Shown piece by piece: positions 1-55,581 of a stretch of DNA of 55,581 nucleotides (position 1 is its first letter; the number at the start of each line of letters is the position of its first letter). The stretch comes from a virus (taxonomy: Duplodnaviria; Caudoviricetes), in the IMG/VR virus record IMGVR_UViG_3300032893_000059, positions 1 through 55,581 of that record. The stretch is one strand, 5' to 3'. The translations under genes were made by a program, and so were the position numbers. The notes under the pieces are model-generated. The model searched no databases and was not told where the DNA came from. It saw only the letters and a list, made by a program, of their open reading frames with translations.

Positions 1-341
1 CGGCAGCGGCAGCGGCATCGGCATCGTCAGCGGCATCGGCAGCGTCATCGGCAGCGTCATCGGCAGCGTCAGCGGCATCGTCAGCGGCATCGTCAGCGGC
101 ATCGGCAGCGGCAGCGGCAGCGGCAGCGGCAGCGGCATCGGCAGCGGCAGCGGCATCGGCAGCGGCAGCGTCAGCGGCAGCGGCATCGGCAGCGGCAGCG
201 GCAGCGTCAGCGTCAGCGGCATCGGCAGCGGCAGCGGCAGCGTCAGCGGCATCGTCAGCGGCAGCGGCATCGGCAGCGGCAGCGTAAGCGGCAGCGTCAG
301 CGGCAGCGTCAGCGGCAGCGGCATCGGCAGCGGCAGCGGCA
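1..341. repeat. Low-complexity GCN/GAY codon repeat encoding poly(Ala/Asp)
   Basis: Tandem cggcag/cggcat/cgtcag units; the same repeat occurs at 55457-55581. Confidence 0.95.
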
Positions 342-745
342 GGCCGGAAGATCGGGATCGTCTTCGGCGCAAGGTCAGCCATGCGCGACCTGGTTCCCAC
401 CACCAGCACGGTCGCGGCGCGACGGATCGCCGCCTTCATTTCGTCCGGGCGAAGGAGGCGACCACAGATCTTTCGCTGTGCTTCGGGATGCTCGCGCAGC
501 CAACGGGCGCAGAACGCCAGGCGCCCAGCAATCCGAGCGACGTCTGGGGATGCGCAGAACACCACGCGCGTCTTCTTACCGTCGAGCCCGATGCTGTTGT
601 AGATGCCACGAATTGCCGCCTCGGCCTTTGAGCGATCCTCGGCAGTCATCGGATCGGTTCTGCGGGCGTTGGCCAGCACCTTGTCTGCCCAGGCGTGCAG
701 CAGCTTTCGGTGCTGCGGGGTCATGTGATAAAGCTTCTTGCCCAT
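1..745 (-). CDS. N-terminal part of a DUF6745-like protein (continues across the contig junction)
   Basis: Not in the ORF track because it is open at the edge. ATG at 745 reads MGKKLYHMTPQHRKLLHAWADKVL...AEAAIRGIY...VVFCASP and runs into an Ala/Asp repeat with no stop. The matching C-terminal half is at 54729-55581. Confidence 0.75.
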   Translation of the reverse strand, partial: MGKKLYHMTPQHRKLLHAWADKVLANARRTDPMTAEDRSKAEAAIRGIYNSIGLDGKKTRVVFCASPDVARIAGRLAFCARWLREHPEAQRKICGRLLRPDEMKAAIRRAATVLVVGTRSRMADLAPKTIPIFRPAAAAADAAAADAAADAAAYAAAADAAAADDAADAAAAAADAADADAAAAAADAAAADAAAADAAAAADAAAAAAAAAAADAADDAADDAADAADDAADDAADAADDADAAAAA

Positions 746-754
746 GGTGATTTC

Positions 755-1051
755 CTAGTCCTCGACGGCTCTGTCGCCATCGCCACCGCGCTCGCGCTGG
801 GGACCGATCGAATAATCCCCCTTCGGCAACAAGGTTTCTTTGTGGCGACTGGCATGCACAATCTTGGTCTTTCGAGCCACGCGCACGAGTCGAGCGTCTC
901 GTTCCACGCGGGTCATGCACTTGCCGAGGATCGTGTGCGCCCCCTCGTGGCTGCCGGCGATGACCAGGTTGGTTGCCGGCAAAAGCTTGCCCTTGATGGG
1001 CTTGTCGAGCTTGATAATCCTCTGGTCCCCCTGTAGCGCGAAAATTTCCAT
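755..1051 (-). CDS. Small beta-rich partner protein typically found next to DUF6745 genes
   Basis: QGD...GAH...H.SRH..LPKGDYSIGPQRE pattern; RBS (aagga) before ATG 1051. Confidence 0.7.
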   Translation of the reverse strand: MEIFALQGDQRIIKLDKPIKGKLLPATNLVIAGSHEGAHTILGKCMTRVERDARLVRVARKTKIVHASRHKETLLPKGDYSIGPQRERGGDGDRAVED

Positions 1052-1073
1052 TGCTGTTCCTTTCGTCACTTAG

Positions 1074-1667
1074 TCACCGGTCGCGCAGCGCCACTCGCAG
1101 CGCTCGCATTGCCCTGGCGGTATGGTCGTACACTTCCGCGCGCGTGAGCCCCATCCGCGCCGCCACCTCCGCCGGCTTCTCGTCGTCGAGGACCACGGCT
1201 CTGGCTGCCGGGTGGCGTGCCTCCAGCAGCTCGACCGCGGTGGCTAGAGCCCGGGCGCGGTCCAGGCGCTCCTCGATGGGCTGCCAGGACTCCACGGAGA
1301 TGCGGGCGGTTTCCGGACTCTCATCGCAATCCGCCTCGGAATTCTCATCGCAGCCTACGTCGTTGGCCGGTGTGGACAGACCGACTGCCTTGCTGGCCGA
1401 GGCCACTTCCCACGAGGCCCGCTTGGCCTTCGGGAGCGACACCGGGCATCTCGCCGCAGCCGCGAAGCGAGACACCACCAGCCCGACCTTCCACGCCTCC
1501 CAGGCCTCGCGCGAGCTGCCGCCATCTGGGCACCACGTGCGGCTAGCCTCGATCGCCGTGACTGCTGCCTCCTGCTCGAGATCGCGGATATCGATGAACG
1601 GGTTTCGGCGGGCGTAGCCGTGAACGGCGCAGCGGGAGCCGGGGGCGAGCCTGAGAGCATCCGACAT
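1074..1667 (-). CDS. Sigma-70 family factor-like protein
   Basis: Region-2-like DLEQEAAVTAIEASRTW.P and region-4 HTH PAEVAARMGLTRAEVYDHTARAMRALR. Confidence 0.7.
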   Translation of the reverse strand: MSDALRLAPGSRCAVHGYARRNPFIDIRDLEQEAAVTAIEASRTWCPDGGSSREAWEAWKVGLVVSRFAAAARCPVSLPKAKRASWEVASASKAVGLSTPANDVGCDENSEADCDESPETARISVESWQPIEERLDRARALATAVELLEARHPAARAVVLDDEKPAEVAARMGLTRAEVYDHTARAMRALRVALRDR

Positions 1668-2437
1668 CACGCTACCCTCCGAGACAGGTGCCAGCCTCGG
1701 CTGCGACATGGAGTCGGTTCCCGAAAGTCCGGCGGTAGGAGATGACGCCAGAGCTTCCCGCGGCAGATCATCGAGATGAGCGAATTGCTCACCTTGCGAG
1801 CTCGAGCAATGTCGACAGTCTTGGCGCCGGCCGCTCGGTCAGCTCGAATGGCTAGTATTTCTAGGTCGGTGAACTTTGCGTTCGTATTCTTGGAACCGAA
1901 CGTTGATCTGCCCATCCGGACCGTGTCTTCGCAGTTCTCCTTCTGCGTTCCGGGCGTGAGATGAGTAGGTCGACAGCAGGGAGCATTTCCGCAGACGACG
2001 TGCCGGATCGCCTTGCCTGCCGGGATGGGTCCGAACGCCAGAGCCCACGCAACCCGGTGGGCCTGCGACTCGACTTGGCCATCTCTCGATCTGACGCAGC
2101 AACTGCCATAACCAGAACGCCTGGTAGGCCCTGTCCACGGCCAGCATCCATCCGTGTCGGAACAGTCGACACGGGCGCAGAATGCTTTCGCCGCCTCAAT
2201 GCCGAATATCTCAAGCCCAGCCTGGGAGCATAGGCTCAGAAGGCCGATGCTCTGTCCGGATTGAGCTATGGGCACAGAAACAAGGCAGTCTGCATCGCCC
2301 ATGGTGGAAACGCAATCTCGCGCCTCGGAGGTAACCGCCACGTCGACCTCTGGATATGCATCACTGTCTACATGAACAACACCAGGGGAGGGAGCGGCGG
2401 CTACCTTCGATGCGCGAAAACGGTTGGGGTGGTTCAT
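1667..2437 (-). CDS. HNH endonuclease with C-terminal HTH
   Basis: CWPWTG...GYG...AHRVAW...HVVCGNAPCCRPTHL..GT..EN..D; start uncertain. Confidence 0.85.
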   Translation of the reverse strand: MNHPNRFRASKVAAAPSPGVVHVDSDAYPEVDVAVTSEARDCVSTMGDADCLVSVPIAQSGQSIGLLSLCSQAGLEIFGIEAAKAFCARVDCSDTDGCWPWTGPTRRSGYGSCCVRSRDGQVESQAHRVAWALAFGPIPAGKAIRHVVCGNAPCCRPTHLTPGTQKENCEDTVRMGRSTFGSKNTNAKFTDLEILAIRADRAAGAKTVDIARARKVSNSLISMICRGKLWRHLLPPDFREPTPCRSRGWHLSRRVA

Positions 2438-2449
2438 GTAGACCGGTCG

Positions 2450-2478
2450 AGCCTGCGCCTGTCGGAGCCGCCCGTCAA
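2450..2478 (-). promoter_or_regulatory. Possible sigma70 promoter for the HNH/sigma operon
   Basis: TTGACG-17-CAGGCT upstream of ATG 2437. Confidence 0.35.
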
Positions 2479-2512
2479 GGAAAAAGGCGTACCCTTCCCG
2501 AAATGCCTGAAT

Positions 2513-3568
2513 CTAAGGCCTTTCTTTTCTGATCCGCAACTCCGCTCGAATGAGGTCCAGGTTGTAGGCGAGGTAATGGCGTGTGTCCATGGTGGGTTTT
2601 CTGGCGCCTTGAAACGTTCCAGCGTCGTCAAATTCTGGCGCTCCCTCGTGGCCTTGAGCCTGTCGGATGTACTCGAGCGACCAGCCGCGTGCAGCGAGCA
2701 TGCTCGCGAAGCTGCGGCGCAAATCTTGGTCTGGCTTTACCCGGGCGAGGCCGCAGCGATCGCAAGCGGCCGTGAATGTCTTGGACAGGCACCAGAGGTG
2801 CCCGACCACGAGAGAATCAGCAGATCCGGGAGAGCGCAGGATGGTCTGCGCGGCTTCGCGCGCCTCGGGTTCCATGGGGAACCAATTGGGCTGACAGTGC
2901 TTGTTCTTGTGGTTGTGGCGCAAGTATCTTCCACGCCAGAGTTCGGCGCCGTTTTCGTCGCACCAGACATAGTCGGGCTCGATCCACCGTCTCGTCATGC
3001 GCTGGATGTCTCGGCTGTGGAAACCGTACCAGAAGGCGGCGTCGGCGAAGATCCGGAAGCGCTCGGGAAGAGCAAGCCTCAGCTCGCGGAACTCGGCGAC
3101 AGTAACAACGCGCTTGCCTCTGTTGCTGTCATTGGGAAGCCGAGGCATGTCGGGCACGTCGTCGCGACGGTACCGCTGCCCATCGCACTCCACCTTGCGA
3201 GCTGCTGCATATTTGAGAGCGGCGAGCATGAAGGTGTAGCGTTTTTTGACGGTGGTCCACATCAGCCCGTAGCCAGGCGGCCCCCAAGCACGCGCTACCG
3301 CCTCCAGTGTTTCAAGCGAGATCGCGGTCAGCTTCGTCGACTCGCCGAATGCCTGCAGCAACCACGAAATGCGCGTCTGGTAGTCCGTTACCGTGTCGTC
3401 GGCGATCTCTCCGATCAAGCGCCGCAGGTGGGAGTCCAGCGCTTCCTTGAGTGTCCCGCGTGGCCAGAAGCCGAGCTCCAACTGCAGGGGAGCCAGGCCC
3501 CGGTCACGCCCAAATGGGCCAACCTTCGCGAAATCAGGCTTACGACGTACGGCTAAGCGAGACGACAT
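2513..3568 (-). CDS. int: Tyrosine recombinase/integrase with divergent catalytic boxes
   Basis: QDLRRSFASMLAARG.SLEYIRQAQGH...TRHY; core-binding-like N-terminal half; AGGAG RBS before ATG 3568. Confidence 0.85.
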   Translation of the reverse strand: MSSRLAVRRKPDFAKVGPFGRDRGLAPLQLELGFWPRGTLKEALDSHLRRLIGEIADDTVTDYQTRISWLLQAFGESTKLTAISLETLEAVARAWGPPGYGLMWTTVKKRYTFMLAALKYAAARKVECDGQRYRRDDVPDMPRLPNDSNRGKRVVTVAEFRELRLALPERFRIFADAAFWYGFHSRDIQRMTRRWIEPDYVWCDENGAELWRGRYLRHNHKNKHCQPNWFPMEPEAREAAQTILRSPGSADSLVVGHLWCLSKTFTAACDRCGLARVKPDQDLRRSFASMLAARGWSLEYIRQAQGHEGAPEFDDAGTFQGARKPTMDTRHYLAYNLDLIRAELRIRKERP

Positions 3569-3640
3569 CAGTTGCTCCTGTTGTCTTTCGGCGGGACGCA
3601 CCGCTGTAGCGCCCACGCTGGCCGCCTCCCCGCTGGTCTG

Positions 3641-3668
3641 ACCATAGGCGGACGACGACCACCGTCAA
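3641..3668 (-). promoter_or_regulatory. Possible sigma70 promoter of the integrase
   Basis: TTGACG-16-TATGGT. Confidence 0.45.
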
Positions 3669-3876
3669 GTTTGCGGACACAGCGCAGCGTGCCTAGTGTG
3701 CCCGCGCTCCATTTTCAATGGCAACACACGTCGGAGGTCGTCGCCCAGCATGAACTACGAGAGGACGTCAATCCCATCGACGGTGCTGCTGCTACTGCGC
3801 CGGCGGCGTGGCGCGATCACTGTCGCGCTTCCGACGGCGGTTTGTAAATCCTAGATGTGGTCCGGCCTGCGGAATA

Positions 3877-4191
3877 TCACTGCCTGCTATCGCGCGAGTC
3901 GTTGCGACGGACCCTCCAGAGGTCGTCGACCAAGCTGGCGATCTTCCCGATGAGAGTGATCCCCGGCACACCTCGCGGAACATCGCGGCCGTTGGCGGCC
4001 AGCAGGTAGATCGCCAGCGGGGAGACACCAAGGCCTCGCGCGATGGCCTCGACGGCGCAAATGGTGGGCCGACGGCGCCCAGATTCGAGCATCGATATCG
4101 AGGCCTGCCGGCGCCCAGCTCGCTTGGCGAGTTCCGCCTGAGAGAGGCCTGCGCGGTGGCGCGCGCTACGTATACCGCTGGCGTAGTGCAT
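3877..4191 (-). CDS. XRE-family HTH regulator
   Basis: IRSARHRAGLSQAELAKRAG..QASISMLESGRRRPT; AGGAGG RBS. Confidence 0.9.
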   Translation of the reverse strand: MHYASGIRSARHRAGLSQAELAKRAGRRQASISMLESGRRRPTICAVEAIARGLGVSPLAIYLLAANGRDVPRGVPGITLIGKIASLVDDLWRVRRNDSRDSRQ

Positions 4192-4251
4192 TCGTGTCCT
4201 CCTGGAGAGCCGGCGCGGCGGGCCCTGGTGGTCGTGATGGTTGAGGGCCGT

Positions 4252-4289
4252 CATCCAGGTACTTGGGCGGTTCACCCAGTTTTCAGATC
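4252..4289 (-). promoter_or_regulatory. 38-bp conserved element, copy A
   Basis: GATCTGAAAA-ctgggtgaa-CCGCCCAAGTACCTGGATG. Confidence 0.75.
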
Positions 4290-4702
4290 GGGATTGCGGC
4301 GACGGCAGTGAGGCTCGCCTCGTACTCCGCGCGCTGTTGGGCCACCTGCTCGTTCTCCCATCGGTGGATCTCTTCGCGAGTCCAGCCACGCCAAGGACCG
4401 AGGCGCTCTTCGACGTCGCGATGGTGGGACCGGCAGAGCGAGTAGGCCCGGCGGTCGTCCTTCACGTTGGCGCCCATCGATGCCCCGTGCTCGTTGTGGC
4501 GCAGGTGGTACGGATCTCCGCCGTGGTGATGAGCGGTGCCTGGGGCCCGACACGGTCGCGTGCGCAGTCAGGACAAGTAGAGCGGATCGTCGAACTCGCC
4601 GCGGCCGCGCTTCTTGGGGCTCCAGCGGAGCGGTTTTGATCGTCGGAGCGGTTGGCGGCTTCGCAAGGGAGTGTAGCGCCGCAGTGGCGAGCGGCGGAGC
4701 AT
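4283..4702 (-). pseudogene. DUF968/HNH-like His-Cys protein interrupted by an in-frame TGA
   Basis: MLRRSPL...DPLYLS*LRTRPC...H...KDDRRAYSLCRSHH, all in one frame; the TGA at 4568-4570 sits where Trp is expected. Confidence 0.7.
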
Positions 4703-4705
4703 CGG

Positions 4706-5011
4706 CTACACGCCCCAGTAGCGCCAGTGCACGCGCCTCCCGGGATCCGGTCGCGGTGGCTCGTGGCGTTTGTACAAGGGCGGACGCTTTCCTGGCGGGA
4801 AGTACGCGTCCGGCACCACCTTCGCCGGCTGGGCTGCCTCATCCCAAGCCGCAAGCGCGGTCGAGCAGATCTCGTCATACTCCTGGGCGAAGACCCGGCG
4901 GCGCTCGGCGCTGTAGGCAATGAACCTCAGCCAGGCTTGCTCTCGCAGACGCTCGAGGTCTGCCGGCGCCCAGCCAATGCGGAACGCCCTGGCCTGTCCA
5001 GGTTGAATCAC
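4706..5011 (-). CDS. Hypothetical protein
   Basis: GTG start overlaps the upstream stop; fills the operon gap. Confidence 0.55.
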   Translation of the reverse strand: MIQPGQARAFRIGWAPADLERLREQAWLRFIAYSAERRRVFAQEYDEICSTALAAWDEAAQPAKVVPDAYFPPGKRPPLYKRHEPPRPDPGRRVHWRYWGV

Positions 5012-5541
5012 TTGAACATCTCCACTTGTCCGCCGGATTCCCGAGCCAGCTGGCTTAGCTCCTGTGCAGCGGCCGGAAGCCGTGCCACCCCAGCGAATGC
5101 CACCTGGTAGGCCCACTCGCGCGGTGGCCATTCGAGTGTGATGCCGAGCGAGAGCATCGTCGCCGTCACTTCGAGACCCATCGCCTCGGGACAGCGAGTG
5201 ACCCAGCGGGCCGCCTTCTCGTCCGCCATGAACCTCTCGATTTCGGCGTCAAGAGCAGCTCGAGCGCGGAGCTGCCAGTACAAGCAGCAGTAGAGCTGTC
5301 GCTCCGACCACCGTGGATACTTCGCGCGGAGAAAGCGCACGTGGTCGCCGAGCGCGAACGCGTTCCAAATCACGTGGGTCGGAAGAGACAGGTCGAAGTA
5401 AGCCTCGATGTGCTGCGCCTGCGGTGGGCAGCCAAGCTTCTTGCCAAAGTTGGGGCACCCCTTCGGGTGTAGCGGGTAAGGCTTCACACAGAGGCCACGG
5501 ACCTTCAGGTCGATGACCGGTGTTACCTGGGCGAACGGCAT
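5008..5541 (-). CDS. DUF2284-like Cys-rich metal-binding protein
   Basis: CPNFGKKLGCPP and CPEAMGLEVTAT motifs. Confidence 0.7.
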   Translation of the reverse strand: MPFAQVTPVIDLKVRGLCVKPYPLHPKGCPNFGKKLGCPPQAQHIEAYFDLSLPTHVIWNAFALGDHVRFLRAKYPRWSERQLYCCLYWQLRARAALDAEIERFMADEKAARWVTRCPEAMGLEVTATMLSLGITLEWPPREWAYQVAFAGVARLPAAAQELSQLARESGGQVEMFK

Positions 5542-5903
5542 CAGCCCCGGTCCTCTCTGGCGCGCTCGCCGAGCAGCTTCCACCCGTAGAGCCCGACGAA
5601 CCACCGCGACGGGTGCCCGGTCACCCATCCCCCGTAGGTCGCCACGGCTACGATGCTGCCCTCCTGCCTGCGCAGATGGGCGAGCGTGGGGACCTTGGTT
5701 GTCTCGTCGATAACCCCCATGGCCGCCATGCCGGCAAACGCCTCTCGAATCTCCATCGCCGAGGGCATCTTGCCGGCGTGGATGGCGAACTTCTCGCCCG
5801 GGCGCAGCTGCGTTGGGGACGGCCGCCAGTTGCGGTTCTCCAAAGGTTTCCCGAGGTAGCAAATGGCCCATGGCCAGGGAATCCGGATGGTGAGCGCCTT
5901 CAC
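5541..5903 (-). CDS. ASCH domain protein
   Basis: KALTIRIPWPWAI..GKPLENRNW...AIHAGK. Confidence 0.85.
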   Translation of the reverse strand: MKALTIRIPWPWAICYLGKPLENRNWRPSPTQLRPGEKFAIHAGKMPSAMEIREAFAGMAAMGVIDETTKVPTLAHLRRQEGSIVAVATYGGWVTGHPSRWFVGLYGWKLLGERAREDRG

Positions 5904-6262
5904 GTCGCGTACTCCCTTCGCCTGCCAGCCGCCACGAGCTCGGCCTTCCTTGTGATGAGGGCCAGTCGCCCGCTCGCCCCGCGCTTGCGCCAGTTTCCAA
6001 CCGAGAACGCCGTCGGCGGCGGCTCGTTGCCGGTGCGGATGCCGAGCGCCTTGAGCTGCTGGCACTGCTCACAGGGCGGATCCTGTTTGCACGGGCAGGC
6101 CGCCACAGCATCGCCGCGAGCCTTCTTGGCAAGGCAGCCCTCGCAGCGGTCATCGAAGGTCTTGGGCAAGCTCGGGTCACGTCCGCCGCGGCAGGCTGCG
6201 CACAGGTTTGCCTTGAGCCCCTTGCGGACGCGGCTGGGATGGGAGCTGCGGGGAGGCGTCAG
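5900..6262 (-). CDS. Cys-rich (three CxxC) hypothetical protein, possible CTG start
   Basis: CAAC, CEGC and CEQC; the frame exactly fills the gap between its neighbours. Confidence 0.45.
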   Translation of the reverse strand: MTPPRSSHPSRVRKGLKANLCAACRGGRDPSLPKTFDDRCEGCLAKKARGDAVAACPCKQDPPCEQCQQLKALGIRTGNEPPPTAFSVGNWRKRGASGRLALITRKAELVAAGRRREYAT

Positions 6263-7860
6263 ATGCCCGCCTTGCTGCCCTTGGGCTTCGGCACTTGCTC
6301 GCCTGGCATGACGATCGTCAGCCGGCCCGGCTTCTTGGGTTCCGGCAGCGGCTCCTCGGCTCCCTCGTCGTCGGCATCGATACCGACGATCCGAAGCTGT
6401 CCCGCCTCGACCACGGTGCCGATGATCTGCCAGCCGCCCCGCTTGGCCCGGCGAATGAACTGCTCGCGCAACGCCGGGTCCATCTGCTCCATCTTGTCGA
6501 CCCGCAGGAGCTTGCCGTCGGGCGCGATGCGCTTCACCAGGTCGACGCACAGCTCGGTCTTCTCGCTCTCGGATAGCAGCTTGAACACGTGGCCGTCCAG
6601 CGCGATGTCGTCGTCCACGAAGGTTAGCCCCGGGATCATGTTGGCCCGCTTCGCCAGTTCGGCTGGGGCGTCGTGGTCCAGACGCTTGACGATGTCGTCG
6701 AGCCGCTTGGCCTCGGCCTTGGCGGATTCCAGCTCGTCGGCCAGGGCGCCGGCGGAGGCCTGCGCATCGTGGGCGGCGCGGGCGGAGCGGATGAGGTCGG
6801 CCTTGGCCTGGGCGGTCGTGACCGCCTGGGTGGCGGCGGCAACTTCCTCGGCAGTAGGGGCCGCGATGGCGGTTTCGGTGAGGGTGGCTTCGAGCTCGCG
6901 GGCCTGCGCCCGGAGCGCGGCAGACTTGGCGTCTGACTTCGCGTGCTCGGCCTGCTGCAACTTGGCCCGCTCGACTGCTCGATCCGCCTGTTCGAACGCA
7001 CGTTCGGCTTCCTTCAGCGCGGCCCAAGCGGCATCCTTCGAGGCCAACAAACCGTCCATCACCGCCGCAGGAACGGGAGCGTGCCCGGCCGCGTCCTCTG
7101 CGTCTGCTTCTGCCCGAAGGTCGCTAATCTTCGCCCGCGTCCGCTCGGTACGTCTTGCCACGGACTCGGCCTGCTGGCGGCGCTGCTCCAGTGCTTCCAC
7201 CTGCCACTGCGCCTCCCGAACCGGCGCGTCCTCTTCACCCGGCAGCAGCACCACCACGCCCACGTGCTCGGGCTTCGCTAGCCCGTCGGCCTTGTCCTGA
7301 GCGAGCTTGAGCGCGTGCTTGGCGTCCTCCACCGCGGTGTTGGCCTTGGTTCGCAGGGCGTAGTAGTGGCCGTGCATCTCCGCCACCACCTCGAGCCCGT
7401 GCTTGCCCTCCTCGATCTCCCAAGCCTCGCCGGTCCAGTTCCTGGCGTCTTCTTCGGTCGCGGTCGCCGGCATGGCGGCCAACACCTTGCGGCGGCGCTC
7501 CGCCGATGTGTCGGACGCGAGCTTCAGCGGGTCGATGAGATCGGGGAAGCAGGCGTCGAGCTTCGCCTGCGGGCTGCCGGGGCCGAGGCCGTCGACCTTG
7601 ACCGACTTGGTGCCGTTGCGACGAACGATCGTTTCCACCGTGGCGGTGTCGAACTTCAGAAGCACCCGCCAACGGTCGGCGTCGTCGCAGATGTACTCGG
7701 GGCCAAATCCGCGCGACTTGAGAGCCGCATAGATGCCGTTGGCGAGACTGGTCTTGCCGGACTTGCTCTCGCCGATGAATTGGACGCCAGCGGTTCCGAC
7801 GGAAAACTTGGCGCTCTGGACGCCCATGAACTGCTCGATCTCTACATCCCTCAGCTTCAT
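6259..7860 (-). CDS. SMC/Rad50-like coiled-coil ABC ATPase
   Basis: Walker A GESKSGKTS, long coiled coil, LSESEK signature, Walker B LLRVDKMEQMD. Confidence 0.85.
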   Translation of the reverse strand: MKLRDVEIEQFMGVQSAKFSVGTAGVQFIGESKSGKTSLANGIYAALKSRGFGPEYICDDADRWRVLLKFDTATVETIVRRNGTKSVKVDGLGPGSPQAKLDACFPDLIDPLKLASDTSAERRRKVLAAMPATATEEDARNWTGEAWEIEEGKHGLEVVAEMHGHYYALRTKANTAVEDAKHALKLAQDKADGLAKPEHVGVVVLLPGEEDAPVREAQWQVEALEQRRQQAESVARRTERTRAKISDLRAEADAEDAAGHAPVPAAVMDGLLASKDAAWAALKEAERAFEQADRAVERAKLQQAEHAKSDAKSAALRAQARELEATLTETAIAAPTAEEVAAATQAVTTAQAKADLIRSARAAHDAQASAGALADELESAKAEAKRLDDIVKRLDHDAPAELAKRANMIPGLTFVDDDIALDGHVFKLLSESEKTELCVDLVKRIAPDGKLLRVDKMEQMDPALREQFIRRAKRGGWQIIGTVVEAGQLRIVGIDADDEGAEEPLPEPKKPGRLTIVMPGEQVPKPKGSKAGI

Positions 7861-7885
7861 TGTGATCTCCTCGACTTTCGTTTCG

Positions 7886-7940
7886 TGGAGCCGCCGGGAA
7901 TTGAACCCGGTCCACGTTGCTCACCGTGAGCTACGGACCC
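7886..7940 (-). ncRNA. tRNA-like RNA lacking an anticodon arm
   Basis: GGGTCCG-TA-GCTC acggt GAGC-aacgtgga-CCGGG TTCAATT CCCGG-CGGCTCC-A gives acceptor, D and T arms only. Confidence 0.65.
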
Positions 7941-8036
7941 AAAGCGCCGGCCGCTCATCGGTGCGGCGCCCGTGACTGCAAACCGGCAGTCACCACGGTG
8001 GCGGGACCATCCCGCCTGAATCGTTGGCGCAGCAGG

Positions 8037-8426
8037 TCAGAAGGGCACGTCGTCGTCCTCGGGTCGCGGCGATTGTCCGCGCCAGCCGCTGTCGCTCGCC
8101 TGTCCTCCGCCCGTTCCCGGCATCTCCTGCTGCTTCGACGGCGCTTCCGCCACCACTTCGATCCTCTCCCCCACGATGTCGGCGTAGACCTTGCCGTGCC
8201 ATTCGCGCCCGCCCAGCCTGCCCGTCACCTCGACGACAGACCCGACAGCGAGCCCGCGGGCTTGGTCGGCAACTCGGCCGAAGAACTTGACGGGAACTAA
8301 CTGCGGGTAGCTGCCCTCGACCTGCAGCACCAGCGTGACGATGTCCTTGCCGTTCTTGGTGGTGTAGACCTCCTTTCGGTCGACACGTCCGCGGCCATCG
8401 AAGGCGAATCCGCTCTTTGTTCCCAT
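8037..8426 (-). CDS. ssb: Single-stranded DNA-binding protein
   Basis: OB-fold (GSVVEVTGRL..REW) and acidic tail EDDDVPF. Confidence 0.9.
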   Translation of the reverse strand: MGTKSGFAFDGRGRVDRKEVYTTKNGKDIVTLVLQVEGSYPQLVPVKFFGRVADQARGLAVGSVVEVTGRLGGREWHGKVYADIVGERIEVVAEAPSKQQEMPGTGGGQASDSGWRGQSPRPEDDDVPF

Positions 8427-8430
8427 GGTG

Positions 8431-9207
8431 CTACGCAGCCTCCCTTGCGAGTGCGGCTGCGTCCTGGGTGAGCTGCTCCACTTCGGCCGGCGTCAATTCC
8501 TTGGTACCCTTGATCGTGCGCTTCAGCCGCTCTGACATCCACGCCAGCACGTCGGCGGGCTTTTCCTTGCCGGCCTTGGCGAGTAGGTCGACCAGGGCCT
8601 TCGCCGCGCTTCGGGCGCCGTCAGCCGGCTGCTGTTGGGTAGGCTTGTTGCCCGACTGGGACGGCTGCGACTGGGCAGGCTTCGTCTGGGATGGCTTCGG
8701 CTTCTCGGTCTTGTTGAAGCCGTTGCCCTCGGCGCCGTTCGCGTCGTCGTCGTCCTCGCTGGCCACGCCCAGCAGAGGGGACAGCAGGTAGCGTCGGTAG
8801 TAGGTCACCTGCGAGCCAAACTGCTGCGGCCCGCCTGACGAAACCAGCGGAGCCTCCGAGGCGAGCCACTCTCCCGAGGAGTGCAGCAGCATCACCCGAA
8901 TAAGCCCTCCCCCGATGAGCGCAACGTGGGACAGCTCCTCGCCCGACAGAGCCGCGGACGTGGCCTCGATGACGGCGCCGAGGTCGGCGTATTGGAACGT
9001 GTAGCTGCCGGCCGGTCGACCGTCCCTCGCCTGATAGCTGACCTTGCCCTCGCAGTTCTTGATCAACGGCTTGAACTTGCCCTGGGCGCGGGCCAGGGCC
9101 GCCGCCACCTTGCAGATGGTTGGCGATGTGGATGACTTGAACGGTGTCTGCCGCGCCTGTTCTGGCGTCGGTTGCTCTGGGTGTTGCTGGGTCTGTTCGC
9201 TTTCCAT
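8431..9207 (-). CDS. erf: ERF family ssDNA-annealing protein
   Basis: YADL...LLHSSGEWL...QQFGSQVTYYRRY.L..LLGVASEDDDDAN. Confidence 0.92.
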   Translation of the reverse strand: MESEQTQQHPEQPTPEQARQTPFKSSTSPTICKVAAALARAQGKFKPLIKNCEGKVSYQARDGRPAGSYTFQYADLGAVIEATSAALSGEELSHVALIGGGLIRVMLLHSSGEWLASEAPLVSSGGPQQFGSQVTYYRRYLLSPLLGVASEDDDDANGAEGNGFNKTEKPKPSQTKPAQSQPSQSGNKPTQQQPADGARSAAKALVDLLAKAGKEKPADVLAWMSERLKRTIKGTKELTPAEVEQLTQDAAALAREAA

Positions 9208-9240
9208 GTTGTCCTCGCTGTTGTTGAACCTGTTGGGCGC

Positions 9241-10263
9241 CTACCGCCGCCTCGCTGCCGGCGCCGCCTTGATGTTGCGCCACCCGAACTGTTCGTAAGG
9301 GTCGCCCGTCTTGATGCTCGCCAAGACCTGTCGCTTGAGGGCGGCCACCTCGGGCGGGTCGGCGGGGTTGTCCTGGGCGATTTCCTTCAGGTCGGCAACG
9401 CTCGCAGTCTCTCGGCCATCGCGCGATCCCGGGTAATACTCCTTGCCGGCTACCACGCAGCACCCCCCATTCCGCACGAACGCTTGGACCTGCTTCTTGG
9501 CCAGGTCACACGCATTTTCGAGGAACCGGATCCGCATGATGACTTGGCCGGCCAGCTCGCTGGTCAAGTCCAACTGTGGAATCTGAATCTCGGTCGGCTT
9601 CGTATCCTCGGTAATATCGGCCGCTCCGGTCTCTTCCGAGAACACCGTCAGCGCCGTCTTGGCCCTGGCGACCCATGCCTCGCAGTACGCCGCTTGCCTG
9701 CATCCCCCACACCAGTCCCCGGGGCATGCAACGGGTGGGCGCGCCTTCGCCGCCTTGATGCGTGCGAGCAGGGCCGGATGCTTGTCAGGCTCTACCGGGT
9801 TCGACCGTTCCACGAACGCCGCCCCGTCGTCGCCCACTTGGACCGTGGCCACGCGGAAGGGTCGCCCCCCGCAGGCAGCAAGTCCCATCGCAAGCTCGCC
9901 CAAGTCGTCCCCTGGTACAGCGTCAGTGTGCCAGTCGGTCGATGCCCACGAGACCACCAGCACGCAATCGGGCCCGTCGATGACTGCTCCCGGCTTCCCG
10001 CCTACCAGCACCTCTCCGGTGGCGGGGTCGATGAGGTCCAGCTCCTCGCCTACGGTGCGGACGGTGCCCGGCTCGGTCGACAGCCATTGCAGGGCGGCGA
10101 GCGCGGCCGGTAGCTGCGGCTGGTCGTTGGCGTGCCAGCATCGCGCGATCTCGGTGCGGGTGTCCACGAAGTCGCCCTCGCCGATCTCTCGGTGTTCAGC
10201 CGCCAGCTTTGCGGACAGCCCACAGCGTTCCAATTGCATCAACAATGCGGGTCCAAGTTTCAT
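9241..10263 (-). CDS. Cas4/PD-(D/E)XK-like protein with degenerate active site
   Basis: C-terminal PGDWCGGC...C cluster plus an N-terminal Cys; adjacent to erf/ssb. Confidence 0.55.
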   Translation of the reverse strand: MKLGPALLMQLERCGLSAKLAAEHREIGEGDFVDTRTEIARCWHANDQPQLPAALAALQWLSTEPGTVRTVGEELDLIDPATGEVLVGGKPGAVIDGPDCVLVVSWASTDWHTDAVPGDDLGELAMGLAACGGRPFRVATVQVGDDGAAFVERSNPVEPDKHPALLARIKAAKARPPVACPGDWCGGCRQAAYCEAWVARAKTALTVFSEETGAADITEDTKPTEIQIPQLDLTSELAGQVIMRIRFLENACDLAKKQVQAFVRNGGCCVVAGKEYYPGSRDGRETASVADLKEIAQDNPADPPEVAALKRQVLASIKTGDPYEQFGWRNIKAAPAARRR

Positions 10264-10274
10264 GTCGTTCTCCT

Positions 10275-10312
10275 CACCCAGGTACTTGGGCGGTCGGCCG
10301 CCTTTTCAGATC
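10275..10312 (-). promoter_or_regulatory. 38-bp conserved element, copy B
   Basis: GATCTGAAAA-ggcggccga-CCGCCCAAGTACCTGGGTG. Confidence 0.75.
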
Positions 10313-10551
10313 GCGATCCCGGCGAGTTCGGCCAGGTCAGACCAGGGCAGGCCGCACGCCCGGAGCGCATTGACGGCTGCTGTCCCCGGCCGGCTCCACC
10401 AGCAGCGCCACCAGTAGGCCCAACTCCAGCGCAGGTGCTTGCCGGCGGCGTGGGCGCGGTCCTCTGCTACCGCTGCTACCGCGATCGCGAGTGCCGTCCT
10501 CACGAAGTCGCGCGCATCCGCCGGCCTGCGTAGCATGATCAGGCTACGCAT
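10306..10551 (-). CDS. Hypothetical protein (Trp-rich)
   Basis: Tightly packed operon ORF. Confidence 0.5.
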   Translation of the reverse strand: MRSLIMLRRPADARDFVRTALAIAVAAVAEDRAHAAGKHLRWSWAYWWRCWWSRPGTAAVNALRACGLPWSDLAELAGIAI

Positions 10552-10561
10552 GGCCCTGCGC

Positions 10562-10735
10562 CTAAGTCGGACGCGTGCGACCGACCATCAGCGCAGCCAG
10601 CACCAAGCGCTCGATCGCCAGGTCGATCACGCGGTCGCACGCCGCCTTGGTGTCGTCCGAGTAGGCAGGCCCGGCAACCTCCAGACGTTGTGCAAAGGCT
10701 GCCCGAAGTTCCTTTTCCGCGTCGATCACTTTCAT
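10562..10735 (-). CDS. Hypothetical protein
   Basis: ATGA overlap with upstream gene and GGAG RBS. Confidence 0.55.
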   Translation of the reverse strand: MKVIDAEKELRAAFAQRLEVAGPAYSDDTKAACDRVIDLAIERLVLAALMVGRTRPT

Positions 10736-10977
10736 GTTGACTCCAGCACTGTGACCGCCTCGACCAGCAGCCTCTTCGCCTCCGCCCTGATGGCCGATTC
10801 CGCCCGGTCGCGAATCTCCGCGATGACGACGACTTCGCCGTCCAGTGTACCGACCCAGATGTTGCGGCCAAGGATCGCCGCTCCACCGCACACCAGCGTC
10901 GCTTTGAGGTGCCCGATGTGCGTGACCTCGATGGTGTATCCCGGGCGCAAGCACGTACCCCACAGCAAGTACTTCAT
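10732..10977 (-). CDS. Hypothetical protein
   Basis: ATGA overlaps on both sides. Confidence 0.6.
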   Translation of the reverse strand: MKYLLWGTCLRPGYTIEVTHIGHLKATLVCGGAAILGRNIWVGTLDGEVVVIAEIRDRAESAIRAEAKRLLVEAVTVLEST

Positions 10978-11183
10978 CGGAGATCACCTGACGGCGTGGG
11001 GTCCGGGATCGCGACGACGTCGCTGCAGGTCCGCCGAGTGAGCTGGTTGCGGTGCAGCCGGCATCCCTGGGATCCGAGCACCCGGGGCGCCGGGCAACCC
11101 TTGACCGCGCACTTGTCCCAGTCCGGCATGTGCGGGTTGTAAGTCGCGGTCGGGAGAATGATTTTCGTGCCTTGCTTGACCAT
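10974..11183 (-). CDS. Small Cys/His hypothetical protein
   Basis: C-x4-C-x9-C-x2-H; AGGAG RBS. Confidence 0.55.
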   Translation of the reverse strand: MVKQGTKIILPTATYNPHMPDWDKCAVKGCPAPRVLGSQGCRLHRNQLTRRTCSDVVAIPDPTPSGDLR

Positions 11184-11184
11184 G

Positions 11185-11577
11185 CTATTGCTCCTTGGGT
11201 CCGTACTTCCGAGCCAGCCAGCGCGCGACCGCGTCCACGATCGAGCTCACCTGGCGCATCTCCGGGTCGCTTGTCGTCCCGGACGGCTCGAAACGAAGGC
11301 GACTCCACTTGTCGATCAAGGTCGCGACCGGGACGCCATATTGGAGCGCGATGCTGGCCGTGATGCTCAAGGCGTCGAGCAGGCCAGAGATGGTCGAGCC
11401 ACTGCGATCGGCCTTGATAAACAGCTCCCCGAGCGACCCATCGGGGAAGCATCCCGTGGAGAGGTAGATCTTCAGTTCGCCGTGCGGGTGCCGCAGGTGG
11501 ATGCGCTTGGTAAGCCCTCGCCGCTCAACCGGTAGACGGCGGCGGACAGACACGGGGACAGACGTCGAGTCGTCCAT
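11185..11577 (-). CDS. Stand-alone TSCPD domain (NrdJ ribonucleotide reductase C-terminal-like)
   Basis: DGSLGELFI...SIALQYGVP...RFEPSG...SSIVD. Confidence 0.85.
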   Translation of the reverse strand: MDDSTSVPVSVRRRLPVERRGLTKRIHLRHPHGELKIYLSTGCFPDGSLGELFIKADRSGSTISGLLDALSITASIALQYGVPVATLIDKWSRLRFEPSGTTSDPEMRQVSSIVDAVARWLARKYGPKEQ

Positions 11578-11783
11578 TAGTTCTTCCCCCGGCGCTGCGC
11601 CTGATCGACCGCGTGGTCGACCGCGTCCTTGCCGTGGAGCTGGCACGCCAGCTTGTACGCCGTCTGCTCGTTGAGCTTGGCAATCACCGCCAGCTCATCC
11701 GCTCTGGCGCGTTCCTCCCGCGCCTCCTGCCGAGCCTTGGCCAGTTGTCGCTCAGTGCGTCGCTTGGATGTGGAGAGGCTCAC
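11577..11783 (-). CDS. Hypothetical protein
   Basis: GTG start at the edge of element copy C; stop overlaps the next start. Confidence 0.55.
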   Translation of the reverse strand: MSLSTSKRRTERQLAKARQEAREERARADELAVIAKLNEQTAYKLACQLHGKDAVDHAVDQAQRRGKN

Positions 11784-11820
11784 ACCCAAGTACTTGGGCG
11801 GCTGGACCCGTTTTCAGATC
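11783..11820 (-). promoter_or_regulatory. 38-bp conserved element, copy C
   Basis: GATCTGAAAA-cgggtccag-CCGCCCAAGTACTTGGGTG; contains the perfect palindrome CCCAAGTACTTGGG. Confidence 0.75.
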
Positions 11821-11828
11821 AGGATTCG

Positions 11829-12587
11829 CTATACGCCGATGATCGTGACCGCGACGTCGCAAAGGCTGCCCGAGTCGCCAGCGCCCTTCTTGTACCAGAC
11901 GCGCAGTACGTTGGGGTCGCTGCCGATGTTCGGATTCGTACCCACCATGCCGCCGTATGGCGACCCGCCAGTCATCATCGAGACCTGCGCCGAAAGGAGA
12001 ATCGTGTACAGTTTCGTCGTCGCGCCGTTCAAATCGACGTCGCAGTAGCTGTCTGCGGGCACGTTTATAAGGCGGAACGTGATGAACTTGAACAGCCCGA
12101 GTGTAGGGAGGGTCAGCATGTCGAACGTCAGCATGTCGACTTGACTGATGCTGGCGCCGTGGCTGACAGTCCAGCCGGTGAGTGCGCTGATGTGAGTGGC
12201 GCCGATCTGGCGGATCTCCTTTTCACTGTAGTCGCAGCGAGCCCAGTAGTCCGATTCGCCTTGGGTCAGGCCAACATCGGGCCGCTGGTTTAGACTCGTC
12301 GCCTTGCCTCGATAAATCCGGGCATCCTGCAGGTTGACCACGACCATACCCGGACCGAAGGTGTCGGTGCCCCGCCAGTATCGGATTCCCAGAAAGAGCG
12401 CCAGGCGCTGCTTGAGGAAGGTGATCCAGTCTCCAGCGACCTTGAAGGCCTGGTCCCAGGTTGAGGCGCTGAAGTCGTCCACTCCGTCCTCCGGCAGGTT
12501 GAGGATTGGATTGACGCCCTCATTCAAGGTGGGCGCTGGCGATGGTGGCTGGGCTGCTGTTGGATCGGGATTGTACGCTACTGGCAT
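11829..12587 (-). CDS. Tail fibre-like protein
   Basis: Last gene of the tail operon, after the baseplate genes. Confidence 0.55.
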   Translation of the reverse strand: MPVAYNPDPTAAQPPSPAPTLNEGVNPILNLPEDGVDDFSASTWDQAFKVAGDWITFLKQRLALFLGIRYWRGTDTFGPGMVVVNLQDARIYRGKATSLNQRPDVGLTQGESDYWARCDYSEKEIRQIGATHISALTGWTVSHGASISQVDMLTFDMLTLPTLGLFKFITFRLINVPADSYCDVDLNGATTKLYTILLSAQVSMMTGGSPYGGMVGTNPNIGSDPNVLRVWYKKGAGDSGSLCDVAVTIIGV

Positions 12588-12590
12588 GAT

Positions 12591-13370
12591 TCACTCCGGT
12601 GCAATGAAACGGGAGCCCGTGGCCCCAATGGTCCCGGTGTCCCCAACCTTGAGACCTGGCGGCCAGCCCAGCACACGCGCGCCGCTGGCCACAGGAACCA
12701 CCGAGGCCCCCACATAGTGTGCACCGCCCTGGCGCCACCGTTGGACCGTTTGGTTCAGGATGGCCTTTGCAGTATTGCCAGCGTTGTTGGTCAGGGACGG
12801 CACGTCCTGCAGGAACAGGATGCAGAAGTGGGAGGAGAACTGATCGCGCGCATCTAGCGTGAAGCCAGTGAGAAGGGGCGAAGGCACCACACCCGTCCGA
12901 TCCACCCGGTTCGCACACGCGTCGCACGGGTTGCTGACGTTGAGGTCGCCTCCCTCCTCGAGGTAATAGCGCCGGCCGGCGTGGTTGAAGACCGAGGTGC
13001 CCGTCGCGCCCACGGGGAACCCCTGCACCGCCAGCTCGGTCAGCAGCCCCTTGGCACTGCCGGCCATCTCCCAGGTGGTCCAGGCGTTCTTCAACCGTGC
13101 CGCCCAATCCGCCAGGGGCTCATCATTGGCGCCCGGGGTGGACCCGCCACGCGGCAACATGCGGTCACGGCCAATCTCCTCAAGGGCATCCACCATACCC
13201 ATCGCCGCGGCGTCCTCCGGACAGCGTGCGCGGACACCGGTTTTCATGCGCTCGACCTGCAGGTCGAACACTTTGCCCACAGATCCCCAGTAGGCCTGCC
13301 CGACGGGATCGTGCATCCACCCGGGCCCGAGCTCGGGGTTCTTGAACCACTCCTCGTAGAAACCGCCCAC
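12591..13370 (-). CDS. Baseplate wedge protein (P2 gpI/Mu gp48-like position)
   Basis: L..IGRDR.L.RG..E...WAARL..AW..W..AGS..GL motif; follows baseplate J. Confidence 0.65.
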   Translation of the reverse strand: MGGFYEEWFKNPELGPGWMHDPVGQAYWGSVGKVFDLQVERMKTGVRARCPEDAAAMGMVDALEEIGRDRMLPRGGSTPGANDEPLADWAARLKNAWTTWEMAGSAKGLLTELAVQGFPVGATGTSVFNHAGRRYYLEEGGDLNVSNPCDACANRVDRTGVVPSPLLTGFTLDARDQFSSHFCILFLQDVPSLTNNAGNTAKAILNQTVQRWRQGGAHYVGASVVPVASGARVLGWPPGLKVGDTGTIGATGSRFIAPE

Positions 13371-14875
13371 TACGCGATCTCCTGCCAGGTCATCCCCTGG
13401 CTGGGCAGGCCCGCCGACTCGTCCAGCGTCGCGCACTGAAACGCCGTGAGGACCAGGTCGGCCGCCGTGCCGTTGAGAGTCAGGCCCGTGGCGTTGAATG
13501 CTCCGGCATCATGCATGGCGTTCTCCAGCGCCAGCAGCTCCACCAGCCCATCGGGTTGCTCTCCACCCAGCGCGAGGGCAGCAATGTACTTTATCCATGC
13601 GAGGTCGGCCGCCGATTTCACCGCCGCGGTCGTGCCACGCCGGCAGCGAATCGTGCCGCCCACCGCCACTGCTACCGCCGCTGCCGCGGCCACGTTGGCG
13701 TAGTCGACCTGTCCGGACTGCTCGTCGAGGTATGCCTGGACGGCCGCCACTTGGGCTGGAGTCGCGGTCGCCGTGGTGCCAGCAATGTACACGTCCTCGA
13801 TTCCGGACACGGTCAATGATGGCCTGGCCTTGACCTTCACCACCCCGAGGTGCTGGGCGGCTTCGCAGGCGCGTACCCAACCCTCGAAGCGGTTGCCCGT
13901 TGGGATGACGGACTGCTCGGCAAAGCGATCCTGGCAGCGGAGGGCCAGCGCCGCGAGCGTCTCCTTTTCGGCGCCCATCTGGATGAGCGGCGTCCCTGGC
14001 AGTCCCACGATCCACTCGTCGCCCTCGTTGAAGGACTGGGTGCCCTCCGCTCCGTCGGTCAATGTGACCTCGAGGTCGCCCTGGGTGAAGGTTCCGCTGG
14101 CGGCGAAAGGTCCGGTGGTCGTCGCGGCGCCGCCCTGGTAGACCGTACACGTGAACGCCGCGCTGTTGTCGTCGGCCCTGCCGGCGGTGGTGAAGGCAAG
14201 CTTTACGGTCCGGCGAGACGTCGTGATGGTCGTCGAGCTGACAGCGATCGAGCCCGATCCGGTGATGTAGGACGCAGGCAGGCCGGCGGGGGTGGCCGCA
14301 TTGGTCACCGATACGCCAGGCAGAGGCGTCACCAGTGCGACGATGCTGCCGATCGAGTCCTGGTATCCTACGCCCGGGCTCTCGGCCTGGAAGACTGCCG
14401 TCACGCTTCCGCCATCCGGGATCGTCACCTCGTCGTCCAAGAGCACGTACTTGTTGCCGGTGCTGGGCGAGTAGGCGACGAGCTCGCCCTTGCTGCGAGT
14501 GTAAGGGCCAGGCCCCGAGGTACAGGTGAGGGTCAGGACTTGCTTTGTGTAGGTCGCATCATTGCGGTCGCGCCCATAGTTCTGCGCGGCCAGTATCTCC
14601 ATCCACCCCTCGATCGGATTTCCATCGGCGTCGAGCAACGTGGACGCGAGCCGCAGGAAGCCGCTGGCAGTCAGCATTCTGATCGTGTCTTCGCGATCGA
14701 GCAGGCCCGTCGCGGCCATTTTTACGAAGGTCCGCTCGAAACCACCCTCGATCCAATCCGTCACAGGGAAACCGCCGGGCTCGCCCTCGATTGGGGCCTC
14801 CTGGAGGACGGAAAGCAGCAGGGCTTCGAGCGTGTCGCGGTTGCGGGGCGATAGCAGTTCGGTGAGCGTCGTCAT
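13370..14875 (-). CDS. Baseplate J/gp47-like protein
   Basis: FQAESPG..Y...I..LVTPLPGVSVTN and GAEKET..AL..RC. Confidence 0.85.
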   Translation of the reverse strand: MTTLTELLSPRNRDTLEALLLSVLQEAPIEGEPGGFPVTDWIEGGFERTFVKMAATGLLDREDTIRMLTASGFLRLASTLLDADGNPIEGWMEILAAQNYGRDRNDATYTKQVLTLTCTSGPGPYTRSKGELVAYSPSTGNKYVLLDDEVTIPDGGSVTAVFQAESPGVGYQDSIGSIVALVTPLPGVSVTNAATPAGLPASYITGSGSIAVSSTTITTSRRTVKLAFTTAGRADDNSAAFTCTVYQGGAATTTGPFAASGTFTQGDLEVTLTDGAEGTQSFNEGDEWIVGLPGTPLIQMGAEKETLAALALRCQDRFAEQSVIPTGNRFEGWVRACEAAQHLGVVKVKARPSLTVSGIEDVYIAGTTATATPAQVAAVQAYLDEQSGQVDYANVAAAAAVAVAVGGTIRCRRGTTAAVKSAADLAWIKYIAALALGGEQPDGLVELLALENAMHDAGAFNATGLTLNGTAADLVLTAFQCATLDESAGLPSQGMTWQEIA

Positions 14876-15306
14876 ACGGCCTCCGTCGGTCCCGTCCCAG
14901 CCAGACCCTGATTGAGCTTGGCGACGGTCAAGTCGCGCACGGGCACCACGAGCGAAAATGGCCCCACCGCGGACTCACCATCGATGTAGATCGTGAGGCC
15001 GTCCTGGCTCGCGACGATTCGAGCCCTGGCATCCTGCACCCGCGGGTCCTTCCGCAGCTCCGCCGCGATCGCGCTTCCCTCGGCGGCCATCTCGCCCGTG
15101 CCGCTCCAGTCCCTATTGAGCAGGTCGTTTACGTCATAGCCGTAGGTCTGCTCGTCGCCGATTGAGGCCAAGCATCCCTGGGACGCGTTCAACCTGCGCA
15201 AGAGTGAATTCTGTAGGTTCTCCACGCCCCAGCAGAGCTGCATGCGCAGCGGGAAGCCTGTGGTGCAGGCGATGCCGACGCCAAGCGGGTCACCCTGGTT
15301 TGCCAT
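14872..15306 (-). CDS. Baseplate wedge gp25/gp46-like protein
   Basis: NLQNSLLRRL..G.L....YG...ELRKDPRV. Confidence 0.75.
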   Translation of the reverse strand: MANQGDPLGVGIACTTGFPLRMQLCWGVENLQNSLLRRLNASQGCLASIGDEQTYGYDVNDLLNRDWSGTGEMAAEGSAIAAELRKDPRVQDARARIVASQDGLTIYIDGESAVGPFSLVVPVRDLTVAKLNQGLAGTGPTEAV

Positions 15307-15310
15307 GGTC

Positions 15311-15925
15311 CTAGGTGCGGTGGTCCTCTATTTTGGCGGTTCCGTCAACCCCGAGCGTAGCGGCAGCAAGGAAGCAGTCGGCCCGGTACGCGTTACGAGC
15401 CTCGCGGCTGGTCGAGCAGTGGCTCTCCTTTGCCGCCGTCGCCCAGTCGGGCGGGATGGCGTTGCACGCTTTCAACAGATTGGGCCAACCCTCCAGGCCG
15501 GGATAAGGGCCGGTGCCAAGGTTCCAGCCAAGATCGAGAAGGCCGCACTTTGCCGGCGCGGGAAAGCCATCGAAACCGGGGCAGAGTTCGCGAAGCCCCG
15601 CAATCGTAGCGCGCAGCCGCGAGAACGCGAGCTCGTCCACCGCCTCATCCGAAAGCGCGAGTGGCCCGTGGTACGCGTGCGCGGGAAGGCCACCTCGCAT
15701 CGACTGCACCCGAAAGAAGTCGGTGGCGATCTCGGCGGCTGTGGCGCGCTGACCATTCGAGACGTGGTGGAATGGCAGGGCCTGCGCCTTGGTAACGCTG
15801 GAGAGCAGGCACCCGACGCCGATTGTGACGTTTGGAGGCTTGTCGCCGTCGAGGTACATCTGGTGTTCACGGCCCTCGTAGTGCTCTAGCTCGGCCAGGA
15901 CATCCCGAAGCTCGTCATCGTTCAT
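15311..15925 (-). CDS. Lysozyme (GH24-like; endolysin or baseplate lysozyme)
   Basis: EG....MYLD.....TIGVG catalytic motif; LLDLGWNLG. Confidence 0.85.
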   Translation of the reverse strand: MNDDELRDVLAELEHYEGREHQMYLDGDKPPNVTIGVGCLLSSVTKAQALPFHHVSNGQRATAAEIATDFFRVQSMRGGLPAHAYHGPLALSDEAVDELAFSRLRATIAGLRELCPGFDGFPAPAKCGLLDLGWNLGTGPYPGLEGWPNLLKACNAIPPDWATAAKESHCSTSREARNAYRADCFLAAATLGVDGTAKIEDHRT

Positions 15926-16809
15926 GAGGCTACCTCCGTCATCAGTTCAAGAGCCCGCAGCGTTGCCGCCACGGCGCGCACCGATAGCCTCAGGGCGACA
16001 TCGCCAGGACACTCCGGCATGTCGCGGGGCTCGCCAAACGCTCGACGAGTCCAGAGGCTGTTTTCGATACACAGATCCTCGATGGACGTAGCCTTGATGT
16101 CCGCTAGTTCCTCCCGCACCGCGGGCGCGAGGACATCCGCGACCTGCTCCGCTTCGATCATCTCGGCGAGCGTCTCGTGCCATTGCGCTTCGAGGGCGTC
16201 CTCGAAGGCCGCGTGGCCGTGGAGTATCTGGCCCCAGCCGTGGGGTGGACAGCACGCATCCGTTACCAGGTGCGCCACCATGCCAGCACAGCGCCGCGCC
16301 GGGTCCGGAGAACCGTTTGCGAGCCAGTACCGAGCTCCCTGAGCATAGTGGTCCGCTTCCTCGCCAGCCGAAGGAAAGCGGAATGTGCCGACCGTGGCGC
16401 CCGGCTGCTCAAGCAAAGCTCGCTCCAGCGGCGTGGCGCCTTCCAGGCCGGTCGGAGGAGGCCGCAGGCCGTTCCGATACTCGACGATCTGCGCGCCGAT
16501 CACGGCACCAGCAGCCGCCACCAAGGCGCCCCCGATTGACAGCGAATCGTCGGCAAGCCAGCGGTAGCCACGCTCGCCCACCTGGAAGTGTCGGAAGCTC
16601 GACAGGTTGTGCCCGAGCAGTACGGTCTGCGGACCTTCACCCGGCAGCACGCACGCAACCTCGTCCACCCGATCGGGCAATGAGCAAGCGGCGATGAAGT
16701 CGGGCCGTCCTTCGAGCAGCAGAGACATCGCGGATGGCGTGAGCCCGCAGGTCAGGACGAGCCGGGCCGCGGCCTTGCCGATTTCCTCATGCGTTCGTCC
16801 ATTTGGCAT
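15922..16809 (-). CDS. Zn-dependent phospholipase C / S1-P1 nuclease superfamily protein
   Basis: N-terminal TH, PD, HF, G..AHLVTD..CPPH and HAAFE zinc-ligand pattern. Confidence 0.75.
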   Translation of the reverse strand: MPNGRTHEEIGKAAARLVLTCGLTPSAMSLLLEGRPDFIAACSLPDRVDEVACVLPGEGPQTVLLGHNLSSFRHFQVGERGYRWLADDSLSIGGALVAAAGAVIGAQIVEYRNGLRPPPTGLEGATPLERALLEQPGATVGTFRFPSAGEEADHYAQGARYWLANGSPDPARRCAGMVAHLVTDACCPPHGWGQILHGHAAFEDALEAQWHETLAEMIEAEQVADVLAPAVREELADIKATSIEDLCIENSLWTRRAFGEPRDMPECPGDVALRLSVRAVAATLRALELMTEVAS

Positions 16810-17384
16810 CAGTCCCACCTTTCTGCGGGCTTGTCGTCATCCTTCGAGGCCCCGGCCTGCAGGAACCCCCACCGCCCGCCGAGGAGGAGCAGCGGCGCCA
16901 GTGGCTGCCCCTGGACGAACAGAAGGCCGAATCCTCCGTTGAACCAGTCCTTCCAGTGAAGCATGAGCGAGCCGAAATACTGGTTGGGCTTGTCGCTGTT
17001 GAGTTGTAGGTTGGCGCATCCGTCGAGCCCGAGATCGGCCGGCAGATACGTCACCCCGAGGCACGCACCCAGAGGCGGGGCGGCATTGATGCCCTCGCTG
17101 TGGGCACCGGTTCGAAGGTTCACGGCGACCACGGACGCGGCCAGGGACGGCCCGTAGCTCCAGCTGCCGCGCGTCTCCGCGGGCACCTCGCCAGCGCGGG
17201 CCGGTCCCGACGCCAGGAGCGCCAGCAGCAGCAGGACCATGAAGCACGCGACGCCGCGCGACCGCTCGCACAAGACCTCGAGGGCGGCCCTCTGGCCCGG
17301 CCACTCAACCCTCTCCTCGGCGGCGCGGTAGCACCTGCCGGCGGTCGCCGCGATCACCGACACCAGGACGGCGCGCCACCACAT
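16809..17384 (-). CDS. Exported beta-strand-rich protein
   Basis: Hydrophobic stretch ending PARA-G, followed by amphipathic Gly/aromatic strands. Confidence 0.55.
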   Translation of the reverse strand: MWWRAVLVSVIAATAGRCYRAAEERVEWPGQRAALEVLCERSRGVACFMVLLLLALLASGPARAGEVPAETRGSWSYGPSLAASVVAVNLRTGAHSEGINAAPPLGACLGVTYLPADLGLDGCANLQLNSDKPNQYFGSLMLHWKDWFNGGFGLLFVQGQPLAPLLLLGGRWGFLQAGASKDDDKPAERWD

Positions 17385-17497
17385 CACGAGACTCCCGCGA
17401 CGCGCTCCGCGCGATCTACGAGCCAGCCGACGAGGCCGAGGGCGAGGACAACGGCGGTAATTCCCAACCCGACGACCGCCAGGCCGACGCTTCTCAT
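17384..17497 (-). CDS. 37-aa single-TM peptide
   Basis: MRSVGLAVVGLGITAVVLALGLVGWLVDR...; overlaps neighbouring start and stop codons; not in the ORF track. Confidence 0.55.
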   Translation of the reverse strand: MRSVGLAVVGLGITAVVLALGLVGWLVDRAERVAGVS

Positions 17498-17979
17498 CGC
17501 GCCTTCTCCGGCTTGGTGACGTCCTCGCTCTTCGGCACGACGGCCAGTTTCGGCGTCGGCCGGTCATCGTCGGGTATGGGCAGCTTGTCCACGGCGGCGT
17601 CGACCGACGCGATCGCGGCCCGCCACCGGGTGAGGAGCACGACGAGCACCCCAAGGTCGGCCGTTATCTTCTCCGTCACGCCGAGCTTCGAAGTCACGAG
17701 CCACACGGCAACGCCGAGCGCGCCCGCCACGAGGACCCCCGCGAGGTGGAGGACCCGGTGGAGCTTCGCCTTGGTCGGAGGGTACACGAGCCCGGCCGCG
17801 TGCCTGAGGCTGCGCCCGAGGACGCGCAGCCCGCGCCGGGCCTGCGCGAAGAACACCTGCCGCTCGTTCCCCACCCACCCGACCGTGGCGGGCTGCACGC
17901 GGCCGAGGTACCAGAGCATGAAAGCGACGACGAGGACCACGACCGAGGCGCCGCCGATGCAGACACTGAACGTCGTCAC
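17494..17979 (-). CDS. Multi-TM holin-like protein
   Basis: 2-3 hydrophobic segments and a charged C-terminus. Confidence 0.55.
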   Translation of the reverse strand: MTTFSVCIGGASVVVLVVAFMLWYLGRVQPATVGWVGNERQVFFAQARRGLRVLGRSLRHAAGLVYPPTKAKLHRVLHLAGVLVAGALGVAVWLVTSKLGVTEKITADLGVLVVLLTRWRAAIASVDAAVDKLPIPDDDRPTPKLAVVPKSEDVTKPEKAR

Positions 17980-18356
17980 GGGATCACCCCCAGGGCGCCG
18001 AGCGATTCCGGCGCGTTCTGCGAGTGGAGCAGTCCGTGCTCACGCAGCACGTCCAGCACAGCGGCTCGCGTGGTCTCTTTCAACGTCGTTTTCGCGAAGA
18101 GGATCCCCAACGAGTTCAGAGTTACGACGACCCCGAGGAGCACGCACGCGACGATCGCCCACCGACGGAGCACGCGCAGCGCCGGGCACCACTGTTGATG
18201 CCGCGACACGTACTCCTTAACCCACCCGACGGAGGCCGTCATCATGAACTCCTTCGCGAGTTGCCTCGGCGGCGGCGTCTCGTCGCGCGCCCTCCGCCCC
18301 GCGGAGTCGTCCTCGGGTATTGGGCTGATGATGCCGAACGGATTTTCATCGGACAT
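17976..18356 (-). CDS. Single-TM membrane protein (lysis region)
   Basis: WAIVACVLLGVVVTLNSLGILF; AAGGAG RBS. Confidence 0.6.
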   Translation of the reverse strand: MSDENPFGIISPIPEDDSAGRRARDETPPPRQLAKEFMMTASVGWVKEYVSRHQQWCPALRVLRRWAIVACVLLGVVVTLNSLGILFAKTTLKETTRAAVLDVLREHGLLHSQNAPESLGALGVIP

Positions 18357-18383
18357 GGTTGCTACTCCTTCATTGACTTCACG

Positions 18384-19931
18384 TTATCGGTACTCGACGA
18401 GCAACTTCTTCACAAGCATGTCCGAGGCCCCCGCTGTGTTGCCAGAGATCACTGACATCCACACGACGGGCACGTCGAGTGTGGTTTGGATGGCGCTACC
18501 CGAAAGTCGGCTGGCGTGCATCGCCGGTAGCAAGGTCAGGTAGCCGGGGAAGGACCCTCCTGACGAAGTGCCGTAGTACGCGTCGACGACGCCGGCAGAC
18601 ACGCGGAACATCATGACGTCGTAGTTCTGCGGGTTCGACGTCGTACCACCTCGGTAGGTCGTAACACCGGCCGTGTACGTCACGCTCGCGGATCCCGCGA
18701 AGCGGCCTCCGTTGTAGCCGAAGGCATTGGTGAACCTGTCGATGTTAGCGTACCCCCACGCTCCGCTGTTCCACCCTACGAAGGCCGCCTGCGCGTATTC
18801 ATAGTTGGCGTTCGGCGCGTGAGGTTGCGTGATCAGGAACCAGATCCGCAGCTCGGACCAGCCCGCGGTGTCCAGCACGCTGTTCAGGTTGTACGAGGAC
18901 GTGTAGAGCTGCCCGCCGGTCAGCGACGTATTGCCATTCAGAGAGTTGTTGGTGTTGCAGCGCAGGTACAAACCCGCGTGCGTGCCGTCGTTGATGTACG
19001 CCGTCTGCAAGTTGGCGGAATTGACCAGCGTCCAAGTCTTACCGTCGATCGTCTTGGTGCCGTCGCCGCCCGTAAGCAGGTTCAGCCCCGCTAGTCCGGT
19101 GTAGTCAACCGAGTACGCGGTGACGAAGGCGTTACTCTGCGCCGGCACAGACCACGCACCCGCACCGTTGAGGTACTTAGTTGAGTCGTTCGGCGCCGCG
19201 GGCGCGAACCCGTGGTGCCCCGTCGTCACGTTGCCCTTGGTGCTTGTGGACGTCGCAGTAGTCTCCGACCACAGGATGTACGAGGTCATGTCGGCCGTGG
19301 TTTGGTAGTCGGTCATTGACGACGTCGGCACGTCCCCCGATAGGTGCGTGACCGTGGCGTCCATCTTGGAGGTGAGCGTACCCGTCGTGAACGCAGTCGC
19401 CGACCCGTACGCCGACGTCGCAGCCCCGCTCGCGTCGAAGTCCCCCACCGCGTGCGTGGCGGCCGTGCCGAGCCCGTGCACGCTCGTTCCCGTCGATGTC
19501 GTGTGCGCGTCGAGGTTGTTCTGCACCGTGGTCGCGGCACCGGCGGGGTCGGCCCCGACCTGCGAGTAGGTCGGCGTCGACACCGCTGCGTCTTCCACGC
19601 CGCTCGTGACGTGACGCCAACCAGTTCCCGACGGGGTCGAGCCTCCCGCGGGCGTAGCCCAACTCCCGACGCCATTGAGATACTTTCCGGCGTCGTTGGG
19701 TAGGACTGGGCAGTATCCGTGCTTGCTCGTCGAGACGTCGCCGGTCGTGTTCGCCGTGAAAGTGACCTGCGTCTCGGGAATGACAATCTTGCTCGCGGGC
19801 TCGACGTGGCCCGTGTCGCAGTCGACGCGCGGAACACCGCAGATACCCGACGCTTCCGCCGGACGCGAAATTATCCCCGCGAAGAGCCCAGCCCAGAAGC
19901 AAGCGCAGACAAACACGATACCTTTTCTCAT
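18384..19931 (-). CDS. Fibre-like protein with internal repeats and a beta-rich C-terminal domain
   Basis: Two HG..P..PND..KYLNG.G.W..PA repeats; Thr/Gly-rich; hydrophobic N-terminus. Confidence 0.7.
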   Translation of the reverse strand: MRKGIVFVCACFWAGLFAGIISRPAEASGICGVPRVDCDTGHVEPASKIVIPETQVTFTANTTGDVSTSKHGYCPVLPNDAGKYLNGVGSWATPAGGSTPSGTGWRHVTSGVEDAAVSTPTYSQVGADPAGAATTVQNNLDAHTTSTGTSVHGLGTAATHAVGDFDASGAATSAYGSATAFTTGTLTSKMDATVTHLSGDVPTSSMTDYQTTADMTSYILWSETTATSTSTKGNVTTGHHGFAPAAPNDSTKYLNGAGAWSVPAQSNAFVTAYSVDYTGLAGLNLLTGGDGTKTIDGKTWTLVNSANLQTAYINDGTHAGLYLRCNTNNSLNGNTSLTGGQLYTSSYNLNSVLDTAGWSELRIWFLITQPHAPNANYEYAQAAFVGWNSGAWGYANIDRFTNAFGYNGGRFAGSASVTYTAGVTTYRGGTTSNPQNYDVMMFRVSAGVVDAYYGTSSGGSFPGYLTLLPAMHASRLSGSAIQTTLDVPVVWMSVISGNTAGASDMLVKKLLVEYR

Positions 19932-21256
19932 GTGAAAGACCCTCCTGTGACTTTCCAGAACGGCGCGGCGCCGTCTTTGCGAAGCTGAAGTTCGACGACG
20001 TCGTCCGCTTGGGCGTGGATGTCTTGCGGGTTGGTGTCACCCATCCGCGGCGTCTTGATTGCGGCACCGGATGACGGTGTCCCCATCGCCGTGATAACCG
20101 TCGCGTACTTGAAGGTCACCCTCACGCGCTCACCGCCGACCAGACCGGCGGTTTCAACCCCTGCGAGTGTGGCTCCGCTGCTCGTGCACATGAGGTTGCG
20201 AGCGCGCCCGAACCCCGCGATCACGCCGTCGTCGATCGCTACATTCGTGTACGGCTCGTCGCCCCCGCCGGTGCCCGACGCTTCCGACTGCACAGTAGGC
20301 GACTGGATCAGCGGTACGACCTCAACCCGAATCTTCTTGAGTAGAATGTCCTGCGCACCCGCGCCGGCCGACTGCAGCCCGCACCACGCCCAGTGGGCTT
20401 GGCTGCCGGGGGTGATAAAGAAGCTTCCGTCGGGGGTGATTTCCACAGAGATCTTCGGCGCTGCTAGCGTCACGCGATCCGGGAAGTCGCTGTTCACCGA
20501 AGCGCCTCGCCAAATCGTCCACGATGGGTGGCGCCATCGTACGCAGGCCACGTCGTTGTGATTCCCGGCAGCCTCGCCCCAGGAATCCGCGCTGCCGCAC
20601 TGGCTATGTACAATACCCGCGCGAAGCCCGTCCGTAGTGGTGTACACATCCTCCAACGTCAAGCGCAGCATGTGCGCGGCGGTGTAGGCCCCGGTCAGCG
20701 TGAAGAACCCGACGCCCGCCCCTTCGCCGTTCGCATCCGGCGTGTGTGGTACCTCGAACATCATCCAAACCCACGTTTCGAGCGCTACGCCCGGGGAAAC
20801 ATAGTTGAGCGGCGCCCACGATCCGAGCGCAGTGAGAGAGGTGTAGATCGCACCTCCTGTGAGAAGCCCGCCCGAGTTCACCCCAACGTTGCCGTTCGCG
20901 CGCAGATACAAACCCGAATGCGTTCCGTCGTTGATGTACGCCGTCTGTAGGTTCGCACTGTTTACCAGGTACCACTGGCACCCATCGATGACCTTCACAC
21001 CGTCGCCGCCCGTGAGAAGGTTCTGAGCCGGCAGAGTCGAGAAATCCATCTCTGCGGTCGTGTAGAAGGTGTTCCCCACCGCACCTGCCCGGCACGCCTC
21101 GAGCAGCTCAGTCAACTCCCTCTGCAGCTCGTTCTTGCGGTCCCGGCTCAGGTCTTTGTACCGCGAACCCCACTCGTACCAGAACGCCTCCGAGACCTTT
21201 CGCATGGCTTCGGTCACTTCTTTGGCGATGGGTATACCGACCGGGGTGTAGGTCAT
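19928..21256 (-). CDS. Structural/receptor-binding-like protein sharing a domain with 18384-19931
   Basis: NLLTGGDG.K.IDG..W.LVNSANLQTAYINDGTH.GLYLR is present in both proteins. Confidence 0.65.
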   Translation of the reverse strand: MTYTPVGIPIAKEVTEAMRKVSEAFWYEWGSRYKDLSRDRKNELQRELTELLEACRAGAVGNTFYTTAEMDFSTLPAQNLLTGGDGVKVIDGCQWYLVNSANLQTAYINDGTHSGLYLRANGNVGVNSGGLLTGGAIYTSLTALGSWAPLNYVSPGVALETWVWMMFEVPHTPDANGEGAGVGFFTLTGAYTAAHMLRLTLEDVYTTTDGLRAGIVHSQCGSADSWGEAAGNHNDVACVRWRHPSWTIWRGASVNSDFPDRVTLAAPKISVEITPDGSFFITPGSQAHWAWCGLQSAGAGAQDILLKKIRVEVVPLIQSPTVQSEASGTGGGDEPYTNVAIDDGVIAGFGRARNLMCTSSGATLAGVETAGLVGGERVRVTFKYATVITAMGTPSSGAAIKTPRMGDTNPQDIHAQADDVVELQLRKDGAAPFWKVTGGSFT

Positions 21257-21813
21257 TCGCCCCTCAGCTTCGACGAGAGGTATCCCCTGGCTGCCGTGGC
21301 CCCGCTGATGAACTTCTGGAGCGCCTCCGACGCCAGCTGCACTCCCGGCTCCAGGGGCCCAAGTGGTCCGCTCGTGCAAGCGGCAGCCATCGCTGCGAAC
21401 GCTTCCAGCAGCTCGGACAGCATCGTGTCTTCAGCGTCGCGGTAGCTCGTGCCGAGCACGAAAGCCTCGGCAGCATCTCGGCTGCCCAACTTGATGAGGT
21501 CCGCGACAAGTGAGACCTTCAGGACGCGAACGTCTCGGTTCCACAGCGCCGCAAACGGCTTGTCCGGCCGCCCGTTGTCCCACCCCACCAGCAGATACGA
21601 CCCGATAGCCACTTGGACCCGCAGGCCCGGTATCCCGTGGCGCAGGGGAATCTTGGCCATGTCGGGCAGCCGTGGATCGTCGGGCCGCACGTCAACCTCG
21701 TCGGAATCGTCCTCTTGGTGCACCACCTTGGCGCGGTAGGTGCGGGCGTACAGACCCATGGGATCCTGGGAGTTTTGGACATCAGTCCACGCGGATTGGG
21801 AGCGATCGCTCAT
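21253..21813 (-). CDS. Baseplate spike/assembly protein (gpV-like)
   Basis: YRAKVV...VDVRPDD...IPLRHGIPG...LVGWDNGRPDKP OB-like fold; synteny. Confidence 0.7.
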   Translation of the reverse strand: MSDRSQSAWTDVQNSQDPMGLYARTYRAKVVHQEDDSDEVDVRPDDPRLPDMAKIPLRHGIPGLRVQVAIGSYLLVGWDNGRPDKPFAALWNRDVRVLKVSLVADLIKLGSRDAAEAFVLGTSYRDAEDTMLSELLEAFAAMAAACTSGPLGPLEPGVQLASEALQKFISGATAARGYLSSKLRGE

Positions 21814-22340
21814 GCTACCAACCTCAAGTGGGTCCAACTCTTGCCACGCAGGACGTCGCTAACAGACGATTGATTCACTCCACATGCGCAGGCGATCCGC
21901 GTTTGCGACAACCCTTGGGCGCGCAGTGCGAAGATGCGATTAACCTTTCCCTCCGTAAGTCTGGAGTTCGGGTGTTTCTCGCCGCGGACCAGGCACTCGG
22001 GATGCCTGCGCGATCCGTGGGCATCGCCACGCGAGATGCCCGCCACCTGCCTGCCCTTTGCAACCATGTCGGCGTTGTTATCGGCCTGCGTTCCCAGGAA
22101 CAGATGTTCCCCGTTCACGCAAGGCGGATTGTCGCAGCGGTGGAGGACACACAGCCCGTCGGGTACCGCCCCGTGCTCAAGGCACCACGCCACTCGATGT
22201 GCCAGCGCCGACACTCCGGAAACTCTAAATCTGCCATACCCATTCTTGTCGCGACTGGCGGTCCACTCTCGACAGGGCGTAGCCATTCCCGGCCGACAGC
22301 TGGCAGCCATCTTCGTCTTCGCAAAGAACCGCTGTCGCAT
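21810..22340 (-). CDS. HNH homing endonuclease with C-terminal HTH
   Basis: AHRVAW...VLHRCDNPPCVNGEHLFLGTQADNNAD. Confidence 0.92.
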   Translation of the reverse strand: MRQRFFAKTKMAASCRPGMATPCREWTASRDKNGYGRFRVSGVSALAHRVAWCLEHGAVPDGLCVLHRCDNPPCVNGEHLFLGTQADNNADMVAKGRQVAGISRGDAHGSRRHPECLVRGEKHPNSRLTEGKVNRIFALRAQGLSQTRIACACGVNQSSVSDVLRGKSWTHLRLVA

Positions 22341-23002
22341 CAGACGACCTCCCCGAAGAGCAGATTGGTTCGGTCGGCGTCGAGGTCGTGGCGCACGTAA
22401 TCGACCCGGCGGCCCGCCAGCAGTGTGCCGGGCCAGATCTGGGGAATGTCGGTGCCGACGATGCTCGCCCCGTTGGCACCGTCCGCTTCAATCGAGCGCG
22501 CGTCGACGCCCGAGTCCGGCCACGCCTCGGTGCCGATCCAAACCGTGCCGTCGGCCAGGACGCGCCAGTTGGTGTCGTCGCCAATGACCTCGCACAGAGC
22601 CGCAAGCATCGAGCCCATGGGCACCGCCAGCGTGGTCCAGGCTTCGAGGCTGGTGTCCAGCGCGTCCTGCCCGGCCGTGGTGGACAGTGTCTCTCCAGCG
22701 TCGCGCAGGAGGTCCACGAGCACATGGCGGGCCAGGGGGGCGTGATAGTGCTTGGGCCGGGCCGTGTCGCCGAGCCCACCAGCGCCGCCAACGATGCGAG
22801 CCTCGGTCATACCGCCGATCAGCTCGGCCTTGACCACCGCGGCTGGCATCTCGACGGCACCAAGCTGCAGCGTCACCTGATCGGGCAGCTCGTCGCGTTC
22901 GTCGACCCGCAGATCCGCCAGCCACACGCCCGTGCGAGGCAACAGCACCTGGCCACCGGTGACGTTGCGCTTCCGGCCGCCGGCGAGTTGGAGCGTCACC
23001 AT
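22340..23002 (-). CDS. Baseplate hub-like protein
   Basis: LPRTGVWLADL...WRVLADGTVWIG; synteny; real start probably ATG 23002. Confidence 0.65.
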   Translation of the reverse strand: MVTLQLAGGRKRNVTGGQVLLPRTGVWLADLRVDERDELPDQVTLQLGAVEMPAAVVKAELIGGMTEARIVGGAGGLGDTARPKHYHAPLARHVLVDLLRDAGETLSTTAGQDALDTSLEAWTTLAVPMGSMLAALCEVIGDDTNWRVLADGTVWIGTEAWPDSGVDARSIEADGANGASIVGTDIPQIWPGTLLAGRRVDYVRHDLDADRTNLLFGEVV

Positions 23003-23820
23003 TACCCGCCCGCCTTTCCGGGTTCGAGCGCGGCAGCCCGCGTGCTTGGGGGCTTGGGGGCCCGGGCGTCCTTCGCCTTGATCTCGCGGTCGAAAGCGTT
23101 CTCTCCTCGGCTGCTGGTCTGCCCTTTGACCTTGCGGATCGCCGAGGGCTTCTTGGCCGGCTCGGGTACGTACTCGACGCAGTCGATGGTCATCTGGCGC
23201 ACGCCCGGAATCGAGTGAGGAACCAGCGGCGTGATTTGGCGGATCACCAGCGCGAAGATGCCGAGAACGTTGAGCGCCGGGGTCAGCACTGGCAGCGACT
23301 GCTGCTCGACGACGATCTCGCCCTCGTCCTTCTCGACGGCTGAAATGCGGCCCTTCTTGCCGAGCTGGACATCCTGCGCGGCGATCTTGTTTGGCCGCCG
23401 CCAGATCGCGGGGATGATCTCCTTCAGCAGTCCGAACTGCTTCGCGGTCCACAGCAATCCCGTGAGGGTGATGCTGGCGGGCAGGTACCCGCGAGTGATT
23501 ACCGCGGCGCCGTCAAAACCGATCGGTTTCTGCACGTCGAGGCGCAGCCCTGGCGTGCCGCTGGCGGTCCAGATGCCAGGCAGCTGATATTGGCCGAGCT
23601 GCACGCGGTCCCAGGCGTTGTCGCCGTACACTGGAGAGCCCTCGGGATCCAATGGCTGGCCGTCATCGCGGTACGCTTCCAGGTCCCAGAATGGCTCGGA
23701 GAATTCGCCCGACGTGGCGGTCACGTCGTCGGTCAGACCCTGCAGGTCGACCGGATCGCCCGTGCCGACGGTGTTCTGATGGCTGGCGCTCATCAGCGTT
23801 TCCAGTCGGTTAGCCGCCAC
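23002..23820 (-). CDS. Tail tube initiator-like protein
   Basis: WDRVQLG..QLPG...DVQKP.G.DGA; directly follows the tape measure gene. Confidence 0.6.
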   Translation of the reverse strand: MAANRLETLMSASHQNTVGTGDPVDLQGLTDDVTATSGEFSEPFWDLEAYRDDGQPLDPEGSPVYGDNAWDRVQLGQYQLPGIWTASGTPGLRLDVQKPIGFDGAAVITRGYLPASITLTGLLWTAKQFGLLKEIIPAIWRRPNKIAAQDVQLGKKGRISAVEKDEGEIVVEQQSLPVLTPALNVLGIFALVIRQITPLVPHSIPGVRQMTIDCVEYVPEPAKKPSAIRKVKGQTSSRGENAFDREIKAKDARAPKPPSTRAAALEPGKAGG

Positions 23821-25382
23821 TACCGTGTCCTCCGCGCTTTGCGGGTTCCGGCGTGTAATGCTTGCTGCTCGAGCGCCGTCGTCATGCCGGCGTGCACGCC
23901 TGCCTTCGCCGCGTGCTTGATGGACTCGGGACTGGCCGCAGCGGAGCCGCTCACGTTGACCACGACATCGGCCTTGCCGCTGATGCGTGGCGCTCCTCCC
24001 CCTGCGTCCGCCGCTTGCGCAGCCGCGAACCGGCCCTCGACGCCGGACCAAGCCGCCTCATTTCGCGCTCGCAGGGCGGGCGGCATGCGCTTACGCTTGC
24101 GCTCCGCCGCCAGCTCATCCTCAACCTCGCGCCAGGCCTGTTCATTCGTGTCGGCAAATCGCGCCTGCTCGCGCGCCTGGTGCGCCGTAGCCTCCTGATG
24201 GAGTTGGCTTCCCTTGCCGAAAAATTCAGCGTCCCCGCCGCCGAGTTCGGGGTGAAGTTTCCGCGCCAGATAATCGCCGATGTCAGAGCCGAACGTCGGC
24301 AGTGCCGCCAGCCCAGCGGCCAGCTTCTCAACCCATCCGACCACCTTGGACAGCGGATCGATCCATTTGCCGATCGAAGTCGCAACGCTGCCGACCTCAA
24401 GGGCGACCTCACCCCAGTTGGTGTCCTCCAGGAAGTCCCCGACCGCCACCATGAGACGGTCCAGTCCCTCGACCATCTTGGCGCCCTTGGGTCCGTTCGG
24501 GTCGAAGGCCTCCAGGGCACGATCGAAGGCCCTCTCGATCTTGTCCATGGCCGGCGACTCGGCCACGGCCTTCATGATCTTGTCGGGAAGCTCTTTCAGG
24601 TGGGTCAGCTTTGCGTCTAGGCCCTTGCCCGCCTTCAGGCCAGCTTCACCCAACCGGCGGCCGGTCTTGCGCTCGAGCGCCTCCAGCACCGTCTCATAGG
24701 CGCGAGCGGCGGGGATGCTGCCCTCCATCAGTCCCTTCTTGACCGCCTTCTCGGACATGCCGAGGGCGTCGCCGAGGTCCTTGACCACGTCCTTCACGTT
24801 CAGGCGAAGGCCCCTCAGCGTGCGGGCGTCGATCTTTTCCGTGAGCTGCATGCGGGTCAGGGAGGCGATAGCCTCTTGCGCACCCTCGATCTTGTTGGGC
24901 GCCATCGATGCGGCATCGGCAACGGCGGCCATGGCATCCTTCCACTTCTGGCCCGAGTAGCCGGAGTTGAGTAGCTCGATGCCCCAAGCCTTGGTATTCT
25001 TCTCACCGAACTCGCTCAGATCGCTGAAGCGCTCCATGTAGTGCAGCGCCTTCTCTGCTTCTTCAGTACCGCCCAGCAGGTTGGTGAGCGCCATCTTTTC
25101 CCGGCGTTCTTCGCCCGCTACGGCGACCGTGTCCTTGATCAGCTCGCCGACTTTCTTGACCCCATCCCAAGCCATTTCGGCGCCCTTTTCGAGCGCCTTC
25201 ATCGCGAACTCGGCTTTGAACACGTCCTGGGTCAGTCCGCGCGCGTGGCCGCCCATGTCCTGCAGATGGCGGTCGGCGCGCCCGGCGGCATCCTCCACGC
25301 GCGAGAGGGCGGTGTCAGCCGCCGCCGCGCCACCGGTGCGGCTATCCAGGTCGATGAGGAATTTCACGCCGTCACCACCCAC
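23820..25382 (-). CDS. Tape measure protein (short, 520 aa)
   Basis: Helical Ala-rich protein with tape-measure-like central domain; follows the chaperone genes. Confidence 0.8.
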   Translation of the reverse strand: MGGDGVKFLIDLDSRTGGAAAADTALSRVEDAAGRADRHLQDMGGHARGLTQDVFKAEFAMKALEKGAEMAWDGVKKVGELIKDTVAVAGEERREKMALTNLLGGTEEAEKALHYMERFSDLSEFGEKNTKAWGIELLNSGYSGQKWKDAMAAVADAASMAPNKIEGAQEAIASLTRMQLTEKIDARTLRGLRLNVKDVVKDLGDALGMSEKAVKKGLMEGSIPAARAYETVLEALERKTGRRLGEAGLKAGKGLDAKLTHLKELPDKIMKAVAESPAMDKIERAFDRALEAFDPNGPKGAKMVEGLDRLMVAVGDFLEDTNWGEVALEVGSVATSIGKWIDPLSKVVGWVEKLAAGLAALPTFGSDIGDYLARKLHPELGGGDAEFFGKGSQLHQEATAHQAREQARFADTNEQAWREVEDELAAERKRKRMPPALRARNEAAWSGVEGRFAAAQAADAGGGAPRISGKADVVVNVSGSAAASPESIKHAAKAGVHAGMTTALEQQALHAGTRKARRTR

Positions 25383-25385
25383 GGT

Positions 25386-25592
25386 CTACCCCTTCCTCCC
25401 AAGCGACTTGGCGTAGCTGACCGCGAAGCGCGCACAGACGTCGAGATTGGCCAGGGCCTCGGCCAGTACCAAAGCCCCAGCCTCCGCGGCGGGCGAGTCC
25501 TCGCCGTCCTTCCAGGCGGTGAGGCATTCGGCCATCTCCTGCAGCCTTTCGCGCGACCGCCGGAACTGCGCTACCGCCGCTCGACTTTTTTT
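25386..25592 (-). CDS. -1 frameshift extension of the tail assembly chaperone (gpGT-like)
   Basis: Open -1 frame from the slippery A7G site up to the tape measure start. Confidence 0.7.
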   Translation of the reverse strand, partial: KKSRAAVAQFRRSRERLQEMAECLTAWKDGEDSPAAEAGALVLAEALANLDVCARFAVSYAKSLGRKG

Positions 25593-25966
25593 GCTTTGAG
25601 GAGTCCTGCGTATTCGACCAGCTCGCCGCCGCACAGCTCGACGAGACCCGGGCGCTCGGCAATGAGTCGCAGAAACTCCGCGCGAGCGGGGAAGATGCAG
25701 CAGGGGATGACGATGCTCTGCAGAGCCCGCGCCTTGACCTGCGGGTTGGGGTCGAGAGCCTCGGACCGGTAACGGTGCCACTCGGGATCGGTTGGCCCAC
25801 GAAACGCCATGGTCGGGCCCGGCTTGTCGTCGTCGTCCGGGTCAGGCACGGTGATTCGCAGAGGCTTGCGCGTGAGGCCCGCCGCGACCTTGGCGGCCTC
25901 GATGGCCTGATCCTCTGCTGCGCGGCGAGCTTCTTCATCGTTCGGTTGCGGGGTCGGGTTGTCCAT
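25571..25966 (-). CDS. Tail assembly chaperone (gpG-like)
   Basis: Between tube and tape measure genes; GCA AAA AAA G near the 3' end. Confidence 0.75.
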   Translation of the reverse strand: MDNPTPQPNDEEARRAAEDQAIEAAKVAAGLTRKPLRITVPDPDDDDKPGPTMAFRGPTDPEWHRYRSEALDPNPQVKARALQSIVIPCCIFPARAEFLRLIAERPGLVELCGGELVEYAGLLKAKKVERR

Positions 25967-25998
25967 GGGCTACCTCTCCATGTGGTTGCGACCGCCGG

Positions 25999-26535
25999 CT
26001 AGAACGCCGCGGTCGAAATAACGCCGTCGACCGGCGAAAGCTGCATGTAGCCAGGCGCCCCCTGGCCCTTGCCCCAGACGACCCTCATGATGTCCAGCTC
26101 AAGGGGGATGGTCACCGCGTCGGTGCCCTCCTGGCCTCCGCCCTCCGGACTGTGCACGCGGGTGCCGAGCAGGATGTCCTGCACGGTCAGCGCGGGGTTG
26201 CTGGGCTCGCCGTAGGAGACGAAGATGGGCAGGGAGATTTCGGCAAAGCCTGCCTTCTGCGGCCCACCGCCAAGCGCGACGATCTCGGCCATGATCTGAT
26301 CCCAGGCCGAGCGGTAGACCTCCCAGGTCCCGGTGGGGTCCGACTGGCCTCGGGTGCGGATGATCTTGTGCGGCGACGTGCCCCAGCCCTTCCCGATTTG
26401 GAGCGGGTCTCGGTACTTGAGCGACTTGGTCGCGACGACTTTCTTGATGCCGCCGATCGAGATCTCGACCGACGACCAGGAATGAGCCCAGCCCTCATCG
26501 TCGGGGTAGGCCAGGACTTGCTCATACGTCGGCAT
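25999..26535 (-). CDS. Tail tube protein
   Basis: HSWSSVEI...LKY...G....RTRG; follows the sheath gene. Confidence 0.8.
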   Translation of the reverse strand: MPTYEQVLAYPDDEGWAHSWSSVEISIGGIKKVVATKSLKYRDPLQIGKGWGTSPHKIIRTRGQSDPTGTWEVYRSAWDQIMAEIVALGGGPQKAGFAEISLPIFVSYGEPSNPALTVQDILLGTRVHSPEGGGQEGTDAVTIPLELDIMRVVWGKGQGAPGYMQLSPVDGVISTAAF

Positions 26536-26547
26536 GGGTGCGCTCCT

Positions 26548-28236
26548 TTATGCGTTGAGGCGCGGGTTGACGAAGCCAATGGGGATGTCGATGTTTTCGC
26601 TGTAGCCCCTGGGCACGACCGACACGGTCGCGGTCAGGGTCGCGTCGGACAGTAGGTCGGCGTCGGGGTCGAGGACGACGGTACATCCCGAGATGTCGTC
26701 CTTGGCGCTGCCTCGCTGGCCGGTCATCGCGCTCTTGATCTCGTGCTCGACCTTGCCCTCGACGAGCGCGGCGTCTCGTCGGTCGATCTTGCCGGTGTCT
26801 GGATCGATCCTCCAGTCCCCGTTGAGGTAATCGGTCAAGGCATGCTGGGCGATGGTGGCAGCGCGGTCGATGACCCGCACGAACTGGATCGCGTGGTAGT
26901 CGCTGGTGGGCACGTCCATGGTGTTGCCGCGGGTGACGTAGTAGCCCGCGCGCCCCGGAATGGTCCGCAGGGTGACGAAGCGCGAGCCGTCGAACGTGTC
27001 CGCGACGGTGCCGCCGCCGTAGGCCAGGTCGATGCTCTGGACGCCCGGCAGCGCTCCGCCCTGAACAAAGCCGGGGTGCGTGCTGTACTTGGTTGCCGCG
27101 ATGCGGGTCGTGTACTCCCAAGCCGCGTTGCGCTTCATCAGAAGCCCGGTGTCGGCCGAGGTCAGCTCGGATAGGCCGATCGCAATTCCCAGCCGGCCGG
27201 TGTTGCTGACCAGGTTCGCGAAAGCTGCCTGCACGGTGGCGTCGGCCTCGACGGTCGGGCATTCCGACACGCCCCAGATGTACCGGAGGTATTCGGTCTC
27301 CGCGCTCTGCAGCTCTCCGTCGAGCATGGTGGCGAACGTGTACGCGCTGGCCGCGGTCGCGGGCGTTCCCACGATGTGGATTCCCTCGAACTCGTATGCG
27401 CTCTGCAGGGCCGCTTCGATGGCGTCCTGGGCGTCGGCCGAGGTGAAAGACGGGCCCGTGGTGGTTCCCGTGAAGATGTCGTCCTTCACATAGGCGGCGT
27501 CCGAGAACGACAGCACCACGCCGGCGTTCGGGATCGCGAAGGTGGCGGCGGTGGTGTAGACGCGCGACACGTTGTTGCCGCCGTCGAGCGAATAGGTGAA
27601 CTCAGCCGTTCCCCGCGCTCCCGCCTTGGTGATGGTCACCAGCAGGCGGTATGCGTCCACTGGGCTCGATGCTTGCGTGACGGTATCCGAACCGCCCGCC
27701 GTGACCGTGACTGCTCCAGCGGTCGTTACGGTGTAGACGTCATCCTTGCGATAGGTACCCGGCGCGAAGATCAGGTTGGTGAAGGTACCCGGGACCCGAT
27801 AGGTCCAGGTAGTACCGGCGCTGGCCACGCTCGGGCTATACGCGCCGCCACCCACCGAGAACTGGAACTCGGCGGTGCCCACGGCGCCAGCCTTGGCGCA
27901 CTTCGCGAGGATCTGCGCAACGGGGCCGCCTGCGCCGGTCGGCACTCCTGCCCCTGTGCCCTGTTGGGCGAGGGCGCTCACGGTTCCGAGTGTGGTAATC
28001 GGCACATTGATGGCCAGGACAGTGGCACCGCTGCGGCGGGTCTGGTTGACCACGCAGTCGCAAAGCGGGCCACCCTTGAGCAAGCGCTTTGCCACCGTGC
28101 TGCCCGAGCAGACTTGGATCGTGTTGGCGTCGCCCAAAAGGGAGATGCCGACCTTGACCGAGGCCTTGCCCGCGCCGCTGGTGACGATGCCGAGGCCGCC
28201 ATTCAGGAACCGAGCTTTTACGGATGGAAGCGACAT
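26548..28236 (-). CDS. Contractile tail sheath protein (DUF2586-like)
   Basis: LPSV....NGGLG N-terminus; RFVTLR...G.GYY..G...SDY..I..RVIDRA C-terminus. Confidence 0.88.
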   Translation of the reverse strand: MSLPSVKARFLNGGLGIVTSGAGKASVKVGISLLGDANTIQVCSGSTVAKRLLKGGPLCDCVVNQTRRSGATVLAINVPITTLGTVSALAQQGTGAGVPTGAGGPVAQILAKCAKAGAVGTAEFQFSVGGGAYSPSVASAGTTWTYRVPGTFTNLIFAPGTYRKDDVYTVTTAGAVTVTAGGSDTVTQASSPVDAYRLLVTITKAGARGTAEFTYSLDGGNNVSRVYTTAATFAIPNAGVVLSFSDAAYVKDDIFTGTTTGPSFTSADAQDAIEAALQSAYEFEGIHIVGTPATAASAYTFATMLDGELQSAETEYLRYIWGVSECPTVEADATVQAAFANLVSNTGRLGIAIGLSELTSADTGLLMKRNAAWEYTTRIAATKYSTHPGFVQGGALPGVQSIDLAYGGGTVADTFDGSRFVTLRTIPGRAGYYVTRGNTMDVPTSDYHAIQFVRVIDRAATIAQHALTDYLNGDWRIDPDTGKIDRRDAALVEGKVEHEIKSAMTGQRGSAKDDISGCTVVLDPDADLLSDATLTATVSVVPRGYSENIDIPIGFVNPRLNA

Positions 28237-28249
28237 GGGGTCTCCTTGC

Positions 28250-28516
28250 TTACCGAGCGTCCGCAGCGGCCACAGTTGCCGCGGCGTCGAGGTAGGTCCT
28301 TTCGTCGATGGAATCGTCGAGGGTCAGCTTGAGGCGAGCGCACACCGCACGCGCGATCCACGCCTTGCGGTTGTTGCGGACCGGCCGCATCTTGTCGCCG
28401 GGGAAGGTCTCGGGCAGATGGCCTGCCTTCTCGGCCCACGCGCGCAGGGACTGCACCTCGACCGCCGGCGCCGCTTGGGTCGAAACCTCGGGCGTTTGCT
28501 CCTGGATATCATCCAT
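28250..28516 (-). CDS. Small hypothetical protein
   Basis: ATG 28516; typical small gene before a sheath gene. Confidence 0.6.
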   Translation of the reverse strand: MDDIQEQTPEVSTQAAPAVEVQSLRAWAEKAGHLPETFPGDKMRPVRNNRKAWIARAVCARLKLTLDDSIDERTYLDAAATVAAADAR

Positions 28517-29084
28517 GGTGCGCGAGCTCCGCGTTGGCTTTGACGTCGGTGATAGTGACGGTGGGGTTGTCTTCGCGGATGAGCGGCAGCTTGAACTCCA
28601 CCACCAGCTCGCAGGCCATGCCGATGCCCGTCCGGCCACCCTTGAACCAGATGGCCTCGCCCAGCTCGTAGGACTGCTGCGAGACCCGGCGGTGAATGCA
28701 GTTCACGATCCGCGACATCAGGATCTCGGTGAGGTCGCAATCGTGGAAGGGCGTCTCTTCGTCGCTATACATGCCGTCGGCCTCGACACCGCCGCAGAGT
28801 CCGAAGGAGACCGGGATGCTGCGGTTGTGGAGTGGGCCGGGTGCCTTGGGTGCCCCGAGTCGCTGGCCCGGCAGAAACCGCTCCTTCGTGGGCCACCAGT
28901 ACACCGACGGCGGGGCCGCATCGGCGAAGTCGTCCGCGGGCCCGTAGACTACGAGCGGAAGATTCTTCGGCCCGAAGGTCGGGTTCTTGCTCCGCAGCTC
29001 GGTGAGGATCGGCATGACCACCGCGCCGATGTGGGCGACCTGCTGAGTGAGCGGGGGCGGCACCCTGCGTTCGGGATCGGCCAT
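28509..29084 (-). CDS. Tail terminator/completion-like protein
   Basis: Position between neck and sheath genes. Confidence 0.55.
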   Translation of the reverse strand: MADPERRVPPPLTQQVAHIGAVVMPILTELRSKNPTFGPKNLPLVVYGPADDFADAAPPSVYWWPTKERFLPGQRLGAPKAPGPLHNRSIPVSFGLCGGVEADGMYSDEETPFHDCDLTEILMSRIVNCIHRRVSQQSYELGEAIWFKGGRTGIGMACELVVEFKLPLIREDNPTVTITDVKANAELAHHG

Positions 29085-29605
29085 TACGCCCGCGCTCCCT
29101 TCTGAACCCACCGGGTGAGCAGGCCGACCGTCTCACGCTGGATCATCCGCTGCCAGGTGCCGGGAAGTCCCTGCTGCCGGTCGGGCAGCATCATCCGGCG
29201 TGGAATGACGCCAATCTGGTGACCGCCCCGCATAACCCGACCGCCGTCCTGGTGCACAGCCGCGTAGCCGGTCGGAATCGCGACGCCACCGCTGCGGCCC
29301 ATGTGGATCGGGGCCGTGCTGTTCCGCATGCGGCTGGTGTCGATGAGGATCTTCTGCCCGCGGGGCATCCGGCCGCGCCTCTCCGCCAGCAGCCGGGCCG
29401 TTCTGTCACGGGCACGCTCGCGGGCCAGCGGAGCCCACTGCCGACCGTAGGGGTCGCGCTGGTTGCGGAATGTGTCCATGGTCAGCTTCACGCCGCCGAC
29501 GGCAATGAGCTGCGCGAGCCGTGGGACGTACATGCCGAGCCGCAGGCCCTGCAGGCTGCGGTGCATGTCCGCCATGGCCTGACGGTCGTAGGTCACGCCG
29601 GCCAT
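29084..29605 (-). CDS. Virion morphogenesis protein (Mu gpG-like)
   Basis: F..QRDPYG..WAPL...ILIDT..MRNS...YAAVHQ.GG...IPRR. Confidence 0.9.
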   Translation of the reverse strand: MAGVTYDRQAMADMHRSLQGLRLGMYVPRLAQLIAVGGVKLTMDTFRNQRDPYGRQWAPLARERARDRTARLLAERRGRMPRGQKILIDTSRMRNSTAPIHMGRSGGVAIPTGYAAVHQDGGRVMRGGHQIGVIPRRMMLPDRQQGLPGTWQRMIQRETVGLLTRWVQKGARA

Positions 29606-30048
29606 CAACCGCTCCTCCCAGTGAAAGCCCCAGCGCCCGTGTAGCCGCGGCTTGGGCAAGACAGCACATCCGGCCGAGCCCCGGAAGCTGATTGGCCCTC
29701 GGTATTTGCCGAGGAGTCGGTCAGATCCGGGTGCACTCGCTGAGCCGAGATGCCTTCGAGCGTCTTGATGGCATCCTCGTAGTTATCTCGGATCAGCTCC
29801 TCACCGGGTCGCGCGGGGTTGAAACCACGGACCATCATCAGCGTATAGACGGCCAGTTTGGCGCATGTCTCGGAAAGGTCAGTTCCCCAGCGCGCGAGGG
29901 GCAACGTGTACCGAGCTCGGAGGTAGCTGTCGATCTTGGCGCTCGCCGCAGCGATCGCGCGCTGGAGCTCATTGGGGTCGATACTGCGCAATGCCTCCGC
30001 CCGAATCCCGTAGGACGTCAGGTCGTCGGCCGTGCAGTACAACGCCAT
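29605..30048 (-). CDS. Head-tail adaptor (Mu gp36/DUF1320-like)
   Basis: YCTADDL...ASAKIDSYLRARYTLPL...YEDAIKTL..I. Confidence 0.9.
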   Translation of the reverse strand: MALYCTADDLTSYGIRAEALRSIDPNELQRAIAAASAKIDSYLRARYTLPLARWGTDLSETCAKLAVYTLMMVRGFNPARPGEELIRDNYEDAIKTLEGISAQRVHPDLTDSSANTEGQSASGARPDVLSCPSRGYTGAGAFTGRSG

Positions 30049-30052
30049 GCAG

Positions 30053-30640
30053 TTATCCCTTGCCCCTGCGGCTGCGAGCCGGGATGGGCGTCGCTGGAGC
30101 TGGTTCGGTGGCCGCGGGTGGCGCGGCTGTTTCGGGCTGGGGCTCCGGCGCTTCCGCGGGCTTCGACTCTGGGGCAGCCAGTGGCGCGGCGGCCGGGGCC
30201 GGGGGCGCGTCTCGCTTCGAGAGAGCCTCGGTCAGGGACGCCTGCAGTGCCGCCAGGCGGCTATCGAGCCCGCTCTCAATTGCCTTGAGGCGGCTATCGA
30301 TACCAGCTTTGACCCCGGCCAGGTCCTCGCGCAGCTTGCGGTTCTCTTCCTTCAGCTGCTCGGTGGGATTGGCTGGCGGGAGCGTCAACTCCGCGTCGTC
30401 TGGCGCCTCGTTCTTACTCAGCAGCAGGCAATCCTGAATTTCCTTCCAGGCATCCCGTCCGATGCGAACCGGGTCGAGCATCTGGACGCCTTCGCGGGTG
30501 GGGTGAGGAATGCGCGGGCACTCGGCCTGGTCGAGGACCTCGACGACGACCGGCTTGCCTCCCGGCCAATGGCGGCCGGCGCAGCAATAGGTGCTGAAAC
30601 CCATCGACGACCGGTCCGGAGCTGTGACGGAGAACTTCAT
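30053..30640 (-). CDS. Hypothetical head-associated protein
   Basis: Follows the capsid gene; coiled coil and Pro/Ala-rich tail. Confidence 0.65.
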   Translation of the reverse strand: MKFSVTAPDRSSMGFSTYCCAGRHWPGGKPVVVEVLDQAECPRIPHPTREGVQMLDPVRIGRDAWKEIQDCLLLSKNEAPDDAELTLPPANPTEQLKEENRKLREDLAGVKAGIDSRLKAIESGLDSRLAALQASLTEALSKRDAPPAPAAAPLAAPESKPAEAPEPQPETAAPPAATEPAPATPIPARSRRGKG

Positions 30641-30675
30641 GAGTCTGCTACCTCTCATCTCGGGAAGGGCTTTTG

Positions 30676-30710
30676 CCCTCGGCCCGCCTCCCGAGGGGAC
30701 GAGCCGAGGG
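30676..30710 (-). terminator. GC hairpin after the capsid gene (possible attenuator or stabiliser)
   Basis: CCCTCGGC...GCCGAGGG inverted repeat; no U-tract on the minus strand. Confidence 0.35.
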
Positions 30711-30738
30711 TCGAAGGAAGTTAGCTACGCGGCCTCGG

Positions 30739-31719
30739 TTACGAGGCAGACAGGCGCACGCAGAGCTGCGGCAGCGAATAGCCGCCGTTGCCACGCGACT
30801 CGGCGCCGTAGATGAACTCGCGGCGCTCGAACATGTTGGGCAGGGTGGGGTCCACCAGGGCCGCGAACACCGGCGCCTTGCGGAGCTGCCACACGAACGG
30901 CTTGATCGGCCGCGCCGAGCACATGATGTACGCGGCGTTGGTCGTCAGGTACGGGTTCACGATGATGTTCTTCAGCGTGCCCCGCCAGACGTTCGTGATT
31001 CCCGCCGCGGCGACGTTCTGGTCTGCGGCGACGTTCTTCACCACCTGCGCGGTGATTTCGGCCTGTCCAATGATCTTGGCCGCGGTTTCCAGGGCCGGGG
31101 GGACCATCAGGGTGTCGGCCTGCAAAGCGAGCACCTTGCCAGCATCTCCGACGAAGGTCGCCATCTTGGCGCGGCCCAAGGACCAGGCCGCCACCGCGTT
31201 GCCGGCTGCGGCGATGTCGTACGCGGCGCCGACCAGCTTGTTGGAGAAGGTCGCCACGCCGTCAAGCCCGACCGCGTACGGGTCGCTGATCGACACCGGG
31301 TGGGACGTGTCGAAGAAGGGCTGCCCGTCGTAGCACAGGTTGGAGGTGCCACCCTCGACGATGGCGGCCATGACCTCGTCCGGCCACCGGCCGACGCTGT
31401 CGCCGAATCCCTGCACGGTCGGCCCGAAGGCGCCGTACTGGTCATCCTCGACCAAGAACTTGTCGAGGCGGATCGAGTCCTCGTAGTTCTTGTTGATGAG
31501 GGAGTAGTTGCGGAGGACGGCGTTGTTGAGCTGCCGCTCGCCGATCCACTCCTTCATCCCTGGGATCTGGGCGATCCAGTGGTAGAGCTGCTGGGTCGAC
31601 GTCGACGGCATGGTGGTGCAGTACTGGTCGACGAACTTGGGCGCCCCCGCGTACGCGCCCTGGTAGAGCGCGTTGAAGGTCGTGAAGAGCGCCTGTCCTG
31701 TGCTGGGAATGAGCTCCAT
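30739..31719 (-). CDS. Major capsid protein, Mu gpT-like
   Basis: YHWIAQIPGMKEWIGER...EDDQYG...CYDGQPFFDTSHP...KPFVWQLR. Confidence 0.95.
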   Translation of the reverse strand: MELIPSTGQALFTTFNALYQGAYAGAPKFVDQYCTTMPSTSTQQLYHWIAQIPGMKEWIGERQLNNAVLRNYSLINKNYEDSIRLDKFLVEDDQYGAFGPTVQGFGDSVGRWPDEVMAAIVEGGTSNLCYDGQPFFDTSHPVSISDPYAVGLDGVATFSNKLVGAAYDIAAAGNAVAAWSLGRAKMATFVGDAGKVLALQADTLMVPPALETAAKIIGQAEITAQVVKNVAADQNVAAAGITNVWRGTLKNIIVNPYLTTNAAYIMCSARPIKPFVWQLRKAPVFAALVDPTLPNMFERREFIYGAESRGNGGYSLPQLCVRLSAS

Positions 31720-31764
31720 GGTCTGTTGCCTTTCTTCTTTGTGACCTGGTTGAGGCTCCGCCGC

Positions 31765-32727
31765 CTAGGCGCGCACTCCGGTGATGACGAGGGTCCCCTC
31801 GCAGCCGTTGGTCGTCTTGGTCCAGTTCGCGACCAGGGTCGCGCCAGCGGCCAAGGAGCCGTAGGTCGGACTGACGCTCGCCGCGCGAACGATTGCGCCG
31901 GCCGCCTTGGAGTTGAGATCCAGGCTGTCGGTAATGTCGTGGGTGCCGTCGGTCAGCTTGATGCTGTCGGTGGCGCCGCCGGCGCTCCCCGCCTTGACGA
32001 AGTGGACGTCGAGGATCTTGAGCGCCCCGTAGGTGGCGTGCAGCATGACCGTCTTGGTCCCGCTGGCGGCGTCCGCGACGGCGATCGTGTGGACCACGGG
32101 CACGCCGCCCACGGTGGCGTCGTTCGCGGTGGCGGCGATGCGTTTTCCCGCGATGGCTTCGGCCAAAGCCGCCTCGACGGTGGTCGCGACGAACTTGTCG
32201 GCCGCGTCGTAGAGGCCGATGAGGGAGGCGCCGCCGGGCGTGGTGGTCAGGGCCAGCGCAGCGATGAGCGCCTGGCGCGCGGCAGTCTCGACTGCCAGTT
32301 GGTCGCCGTTCGTCTCGCTGAACTCGACGAGGGCGCCCAGCGTACCGACCGCGCGAAGCACGCCGGCGATGGAGCGCTGGGCGCTGCCATCGGTGCGAGC
32401 GATCGTGTGGTCGTCGTACAGGAAGACCGTCTTGTCGACGTCGGCCTGAGTGACGGCATCGCTGCCGTAGATGTCGAGCCACGCTGGCCGGCGGTCGACA
32501 CCCACCGAAAGGGCGCCGTTTCCGCCCGAGGTATTGTCGACGTCCTGCATGGCGATGCCTCGGCAAACGAGGCCCGTGCCGGTCTTGCCGGCGCAGCCGT
32601 AGCCGGTCGCCGTGTCGGTGACGACGATGCCACCGGCGAAAACCTTCTTGCCGGCGCCCAGCTTGACCGTGCTGAGGGTCAGAACGTTGGACTGCTTGGT
32701 GTCGCGGAAGCTTGCGAGTGCGGACAT
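31765..32727 (-). CDS. Head decoration/cement-like protein with C-terminal extension
   Basis: VFAGGIV...GIA...DNTSG.NG...YDDHTI; between protease and capsid genes. Confidence 0.75.
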   Translation of the reverse strand: MSALASFRDTKQSNVLTLSTVKLGAGKKVFAGGIVVTDTATGYGCAGKTGTGLVCRGIAMQDVDNTSGGNGALSVGVDRRPAWLDIYGSDAVTQADVDKTVFLYDDHTIARTDGSAQRSIAGVLRAVGTLGALVEFSETNGDQLAVETAARQALIAALALTTTPGGASLIGLYDAADKFVATTVEAALAEAIAGKRIAATANDATVGGVPVVHTIAVADAASGTKTVMLHATYGALKILDVHFVKAGSAGGATDSIKLTDGTHDITDSLDLNSKAAGAIVRAASVSPTYGSLAAGATLVANWTKTTNGCEGTLVITGVRA

Positions 32728-32766
32728 TGCATTTCTCCTTGAGGGGGTGATGGCCTCGAGCTGCGG

Positions 32767-33960
32767 CTACCCGCCGGCCCGCTGCGACTCCTTGAACTTC
32801 TGCAAGTTGGCGAGCGGCAGGCCGACCGCCGCGGCGACCTGCGCCTCTTGCGGAGTGAGCGCCACGTCGGGCTTGGGCTCGGTGGGGGCGCGGAGCTGAA
32901 CGATCGGTTCCGCGGGGATGGCGCCCTTGAGGAAGGAGAGCGCCTGAGCGGTACCCACGCTCGCCTTGAGCTTGACGATGTTCTCCTTGCTGGCCAGGCC
33001 GCCGGCGGGGGAAATCTTCCCAGCCGCGACGGCGCCGTCGAGCAAGGTGGTGAACTCGGTCTCGAGCGCCTTTGCGTCGGCCTCTGCGATCTTCTGCTTG
33101 AGAGCGACCAGCTCCTGGCCCTGGGTGACAGCAAGTGCCACCGCGCCGAGCGCTTCGGCTGGGTCGGTTTTGCCCGTCAGCTCGATGACCTTGCCCTGGA
33201 ATGCCGTCAGGGCGGTCAGCTGCGGCTTGACCCGCTCGCGCTCTTGGCGCTCCTCGTCGCGCTCGCTGAGGGTCTTGTGCTCGTCGGACTCTTCCTTGGC
33301 CCAGTCGTCGAACGACTTGCCCAGCCTCTTGAGGCACAGGGCGTTCATCTTCTCGCAGCGGGCGCCCAGCTCCTCGACCTTGTCCTTGAGGGCTTTCAAT
33401 TCTTTCTCGTCCATGTCGGTGTCCTTTTCAGGGGTGGTCAGGCCGGCGGCCACGAGGGGTTCGATCTCGTAAGACGCGGGCAGGTTGGTCAGCGCGAAGT
33501 TGATCAGGGCGGCGATCCGTCCGTCCTTGTCGGGGATGAAAGCGGGCGAGTACATGCGGTACTGGCCAGACTCCAGCTCTTTGCGGGCGTCGTCGGTCCA
33601 CTGCACCTGGGTCGCCCACAGCTCGGGCCCGCCCTGGGCATCGCTACGAATCGCGGGCACGAACTGCGTGGCGGATGCCAGCGCCTTCATGGGCGGCGTC
33701 GCGAGCGACTGGTGCTCGTAGTCGCCCATCAGCGGCACCTGCTGGTTGCGGGCCGCATAGGCCGCCATCACCGAGTGTGCGGCCACGTCGTCGAAGACGA
33801 AGTCCCCCTTCGCGGTGTGGTTCACGCCGGAGTGGAAAAGCCGAAACTCCGTCGGTGCTACTCGCTTCTGTCCCTCGGCGGGCTCGTCGAACGAGCAAAC
33901 GGCGTAGGCCGTAAGTGCGACCATCTGCTCGTGTGCTCGTCGGCGCTTTGCCTCACCCAT
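32767..33960 (-). CDS. Prohead protease/scaffold, Mu gpI-like
   Basis: DYEHQS...VQWT..A....SG.YRMYSPAF...ALTNLPA. Confidence 0.92.
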   Translation of the reverse strand: MGEAKRRRAHEQMVALTAYAVCSFDEPAEGQKRVAPTEFRLFHSGVNHTAKGDFVFDDVAAHSVMAAYAARNQQVPLMGDYEHQSLATPPMKALASATQFVPAIRSDAQGGPELWATQVQWTDDARKELESGQYRMYSPAFIPDKDGRIAALINFALTNLPASYEIEPLVAAGLTTPEKDTDMDEKELKALKDKVEELGARCEKMNALCLKRLGKSFDDWAKEESDEHKTLSERDEERQERERVKPQLTALTAFQGKVIELTGKTDPAEALGAVALAVTQGQELVALKQKIAEADAKALETEFTTLLDGAVAAGKISPAGGLASKENIVKLKASVGTAQALSFLKGAIPAEPIVQLRAPTEPKPDVALTPQEAQVAAAVGLPLANLQKFKESQRAGG

Positions 33961-33968
33961 TAGTCGGG

Positions 33969-34032
33969 GTGGTACGGCAACGTCGGGGAGCGCGGAATAA
34001 TCTCTTGACTTCCCCGGCCCAAAAGTTACCAC
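33969..34032. promoter_or_regulatory. Back-to-back promoters with TACCAC -10 boxes
   Basis: Plus strand: TTGACT-16-TACCAC (34005-34032). Minus strand: TACCAC (33969-33974) 8 nt before the protease ATG. Confidence 0.5.
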
Positions 34033-34049
34033 CTGCTCACGGGTGACTG

Positions 34050-34304
34050 ATGACGGGTAACGCTCAACTGGAGAACGCAAAGAGGACAGAAGACCCAGAG
34101 TTGGCGCCAGCCACCGCAGAGCAAGCGGCACGCGTCGCCCAGCTCATCGGCAAGCACAACAGCCTCGCGCGCACCGCAGTTCTGCTGCGAATGAGCCCGC
34201 TCACCGTGGCGAAGATCGCTGGGGGGCAAGTCCTCTCGCGCGGGTCGCGGGCGCTGCTGGCGGACAGACTGCGCGAGCGAGACGCCGCGGGAAAGGTCCC
34301 ATGA
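34050..34304 (+). CDS. Small Cro-like HTH protein
   Basis: SLARTAVLLRMSPLTVAKIAGG; first gene of a plus-strand operon. Confidence 0.55.
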   Translation: MTGNAQLENAKRTEDPELAPATAEQAARVAQLIGKHNSLARTAVLLRMSPLTVAKIAGGQVLSRGSRALLADRLRERDAAGKVP

Positions 34305-34525
34305 AGGACGGCGAGCGCCTCGTGTGGGCGGCAGCCTTCGCACAGGCGATAAGCGCCTTCGCGTTCGCCGATCCCAATGAGGCGGTGGAGCAGATGGGGA
34401 CAGCCGCCGCCAAGGCATACGGGGCGGTGGTCGCGCTTCGCAAGGCGGCCGAGGTTTTCGAGACATTCGGAGCGAAGCACGAGGGATGGGCCATGCTCAG
34501 AGACATGGCCGGCCTGTCACACTGA
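34301..34525 (+). CDS. Hypothetical protein
   Basis: ATGA overlap with upstream gene. Confidence 0.6.
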   Translation: MKDGERLVWAAAFAQAISAFAFADPNEAVEQMGTAAAKAYGAVVALRKAAEVFETFGAKHEGWAMLRDMAGLSH

Positions 34526-34540
34526 AAGGAAAAGATCCCG

Positions 34541-35077
34541 ATGAGTCAGAGCAAAGAGAACCCCGTGGCGCTGATGTCGGCGACCGTCCCCAACCCTCTG
34601 CCGGTCGGCTATAGCCTCGGCATCGATGTCCATCTGGCGGTCATGCCCAGGCGGAATATCATGATCGTTCCGGCGGACAAGCTGCGCACCGCCGACGATG
34701 GCACCACCGAGGTCCTCGTCGAAGAACCCGACAAGCCAGCAGAGTGGCGGAAACCGCCAGCACCCATCGAGGCCTGGCCGCTCGGCAAGCAGCTCCCGCC
34801 CGACAAGTGCGATCTCGTTGCCCTGCTCAACACCGTGGTTGAGGACACCATGGCGCCGAAGCTGGTGGACCTGGCGACTTGGAAAGCGCGAGGACGCTTC
34901 TCGGGCGGACCGCTGGGAGAGCTGGCGCGCGTGCCGCTGGACAAGTGGCAGGCGGCGCACCTGGGGGCGCAACGCGGAGCAGAGGCCCGGCTGATGCGGC
35001 CGCGAAAGGGCCCCCTTGGCACATCTATACCGCTTGACCTCGGCGACACCTTCGGCGAGAAGCCAGGGGATCGATGA
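34541..35077 (+). CDS. Hypothetical protein
   Basis: AAGGA RBS; 178 aa; ATGA overlap with the next gene. Confidence 0.65.
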   Translation: MSQSKENPVALMSATVPNPLPVGYSLGIDVHLAVMPRRNIMIVPADKLRTADDGTTEVLVEEPDKPAEWRKPPAPIEAWPLGKQLPPDKCDLVALLNTVVEDTMAPKLVDLATWKARGRFSGGPLGELARVPLDKWQAAHLGAQRGAEARLMRPRKGPLGTSIPLDLGDTFGEKPGDR

Positions 35078-35304
35078 AGTCACGCGTCGCCAAGAAGGTG
35101 CTTCTGCAATCGTTCAGGGGGAGGCCGTATCGCTGTTCAACGATGCGCCGTATGTGGAAATGGCTGTTTAGAAAGCACCCCGAGGTGCGTTCCCGTTCCG
35201 AGCGCGAGATGTCCGAAAGGCGCTCACGTTGGTATCATTGGATCGCCCGGCTTCCAAGTGCGGCCCAATTCGTCGAGCACAATCTGACCGGGAAGCTCCC
35301 TTGA
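35074..35304 (+). CDS. Basic hypothetical protein
   Basis: Operon packing. Confidence 0.5.
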   Translation: MKSRVAKKVLLQSFRGRPYRCSTMRRMWKWLFRKHPEVRSRSEREMSERRSRWYHWIARLPSAAQFVEHNLTGKLP

Positions 35305-35492
35305 TGGTCTCCTACCTGGCCGGCCTCTGCGAGTTCTGCGGTGAGTCCGACTCCCTGGCCACGCCCGAGGAGTGCAAGGCGGCTGGGCTCGATATCGATG
35401 TGGCAGCGTGCCGGGAGTGCCTCAAGCGCATGAACCCGGCCGCTGAGGGCGCGCCGCCGGCGCCACCACCAAAACCGCACAAGCCGAGTTGA
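35304..35492 (+). CDS. Small Zn-finger-like protein
   Basis: CEFC...CREC; TGATG overlap. Confidence 0.55.
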   Translation: MVSYLAGLCEFCGESDSLATPEECKAAGLDIDVAACRECLKRMNPAAEGAPPAPPPKPHKPS

Positions 35493-35523
35493 CGCCGCAA
35501 ACGGGCGGCGTGAGGATATCCGG

Positions 35524-35697
35524 ATGACTTGGCTATTCCCTCTCGTCGTTGTGGTCGGCGTCGCCCTGTTGGACTGGAAAGTCAACAAGGGACTGAGGCT
35601 GCTCAGGGAAGGCGTCGAGCTGCTCCGCCAACTCCGCGACGCGGCCAACCGCAGCGAGCAAGACAGCCTTGACCAGCGGGCCGATGGAGTGGACTAG
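35524..35697 (+). CDS. 57-aa single-TM protein
   Basis: MTWLFPLVVVVGVALLDW...; not in the ORF track. Confidence 0.5.
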   Translation: MTWLFPLVVVVGVALLDWKVNKGLRLLREGVELLRQLRDAANRSEQDSLDQRADGVD

Positions 35698-35759
35698 ATC
35701 CGGACGCCGAAGGCGAAGGTGGTCCACCCGATCCGGCCGACAAGCCTCCAGTGCCCTGA

Positions 35760-35918
35760 TTACCGTGGCACAGGAGGAGGGACCGCCGGCGCCTCGCTCT
35801 CGTCGCTCGGAGCAAAGCCGCCCACGTCCCGCGCTTGAGGATTCCCGTCCTCATCGACATAGAACGGGTTCTCTTCCAGCTCGCTGTCGTCGATCGTCCG
35901 TGGTCGGTCCTGTGGCAT
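35760..35918 (-). CDS. 52-aa acidic protein downstream of MuF
   Basis: AAGGAG RBS; MPQDRPRTIDDSELEENPFYVDEDG...; not in the ORF track. Confidence 0.5.
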   Translation of the reverse strand: MPQDRPRTIDDSELEENPFYVDEDGNPQARDVGGFAPSDESEAPAVPPPVPR

Positions 35919-35921
35919 GGC

Positions 35922-37274
35922 CTACTCCTTGAGTCTACGCGCGCGATAGCCCACATCAAGCTTGGACTGGACCCGCATCCAGATCAGGTGTTGGTACTTC
36001 GCGCTGGCCTCGTCTATCGTCATTCGGCCCGCCCGAATGGCCGCGACCACCTCGTCCTTGACCTCGGCCGCCGCCTTGTTCCACGTGCGCCTCAACGCAG
36101 GTACGCTGGGCCAGCCTGCCTGTGGGCGTTGAACCGAGTACGACCACACTTCTCGCGTGACCGCATTGCGACCGACCGCGCGGATCTCCCGTGCGTTGGC
36201 GTGCTCGGCCAGCTCGTAGTCTTGACGAGAAAGCGACGTGCCGTTCGGGTGATTGTGCGTGACGATGGCGTCGCGGTTCCTGAACGCTTCGAACTCCGCG
36301 ATGGTGAAGCCAACGCGGCTCTTGGTCCCGCCCTTGTGCACAAGCGCCTCGCCGGTCGGAGCCATGATGAGGGCATTCTCGCGCGGGGCATCGACGTGCG
36401 CGTCGGCGTGCTGCTGCAACGCCTTGGCCACTTCGGGAGCGTGGCCGTCCTGATCGAGGGTCGGCTCCGGCTCTGGCGCGGGCACCTCCTCGGGCACCGG
36501 CTTCGCCTTGGGCATGGGCGAGGGCTCGGCCGGTGCTGGAGTTGGAGCGGTGCGCGGCTCTGGCTCTCCCCAGCCACGACCCCTGAGCTCATCCAGCTTC
36601 GCCTCGAGGACTGCGCGCAGCTCCGGATCGATGTTGGTCAGGTCGGGCGACCAGTCCTTGCCCTGGCTACTGGGCTGGTTGCCGAAGCCTTCGTCGGCCT
36701 CAACGTCGGGAATGTCATTGCTGGAGGTAAGCCCCTCTTCGTCGGCTTCTTCGGGTGATAGAGCGTCGATGTTGCATTCGCACTGATGGTGCAAGGGCGC
36801 GTAGTGGGTCAGCCAGAACGGATGGTCAGCCGGAAGGATCACGCCGTGGCACTCGTGGCACAGCTCGCATTCCCGATCGTTGTCGGTGTCGTTGTAGCGC
36901 CAGAAAGGCCGCGCCTCCCGCACCGCTGGCGCGTTGTTGATCGCGTGCCGGCCCTCGGCGTAGGAGACCATCAAATTGGTACGGAAGATGGTCTCGATGC
37001 GGTTCGGGATCTCCCCGCCCCACTGGTCGATCAGTTTGTCGGCAACCTCGTCGCGAAAGTCCGTGATCGCTGTCCCCGTGGTCACTGCCTTGTCGATGGA
37101 GTCGAGCACCTGCTGCAGCACCTGGGTGCGAGCCACCTGGATGACCGTGAACGCGTGCTCGCGCTCCTGAGCCTGCATGGTGTCCCAGACCGCCCTCGGC
37201 ACGGGCACCCGCTTGCGAACGGCGTCGATGGCCTCGCGGTAGTGCTCGTGCTCGGGGATCTGCAGGTCGGGCAT
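35922..37274 (-). CDS. MuF-like minor head protein with C-terminal JAB/MPN-like domain
   Basis: RIETIFRTN...GR...HPFW..H.APLHHQCEC, a Pro-rich linker, then E...THNHP.GTSLS..D. Confidence 0.85.
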   Translation of the reverse strand: MPDLQIPEHEHYREAIDAVRKRVPVPRAVWDTMQAQEREHAFTVIQVARTQVLQQVLDSIDKAVTTGTAITDFRDEVADKLIDQWGGEIPNRIETIFRTNLMVSYAEGRHAINNAPAVREARPFWRYNDTDNDRECELCHECHGVILPADHPFWLTHYAPLHHQCECNIDALSPEEADEEGLTSSNDIPDVEADEGFGNQPSSQGKDWSPDLTNIDPELRAVLEAKLDELRGRGWGEPEPRTAPTPAPAEPSPMPKAKPVPEEVPAPEPEPTLDQDGHAPEVAKALQQHADAHVDAPRENALIMAPTGEALVHKGGTKSRVGFTIAEFEAFRNRDAIVTHNHPNGTSLSRQDYELAEHANAREIRAVGRNAVTREVWSYSVQRPQAGWPSVPALRRTWNKAAAEVKDEVVAAIRAGRMTIDEASAKYQHLIWMRVQSKLDVGYRARRLKE

Positions 37275-37283
37275 GCCTTGGTC

Positions 37284-38333
37284 TTATTCTTCGCCGACTG
37301 CCTTCCAGTTCGTCGCGCCTGTGCCGGTTTTGGTCCACGCTTTGGATCCGTCCACCGTCCTCGCGACCGACTGCAACGGAGCGTTCAGGCCGCTGACCGT
37401 GGGATCGAAGTCATTGGGAATGATCCCTAAAGTTGGCCCGCCCCGCACCACAGGATCGACTCCGTTCTGCATGCCGGTGTTTGTCCCAACCGACGTGACC
37501 GTGTTGGTGGTTGTCCGGCTCGAAGTCACAGTGGCGGTATTGGTTCCGGTTGCAGTGCCCGTTGCCGTTGCGGTGTTCGTGCCAGTCGCGGTGCTGGTGT
37601 CCGTGGACGTCTGTGTTTCCGTCGCGGTCTGGGTCGCGGTTCCGGTATCGGTATCCGTGGACAGGGCTGTGGTGGTGTCGGTGTAGGTCTCGCTATTGGT
37701 ATCGGTCAGGGTCACCGTCATGGTGTCTGTTAGGGTGATCGTGACCGTGGCCGTGGCCGTGATGGTCACCGTGTCGCTATTCGTATTGGTCAACGTGCTG
37801 GTGACCGTGCTGGTCGCCGTGTTGGTCACCGTCGCCGTTCGAGTGTTGGTGTCTGTCGCTGTGATCCGCGTCTGCAGCCGCCAAACGATCGGCACGTTGG
37901 CCGCCATGCCTGCGTCTTTGCTGCTGAGATAGACGACCCCACCGTCTGCTCCGGCCACTACCCTGGCCGAGTTGTTTGCCGCGATGGCGGCTAGTACAGC
38001 CGTCGCGCATCCGTCCGCTGTAGCACACGCCGTCCCCGTGCAGTTGATGCCATGGTCCGGCGTCCCTGCGTCGTCGCTAGTGCGATAGACCGTGTAGGTC
38101 GTGCCCGCCACTGTGACGGTGTCGCCCGAAACTGGATCCACGGGACAAATGGTGCTGCCCGTTGCGATCGAGCCGACAAGTAGCCTCGCCTCTTCACCAA
38201 CCAAAGCCTGCACCTTGGCGGCGGACACTCCCCACCAGGTCGCGATGGTCACCAATGGAGCCGCGACGCCCGCCAGGAGGGCCAGTGCTTTCGCGTTTGG
38301 GGAGGGAGGCCAGAGATTCGCCGCGACGCCCAC
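37284..38333 (-). CDS. Thr-repeat structural/surface protein
   Basis: About 120 residues of T-x-T-x alternation between globular domains. Confidence 0.7.
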   Translation of the reverse strand: MGVAANLWPPSPNAKALALLAGVAAPLVTIATWWGVSAAKVQALVGEEARLLVGSIATGSTICPVDPVSGDTVTVAGTTYTVYRTSDDAGTPDHGINCTGTACATADGCATAVLAAIAANNSARVVAGADGGVVYLSSKDAGMAANVPIVWRLQTRITATDTNTRTATVTNTATSTVTSTLTNTNSDTVTITATATVTITLTDTMTVTLTDTNSETYTDTTTALSTDTDTGTATQTATETQTSTDTSTATGTNTATATGTATGTNTATVTSSRTTTNTVTSVGTNTGMQNGVDPVVRGGPTLGIIPNDFDPTVSGLNAPLQSVARTVDGSKAWTKTGTGATNWKAVGEE

Positions 38334-38334
38334 G

Positions 38335-38733
38335 TTATGCCCCCGCTCCGTAGGCCACGTAGCCTACCGGCAGAATCCCAGAACCTCCACTCGACGGCGT
38401 GAACACCGCTCTGACCAGCAGCGCGGGCGAAAGAAACGGGATGAGAGTATCGACCTCACTGCCAGCCGGCTGGCTTGCCTCCTGGTAGTAGGAGGATTCA
38501 GGAATCGTGGCTCCGGATACGAGCGCGGCCGCCGCAGGAGCTGCGCCAGCTTCGGGGAAGTTGGTGCCCTCGACTGTCCACCTACCTGTTACGCCAGCTG
38601 GGGTGTGCAGATGCAGGGACATCGGTTTTCCGGGCACCGCCGGCAACCACTGCGTGACGATCGCTCGGTCCATCTGCATCGCAATGGATCCAGTGGCAGC
38701 GTCGTAAAACCTGAGAGCTTCTTGTCCGTACAT
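38335..38733 (-). CDS. Hypothetical beta-rich protein
   Basis: AAGGA RBS; operon position. Confidence 0.65.
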   Translation of the reverse strand: MYGQEALRFYDAATGSIAMQMDRAIVTQWLPAVPGKPMSLHLHTPAGVTGRWTVEGTNFPEAGAAPAAAALVSGATIPESSYYQEASQPAGSEVDTLIPFLSPALLVRAVFTPSSGGSGILPVGYVAYGAGA

Positions 38734-38754
38734 GATCGGTTCCTTTCTTTGTCG

Positions 38755-40413
38755 CTACCTCAGCACGTTCGCCAAGGCCGCCTCGCGTCCATGCAGTCGG
38801 GCCAGCAGGTTAGCTTGCTCGAACAGCTTCGCCATCTGGGCCAGGTCGGCACCACTGCGGCGGGCTTGGGCAACGATGGCCCGGCGCAGGTCTTCGAACG
38901 AGTGGGCGCCGTCGATGGCGGCAAGTACTTCCGTGATGAAGGGCCGCAGCATCTTGCTGGCCGCCCGGGCCGCCCGCTGCGCCTGCACCACCTGGTACTT
39001 CGCGACCTTGCGGGTTGCACTGGTGCCAGCGCGCAGGGCAACCGCTTCCGACAGCGCGCTCACGGCCCGCAGGTCAACCTGGTTGCCGCCTGGTGCTGGA
39101 GGCTGTCCCTCCTGCGGTTGGCCCTGGCCCGGCAGGGCAGGGGGCGCCGCCGGCCGTAGCGCTCGCATCTGCTCGAGCCGCGCCGCCAGCGCGTCGCCCT
39201 CGTTGATGGGCATGCCGTGCGCCTCGAGGATGGACACCACGTCGAGCTCGGGCGGGGCCTTCTCGATCGCGGTAACGATGGTGAGCAGCTCCTGCGCGTC
39301 GGCCAGCGGGTCGTCCGGCGTGCCGATCTGAGGCTCTGGGTAGGGCGCCAGCTCTGGGTCGCCGAGGTTGTGGTACGCATGCCAGCAAAGCACTTGGTCG
39401 CGCAGCCGCGGGAAGATCGCGGCGTCGTCTCGCTTGATGTCGGTGCGGGTCTTCTCGTGCACCTCACCCAGAGCGCGGTTGCCGTTGGCGGCCGTCGAGG
39501 TCGTCAGCTCCTGGCCCAACACGCGGATGGCGATGTCGGCATCCAGGCTTTTCTTGCGGTCGCCGAAGCACTGCCAACCCTCGCCCTTCAGCTCGTGCAG
39601 CTCGATGCCGTACCCGGGCTTTCCGAGCTTCTCGTCCCGCTGGGGCGTCATCACCGTGGGCTCGTTGCCCAGGCCTGCGAGCTGTCCCTTCCACCGCTCC
39701 TTGTCCGGCTCGCTTGCATCTGCTGGGTACTTCCCCTCCAGGATTGCCATGCCGTATTTCTCGTTACGGCGGGACCAGTCACGCTCGTTCCAGGTTCGGT
39801 CGATGAACTTCATGCCCAGTGAGCGAATGAGGCCCTGCATCCACGAGCGATGCCCGCCCCACATGAACCAGGCCCCATCGCCGCGCGGCTCCTCCTCGGT
39901 GTCGGGCATCATGATCTGCTGGCCCTCGAGCGTGACTACGAAGAACCGACGCTGCCCATGGTCCCAGCGCAAGTACTTCGGATGCCAGGGGATCACGCGC
40001 GGAGTAAAACTGTCCTTCGTTGGCGTCCACACGATCGGACCGAAGGCCACGCCCAAGCCGATTTTCCACCGCAGCAGCTCCTTGGCAGCATCGTGGGAAA
40101 CGATGCGATTCCACAGGCCGTCGTCGCGAGTCCGGTCGGCGCCCCCCATTGCGTCTGCCAACTTGGAGGCCTTCTGTTTCTCCAGACCTGGCTTGAAGAT
40201 CAGGTCCGCGCACATCAGGCCACCGACACGCGTCTCGACAACCGCGGCGATCCGATCGTCGGTCAGCATTTCCTCCCACAGCGGCGCCGAGTTGATGAAC
40301 GTCCCGTACTCGTGCTCTTCCATAATCTGGCGCAGCTGCCAGACGCTGTCAGTCTGCCGCCAGTTGGTCAGGATCGGAATCTGTGTGTACCGCTGCAGAC
40401 TCGGGGTCGACAT
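38755..40413 (-). CDS. Portal protein (DUF935/Mu gp29-like)
   Basis: EKYG.AILEGKY...IAIRVLGQELTT...ALGEVH; follows TerL. Confidence 0.92.
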   Translation of the reverse strand: MSTPSLQRYTQIPILTNWRQTDSVWQLRQIMEEHEYGTFINSAPLWEEMLTDDRIAAVVETRVGGLMCADLIFKPGLEKQKASKLADAMGGADRTRDDGLWNRIVSHDAAKELLRWKIGLGVAFGPIVWTPTKDSFTPRVIPWHPKYLRWDHGQRRFFVVTLEGQQIMMPDTEEEPRGDGAWFMWGGHRSWMQGLIRSLGMKFIDRTWNERDWSRRNEKYGMAILEGKYPADASEPDKERWKGQLAGLGNEPTVMTPQRDEKLGKPGYGIELHELKGEGWQCFGDRKKSLDADIAIRVLGQELTTSTAANGNRALGEVHEKTRTDIKRDDAAIFPRLRDQVLCWHAYHNLGDPELAPYPEPQIGTPDDPLADAQELLTIVTAIEKAPPELDVVSILEAHGMPINEGDALAARLEQMRALRPAAPPALPGQGQPQEGQPPAPGGNQVDLRAVSALSEAVALRAGTSATRKVAKYQVVQAQRAARAASKMLRPFITEVLAAIDGAHSFEDLRRAIVAQARRSGADLAQMAKLFEQANLLARLHGREAALANVLR

Positions 40414-40420
40414 ATGGCGG

Positions 40421-40449
40421 GTGGTACTCCCCGCCCACAGGACGGTCAA
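40421..40449 (-). promoter_or_regulatory. Promoter of the portal gene (possibly leaderless)
   Basis: TTGACC-17-TACCAC, 7 nt before the ATG. Confidence 0.55.
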
Positions 40450-40451
40450 GG

Positions 40452-41885
40452 TCAGCGCCGCGGGCGGTAGAGGCCGCTGGTCTGCTGGTAATGGAGCGGC
40501 TGATGCTTGCGCGCGATGTTGTAGGCGCCGGTCAGGCAGTCGACCTGGTTGTCCTTGCGTGCGCCGACACCGGTGAAACGCTGCACCTCCTTCAGGAAGG
40601 CCTTCACGTCCCAATCCACCTTCTCGGCGTGCGGGACGCTGATGAGCTGCCGAGCCCAAGCTGCGGCGGCCGGCTGCGCTCGCTGGAACTTGTCGCCCTC
40701 CGGGAAGTCCTCAGCGATGCGCAGCTCCGAGTCGATCTCGCGCAGCATCTGGGCGACGGCCTTGAAACCGGATACCGACTCGACCCAGGTCTCGACACCA
40801 CCGTGCTTTGTCTGGAAGGCGAGGAGCTCGCGCGCGTACTGCGGCACTGTCCAGTGTCCCTTTCTGACCTCGACCACGTGGCAGCGCATGTCGGGCCCGT
40901 AGCCCTCGCAGTCCAGCGCCAGCATCGCACCGTCGTCTGCCGTGGTCTTCTCGCTGGCAGCGGGGTCGCCGTAGATGATGCGCCGGTGCTCCGCCAGCGG
41001 GACGTCCCGGTAGGTCTCCACCCCGAACACATTGTGCCCGCGAGGCCTCGGCCTACCCTGGTAGAGGGCGGCGAAAGACCACTCGCCCATGATGGCGCGA
41101 ATCAGGGCCAGAGCCTCGGCGGTGTAGAGCGGATTTTCCGCCCAGAGCGCCTCGCCTGGTGCGCGTCCAAGCGGGTCGCCCTCTTCGGCCAGCGCGGCGA
41201 GGTTGATGTACTCGAAGCCCTTTTCATCCACAAGCCGCCCGACCATGTCGTCGGGGTTCCACCGCTGCATCACAGCCATGAAGGACCCGCCCTCTAACCG
41301 CGGAATCATGCCCTCGGTCAGCGTCGACCAGATCTGGTCGTTGTAGGCGTCGCTGTCGGCCTCCAGCCGGCTCTTGTACGGATCGTCGTACACCAGCCAG
41401 CCAGATACGCGACGGCCCATAATGCCGGCCTCCGCACCTGCGGCCAAGAACCGACCGCCTTCGCGCGTCTCCCATTCCCCGAGATTCTCGGCGCCCTCCA
41501 GATCTATGCCCGCACGGATGGCGAGATTGCGGGCCCGACGTGATTCCGACCACGCCTTGCGCTCGTTGTATGTCAGGTAGGCGTTGGTGTCGCCCCCGTG
41601 GTACTGCATCCACCAGGCGATACCGTTCAGCACGGTGAGCGTTTTCGCGTGGCCAGGAGGAAGCGATACGCAGGCGAACACCTGCTCGCGCTCTCCCCTT
41701 TCGAATAGATCGAGGAGCGGTTGAATGTGCCGAGGCGGCGGCAGGTGCGGGGACACGCGCCGGATGAAGTCCGCAGGTCGCTCGGGCGCGATCCAGTCCT
41801 GCAGCAGCTGCACGACGTGCGCGCGCTCGGTCGGGCTCATCCTGGGTAGCTCTGCGCGGATGCGCGCGAGCTGGGCCGCGTTCAC
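40452..41885 (-). CDS. terL: Terminase large subunit
   Basis: LPPGHAKT, VYDDPYK, MQRW..DD, DPA and DNQVD motifs. Confidence 0.95.
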   Translation of the reverse strand: MNAAQLARIRAELPRMSPTERAHVVQLLQDWIAPERPADFIRRVSPHLPPPRHIQPLLDLFERGEREQVFACVSLPPGHAKTLTVLNGIAWWMQYHGGDTNAYLTYNERKAWSESRRARNLAIRAGIDLEGAENLGEWETREGGRFLAAGAEAGIMGRRVSGWLVYDDPYKSRLEADSDAYNDQIWSTLTEGMIPRLEGGSFMAVMQRWNPDDMVGRLVDEKGFEYINLAALAEEGDPLGRAPGEALWAENPLYTAEALALIRAIMGEWSFAALYQGRPRPRGHNVFGVETYRDVPLAEHRRIIYGDPAASEKTTADDGAMLALDCEGYGPDMRCHVVEVRKGHWTVPQYARELLAFQTKHGGVETWVESVSGFKAVAQMLREIDSELRIAEDFPEGDKFQRAQPAAAAWARQLISVPHAEKVDWDVKAFLKEVQRFTGVGARKDNQVDCLTGAYNIARKHQPLHYQQTSGLYRPRR

Positions 41886-42358
41886 GGCGTGGCCTTCGGC
41901 TCCCCGACCACCGGCGCCGCCACTGCTACCGCCGCTGCCGTTGCTGGCGTTTTGCCTTCCTTGGCGTCGAGCGCGGCCAGCACTCGGTCGAGCTCCTGGC
42001 GAGTCTCGGCCGTGGTGGGCTTGCGGTCGGCGGCGAGCGGCTTGCCTCCGCTGGTGACGTCCACCTCCAGGCGCGCCTTGCCTTTGTAGTGGTCGATCAC
42101 GGTCTTGATGGCTTGGTCGCTGCCGTGCTCGGCCCGCGATATAGCCTTCAGGATGACCTTCCGAATGTGGGACACGCCGTGCGTGTCCTGCTCCTCGAGC
42201 ACGCTCACCACGTAATCGGAGCGCTCGCGCCCGTTCTTTCCCGTGGGGTTGCGGATCTCGCCCTTCTTGATCTTGTGCTTTTCGAGATTCGCCAGGCTGC
42301 GGGCGCGCCGTTCGGCCTTGGTCGTTGCCCTCTCGTTGCCAGGATGCGAAGTTGCCAC
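41882..42358 (-). CDS. terS: Terminase small subunit-like protein
   Basis: SLANL...KKGEIRNPTGK; directly precedes TerL. Confidence 0.75.
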   Translation of the reverse strand: MATSHPGNERATTKAERRARSLANLEKHKIKKGEIRNPTGKNGRERSDYVVSVLEEQDTHGVSHIRKVILKAISRAEHGSDQAIKTVIDHYKGKARLEVDVTSGGKPLAADRKPTTAETRQELDRVLAALDAKEGKTPATAAAVAVAAPVVGEPKATP

Positions 42359-42369
42359 CTTACGTCGGG

Positions 42370-42398
42370 GTGGTACTCCCCGAGGTCATGGGACGCAA
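42370..42398 (-). promoter_or_regulatory. Promoter of the terminase operon
   Basis: TTGCGT-17-TACCAC; shares CGGGGAGTACCACCC with the portal promoter. Confidence 0.55.
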
Positions 42399-42470
42399 GG
42401 ATTGCAAGGTCGGGTGGCCTGCTGGTGGCCTGGCGCTCGACCTGCGGAAGCCTACGCGGTCACCATCAGG

Positions 42471-43313
42471 TCACTGCTCCGCCCGGGCCTCTATGTCCCG
42501 CAGGAGCAAGAGAATCCACAGGCAATCGTTGCCATCCACCTCAAAAGACCGGGCATTGCGCACAGCCTCGTCGACGTCCTGGACGGTTACGGTCGAGCTC
42601 GTCTGGGGATCGTGGTTGGCTTCGATGCACTCCTGCACACGGGAGATCTTTGGGTCGTCGGGTTTGGACACCTTGACCCCGTTCTCCTTCGCCTTCGCCT
42701 CGGCTCTTTCGATGGTCTCGTCTGCCGCTCGCAGTTCCCGCTGCGCCTCGTAGATGGCGGACTTGTTGAGCACGCCACCGATGCGCGAGTACTTCTTCTC
42801 TTTCGCGATCTCCGTCTTCGCGCGGGCTCTTCGATCCTCGGCCAATGCGGCTCGATACCCAAGCACCGCGCCCATCCAGCTCTTGATTGCTTCGGGCTGG
42901 CGCTCGGCTATCGCCTGCCGACGACGCTGCCCGTCTTCCTGAGCCACCTTCCTGGCATGGGCGCGTTCAGCGTCCTGCGCGGCCTGGACGCGTGCCCGAG
43001 CCTGCGCTTGCTCGGCTTTGGCCTGAGCGCCGTTCGCCTCCAGCGAGCACATCGTCACCACCAACTTCGGGCCCGCGAGCTTGCGAATCCCCTTGTCTGC
43101 GCAGGCGCGAAACGTGTCGTCGTAGAGACTCCAGTTAACCACGCCGTCGGGCCGGGTGTACTGCCGTTGGTACTCCTGCATTATAGCGGGGTTGGCGCGG
43201 GCCCACTCCGCGGCCGGGTTCCACTGCGCGGGTGCCGGCTGCCCTGCGGACGCCCTTGTCATCGCCGTAACGGCGAGAATGACCGACGGTGCTGATGCCA
43301 TCGACAGCTTCAT
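42471..43313 (-). CDS. Exported coiled-coil hypothetical protein
   Basis: Signal-peptide-like N-terminus; AGGAGG RBS. Confidence 0.65.
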   Translation of the reverse strand: MKLSMASAPSVILAVTAMTRASAGQPAPAQWNPAAEWARANPAIMQEYQRQYTRPDGVVNWSLYDDTFRACADKGIRKLAGPKLVVTMCSLEANGAQAKAEQAQARARVQAAQDAERAHARKVAQEDGQRRRQAIAERQPEAIKSWMGAVLGYRAALAEDRRARAKTEIAKEKKYSRIGGVLNKSAIYEAQRELRAADETIERAEAKAKENGVKVSKPDDPKISRVQECIEANHDPQTSSTVTVQDVDEAVRNARSFEVDGNDCLWILLLLRDIEARAEQ

Positions 43314-43508
43314 GTTCTCCTCCTTGGCCGCCGCCCTTTGTTCACATGGGAACTGCCAAGTGATTGTCTCTCAAATTTCCCGGCGACGCCAGTGCTCGCG
43401 CGGCGACTTGCACGCCCGTCGCGCGGGACCGCGGCCCGCGATAGGGCCACTCGCAGCAGGTCCGCGATATCATTCTCGGGCCCGCCATCGAGGCACATGC
43501 CTCTTGCC

Positions 43509-43709
43509 CTACGCATCGGCGACCTCTGCGAGCAGGGCGCCGTACTTGGCTTGTACCCTGGACAGCGAGAGCTTGCCGTCGCCGATGAGCGCGCACAGGC
43601 GCTCCTGGATACGTTTCCGGCCCGCCAGGCGGAGGATCGCCCGCTGATCGTCGGTCAGCTCGGCCGGACGGATGATCCAGTAAGTGCCGATGTCGCGCGG
43701 GAGAGTCAT
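43509..43709 (-). CDS. Hypothetical protein
   Basis: ATGA overlap; AGGAG RBS. Confidence 0.55.
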   Translation of the reverse strand: MTLPRDIGTYWIIRPAELTDDQRAILRLAGRKRIQERLCALIGDGKLSLSRVQAKYGALLAEVADA

Positions 43710-43876
43710 GCCAGCATCTCCTCGTCCGTGAGCGCCGGCATCTCGCGGGTGATGGCGCACTCGGTTTCAAAGCACTCGTCCCGGTAGGTCTTCGGGGTGC
43801 AGAGCAGTTGCTCCACGGTCTCCGCTGGAATCTCCTGGGTCTGGCTGAGCCGTCGTCGCGTTGTCGTTGTCATCAT
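43706..43876 (-). CDS. 56-aa acidic hypothetical protein
   Basis: MMTTTTRRRLSQ...EEMLA directly after a promoter; not in the ORF track. Confidence 0.5.
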   Translation of the reverse strand: MMTTTTRRRLSQTQEIPAETVEQLLCTPKTYRDECFETECAITREMPALTDEEMLA

Positions 43877-43911
43877 GATGTTAATGCTAGCACGTCGCTA
43901 GCGCTAGTCAA
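43877..43911 (-). promoter_or_regulatory. Promoter/operator, copy 1 of an AGCGACRTGCTAGCAWTAACA pair
   Basis: TTGACT-16-TAGCAT-7-ATG. Confidence 0.6.
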
Positions 43912-44416
43912 GGTGGAATCGGTCCCACCAAAGAAACCCGGTCTGACACTTTCTGGAAACTGTAGCGATTCTCACGGCTTCCTTAAATTCGCCAGACACA
44001 CGGCAGAGGCCACGAGCCGCTCTTGAAAGATGCTGAGCCGAACATCCGACCACGAATGCCAAGCTTTTGAGCGTATGGCCTGCATTCTTTGCCACCCGCC
44101 GCAGACTCCTCGTATTTGGTTCGCAGTTCGGAAACCCGCCCTTTTTGATCTTCCTGTTGATGAGCCGGCCAACTTTAGAGTAGTGCCGCAGCCACCTGCT
44201 TTCAGCGCTGGCGGCCCATCGCAACGGCGCCCATTCGAGCGTCTTAAAGACCGGCTCTTCATGGAGTCCAGCGACCCAGGACCTCGTCACCCGATCCCAA
44301 CCCAGCCGGTGGCTCCTCGCCCGCGCTTCTGGATATCGTGTCGCTCCGACGTACCTTGTCTCACCCGTCGCCGGATCCTGGAGCGCGTAAACGCACACCA
44401 GCTCCTGAGTAACCAT
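43904..44416 (-). CDS. GIY-YIG endonuclease fused to an XRE-like HTH
   Basis: CVYAL.DP....RYVGAT...R..SH...E..W...LIN, plus TLKSLA..VGCS..HLSR. Confidence 0.8.
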   Translation of the reverse strand: MVTQELVCVYALQDPATGETRYVGATRYPEARARSHRLGWDRVTRSWVAGLHEEPVFKTLEWAPLRWAASAESRWLRHYSKVGRLINRKIKKGGFPNCEPNTRSLRRVAKNAGHTLKSLAFVVGCSAQHLSRAARGLCRVSGEFKEAVRIATVSRKCQTGFLWWDRFHLD

Positions 44417-44695
44417 CTACTCCACCCGCAGGCCGGGCCAGTTCTCCTTGTTCGCCCCGAACCCTTCGGGATGTTTGGCTGATCGCGTGGCCGCTCGTAC
44501 CCGCTGTGCCAACTCCATTGAGATGGTGCGATCGCCTTTCCGCGCCTGAGTCAAAAGAGGTCCGGAGCAACCGACGCGTGAGGCCAGATCGCGCAGCGTC
44601 AAGCCAGCATCGCTTGCGTACTCCACGAGCGAGTTCTTGCTTTGTCCCCTTGCCATCTTCAATCGAGCTGCTTGCGAGACTTGTGTTTTCGACAT
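44417..44695 (-). CDS. XRE-like HTH regulator
   Basis: GLTLRDLASRVGCSGPLLTQARKG; ATG 44695 follows a promoter. Confidence 0.75.
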   Translation of the reverse strand: MSKTQVSQAARLKMARGQSKNSLVEYASDAGLTLRDLASRVGCSGPLLTQARKGDRTISMELAQRVRAATRSAKHPEGFGANKENWPGLRVE

Positions 44696-44731
44696 ACTGT
44701 TATTGCTAGCATGTCGCTTACGCGCGGTCAA
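44696..44731 (-). promoter_or_regulatory. Promoter/operator, copy 2
   Basis: TTGACC-17-TAGCAA-7-ATG. Confidence 0.6.
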
Positions 44732-44865
44732 CTCTTCTTCGGCCAGGGCAAGCCTGCGCTCCAGGTCGGCAATCCTCGCCTCGAGCACGGCGATCAGGTC
44801 GTCGGAGGTTCCCGGCACGAGCGGCACCCTAGCCCGATCGGGCGTACCATGCAAAGGAGGCCTCG

Positions 44866-45861
44866 ATGAGTGCGCGGATGAAACTCTGGCTTTGCAACTT
44901 GGCGCTCCTGGCGCCAGCAACCTGGTTGTTCTGGAACCGCTTCACCGTCTTTTCTCAGCCGGGCACGTTGGCCCGAACCATGGCCGGAATGCGAGCGATC
45001 CTCGATGGCTCTGCTCCCACGCCCTACCGGTACCGTCCGCTGGTGGCATTCGTGTTCGTGCATGGGCAGCAGGCATTGTGGTCTCTTGGACTTCCACCAT
45101 TGCGAGCACACGAGGCCATAGCCAGCTTTCTCCTCGCTTTTGGCAGTGCAGGCCTTGTGACTGGGTTACGCGCGTGGCTGGACTGCTGGATCGAGGATGG
45201 CGCCCTAGCCGCTCTCGGCACATCGATCGCCTTGGTGCTCTTTCTTGGTCTATCGCCCAACCTTCAGGCAAACCCATGGCACCTGGTGGAAGACTCTCTG
45301 ACCTGCTGGGGCCTGGTGGCTATACGTCGCGGGCGCGTCGGGATCGCAATAGCTCTGCTAGTTCTGGCGGCCCTTACCCGAGAGACAGCTGTTTTCTTCG
45401 CCCTGGGAGCCGCGGTACTTACCTGCCGCCGGGGCTGGTGGCCCGTCGCAATGCTCGCGGTCTGGGGGGTGTGCTACGGGCTGCTTCGTCTGTGCGTGGG
45501 ACCAGGTGCGGACTACAACACGCTGGCGCAGCGAATGATGGAGAACCGCGCCCACGCTGGGCACTGGCTCGGCTTGTGGGCTCTGTTCCTCGCGCCTGTG
45601 CTGGCAATGGGTGTCTATCGCCTGGCCCAGACCCATCGACGCGGAGAATGGCACCAAGCACGTACGGCGCTTGCACTTGCTGCCGTCGGAGGCTGCTACC
45701 TCTGCGCGTTGCTACTCTTCACCTTTTGGGCCGAGATCCGCATCGCCCTGTGGATTTGGCTTGCGCCGGTCGCCCTAAGCGGCTGGAGCAGGAGAGCATT
45801 GTTGGCCGAAAGAGAGCAGCGAGCAACTTCTGCCCGGCCCCGACCGATAAGCCTGGCATGA
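44866..45861 (+). CDS. Polytopic membrane protein, GT-C glycosyltransferase-like (moron)
   Basis: Many TM segments; PYRYRPL loop; LAALTRETA motif; opposite strand to its neighbours. Confidence 0.65.
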   Translation: MSARMKLWLCNLALLAPATWLFWNRFTVFSQPGTLARTMAGMRAILDGSAPTPYRYRPLVAFVFVHGQQALWSLGLPPLRAHEAIASFLLAFGSAGLVTGLRAWLDCWIEDGALAALGTSIALVLFLGLSPNLQANPWHLVEDSLTCWGLVAIRRGRVGIAIALLVLAALTRETAVFFALGAAVLTCRRGWWPVAMLAVWGVCYGLLRLCVGPGADYNTLAQRMMENRAHAGHWLGLWALFLAPVLAMGVYRLAQTHRRGEWHQARTALALAAVGGCYLCALLLFTFWAEIRIALWIWLAPVALSGWSRRALLAEREQRATSARPRPISLA

Positions 45862-46132
45862 CCACCGACCTCAGAGCGATGGCCCAAGAGTCCTGCTTCG
45901 TCGCCTCGCTGGCTCTGGCGTCTTCCCAGATTGACCTGGCGGCAGCTGCTCTGGACGATGCCGTGGCGGCGCTGCGACTGCGGGCCGATGGCCCCAATCG
46001 AATCGCACCAGGTATCTCGGCCCGCTTGCAGGCCGGGCAGAACATCACGTGGCCGAGGTCTCTCAGCAGCTCCCCCACAGCGTTGGCCATGATGGAGTTG
46101 CAGGACCTCGAGGAGGGGCGGGCCTTGGGCAT
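45719..46132 (-). CDS. Hypothetical CxxC protein
   Basis: GAGGT RBS after the tRNA; 3' end overlaps the convergent gene. Confidence 0.35.
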   Translation of the reverse strand: MPKARPSSRSCNSIMANAVGELLRDLGHVMFCPACKRAEIPGAIRLGPSARSRSAATASSRAAAARSIWEDARASEATKQDSWAIALRSVVMPGLSVGAGQKLLAALFRPTMLSCSSRLGRPAQAKSTGRCGSRPKR

Positions 46133-46158
46133 CAGCGTGACCTCTGCTGCCGTGCTTG

Positions 46159-46231
46159 TTGCGGGCGCTGGATTCGAACCAGCGATGGGAGGGTATGAGC
46201 CTCCAGCCTTAGACCTCTGGGCGAGCCCGCA
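46159..46231 (-). tRNA. tRNA with CAT anticodon (Met, fMet-like or Ile2)
   Basis: Acceptor TGCGGGC/GCCCGCA; anticodon arm GGAGG-CTCATAC-CCTCC; T arm GCTGG-TTCGAAT-CCAGC; CCA not encoded. Confidence 0.85.
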
Positions 46232-46301
46232 GAACGTGACCGCCACCGCGCCTTGAGCAGGGGATTCTTGGGTCGGAGCAGTTTTGGCGCGCTGGCGGTC
46301 A

Positions 46302-46339
46302 CACCCAGGTACTTGGGCGGTGCTCCGCTTTTTCAGATC
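46302..46339 (-). promoter_or_regulatory. 38-bp conserved element, copy D
   Basis: GATCTGAAAA-agcggagca-CCGCCCAAGTACCTGGGTG, about 70 nt upstream of the tRNA. Confidence 0.75.
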
Positions 46340-46535
46340 AGGCCGCGCGAGATTCTTGCCTGAACGGTCGTTTCACCGCGGCCGGCGCCGTCGTCTCGTC
46401 GAACAGCTCCGCTTGGGCCAGCATGATGAGCTCGCGCCGCGCCTGGCGCTCGCGCATCTCTTCAGCACACGCCGGACAGTGGTAGGGGCAGGCCGCATCC
46501 GCGACCAGCGACTCGACTTGGATTCCCTTGGGCAT
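46338..46535 (-). CDS. Small Cys-containing hypothetical protein
   Basis: AGGAGGT RBS; CPYHCPAC. Confidence 0.6.
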   Translation of the reverse strand: MPKGIQVESLVADAACPYHCPACAEEMRERQARRELIMLAQAELFDETTAPAAVKRPFRQESRAA

Positions 46536-46788
46536 GACCTACCTCCTCTCTCGGACGTATGGTCACATACTGTCACCCAGAACGAGGGTAGGCAAGGCAC
46601 TAAAGAAAGGCGCGTCAATTCCGCACCAAACTAGAGCCGCTATGTGGCTCCAGAAGGGCCGTACTTCCTCTTTTTCGACCCTAAACAAGGTGGCAGAAGA
46701 GGAAGTGAGGGGAGAAGGGAACGGGAGATCGGTCGATTTCCGCGCAAGCTCGCGCAAGCATTCAACTGTGGGGGTATCGAGCAGCGAC

Positions 46789-48024
46789 TTAGAGATCGCC
46801 TCCCAGCTCGCAAGTGGCCATTGTGCAGCCGCGACGAGCGACATCCGCAAAGCGAGTCTGCCACTCAGCGCCGGTGCCGGCTGGCATGCTGTCGACCAGC
46901 TGCCGAATGAATTCCCGGCTGCGGTCGGGCAGGAAGGCCGCCCCCATTGCCAACACCTCAGTTCGCCCCATGCTACCTATCTCGACTCGCAGGTTCACCC
47001 GTCCATCGCGAATGAGAGCGGAGTCCAGGCGATCAATGTGGTTCGTGGTCATCACCAGCACTCGCCCTTCGGCTGCGCCAATGCCATCGAGGGCATTCAG
47101 CACGGCTGATAGGGTGGGTCCCTTGTTTGCTTGGACGGTCTTGACGTCCGCAGGGCCGGAGCCATCAGGGGCCGGAGGCTTGGCCTCATCGCGCTTCGCC
47201 ACTGAGGTGTCCACATCCTCGATCAGCAGGATCGACCTTGTTCCCACGTTGGCGAGAGCCCGCTTCAGCGCGTTGTCGCTGTCGAGGTCGGCTGGATTGA
47301 GAATGTAGATCGTCAAGTCGAACACGCCAGCGATGGCCTGCACCAGCGATGTCTTACCGGTTCCCGGAGGGCCGTACAGCAGCAATCCCGTTCGGTACGG
47401 GATTCCGCGGTCGGTGAACCATTGGCGGTTGTCGAGGTACCACCCAACGTGAGAGAGAATCTCCTCCTTCACGGCGCTGGAGATGAACACGGAGTCGAGC
47501 TTGCGGTGCTCGCGCTTGGAAAGCATGGTCCAGTTTCCCCACGAGTCGCAGGTCAGGACGCGGAGCGATCCGCGCGTCTCCGAGTAGTCCAGGATCTGGC
47601 GGTAGATTCTTTCGATGGAGCGGCGGCCGAAGTCCAAGGTCGAAATGACGATCTTCTCTCTGCTGCCCCCGCTGGGTCCTGCCAGCTTCTCATTCTCCTC
47701 GCGAGTGATGCGCATCGGCCTGCCGTTCTCCCAGAACCAGTGGGAGCCGTACCCGGGCACGATGATCATCCGCTCGCCGTTGCGGTATGTGTAGGACAGC
47801 TTCACGCGTTTGGCCTTGGCCGAGTAGGTACGGTCGGCCAGCCATTCCTCGGTCCAGCCAAACGCCGGGCTGTTGTCGCTGATGGCGATCTCGGCGGTAG
47901 CTCGCTTGATGAAGAGGTCGAGTGCCTTCGCGGGCAGACTGCGCAGGAGATACATCAGCGCGCCCGAGAGTATGAGCCCGGCCGCACCGGCAAGGACTGG
48001 GTTCGTCAGAAGCAGTTCTTTCAC
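46789..48024 (-). CDS. BCS1-like membrane-anchored AAA+ ATPase
   Basis: N-terminal TM; PGYGSHWFW; RGIPYRTGLLLYGPPGTGKTS; LLIEDVD; LNALDG; MTTNH..LD.ALIR.GR. Confidence 0.88.
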   Translation of the reverse strand: MKELLLTNPVLAGAAGLILSGALMYLLRSLPAKALDLFIKRATAEIAISDNSPAFGWTEEWLADRTYSAKAKRVKLSYTYRNGERMIIVPGYGSHWFWENGRPMRITREENEKLAGPSGGSREKIVISTLDFGRRSIERIYRQILDYSETRGSLRVLTCDSWGNWTMLSKREHRKLDSVFISSAVKEEILSHVGWYLDNRQWFTDRGIPYRTGLLLYGPPGTGKTSLVQAIAGVFDLTIYILNPADLDSDNALKRALANVGTRSILLIEDVDTSVAKRDEAKPPAPDGSGPADVKTVQANKGPTLSAVLNALDGIGAAEGRVLVMTTNHIDRLDSALIRDGRVNLRVEIGSMGRTEVLAMGAAFLPDRSREFIRQLVDSMPAGTGAEWQTRFADVARRGCTMATCELGGDL

Positions 48025-48030
48025 CGGTTC

Positions 48031-48546
48031 CTACCTGCCACTGAGCCGCCACATCTTGCGCCCGAGCTCGGCCAGCAGGGAAGCCTCGGCGCGGCCGTCG
48101 AGCAGCCCCCCACGAGGGCCACGAAACAGATGGGCCGCCGTCGGGAATACGCGCTCGGCCTGTTCTACGGACGACTCCTTGCCCTTCGGCAGGCCCGCCA
48201 GCATCATCGGCTTCCACTTGGAGGGCGGATACAGGTGAGGCCTTATCCCGCGGCTGGCCAGCTCGCGCCTCCATGCCCCATAGCTGGCGCCGAGCTTGAA
48301 AGCCGAGTTGGTGTCGTGCGCGACCGGCCTGCCCTTGATCGCGTGGGGCATTGGGCGCACTTCCTCGATCGAGACGTCGAGGCACTTGTCGAGCCCCAGT
48401 AGGGCGTCGAAGATGCTCCCCATTGCGTCGTAGTCCAGCTGCTCGTTCTCGTCCAGTGGCTGGTCACGGACGAGCACCACCCTGCGCTCCTGGTTGATGG
48501 CGAAGGTAGCACCGTGCTTTCCGCAGTCGATGCCGACAAAGAGCAT
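48031..48546 (-). CDS. RuvC-like Holliday junction resolvase
   Basis: GIDCG..GA, IEEV, SAFKLG.SYG, P.KWK and DGRAEA.LLA motifs. Confidence 0.85.
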   Translation of the reverse strand: MLFVGIDCGKHGATFAINQERRVVLVRDQPLDENEQLDYDAMGSIFDALLGLDKCLDVSIEEVRPMPHAIKGRPVAHDTNSAFKLGASYGAWRRELASRGIRPHLYPPSKWKPMMLAGLPKGKESSVEQAERVFPTAAHLFRGPRGGLLDGRAEASLLAELGRKMWRLSGR

Positions 48547-48752
48547 CAGCGCCGCGCTCCTCCTGTCTTGCCCATGCCGTTCTTGGTGAGATGCCACTGG
48601 CCGCAGAACCGGCAGTGGTACGGCTTCTCCGTCCACACCTTGCCGGTGCGGGCAGCCTCCTTGCGGGTAGCGAATGCGACCTTGCCAGTGCAGCCGCGGT
48701 CGCGCTGGTGGAGCTGGTTTGCGTACGGGCGGAGGGCGTCGGCCATGTTCAT
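48546..48752 (-). CDS. Small Zn-finger protein
   Basis: C.GK..F.T...A...Y.C.FC..WHLT. Confidence 0.7.
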   Translation of the reverse strand: MNMADALRPYANQLHQRDRGCTGKVAFATRKEAARTGKVWTEKPYHCRFCGQWHLTKNGMGKTGGARR

Positions 48753-49021
48753 GAGGCGTCGCCCCTGCACTGCGACTTCGGTGGCGTCTTGAGGATGCGC
48801 CAGCCCGCCTCCATGCTCCAGAGCACCCAGCGCTTCCCGTGGTCGGTGGTCGCCTCCCACATGTGGCCGATCCTGCCTCGGTAGCAATCCACCCTGGCCA
48901 CGACCAAATGCGCCCCGTCGGGCAGCCGCACACTGCTCAACCGCCTCACGACGGCGCTCTGGCCACGAAAGATGCTGTTCGAGCCCTGGTGTTTTGGCTG
49001 CTGCTGTTGCTGCGTGGGCAT
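48749..49021 (-). CDS. Hypothetical protein
   Basis: Operon packing (ATGA overlap). Confidence 0.55.
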   Translation of the reverse strand: MPTQQQQQPKHQGSNSIFRGQSAVVRRLSSVRLPDGAHLVVARVDCYRGRIGHMWEATTDHGKRWVLWSMEAGWRILKTPPKSQCRGDAS

Positions 49022-49024
49022 GCT

Positions 49025-49645
49025 TCACCTCACGTTGGCTGAATGAAGTCGTGCGAGTGTCCCTGCGCTCTGCTGAGCACGAACAGCGAGACCCGGTGCA
49101 CGTGGCCACTGGCATCGACATCGGTCTGGCCATCGCCGAAGAAATCGACCTTGGCTGTGTGGCGGTGGCTGCGCGCCGTGCTGGTAGTGAGGGTGGCGCG
49201 CTTGGTCTTCTGGCCGCCCTGCTGCCGTTTCACTTCGGCGCGCAGCTCGTCTCCGGTTGCGCCGCCGGGTCTCCTCATCGTCAGGTCCCTTGAGGGGAAT
49301 CGGGTAGAGCCCTTGCCTTTCAAGCTTGTAGCGGTCCTGGCTTACCGTCGAGCCAGAGACGCCGACCTCCTTCGCGATCTGGCCGACGGTCTTGTCTTCG
49401 TGGAGTAGGGCCAGCACGCGCTCACGACGTGCCTGCACGGTCATCTCGAAGGACAGGCCGAGGGAACGATCGATCTCGTCCTTGAAATCCTGCACCTTCT
49501 GCTCTGCCGTGGCCAGCGCGGCTCGGAATTGCTCCTCGGCTACGCGCCAGCCCTCTTTGATGGTCTCGACCTCGGCCTCGCGGCGCTTCAGTTCCGCCTT
49601 CAGAGATGCCAGGGCCTCGATGGGTGAGATGGTTTTGTCCGTCAT
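49025..49645 (-). CDS. Coiled-coil + HTH protein, probably frameshifted before a His-rich C-terminal domain
   Basis: KTVGQIAKEVGVSGSTVSQD; the +1 frame from about 49270 to 49030 encodes HRH/GHVH/GHSH. Confidence 0.6.
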   Translation of the reverse strand: MTDKTISPIEALASLKAELKRREAEVETIKEGWRVAEEQFRAALATAEQKVQDFKDEIDRSLGLSFEMTVQARRERVLALLHEDKTVGQIAKEVGVSGSTVSQDRYKLERQGLYPIPLKGPDDEETRRRNRRRAARRSETAAGRPEDQARHPHYQHGAQPPPHSQGRFLRRWPDRCRCQWPRAPGLAVRAQQSAGTLARLHSANVR

Positions 49646-49860
49646 GTCAGCTCCGCAAACGCTTCCGCCGGCAACCCAGCCGGCAGAACCACCGGCACCA
49701 CCTTGCCGGTCACGATCACCCGCTGGCCGCATTGCTGGCACGTCCCCGCGCGCCCGTCCCAGGCAAGGTCATCGCTGCGGCACTCGGGACAGCGGCCGTC
49801 AAACTTGCTGGCGCGGAGAACGAGAGTCATGCGAGGGGCAGCGGTGCGGGCGGGTGTCAT
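49642..49860 (-). CDS. Small Zn-ribbon protein
   Basis: CPEC...CQQC; ATGA overlaps. Confidence 0.65.
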   Translation of the reverse strand: MTPARTAAPRMTLVLRASKFDGRCPECRSDDLAWDGRAGTCQQCGQRVIVTGKVVPVVLPAGLPAEAFAELT

Positions 49861-50391
49861 TCAGCACACCTCCCGAGTAGGCCGGTCTGCACTGGCCTCC
49901 AGATGACGATCACCGACGCAAAGAATCCCGATGCGCGGTACGGACCTCCGGTCAGGAAACGCACGCGCCCGCGGATGTATCGGACCTCGGCGTGGCCAAC
50001 CACGTCCTCGTGCCACCATGCCAGATCGCACGATGCCGGAAGAAGCCCTACAACGAGCGCCCCCCCCCCGAGCCTCTTCACGTGCCTTGCGGGTCCAAGC
50101 GTAGATTTCACGCCCGTAGGGCGGATTCATGAACACGCGCTCGCCGGCCCACGACTTCGTCAAGCCGTCGTCGCGCTCCGTGTAGAAGCGCCCGCATTTC
50201 GACGTGGCCATGGAGGAGCAGCACGGATCGAGCGTGAATCCAAACTCACGGTTGAGCGGGTCGAATACCTCGGGAGGCGTTCCCCAGTTGCGCCCGTTGC
50301 CGTTGTAGCGGCCGTTGTTCTTCGCGCGCATGCCACCGACCGCCGCAGGGTTCGCCGAGGCACCGATGGTCATGCGCGCGGGTGTGGGCAT
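49857..50391 (-). pseudogene. dam: Phage-type DNA N6-adenine methyltransferase split by a G10 tract
   Basis: W.TP...LDPC...FMNPPY in one frame; LVVGLLPA..D..WWH...IRGRVRF in the +1 frame. Confidence 0.85.
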
Positions 50392-50393
50392 GG

Positions 50394-51215
50394 CTAGAAG
50401 GCGCAGCCGGGGGGCGGGGTGGTGTCGACGCCGTTGGGGTTCTTCTTGCCCCGCTTGCGAGACTTCTTCGCCTCGGCATGCTCTTGCAGGGTGGCCGTGA
50501 GCGGCTCCTGGCCTGGCTTCGTCTCGTCCCCGGCGCCGTCCGTTTCGCCTTCGGCCGGTTTCGTCTCGCCGGCCTTCTGCGGCCAGCGCCAGATCTGCGC
50601 CTCAATCGGGATGTGCATCGGCTCGGCCTCGCCCTCGACCTCCACGTCGAGCACGCTGCCGCTGCTGGGCAGGACCTTGCCGGGCTTCCAGCCGGCCCGG
50701 GTCTCAACCTCGATTGCGTCACCGGCGACGGGCGTCTTGCGCTCGCCGGGCTTGCCGTCGCCGACCTTCTTCGCGTTCTTCACCTCGCCCTTGTCCTTCT
50801 TGTGGTCGACGCCGAACATCTCCCGCTGGCGCTCCTCGTAGCTCATCGCCCGCGTCGAAATGACCTCCTTGGTGTCGGCGCGAACCACCTGCACCTCGTT
50901 GGTGCGCCAGTTGTAGATCACGTCGACGTCGAGCTCGCGGTCCTGGGTGCCAGCGCGAATGATGTCGGCCAGCTTCTTGGCGGCTTCCTCGAGCAGGGCA
51001 ATGTCGCCCTTGATGGCAGCGTCGGCGGTCTTCTTTTCCTCTTCCTTCGCCGCGATCTTGTCCAGCGTCTCCACGTGCTCAGTGGAGATCTTCGCTTTCT
51101 CCTTGTCGGTGAGTTTCACCGGGATGGTCCGCTTCTCGCGGCGGCTCATCACGTCCTTGTCCTTCGTCTTCACTGTCTTCTTCTCTCCGTCACTCTTCTT
51201 TGCCTTGGCTACCAT
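50394..51215 (-). CDS. Charged hypothetical protein
   Basis: 273 aa, Lys/Glu-rich, AAGGAG RBS. Confidence 0.75.
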   Translation of the reverse strand: MVAKAKKSDGEKKTVKTKDKDVMSRREKRTIPVKLTDKEKAKISTEHVETLDKIAAKEEEKKTADAAIKGDIALLEEAAKKLADIIRAGTQDRELDVDVIYNWRTNEVQVVRADTKEVISTRAMSYEERQREMFGVDHKKDKGEVKNAKKVGDGKPGERKTPVAGDAIEVETRAGWKPGKVLPSSGSVLDVEVEGEAEPMHIPIEAQIWRWPQKAGETKPAEGETDGAGDETKPGQEPLTATLQEHAEAKKSRKRGKKNPNGVDTTPPPGCAF

Positions 51216-51243
51216 GGGGCTCCTTTTGGGGTTGTGGGTTCGG

Positions 51244-51732
51244 CTATCGCTTCCAACGCCAGGCGGACACGCCGCCGACGATGTTGCTGTACACCGCGAT
51301 CACGAGGTCTTTCGGGTACCCTTGCGAGTGACCCACGAAGGTCACCCGCGGGGTCAGCTGCACCACGTGCGCACGGTTCCACACGTATCGCAGGTACCAG
51401 TTCGCGCCGGTCGCCGCGGGCAACAGCACGAAGATGCGTCCCTCGCGGTTGCGCTGGGCCTGACACTTGGCCACCCACGGCTCGAGGTTCGCAAAAGGCG
51501 GATTCAGCCAGCAGTCGCCGTTGATGGGCCACTCGGCCGCCAGGGAATCCTCGCCGAGCTTCGAGCCTGGCCCGAAGTACTGTGACTGCACAGAGGCGAC
51601 CGAATTGCTTGCGGTGGCTGCCAGGTCCATTCGCCAGGACAGCACGCGAAACTGGTCGGCGATGGCGGCCAGCAGCTCGGGCGGGGTGCACACGTCCTGG
51701 ACGGAGCGGTGGGGCTTTTGCTGGGGGGCCAT
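51244..51732 (-). CDS. dam: Phage-type DNA N6-adenine methyltransferase (intact)
   Basis: TPP...DLAA..N...WLNPPF...WV.K...LLPA. Confidence 0.88.
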   Translation of the reverse strand: MAPQQKPHRSVQDVCTPPELLAAIADQFRVLSWRMDLAATASNSVASVQSQYFGPGSKLGEDSLAAEWPINGDCWLNPPFANLEPWVAKCQAQRNREGRIFVLLPAATGANWYLRYVWNRAHVVQLTPRVTFVGHSQGYPKDLVIAVYSNIVGGVSAWRWKR

Positions 51733-51744
51733 CAGAACAGCTCC

Positions 51745-51930
51745 TCACTCGCGCTTATCTCGCCACGCCCAGTGACCAACTCCAGCGCACGCAGGCGGGA
51801 CAAGTATGATGACGGCGGCCCCGTTACTCTTGCCGCCACCCCGCATGCCGAGAGACGCGACTACCTCGGTGGCAAACTCTGCCGCGGGGAACGACAGACC
51901 GCGCGCCATGCTCACTGTTTTGCTCGTCAC
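51745..51930 (-). pseudogene. Probable N-terminal remnant of a HerA/DUF87-like ATPase
   Basis: VVASLGMRGGGKSNGAAVI P-loop in a 61-aa ORF. Confidence 0.45.
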
Positions 51931-52421
51931 GACTGCCCTCCTTGCCTTGAACCCGCGAGCATCCCCAGCACACGCCGGCTGTAGCTGCTTTCTCGGCAGT
52001 GCCGCCACCCGGCGTAGACACTCAATCCGCCGGCAGTGAATCCGCACAGCGTGAGACAGCGGGCCAGATGCTTGGCCGCGGCCTCGACGTTGGTGGCCGG
52101 GTCGCGTAGCTGCTCCAGCGTGTATCCGCGCGCCGCGCTTCCCGATGGAAGAATCTGGCCCAGGCTCAGCTCGCCGCGCGCACCGACGGCGTCCTTGCGG
52201 CAGCGCGACTCGGCGGCGATGAGTGAAGCCAGGAGCGTCGGCCGTAGCAAGAACCGATGCGATGACTCGCGCACGAGTGGCGCGATCTCGGTTCCGCGGC
52301 GGCCGCACAGGTCACGGAGGACTCGGTCGAGCGTGTCGGCGCGGGCGGGTCCGCAGGTCGCGGATGTACAGATGGCGGTTCCAAGTACACCGACGAGCAG
52401 GCGAAGAAGTACAAGCAGCAT
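51927..52421 (-). CDS. SLT-domain lytic transglycosylase with N-terminal signal/TM
   Basis: LIAAES....AV...G..GQI...DPATNV.AA..L. Confidence 0.88.
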   Translation of the reverse strand: MLLVLLRLLVGVLGTAICTSATCGPARADTLDRVLRDLCGRRGTEIAPLVRESSHRFLLRPTLLASLIAAESRCRKDAVGARGELSLGQILPSGSAARGYTLEQLRDPATNVEAAAKHLARCLTLCGFTAGGLSVYAGWRHCRESSYSRRVLGMLAGSRQGGQS

Positions 52422-52423
52422 GG

Positions 52424-53122
52424 CTATGCAGCCTCCTTCAGCACCACCAGGTGCTTCCCGCGACGGCCCACCATGGCCATTGCGCGGTCGATGGTATCGC
52501 TTGGGATCCGCCAGTGGCGTTTGTGGCCCGGCTTCGGTGGCAATGGCAGCCCTGACACCAGCAGCCTATCGACGATGGTCTCGGCGGCGAGCCCTAGCCG
52601 GCGCGACGCTGCCTCCGGCGTCTCCGTCGCGAGCCAAGCCGCGACCGCATCGTCGACCCGCTCGGGATTCACGAAAAACCGCCGGCATGTGCCGGACACA
52701 CGACGTCGTATCACCTTCTCGACGTGCACACCAGCCCAGCGGAGAATCATCCGCAAGGTGCTGGTAGCGAATCCAGCTCGCGTGGCCGCGTCTGACAGAT
52801 ACTCGTAGCCCCGCGGGCAGCCAAGGCCGAGCCCGAGGCGCTGTGCCCGCCAGTAGGTCGTCATCGCGCTCCGCCCGAGCTTGCTGGCTACCGTGGCCAG
52901 CGAGCAGCTTCCCCAGAGCAGCATCAGGTGGCGCTCGTCGGCGCGGGTCCAGAGGCGGCGCTTTTTCACGCCTAGCTTGTGCCATCGGTGGAAGACTGCG
53001 GACACCGACCTGCCAGGAAGGCTCGCGGCGATGTCCTTGGCCTCGAGGCGTGGCCCAAGCTCGAGGATGATGGCGTCCTCGGCTGGGGTCCAGTGCGGGC
53101 CCTTGCGTGCGCCGGGGTTCAT
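52424..53122 (-). CDS. Tandem Myb/SANT-like HTH DNA-binding protein
   Basis: WTPAED..I...LPGRS..AV..RW and WT.ADE..L...LGRS repeats. Confidence 0.75.
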   Translation of the reverse strand: MNPGARKGPHWTPAEDAIILELGPRLEAKDIAASLPGRSVSAVFHRWHKLGVKKRRLWTRADERHLMLLWGSCSLATVASKLGRSAMTTYWRAQRLGLGLGCPRGYEYLSDAATRAGFATSTLRMILRWAGVHVEKVIRRRVSGTCRRFFVNPERVDDAVAAWLATETPEAASRRLGLAAETIVDRLLVSGLPLPPKPGHKRHWRIPSDTIDRAMAMVGRRGKHLVVLKEAA

Positions 53123-53655
53123 GCCACCTTCCTCCGCAGGTCGGGCCCACCCGCAACAAAGAAGGCACCGTCCTCGTTCAGTCTGCTGGCAATGCGCTCC
53201 TTGTAGCGTTCGGCGAATAGTGCGGGGTCGGTGATGTTGGTAGTGATGAGCGTCCGCCGCATCTTCGCGAACCTCCGACTCAGCACCTCGTCGAGGGTGC
53301 AAAGGTAGCGCCCTTTTTCGTCCAGGTACTCCAGACCCAGATCGTCGATGACCAGGCCGTAGGCCGAACACAAGGCCTCGAAGGACTCCTGGTCGTAGGC
53401 GAAGCCGCGGGCGAGGTCACCTGACTGCACCCAGCGCATGCACTCTGTCTTTCCCTTGCACGCGGCAACAAGCCAGAGCATGGCCGCCACGCTCTTGCCG
53501 ACCCCCGGGCGCCCTCCGATGACGAGCAACCCCTTCCAGTCCCGCGATACCCGCTCGGTCGCGTCGGTGGCTGTGGCGTTGATGGAGGCCCTCACGGTGC
53601 GCTCGGGAACGCCTCGGCGCATGAGGGCTGGCAGCATTGCGAGTTCTAGTTTCAT
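53119..53655 (-). CDS. DnaC/IstB-like helicase loader
   Basis: GRPGVGKS, LVIDDLG, ITTN and RIASRL motifs. Confidence 0.88.
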   Translation of the reverse strand: MKLELAMLPALMRRGVPERTVRASINATATDATERVSRDWKGLLVIGGRPGVGKSVAAMLWLVAACKGKTECMRWVQSGDLARGFAYDQESFEALCSAYGLVIDDLGLEYLDEKGRYLCTLDEVLSRRFAKMRRTLITTNITDPALFAERYKERIASRLNEDGAFFVAGGPDLRRKVA

Positions 53656-54506
53656 GGGACCTGTAGCTCTCCCGTTCTGGTCGGCTCGTCCGAGGTAGCG
53701 GCAAAGTGTCCGCGCGCCGGATCTCGAATCCAGGCGCTCGGAACAGTCGGCGACGAACCGCCGTGGTCCTGACAGCGAGACATCCAACTCACCAGGAATC
53801 TGGCCATCCCCCGTGCGGTCTTGCGCTTCGTTGGATTGGCGTTGATCCAGGCCAGGGCTTTGCGCGCCTCACCGAGAACATCAACGGCAGGGTAGGCGGT
53901 CTCCCACTCCGATCGATTGGCTTCCGTCATGTCCCAGACTTCGGGTGATCCGGAGCAGGGGAACGAAACCAGCGCGGTAGCTGCGACAGCAGGCTCCGCG
54001 CAAGCCTTCTCTTCCTCCCCTTTACTTGTCTTGTCTTGACTGGACTGGTCTTGTCTTGTCTGGTCTGGTCTGGAGGGTATCGTACCGGCTTCGCCGTCGC
54101 CGCGTGCCGGTACGGTGGCAGTACGATGCTGCTTCTTTTCCTCCTCGTGCTTCGCCTTCGCTTCTGCCCTACGCTGCCTATTTTCCTTAGCTTTCTTGTC
54201 CATCTTCTTGATGGCGGCTCCCGTGTAATCCATCCAGTCGTGGATTTCCGCCTCGCCATCCTCTGCGCGTTCGATGAATCCAGAGCCAATGAGCGCTTCG
54301 GCGCATTTGCCGTCCATCGGGGTGTACCGCACAGCTTTCTCGATCGCCCACGCTGTGATCTTTCCAAGCTTGCCGGTCTTCGCGGATCTCACCGCCCACT
54401 TCCAGAGACGTGGCGGGTACGTGTCGGCTCTCTCGTCTTGCAGGCGTGCGCACAGATCAAGGGTCTTCGGATGCTCCCAGTAGCCCTCGTCAATCTCGAT
54501 GTACAT
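53652..54506 (-). CDS. Replication initiator/replisome organiser
   Basis: IDE..WEHPK N-terminus; IHDW..Y; C-terminal AYPAVDV...AW..ANP.KRKT..G..RFL..W; upstream of the loader gene. Confidence 0.8.
   Translation of the reverse strand: MYIEIDEGYWEHPKTLDLCARLQDERADTYPPRLWKWAVRSAKTGKLGKITAWAIEKAVRYTPMDGKCAEALIGSGFIERAEDGEAEIHDWMDYTGAAIKKMDKKAKENRQRRAEAKAKHEEEKKQHRTATVPARGDGEAGTIPSRPDQTRQDQSSQDKTSKGEEEKACAEPAVAATALVSFPCSGSPEVWDMTEANRSEWETAYPAVDVLGEARKALAWINANPTKRKTARGMARFLVSWMSRCQDHGGSSPTVPSAWIRDPARGHFAATSDEPTRTGELQVP
54025..54074. repeat. Ten tandem 5-bp units (CTKGW) within the initiator gene
   Basis: cttgt cttgt cttga ctgga ctggt cttgt cttgt ctggt ctggt ctgga. Confidence 0.85.
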
Positions 54507-54723
54507 CTGGGCTCCGCTGTTCCTGTTGCCTGGCCCGCTTGTCTACCCTGGCCGCCTGCGATGCCTTGAGCCGCTCCCACTCCTCGGCAGCTTGCTCCCG
54601 CTCGTTGTACGTCGTGACCTTGCCGGACCCGCCACATAGCGTGCAGCACAGACCGGTGTCTGGATCGCGCCACTTGGGATCGCCCTTGCAGACGCCGACG
54701 CAGGTCATGGTGAGGCCGGACAT
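54490..54723 (-). CDS. Small DnaJ-type Zn-finger protein
   Basis: C...CKG and CTLCGGSG. Confidence 0.6.
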   Translation of the reverse strand: MSGLTMTCVGVCKGDPKWRDPDTGLCCTLCGGSGKVTTYNEREQAAEEWERLKASQAARVDKRARQQEQRSPDVHRD

Positions 54724-54728
54724 GGCAA

Positions 54729-55581
54729 TCAGGTGTGCTGGCCGACCTTCAGCGCGGGGTCTCTGTCGCACTCCTCGGCTGTCCACCATCTACCACTCGG
54801 GTCACGGGCCACCCGCCACTTGCGAGCGCCGGCAGCCGTCCTGAGACCTTCGTGGACTGGCTCCAGGTAGTACGGCTGCGATCCGTCTTGCAGCATCGGG
54901 CTTTGCATGCGCAGGTACTGCGAGCGGTCAGAACACCTGATCAGCTCGTACTCCAAGCCGTCGATGGCCGCCTTGTCCACCGGCGAGGATCCGAGCATCT
55001 TCAGAACGCGGTCCCAGCCGAGGTGTTCGCCAAGAGCGCGCCGCTGTTCCGCCGGCAACGCCTTGTATTCATCGCCGGTGTAGGACTCAGGCTGCTCAAT
55101 CAGGCGCCTCGGAACCCTGACACCGTGCCAGTAGAACATACAGGACCCGTCGCTCCACCCGATAGCCGGGCCATCAGCGGAGTGGAGGCGGTTACGCGGG
55201 TCGTTGTGCAACACAGAGCAGCGGTCCGAGACGATGCAGAAGTCGCGGTACATGACCCTCGGGCCCGAGGCAAAGGCTGCAGTCTCAATCTGCGGATAGG
55301 TGCGCCAGTTGATGTCGAGCTTCGCCACGTGGAGGTAGAACCCGCACTTGACGATCCGCCACGTGCGCAGGTTCCCGGCGTGCCAGCGCCGCCACCAATA
55401 CCGCCTGTACGACCGAACGAAGTAGTACGTGCAAGCACCGACGACATCTCGATGGTCGGCAGCGTCATCGGCAGCGGCATCGGCAGCGTCAGCGGCAGCG
55501 TCAGCGGCATCGGCAGCGGCAGCGGCATCGGCAGCGGCATCGTCAGCGGCATCGTCAGCGGCATCGGCAGCGTCATCGGCA
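54729..55581 (-). CDS. C-terminal part of the DUF6745-like protein
   Basis: CIVSDR...RLHSADGPAI.WSDG...YWHGVRVP; frame open to the window end through the Ala/Asp repeat. Confidence 0.8.
   Translation of the reverse strand, partial: ADDAADAADDAADDAAADAAAAADAADAAADAADAAADDAADHRDVVGACTYYFVRSYRRYWWRRWHAGNLRTWRIVKCGFYLHVAKLDINWRTYPQIETAAFASGPRVMYRDFCIVSDRCSVLHNDPRNRLHSADGPAIGWSDGSCMFYWHGVRVPRRLIEQPESYTGDEYKALPAEQRRALGEHLGWDRVLKMLGSSPVDKAAIDGLEYELIRCSDRSQYLRMQSPMLQDGSQPYYLEPVHEGLRTAAGARKWRVARDPSGRWWTAEECDRDPALKVGQHT

Follow-up and report, generated by a model that had tools for sequence, protein, structure and literature searches.

Phage appropriation of sigma factors is textbook biology, and bipartite promoters of the sigma-70 type carry -35 and -10 hexamers about 16–18 bp apart. 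In the Streptomyces phage phiC31, strongly conserved, non-canonical early promoters recur in intergenic regions, some of them beside tRNA genes and with palindromic repressor sites nearby; we know of no phage sigma factor implicated in their use. For phages 7-11 and phiEco32, the part of the published account drawn on here describes phage-sigma promoters that came to light as intergenic motifs over-represented on the coding strand, present ahead of the sigma gene as well, and that consist of single blocks near -10 (TAATGTATA; TGATGT plus TATA) (PMC4331800). CTTGAA is the -35 consensus of sigma-32 (RpoH) promoters, and CTTGAA-N14-CCCCATTTA the sequence of the dnaKp1 scaffold, in the section of the source that we use (PMC10216364). 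Stoperators of Cluster A mycobacteriophages are described, in an excerpt of the corresponding paper, as numerous asymmetric sites, each bound by a monomeric repressor (PMC9283540).

Here we describe a 38-bp element that occurs four times in the window, by which we mean the whole 55,581-nt stretch of phage DNA analysed. We interpret these elements as probable phage-specific promoters, read by host RNA polymerase carrying a phage sigma factor encoded at 1074-1667, and hold this interpretation with rather better than even confidence. As in phiEco32 and Salmonella phage 7-11, at least in the portion of their description available to us, a phage sigma-70-family factor is accompanied by a short conserved intergenic motif on the coding strand, which also lies upstream of the sigma gene and would here, too, make its expression self-feeding (PMC4331800). 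The same partial account brings out three differences: the motif here has two blocks at -35/-10 spacing rather than one; phiEco32 and 7-11 are lytic and carry an anti-sigma gene, whereas this phage carries an integrase and an XRE gene; and the sigma factor here belongs to a different, poorly annotated clade (PMC4331800). To sigma-32 promoters, as far as the section used here describes them, the elements bear a partial resemblance, with a bipartite build, a GAA-containing -35 and a C-rich extended -10 (CCC-A--TA) (PMC10216364). They resemble stoperators, within the excerpt cited, in being asymmetric, in following the direction of transcription within short gaps between genes and in their genome-wide spread, but they differ in comprising four two-block sites, the blocks separated by 11 free nt, and in occurring in a phage that encodes a sigma factor itself (PMC9283540).

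Four elements at gene junctions

The original prediction described four co-oriented 38-bp copies on the minus strand, with 27 of 29 fixed positions invariant. A pattern scan of the window bears out both statements, returning four copies without a single mismatch and no match in 100 dinucleotide-preserving shuffles.

Element A: 4252..4289, minus strand; -35-like block CTGAAAA at 4286-4280, -10-like block GCCCAAGTAC at 4268-4259
Element B: 10275..10312, minus strand; -35-like block at 10309-10303, -10-like block at 10291-10282
Element C: 11783..11820, minus strand; -35-like block at 11817-11811, -10-like block at 11799-11790
Element D: 46302..46339, minus strand; -35-like block at 46336-46330, -10-like block at 46318-46309

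Both non-identical fixed positions are transitions (T at position 32 in copy C, A at position 36 in copy A). The near-palindrome noted in the right half is indeed a perfect 14-nt palindrome in copy C, CCCAAGTACTTGGG, and has one T replaced by C in copies A, B and D. No degenerate copies were found in a scan allowing up to 11 mismatches, the next-best sites missing 10 or 11 of the 29 fixed positions. Within this phage only, the 7 nt past the TAC that ends the -10-like block are also kept (YTGGRTG), a conservation that a plain promoter reading does not require. For element A, the putative transcription start would fall near 4253-4251. A scan of positions 1-13000 for sigma-70-type promoters gave one site against 1.3 expected, which is uninformative.

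All four elements lie in short gaps between co-oriented genes and point in the same direction as those genes, in agreement with the gene-junction placement first proposed. Non-coding bases number 31, 31, 37 and 36 of the 38 in A to D, and only 5.5% of all 38-nt segments have at least 30 non-coding bases, counts that rest on a hand-made map of 76 features in which 7% of the window is non-coding. The TGA of A and that of B are, as had been claimed, the stop codons of the upstream ORFs (4283-4477 and 10306-10551, respectively); D shares its first two bases with the stop of ORF 46338-46535, and ORF 11829-12587 stops 9 nt short of C. The downstream features are an XRE gene behind A, a nuclease/ERF/SSB-like operon behind B, small genes past the tail genes behind C, and tRNA-Met behind D.

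1074..1667, minus strand: divergent sigma-70-family gene (P0001, 197 aa), putative region 2 and region 4, downstream of element A
3877..4191, minus strand: XRE-type helix-turn-helix gene, first gene after A (HTH_31, E 1.6e-13)
9241..10263, minus strand: PD-(D/E)XK (DUF2800-type) nuclease gene, first gene after B (Atlas 0.98 to DUF2800/PDDEXK_1 clusters)
11577..11783, minus strand: 68-aa ORF directly after C; its counterpart in the related phage G003 likewise lies directly after an element
46158..46231, minus strand: tRNA-Met (CAT), first product downstream of D; the element/tRNA-Met pairing recurs in the related phage G001

Element A leads to the ATG of the XRE gene at 4191, 67 nt past TAC and preceded by an AGGAGG ribosome-binding site, and the gene order that follows is XRE, integrase (an integrase-like gene at 2513-3616; PHROG 1, E 9e-17), HNH and sigma. 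Element B occupies a 42-nt intergenic gap and is followed by GAGGAG and, 18 nt past TAC, by the ATG at 10263 of the nuclease gene, which has no Pfam match; ERF (5e-11) and then an SSB-like OB-fold protein come next in the operon. Element C fills a 45-nt gap behind the last tail-module gene and heads a small-gene cluster behind the baseplate and tail genes; its GTG at 11783 lies only 6-7 nt past TAC, and an mRNA starting from this element may be leaderless. Element D sits 70 nt upstream of tRNA-Met, heading the packaging/head/tail gene run. A scan of 80 ORFs revealed no phage RNA polymerase.

Conservation of the elements in related phages

Conservation in related phages had been proposed as a check, and it is found: contigs G001, G003 and G004 hold five further copies (two, two and one). 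G001, which was also reached independently via its terminase (79% amino-acid identity), is collinear with the window; G001 and G004 are fragments, 60% and 20% complete, respectively. In an alignment of the nine copies from the four phages, 12 of 66 columns are invariant, all of them in C..AAAA and G..CAA.TAC, and the gap between these blocks is 11 nt in every copy. The 9-nt spacer of the original description holds for the four copies in the window, where its length is constant and its sequence unlike in each. Comparison with the relatives, however, shows the CC at element positions 20-21 to be confined to this phage, which widens the free stretch separating the two blocks to 11 nt rather than 9. 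Past TAC, no column is conserved across the nine copies. The -35 block of G001 and G003 is CCGTAAAA, with GTAAAA where the window has TGAAAA, and the -10 block is kept. A pattern made of the invariant positions only has 4, 2, 2 and 1 matches in the four phages, every one of them on the coding strand, and no extra one-mismatch sites (shuffle mean 0.0); since it was built from the same nine copies, its counts are descriptive.

The positions of the elements are kept despite diverged flanks: copies precede tRNA-Met, the recombination operon and one and the same small gene. One copy in G001 lies 20 nt ahead of tRNA-Met. G003 has one copy 7 nt ahead of the ATG of a gene that corresponds to the ORF behind C (34% over 32 aa, E 9e-7), and the other heads a gene run that includes the counterpart of a 533-aa protein encoded downstream of B. 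All nine copies are on the coding strand, and the next start codon or tRNA lies 67, 18, 6, 77, 14, 20, 7, 86 and 19 nt past TAC; that this distance is never below 6 nt fits a transcription start about 7 nt past TAC.

Beyond these phages, the exact right-half pattern had no match in IMG/VR, and megablast of the first 25 kb gave no match among GenBank phages. A degenerate scan of IMG/VR returned 36 stretches, of which two are G001, one G003 and one G004. Three others (L036, L022 and L039) had no tblastx match to the window and a fourth (L037) had short, weak ones only, and all four were rejected; the remaining 28 (G+C 0.30-0.51) were taken as chance matches from reading their flanks only. A 9,964-nt contig also has an element-like match.

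A divergent sigma-70-family gene

The product of gene 1074-1667 is, by sequence comparison, a divergent sigma-70-family protein. On its own it has no Pfam sigma match at E<=0.01, but it matches PHROG 1740, 'RNA polymerase sigma factor' (E 1.7e-4, residues 121-210, the C-terminal region 4), and its ten best family-bearing Atlas matches are all Sigma70 r2/r4 clusters (score 0.96). It has 191 relatives at E<=1e-3 among 1.8 billion representative proteins, the closest being P0002 and P0004. An alignment took in 62 of the 153 relatives listed, and 20 of these 62 have a Pfam Sigma70_r2 match. With the resulting profile, 58 of the 60 best PDB matches are sigma-factor chains, including SigA, RpoS, RpoH and FliA at about 1e-10, whereas an earlier six-sequence profile had reached solved sigma factors only at E 0.2 and 0.64. 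The match to region 2 of solved SigA has an E of 1.2e-10, and those to RpoH (E 8.2e-10) and FliA cover both domains, reaching profile positions 179-181 of 190; SigA, RpoS and FliA are matched about as well as RpoH. The region 4 helix-turn-helix of the sigma-70 family is seen in the PHROG 1740 match, in the RpoH and FliA profile matches and in the Sigma70_r4 Atlas neighbours.

The element-bearing relative G003 encodes an ortholog of this sigma factor (E 4e-40, 48% identity), which was the sole IMG/VR find of the sigma alignments and appeared only with the wider alignment; no sigma gene was seen in G001 or G004, both incomplete contigs. Locus searches of IMG/VR that started from one protein, either the nuclease or the sigma factor, gave no relatives, and the sigma alignment search of species genomes gave no match. 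The core element pattern is missing from four short metagenome contigs, L005-L008, whose sigma relatives are distant (35-54% identity). In L007, TGA, then GAAAA and a block rich in A and T, lie between the counterpart of ORF 4283-4477 and the sigma gene, a likeness too weak to count.

Promoters and competing explanations

With AANTAC taken as the -10 hexamer, the -35 hexamer falls on TCTGAA or CCGTAA, across a 17-bp spacer. This register is uncertain, since the -10 block lacks the T that usually closes a hexamer of the sigma-70 type. In the nine copies, conservation is confined to the two halves and their spacing is fixed, which supports reading them as promoters. Promoters for the phage's own sigma-like factor, as first suggested, are the best-supported reading, through the two-block conservation, the fixed spacing, the co-orientation, the sigma family and the G003 ortholog; that the sites are promoters, where they start transcription and that this particular sigma factor reads them is what we infer from their anatomy, conservation and positions.

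In such a scheme, host core RNA polymerase with the sigma factor would bind CTGAAAA as -35 and GCCCAAGTAC as extended -10, the blocks being 11 bp apart, and would start transcription about 7 nt past TAC. Four co-directional units would be launched around a probably circular genome: from D, tRNA-Met with the packaging, head and tail genes; from C, the small-gene cluster; from B, the nuclease/ERF/SSB recombination genes; and from A, the XRE, integrase, HNH and sigma genes, the last providing positive feedback.

Geometry and conservation would fit a promoter equally well if a host alternative sigma factor, for example of the sigma-32 heat-shock type, read the elements and the phage sigma served other sites. 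Compared with the sigma-32 form (-35 CTTGAA, a CCCCATNTA-like -10, about 14 bp between them), the window's TCTGAA-N13-GCCCAAGTA agrees at 4 of 6 positions in the first block and 6 of 9 in the second, and its spacer is shorter by one base. In that register, the CCGTAAAA of G001 and G003 agrees at only 2 of 6, with the -10 retained, so the -35 block varies from phage to phage. The copies are all-or-none, as is typical of phage-owned specificity, and the exact 19-letter motif is absent from 185,579 species genomes; we regard reading by a host factor as unlikely. It is quite unlikely, in our view, that the elements are instead asymmetric sites at which a DNA-binding protein of the phage, such as XRE, acts on an operator or halts elongation, without promoter activity of their own. 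Their intergenic placement in one orientation recalls stoperators, as the excerpt consulted portrays them (PMC9283540), and the 14-nt near-palindrome, the seven extra bases kept past TAC in this phage and the XRE gene behind copy A would suit an operator too. The conserved parts, however, are two unlike blocks 11 bp apart, neither repeat nor palindrome; there are only four copies per genome and no near-misses, where stoperators are numerous; and the start codon or tRNA, never closer to TAC than 6 nt, is twice at exactly 6-7 nt. None of the five copies in the relatives keeps the 3' arm of the palindrome, and G001, G003 and G004 yielded no counterpart of either XRE or the integrase. The overlapping operator once proposed, which rests on the palindrome, can be no more than something added in this phage alone, for which the XRE protein (3877..4191) is a speculative candidate binder. 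A palindrome limited to one phage also differs from what is known of phiC31.

An element acting as RNA, as a processing site or structured signal between cistrons, would likewise sit on the coding strand between co-transcribed genes, and in single copies the G-rich spacer could pair with CCGCC. RNAalifold nevertheless finds 0 base pairs on the nine copies, the spacer is not conserved, possible pairings vary by copy, and no Rfam family matches except tRNA, all of which makes a role as RNA very improbable. The other proposal made at the outset, that the elements are direct-repeat sites at which the phage's tyrosine recombinase excises the modules between them, is not supported and is hardly credible in spite of the four direct repeats, the integrase-like gene and the short palindrome in the right half. 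The element centre differs in every copy and so offers no common sequence for crossover. The palindrome has arms of 5-6 bp, which the relatives lack, and excision would take out essential head/tail or replication modules. Contigs of three DNA runs, which hide rare forms and so weigh little here, gave two listed joints and seven with inserted letters across 3500-12500, none ending in an element.

Returning to the elements as phage-sigma promoters, we envision, as a doubtful extension that is not far-fetched, that they are the cognate promoters of an unrecognised phage sigma-70 clade (191 relatives, most of them invisible to Pfam) with a sigma-32-like grammar. In this temperate myovirus, the sigma factor would then drive every module, including the integrase/XRE/sigma operon, and a repressor bound to the phage-added palindrome over the start site would shut all four units, a one-protein, genome-wide lysis-lysogeny switch.

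The general understanding of phage transcription is unchanged by these findings, since phage sigma appropriation is well established; what we describe looks like the known steering of host RNA polymerase by a phage's own sigma factor, here in a little-known sigma family. If the promoter reading is true, it would provide an orthogonal sigma/promoter pair to try in synthetic circuits and a testable regulon map of this 55.6-kb wetland phage, with four transcription units and the sigma gene in one of them. A defined promoter motif would also be matched to a clade of small phage sigma factors that is poorly annotated, a pairing obtained purely by comparing uncultured phage genomes.

Four bipartite elements and their counterparts in related phages

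The window is a complete IMG/VR virus record of 55,581 bases, viral sequence alone, in which the pattern GATCTGAAAA-N9-CCGCCCAAGTACYTGGRTG is matched four times.

4252-4289, minus strand: element A, 0 mismatches
10275-10312, minus strand: element B, 0 mismatches
11783-11820, minus strand: element C, 0 mismatches
46302-46339, minus strand: element D, 0 mismatches

Against these 4 exact copies, 100 dinucleotide-preserving shuffles of the window gave none; the co-oriented repeats of the original prediction are thus real and far from chance. The copies agree at 27 of 29 fixed positions, and each 9-nt spacer has its own sequence. When up to 11 mismatches were allowed, the next-best sites in the window differed at 10 or 11 positions; the element family is therefore all-or-none.

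Conservation in related phages was borne out by copies in three relatives, G001, G003 and G004. A terminase search in IMG/VR returned two related contigs (79% and 72% amino-acid identity). G001 (37.5 kb) is collinear with 51.9-21.4 kb of the window at 66-79% nucleotide identity, and a relaxed scan of it gave two coding-strand copies of a sister element, TCCGTAAAAAGTAGGCCAGTGCCCAAATAC; a tRNA-Met follows one of them after 20 nt, which corresponds to the position of element D. A scan of IMG/VR with a degenerate pattern that combines the window phage and G001 yielded 36 stretches, among them G003 (54.5 kb) and G004 (17.6 kb), the latter a distant relative by tblastx. G003, circularly permuted relative to the window, is collinear with it in five segments, encodes a sigma ortholog (48% identity) and has two element copies. 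The first is separated by 7 nt from the start codon (ATG) of an ORF of 90 aa that matches, at its C-terminus, the ORF after element C (E 9e-7); the second overlaps the TAA stop of the preceding gene and stands at the head of a run of genes, one of them for a counterpart of the 533-aa protein that the window encodes downstream of B. The 86-nt leader after this second copy contains a further feature.

14355-14425 of L050, a stretch of G003 (G003 34355-34425), minus strand: long, G+C-rich inverted repeat CCGCCGCCCGAG ... CTCGGGCGGCGG

The repeat is followed closely by the ribosome-binding site of the gene that comes first after the element, and might act as an attenuator or as a hairpin controlling translation. 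In addition, one contig of 9,964 nt, from wetland run X1, matches the window only at 10275-10312 (element B), with 4 differences. At least one further genome therefore carries the element, probably that of another phage of the same group with unrelated flanks.

Aligning the nine copies gives 66 columns, 12 of them invariant and confined to the two blocks of the consensus C..AAAA, 11 free positions, G..CAA.TAC; the -35-like block varies by phage (TGAAAA vs GTAAAA). A pattern restricted to the invariant positions has 4, 2, 2 and 1 matches in the four phages, every one of them on the coding strand; allowing one mismatch adds no site, and the mean in shuffles is 0.0. These counts are descriptive and not a test, as the pattern was derived from the same copies. 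The next start codon or tRNA comes 67, 18, 6, 77, 14, 20, 7, 86 and 19 nt after the TAC, never nearer than 6 nt; two of the nine copies have a GTG or ATG starting 7-8 nt past the TAC, and two others have the start of a Shine-Dalgarno sequence there. GATC opens all four window elements and none of the relatives' elements.

Position of the elements in the genome

Nearly all window genes lie on the minus strand, along which, from 55 kb, the order is replication, D, structural, C, small genes, B and A. The replication module (replication initiator, D5-like protein, two methyltransferase-like proteins, Holliday-junction resolvase and BCS1-like AAA ATPase) is followed by element D and tRNA-Met, and the structural module runs from terminase, portal and head protein through protease, major head protein, tail sheath and tape measure to baseplate. 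The small genes after element C include one for a TSCPD-domain protein; downstream of B are genes for a PD-(D/E)XK nuclease, ERF, an SSB-like protein and the 533-aa protein, which has no known function, and downstream of A those for XRE, an integrase-like protein, HNH and the sigma-like protein. The TGA within element A is the stop codon of ORF 4283-4477, and that within B the stop codon of ORF 10306-10551. In a hand-made map (76 features), the gaps that hold elements B and C measure 42 and 45 nt and are almost filled by them; of all 38-nt windows, only 5.5% reach the non-coding content of the four elements. Other features of the genome are as follows.

1-420 and 55397-55576: GCAGCG-type hexamer repeat, common to both contig ends
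18384-19931 and 19928-21379: adjacent tail-region genes of about 500 aa
34301-35697, plus strand: island of four small ORFs (74, 178, 76 and 57 aa) inside the minus-strand structural module
49861-50391 and 51244-51732: paralogous gene pair with matches (E 1e-29 and 7e-21) to the N-terminal part of PHROG 111 'DNA methyltransferase'

On the minus strand, the hexamer repeat is read as a low-complexity sequence rich in Ala and Asp; the single open frame that contains it runs from a start at 745 via 1 and 55581 to a stop at 54729. Because both ends share the repeat within a single frame, the genome is probably circular, with the assembly break inside this Ala/Asp-rich gene. The two tail-region genes, neither with a match in PHROGs, share repeats spaced 1,940 nt apart (81 nt at 79% and 49 nt at 73% identity) and are probably tandem paralogues of a tail-fibre-like gene. 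The plus-strand island, whose four ORFs had no match in Pfam, could be a moron or a lysogeny cassette.

A divergent sigma-like protein

P0001, the 197-aa product of the sigma-like gene, had no match in Pfam and a weak one in PHROGs, to a sigma-factor family over the C-terminal part of P0001 (E 1.7e-4). Only five relatives were present in a 5.8-billion-protein index, and the matches of a six-sequence profile to solved sigma factors were all insignificant. The closest relatives include P0002, which is 64% identical, and P0004, encoded on a 19.6-kb contig. In an exhaustive profile search 191 relatives passed E<=1e-3; 62 of 153 listed relatives were taken into the profile alignment, 20 of which match Sigma70_r2. 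With this 62-relative profile, 58 of the best 60 PDB sequences were sigma-factor chains (SigA 1.2e-10, RpoS 7.7e-10, RpoH 8.2e-10, FliA 1.1e-8), the RpoH and FliA matches spanning both domains. The Atlas neighbours of P0001 are all small sigma-70 r2/r4 proteins, mostly viral. We conclude that P0001 is a predicted two-domain factor of the sigma-70 family, of divergent sequence.

At 1356-1569 of L007, a 2-kb metagenome contig, the gene for a distant sigma relative comes immediately after a counterpart of ORF 4283-4477; behind this counterpart, a TGA is followed by GAAAA and an AT-rich block. In the window, XRE, integrase and HNH sit between ORF 4283-4477 and the sigma gene. That the pair is adjacent in the one and separated in the other suggests that these three genes were inserted into an older gene pair.

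What may read the elements

With two unlike blocks at a fixed distance, in one orientation and just upstream of genes or tRNAs, the elements look like -35/-10 promoters. Their block geometry, orientation and position, together with the sigma gene, make promoters for the phage's own sigma-like factor, the main proposal of the original prediction, the best-supported reading. We infer that this sigma is the reader because the copies are all-or-none, because the -35 block differs between phages, and because both records that cover the stretch behind the B-type element, which is where the sigma gene lies, have this gene. The window blocks partly resemble the sigma-32 promoters (CTTGAA; CCCCATTTA) given in excerpts of PMC10216364, so an alternative sigma of the host is a rival reader. 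Promoters for a phage RNA polymerase were rejected, as no polymerase-like protein was present among 80 scanned ORFs. An RNA element was likewise set aside: RNAalifold predicts no base pair in the nine copies, and an Rfam search gave no match apart from the tRNA. The proposal that the elements serve as sites for the tyrosine recombinase fared poorly, since the copies have no common crossover region and the short arms are missing in relatives; contigs of 3 DNA runs, compared over 3500-12500, showed no joint at an element, which is weak evidence.

The suggested overlapping operator would at most be specific to this phage. The 3' arm of the palindrome (YTGGRTG) is under some constraint in this phage, because it is invariant in the four window copies while the spacers have fully diverged; like the CC at 20-21 and the 5'-end GAT, it is conserved only among these four. 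The arm is absent from all five copies in relatives, and no XRE counterpart was found in G001, G003 or G004. The arm could represent an operator that this phage has acquired, or reflect an initial-transcribed-sequence preference; we regard the operator as possible but rather doubtful.

If the phage sigma reads the elements, XRE, integrase, HNH and sigma would form a single sigma-dependent unit behind element A, creating positive feedback on sigma. In this the proposed unit would resemble phiEco32-like phages, for which positive feedback on their own sigma is described (PMC4331800, in excerpt). Within the unit lies a long gap.

3617-3876, minus strand: 260-nt gap between the XRE and integrase genes, among the largest intergenic gaps

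It contains the single match to a sigma-70-like promoter in the 1-13000 region (TTGACG-16-TATGGT, 3668-3641). One site is no more than expected by chance (1.3), but the host could read it as a promoter for integrase, HNH and sigma, or the gap could hold the attachment site. Taken together, a phage sigma with its own promoters, as proposed here, is an arrangement of an ordinary kind; what is new is its membership in a poorly known sigma clade.

What the first reader, a model, noticed from the sequence alone, without database searches (positions are those of the whole stretch)
7886..7940. Anticodon-less tRNA-like RNA carrying alanine identity elements
Seen: between ssb and the SMC-like ATPase, a 55-nt sequence has an acceptor stem GGGTCCG/CGGCTCC (one mismatch), T8-A9, a D arm GCTC/GAGC and a canonical T arm CCGGG-TTCAATT-CCCGG. 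Only 8 nt lie where the anticodon and variable arms belong. It has G1-C72, G2-C71, G3.U70 and A73. Established: these are the AlaRS determinants, and AlaRS does not read the anticodon (as with the tmRNA tRNA-like domain). Inference: an aminoacylatable tRNA mimic, such as a decoy for anti-phage tRNases, SmpB or EF-Tu, or an RNase P/Z mRNA-processing signal. The 3' half could also serve as an attP core matching host ssrA or tRNA-Ala.
Basis: partly seen in the sequence, partly recalled or inferred. Interest (0 to 1): 0.75.

Follow-up and report, generated by a model that had tools for sequence, protein, structure and literature searches.

The report
Anticodon-less tRNA/tmRNA mimic in phage
A temperate phage from wetland samples carries a 55-base element shaped like a tRNA without its codon-reading arm, whose amino-acid-accepting end copies the bacterial ribosome-rescue RNA (tmRNA); similar stripped-down tRNAs occur in other phages, but this copy is a lone, slightly flawed one and its job is untested.

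Summary
On the minus strand (7940 to 7886) lies a 55-nt tRNA-shaped element between an SSB-like gene and a 533-aa ATPase gene. It has an acceptor stem (6 of 7 pairs, G3.U70, A73), U8-A9, a GCUC/GAGC hairpin, an 8-nt linker and a perfect T arm. ARAGORN and Rfam at gathering score miss it.

It is a hybrid. The 5' half is tRNA-like. The 3' 26 nt are identical to the 3' ends of actinobacterial tmRNA genes, not to their tRNA-Ala. It lacks the D-loop analogue kept by the published TLD-only tmRNA of mycobacteriophage DS6A and by nine other phage mini-tmRNAs.

Anticodon-arm-less tRNA look-alikes form a discrete class in viral contigs: 32 hits against 0 for a backward control, with covarying acceptor stems. 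This scan has noted such RNAs before on other DNA.

This copy is a singleton. No relative with the locus could be fetched and no RNA data exist. It also has a U4.C69 mismatch and a 5-nt D loop.

Best reading (0.45): a co-transcribed RNA, excised by RNase P, that does not decode and mimics the acceptor half of tmRNA/tRNA-Ala. Rivals: processing signal only, decaying relic, attP core. New variant of a known kind; interest moderate.

The parts
7886..7940 (-). 55-nt anticodon-arm-less tRNA/tmRNA-like element: acceptor stem, U8 A9, D-type hairpin, 8-nt linker, T arm, A73
   Evidence: Sequence. Rfam tmRNA 24.2 bits and mascRNA 23.6 bits in E-value mode. Own model R1 50.1 bits, but the element is in R1's training set and R1 also matches full tRNAs. 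The tRNA-like fold is -20.1 kcal/mol against an MFE of -20.6.
7885..7910 (-). 26-nt block (T stem, T loop, acceptor 3' strand, A73, C74) identical to the 3' ends of actinobacterial tmRNA genes
   Evidence: Exact 26-mer in L119, L131, L132 and L147, 4 of 80 genome loci, with no extension on either side. Across those loci, 64 of 81 matches to the looser 3'-half pattern lie in ARAGORN tmRNA genes and 1 in a tRNA-Ala. The tRNA-Ala(UGC) genes of the same genomes have other T arms.
7919..7931 (-). tRNA-type D hairpin: GCUC/GAGC stem and a 5-nt loop holding GG; it can also close as 5 bp with a 3-nt loop
   Evidence: Every class member aligned in A2 has the same stem, which the search pattern required.
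7941..8036 (-). 96-nt upstream spacer with three GC-rich hairpins. The last is followed by UUU and abuts G1, so position -1 is U.
   Evidence: Fold of the 176-nt intergenic region (z -1.73, not significant). No consensus promoter or terminator found.
7861..7885 (-). 25-nt trailer after A73. It begins CGA (no encoded CCA) and holds the GAGGAG ribosome-binding site (7872-7867) of the ATPase gene.
   Evidence: Sequence.
8037..8426 (-). SSB-like OB-fold protein gene with an acidic C-terminal tail, directly downstream of an Erf recombinase gene (9207-8431)
   Evidence: Pfam DUF3127 37 bits, SSB 19 bits, ERF 43.2 bits. PHROG SSB and Erf.
6259..7860 (-). 533-aa SMC/AAA_15-like ATPase gene, first gene after the element
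   Evidence: Translation. phrog_1499 E 9.3e-39. 22 homologues besides the query itself (23 rows), some with PF13175, PF13476 or PF02463.
2513..3616 (-). Tyrosine integrase gene, which marks the phage as temperate; it lies 4.3 kb from the element
   Evidence: phrog_1 integrase E 9.3e-17. PF00589 15.6 bits, below cut-off.

Best explanation
The element is a genuine tRNA-shaped RNA module. It joins a tRNA-type D hairpin to the acceptor stem and T arm of the host-type tmRNA.

Inferred course of events:
1. It is transcribed with the Erf-SSB-ATPase early operon.
2. Host RNase P cuts at G1; position -1 is U.
3. Host 3' enzymes trim to A73 and add CCA.
4. The released 55-58-nt RNA cannot decode.
5. In the cell it stands in for the acceptor half of tmRNA/tRNA-Ala. 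It is probably charged, perhaps weakly, by AlaRS through G3.U70/A73.
6. It then competes for proteins that read that half: AlaRS, EF-Tu, the CCA enzyme, perhaps SmpB or defence enzymes that attack tRNA acceptor ends.
7. As a side effect, its excision separates the ssb message from the ATPase message.

Shown: the anatomy, the identity with tmRNA 3' ends, and the existence of a class of such RNAs in phages. Inferred: transcription, processing, charging and competition.
For: 1. Anatomy and statistics.

2. The 26-nt identity with tmRNA gene 3' ends, while tRNA-Ala genes of the same bacteria differ.

3. A published precedent. [quoted passage not shown] DS6A integrates at a tRNA-Lys gene, so its TLD is not its attP (PMC10865867, passage).

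4. Class evidence from viral contigs:
- A pattern for D arm, short linker and T arm found 32 loci; the same pattern read backwards found 0.
- The acceptor strands were not in the pattern, yet 23 of 32 pair at 6 or more of 7 positions, against about 1.3% expected.
- All 7 acceptor pairs covary in the 28-row alignment.
- Linker lengths peak at 8-9 nt (26 loci) with a trough of 2-4 loci at each length from 10 to 15 nt. Complete loss of the arm is therefore a discrete design; this element's linker is 8 nt.
- A pattern fixing only U70 C71 C72 A73 found 8 loci. All 8 begin GGG, and 3 of 8 encode CCA.

5. The element sits in a 176-nt spacer within an otherwise tight module. The Erf stop codon and the SSB start codon are 4 nt apart.
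Against: - It is a singleton. No homologous locus with its upstream region could be fetched, so there is no conservation or covariation evidence for this copy.
- The only reachable relative of the ATPase (L035, 42% identity, a complete 80-kb phage) has no spacer and no element.
- U4.C69 disrupts a listed alanine determinant next to G3.U70. No other alanine-type member has an acceptor mismatch in its best register except L020.
- The D loop is 5 nt, against 7-8 nt elsewhere.
- Rfam scores are low: 24.2 bits on the tmRNA model, and less on the tRNA model. Five of the 8 other alanine-type members score 39-56 bits on the tRNA model, and tested mini-tmRNAs score 38.5-60.3 on the tmRNA model.
- It lacks the D-loop analogue. 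From recall of the SmpB-TLD crystal structures, not checked here, that is where SmpB binds.
- Folding energies are not better than shuffles (z -0.75 and -1.73).
- No promoter, SmpB gene or partner protein was found in the phage.
Confidence: 0.45

Rival explanations
1. Cis-acting punctuation only. The tRNA-like shape serves as an RNase P (and 3' enzyme) cutting mark that separates the ssb and ATPase messages. The upstream mRNA is left ending in hairpins and the ATPase mRNA gets a 25-nt leader. The excised piece has no further role.
For: - It sits inside an operon on the coding strand, 25 nt before the ATPase start codon, with three hairpins just upstream and U at -1.
- No promoter of its own was found.
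- The acceptor stem plus T arm is the minimal RNase P substrate (established knowledge, recalled).
- Most class members have non-alanine acceptor stems, so the class as a whole does not depend on alanine identity.
- Rfam's second-best match is mascRNA, a eukaryotic processing module.
Against: - A cutting mark has no need for 26-nt identity with tmRNA or for G3.U70/A73.
- The distant relative L035 expresses the same gene pair with overlapping ORFs and no mark.
- Encoded CCA occurs in 7-8 of 23 well-paired class members, against about 0.4 expected by chance. That fits an acceptor function, though it also helps bacterial RNase P.
Confidence: 0.2
2. Decaying relic. The element is a remnant of a former phage tRNA-Ala or tmRNA-derived gene, or of a recombination with host ssrA. 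It has lost its anticodon arm and part of its D loop and is drifting without function.
For: - The U4.C69 mismatch, the 5-nt D loop, the sub-threshold Rfam scores and the lack of encoded CCA.
- It is absent from L035.
- No relative was found in 2.9 million viral contigs with three element-based patterns.
- A second reduced tRNA-like stretch, T-arm-less and Arg(UCU)-like, lies at 2212-2275 in the same genome. It hints at eroding tRNA genes.
Against: - All 5 T-stem pairs, the T-loop consensus, 4 of 4 D-stem pairs and 6 of 7 acceptor pairs are intact.
- The 26-nt block shows no change relative to tmRNA genes.
- The arm loss matches the discrete 8-9-nt linker class, not a random deletion size.
- A plain deletion inside a tmRNA gene cannot give the tRNA-type D arm.
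Confidence: 0.25
3. attP core. The 3' half is the phage attachment site for integration into the 3' end of the host tmRNA gene, and the identity exists to rebuild ssrA after integration.
For: - The phage has a tyrosine integrase and a repressor-like HTH protein.
- The identity block covers exactly T arm to 3' end.
- tmRNA genes are known integration sites, with cores that include the 3' half of the gene (PMC10865867, passage).
- 16 of 81 genome matches to the 3'-half pattern lie outside any called tmRNA gene. Some look like duplicated 3' ends; this was not followed up.
Against: - The site lies 4.3 kb and five ORFs from the integrase, in the middle of the Erf-SSB-ATPase operon, which integration would split.
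- 26 bp is below the usual 30-45 bp core.
- An attP needs neither the complementary 5' acceptor strand nor a canonical D arm; the chance of those is about 1.3e-6.
- A tRNA-Arg-like stretch directly beside the integrase is a better attP candidate.
Confidence: 0.07

Closest known systems
TLD-only (CDS-less) tmRNA of Mycobacterium phage DS6A (JN698994, 28478-28560; Hudson, Lau and Williams 2014, PMC4131195)
   Same: - Phage-borne and lacking an mRNA-like domain.
- G3.U70 acceptor stem with the same 3' strand and A73.
- tmRNA-type T arm.
- No complete encoded CCA.
   Different: - DS6A is 83 nt. It keeps the tmRNA D-loop analogue and a P2 stub and scores 43.2 bits on RF00023.
- This element is 55 nt. 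It has U8-A9 plus a tRNA-type GCUC/GAGC hairpin instead and scores 24.2 bits.
- My class model matches only DS6A's T arm.
Phage mini-tmRNAs in IMG/VR contigs (L193-L201), also noted earlier by this scan
   Same: Same acceptor stem type (GGGNCCG with CGGCTCCA) and T loop, and no tag-coding part.
   Different: - They are 67-81 nt.
- The 5 of 9 tested score 38.5-60.3 bits on RF00023 because they keep the GG...UUCGAC-type segment and a P2-like helix.
- None has a tRNA D arm.
Alanine-type anticodon-arm-less mini-tRNAs of uncultured phages (L017, L020, L031, L064-L068). I found no publication on them.
   Same: Same layout: 7-bp acceptor with G1-C72, G2-C71, G3.U70 and A73; U8-A9; GCUC/GAGC D stem; 8-10-nt linker; T arm.
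   Different: - They have 7-nt D loops and mostly perfect stems.
- Rfam tRNA scores are 39-56 bits for 5 of 8.
- Their T arms are not tmRNA-identical.
- 3 of 8 encode CCA.
- L031, L067 and L068 (and the non-alanine member L008) sit beside a small cysteine-rich basic protein gene that this phage lacks.
mascRNA/menRNA (Rfam RF01684) and organellar tRNA-like processing marks
   Same: A tRNA-like acceptor/T-arm module inside a longer transcript with a reduced anticodon region. It gives the second-best Rfam match, 23.6 bits.
   Different: It is a eukaryotic family with a gathering score of 42.5. The resemblance is one of shape only, and no cleavage has been shown here.
Synthetic minihelix-Ala (discussed in PMC9976931)
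   Same: An acceptor-T-arm RNA with G3.U70/A73 is a substrate of AlaRS without any anticodon (passages).
   Different: Minihelix-Ala is a laboratory construct. This element is natural, keeps a D hairpin and has a 4:69 mismatch.

Membership tests
TLD-only / CDS-less tmRNA (DS6A type) | Acceptor stem with G3.U70 and discriminator A73 | tested here: met
   There is one U4.C69 mismatch, which DS6A and L193-L201 lack.
TLD-only / CDS-less tmRNA (DS6A type) | tmRNA-type T arm and 3' end | tested here: met
   26 of 26 nt identical to the tmRNA gene ends in L119, L131, L132 and L147.
TLD-only / CDS-less tmRNA (DS6A type) | D-loop analogue (GG...UUCGAC-type segment) followed by a P2 helix that opens with non-canonical G.A pairs | tested here: not met
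   The cmscan alignment skips this segment. It is present in DS6A and in L196, L194, L193, L195 and L199.
TLD-only / CDS-less tmRNA (DS6A type) | Rfam RF00023 score near or above the gathering score of 47 bits | tested here: not met
   24.2 bits. DS6A scores 43.2 and others 38.5-60.3.
TLD-only / CDS-less tmRNA (DS6A type) | Binds SmpB or inhibits trans-translation | not testable with these tools
   No SmpB gene in the phage. Binding would need an experiment.
Canonical tRNA-Ala (RF00005) | Complete cloverleaf with anticodon arm | tested here: not met
   Only 8 nt lie between the D and T stems. ARAGORN makes no call, and there is no gathering-score match.
Canonical tRNA-Ala (RF00005) | Bacterial alanine identity set A73, G2-C71, G3.U70, G4-C69, G20 (PMC9976931 Table 1) | tested here: inconclusive
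   Three of five are present. 4:69 is U.C, and the base after GG in the D loop is U.
Anticodon-arm-less tRNA-like RNAs of phages (class defined here) | 7-bp acceptor, U8-A9, 4-bp D stem, short linker (peak 8-9 nt), 5-bp T stem with a TTCRANT loop | tested here: met
   The linker is 8 nt and the acceptor pairs at 6 of 7.
Anticodon-arm-less tRNA-like RNAs of phages (class defined here) | D loop of 7-8 nt able to form the tRNA elbow | tested here: not met
   5 nt here; 7-8 nt in the other 27 aligned rows.
Anticodon-arm-less tRNA-like RNAs of phages (class defined here) | Neighbouring small cysteine-rich basic protein gene (a subset only) | tested here: not met
   Found beside 4 of 30 class loci. 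The best tblastn hit in the window is E 0.03.
attP core for integration into ssrA | Shares a 30-45-bp core with the host gene's 3' end | tested here: inconclusive
   26 bp are exact to tmRNA genes of three genera, but the host is unknown.
attP core for integration into ssrA | Lies beside the integrase gene | tested here: not met
   The integrase is at 2513-3616, 4.3 kb away.

The most novel reading that the evidence does not exclude
Phages carry a broad, undescribed class of anticodon-arm-less tRNA look-alikes that act in trans as stand-ins for the acceptor half of tRNAs. This element would be a hybrid member, in which a tRNA D arm replaces the SmpB-binding part of a tmRNA tRNA-like domain. 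The result would be an alanine-accepting RNA that engages AlaRS and EF-Tu, or acceptor-end-directed defence enzymes, while escaping SmpB. That would let the phage tune host ribosome rescue, or blunt attacks on tRNA ends, without decoding anything.
Probability: 0.2. Interest if true: 0.75.

Novelty: new variant of a known kind. Interest (0 to 1): 0.45.

Why it matters
If the RNA is made and charged, it would be a natural counterpart of the laboratory minihelix-Ala. It would also be a second design, beside the DS6A type, by which phages copy the tRNA-like end of tmRNA.

Because the part thought to bind SmpB has been swapped for a tRNA D arm, the element gives a ready-made test of which partners such mimics are aimed at: AlaRS and EF-Tu, or SmpB.

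More broadly, the class data here point to an unannotated kind of phage RNA gene that standard tRNA finders skip. There were 32 hits against 0 for the control, the linker-length peak is discrete, and ARAGORN called none of the 32 elements.

The weight of this particular copy is limited, because it is a singleton with two structural flaws.

Tried and rejected
Searches for relatives of the locus:
- Nucleotide search of cultured phages: no match.
- ATPase in viral contigs: none as a single protein. As a profile, only L035 at 42% identity, which has no element.
- ATPase profile in metagenome contigs: 28 loci. The two close ones (L036, L037) begin inside the gene, so they have no upstream DNA.
- ATPase profile in genome contigs: none.
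- ATPase and TerL by tblastn in cultured phages: nothing above 30% identity.
- TerL relatives L069 and L070 are fragments without the ATPase region.
- Contigs of homologues P0003-P0018 could not be fetched.

Sequencing runs: three wetland DNA runs hold the stretch. Their contigs are identical over the element, so they give no variants. No RNA holder is listed.

Model R1: it is not specific for the armless form. It matched ordinary tRNAs in 151 of 151 Actinomycetota genomes, and the matches I read in the list spanned about 71-75 nt. Its 50.1 bits for the element therefore carries little weight. Seven genomes in that tally are flagged unpublished (G009, G026, G056, G090, G096, G128, G156). Only this one statement rests partly on them.

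Folding: z-scores are not significant. No consensus promoter or terminator was found.

A 58-nt reading of L196 was a register error. The real RNA is an 81-nt mini-tmRNA.

Conservation in the related trio L023/L027/L030: the 2 changes in 59 nt both preserve pairing. The flanks vary just as little (12 and 11 of 400 columns), so the test is uninformative.

A TLD-like refold of the D region with tandem G.A pairs was tried by eye only. It competes with the stronger D hairpin and was dropped.

Literature: no search turned up a natural anticodon-arm-less phage tRNA with a D arm. Mao et al. 2009 was not seen; it is cited only through PMC4131195. Supplements were not opened.

Full report
**What is there.** The window is one whole IMG/VR virus record: 55,581 bases, linear, 89% complete by CheckV. 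It is a tailed phage with terminase, portal, tail sheath and baseplate genes. It also has a tyrosine integrase (phrog_1, E 9.3e-17) and a repressor-like HTH protein, so it is probably temperate. Nearly all genes lie on the minus strand.

The finding sits on that strand in a 176-nt spacer. Upstream is an SSB-like gene (8426-8037; DUF3127 37 bits, PHROG SSB, acidic tail). Downstream is a 533-aa ATPase gene (7860-6259). An Erf recombinase gene lies just before the SSB gene.

The minus strand of 7886-7940 reads GGGTCCGTAGCTCACGGTGAGCAACGTGGACCGGGTTCAATTCCCGGCGGCTCCA.
- a 7-position acceptor stem with G1-C72, G2-C71, G3.U70 and one mismatch (U4.C69)
- U8 and A9
- a four-pair GCUC/GAGC hairpin
- eight bases where the anticodon arm and variable loop belong
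- a five-pair T stem with a TTCAATT loop
- A73

The trailer begins CGA, so CCA is not encoded. The ATPase ribosome-binding site and start codon follow within 25 nt. Position -1 is U, directly after a GC-rich hairpin.

**Is it more than chance?**
- ARAGORN finds only a tRNA-Met elsewhere, and Rfam at gathering score finds only that tRNA.
- In E-value mode the best match is the tmRNA model with both ends aligned and the middle skipped: 24.2 bits (gathering score 47), E 6.2e-8 for the 501-nt search. Next is mascRNA at 23.6 bits.
- With the T arm and 3' strand held fixed, 2.6% of 300,000 random upstream flanks of this composition give some acceptor plus hairpin layout. Shape alone is therefore weak evidence.
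- Requiring the canonical tRNA words TAGCTC...GAGC in place lowers the estimate to about 1.3e-6.
- The tRNA-like fold is 0.5 kcal/mol above the minimum free energy. Neither the element nor the spacer folds better than shuffles.

**Where the two halves come from.** I searched the 3' half as a pattern with the outer T-stem pairs left free. Of the 81 matches, 64 lie in ARAGORN tmRNA genes, 16 in no called gene and 1 in a tRNA-Ala(GGC).

The exact 26 nt from the first T-stem base to C74 occur in 4 of the 80 loci. All four are tmRNA gene ends, from Corynebacterium (two), Tsukamurella and Aeriscardovia. The identity does not extend on either side. The tRNA-Ala(UGC) genes of the same Corynebacterium and Tsukamurella genomes have different T arms.

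The 5' half is not tmRNA-like. Those tmRNAs continue after the acceptor strand with a GG...TTTCGAC-type segment and a long P2 helix. This element continues with U8-A9 and a tRNA D hairpin. It is thus a hybrid: a tRNA-type 5' core on a tmRNA-type acceptor and T arm. A plain deletion within a tmRNA gene cannot produce it. A deletion within a tRNA-Ala that carried such a T arm cannot be excluded.

[quoted passage not shown] They note that a similar molecule strongly inhibits tmRNA, perhaps by titrating SmpB, citing Mao et al. 2009, which I did not see. PMC11915505 (passage) repeats this and adds CDS-less plastid tmRNAs of about 65 bp.

I fetched DS6A. Its RNA is 83 nt, keeps the D-loop analogue and a P2 stub, and scores 43.2 bits on the tmRNA model. 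A pattern for the same acceptor stem and T loop, with 18-40 nt between them, found nine more viral contigs. The five I scored reach 38.5-60.3 bits for the same reason, and one of them (L196) is really 81 nt.

This element lacks that segment and scores 24.2 bits. It therefore works like, but is not a regular member of, the TLD-only group.

**A class of armless tRNA look-alikes.** A pattern for G7-U8-A9, the D arm, 5-12 free bases and the T-arm core found 32 viral contigs. The same pattern read backwards found none.
- The acceptor strands were not specified, yet 23 of 32 pair at 6 or more of 7 positions; about 1.3% is expected.
- ARAGORN called none of the 32 elements. 8 of the 32 loci hold ordinary tRNA genes nearby and 24 hold none in the DNA fetched.
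- In a 28-row alignment, all seven acceptor pairs and two T-stem pairs show changes on both sides. 98.4% of cells are paired, and 0 of 500 shuffles reach this. Caveats: I had kept only rows with well-paired acceptors, and the D stem and three T pairs were fixed by the pattern.
- Widening the gap to 13-20 gave 64 more loci. Linker lengths then show a peak at 8-9 nt (26 loci), a trough of 2-4 loci at each length from 10 to 15, and a rise at 16-18 (46 loci) where a 3-5-pair mini-hairpin replaces the anticodon arm. Complete removal of the arm is thus a discrete form and not the tail of random deletions. My searches looked only for such forms.
- A pattern fixing only U70, C71, C72 and A73 found 8 loci. 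All 8 begin GGG. 7 of 8 pair at all seven positions, L020 pairs at six in a shifted register, and 3 of 8 encode CCA.
- Rfam's tRNA model gives 39-56 bits to 5 of these 8, and its tmRNA model gives 32.3 bits to one. Two get no match at E 0.1 or better.
- Four of 30 class loci have a neighbouring gene for a 58-78-aa basic, cysteine-rich protein. This window has none.

Earlier notes of this scan describe the same kinds of RNA on other DNA. They gave me the DS6A lead and the partner-protein lead, and I checked both here. None of my six literature searches found a paper on natural phage tRNAs of this armless form.

**What speaks against this copy being functional.**
- It is the only one of its exact kind in the collections I could search.
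- Its D loop has 5 nt, against 7-8 nt in all 27 other aligned rows. It can close into a 5-pair hairpin with a 3-nt loop, which may not form a tRNA elbow.
- U4.C69 sits next to G3.U70 and replaces G4-C69. The identity review lists G4-C69 with A73, G2-C71, G3.U70 and G20 as the bacterial alanine set (PMC9976931, passages).
- The only reachable relative of the ATPase gene (L035, 42% identity, a complete phage) has overlapping ORFs and no element.
- Three wetland DNA runs hold the stretch unchanged. No RNA run is listed, so expression is untested.

**attP.** Actinophage attP and attB sites usually share 30-45 bp that include the 3' half of a tRNA or tmRNA gene (PMC10865867, passage), and the identity block here has the right position. 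However:
- It is 26 bp long.
- It lies 4.3 kb from the integrase, inside an operon.
- It is accompanied by a complementary 5' strand and a D arm that an attP does not need.
- A tRNA-Arg(UCU)-like stretch without a T arm lies right beside the integrase (2212-2275, tRNA model 24.2 bits, E 0.037). That is a better, though unproven, candidate.

**Verdict.** My confidences are:
- 0.45: a co-transcribed, RNase P-excised, non-decoding mimic of the acceptor half of tmRNA/tRNA-Ala
- 0.20: processing mark only
- 0.25: decaying relic
- 0.07: attP core

Transcription, cleavage, charging and any partner are inferred, not shown. The statements on RNase P substrate rules and on where SmpB contacts the tmRNA domain are recalled textbook knowledge, not tool results.

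Noticed in passing
window 2212-2275 (-): A second reduced tRNA-like stretch. It has an acceptor stem (6 of 7 pairs), a GCUC/GAGC D arm and an anticodon arm with loop CUUCUGA (Arg UCU), but only about 11 nt where the variable loop and T arm belong. Rfam tRNA score is 24.2 bits, E 0.037 for a 1.85-kb search. It lies directly after the integrase gene and perhaps inside the N-terminal part of the HNH endonuclease ORF. It could be an attP remnant, a pseudogene or chance.
   Followed up: partly
L008 9492-9722, L031 6034-6213, L067 799-1035, L068 55-231: A family of 58-78-aa proteins with a basic N-terminus and a cysteine-rich C-terminus ending GTC(M/Q)CS. Its genes lie directly beside anticodon-arm-less mini-tRNAs in 4 of 30 class loci. 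This re-finds a gene pair noted earlier by this scan. There is no homologue in this window.
   Followed up: partly
L232-L295 (viral contigs): 46 tRNA-like elements in which the anticodon arm is replaced by a 3-5-pair mini-hairpin (linker 16-18 nt), some with G3.U70 and A73 (for example L238, L257). This is a second reduced architecture beside the fully armless one.
   Followed up: no
L196 2315-2395 (+): An 81-nt TLD-only mini-tmRNA in an uncultured phage that scores 60.3 bits on Rfam tmRNA, above the gathering score of 47 despite having no mRNA-like domain. L194 scores 47.2.
   Followed up: partly
L065 720-786 and 1335-1436 (+): Sub-threshold YrlA (Y RNA-like) matches of 43.1 and 29 bits (gathering score 69). 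They lie in the same tRNA cluster as an alanine-type armless mini-tRNA.
   Followed up: no
L076, L095, L097 and others (genome contigs): 16 of 81 matches to the tmRNA 3'-half pattern lie outside any called tmRNA gene. Some look like duplicated tmRNA 3' ends, as left at the junctions of elements integrated into ssrA.
   Followed up: no
window 7941-8036 (-): Three consecutive GC-rich hairpins fill the 96 nt between the SSB stop codon and the element. The last ends in UUU right at the element's first base. No relatives were available to test whether they belong to the RNA.
   Followed up: partly
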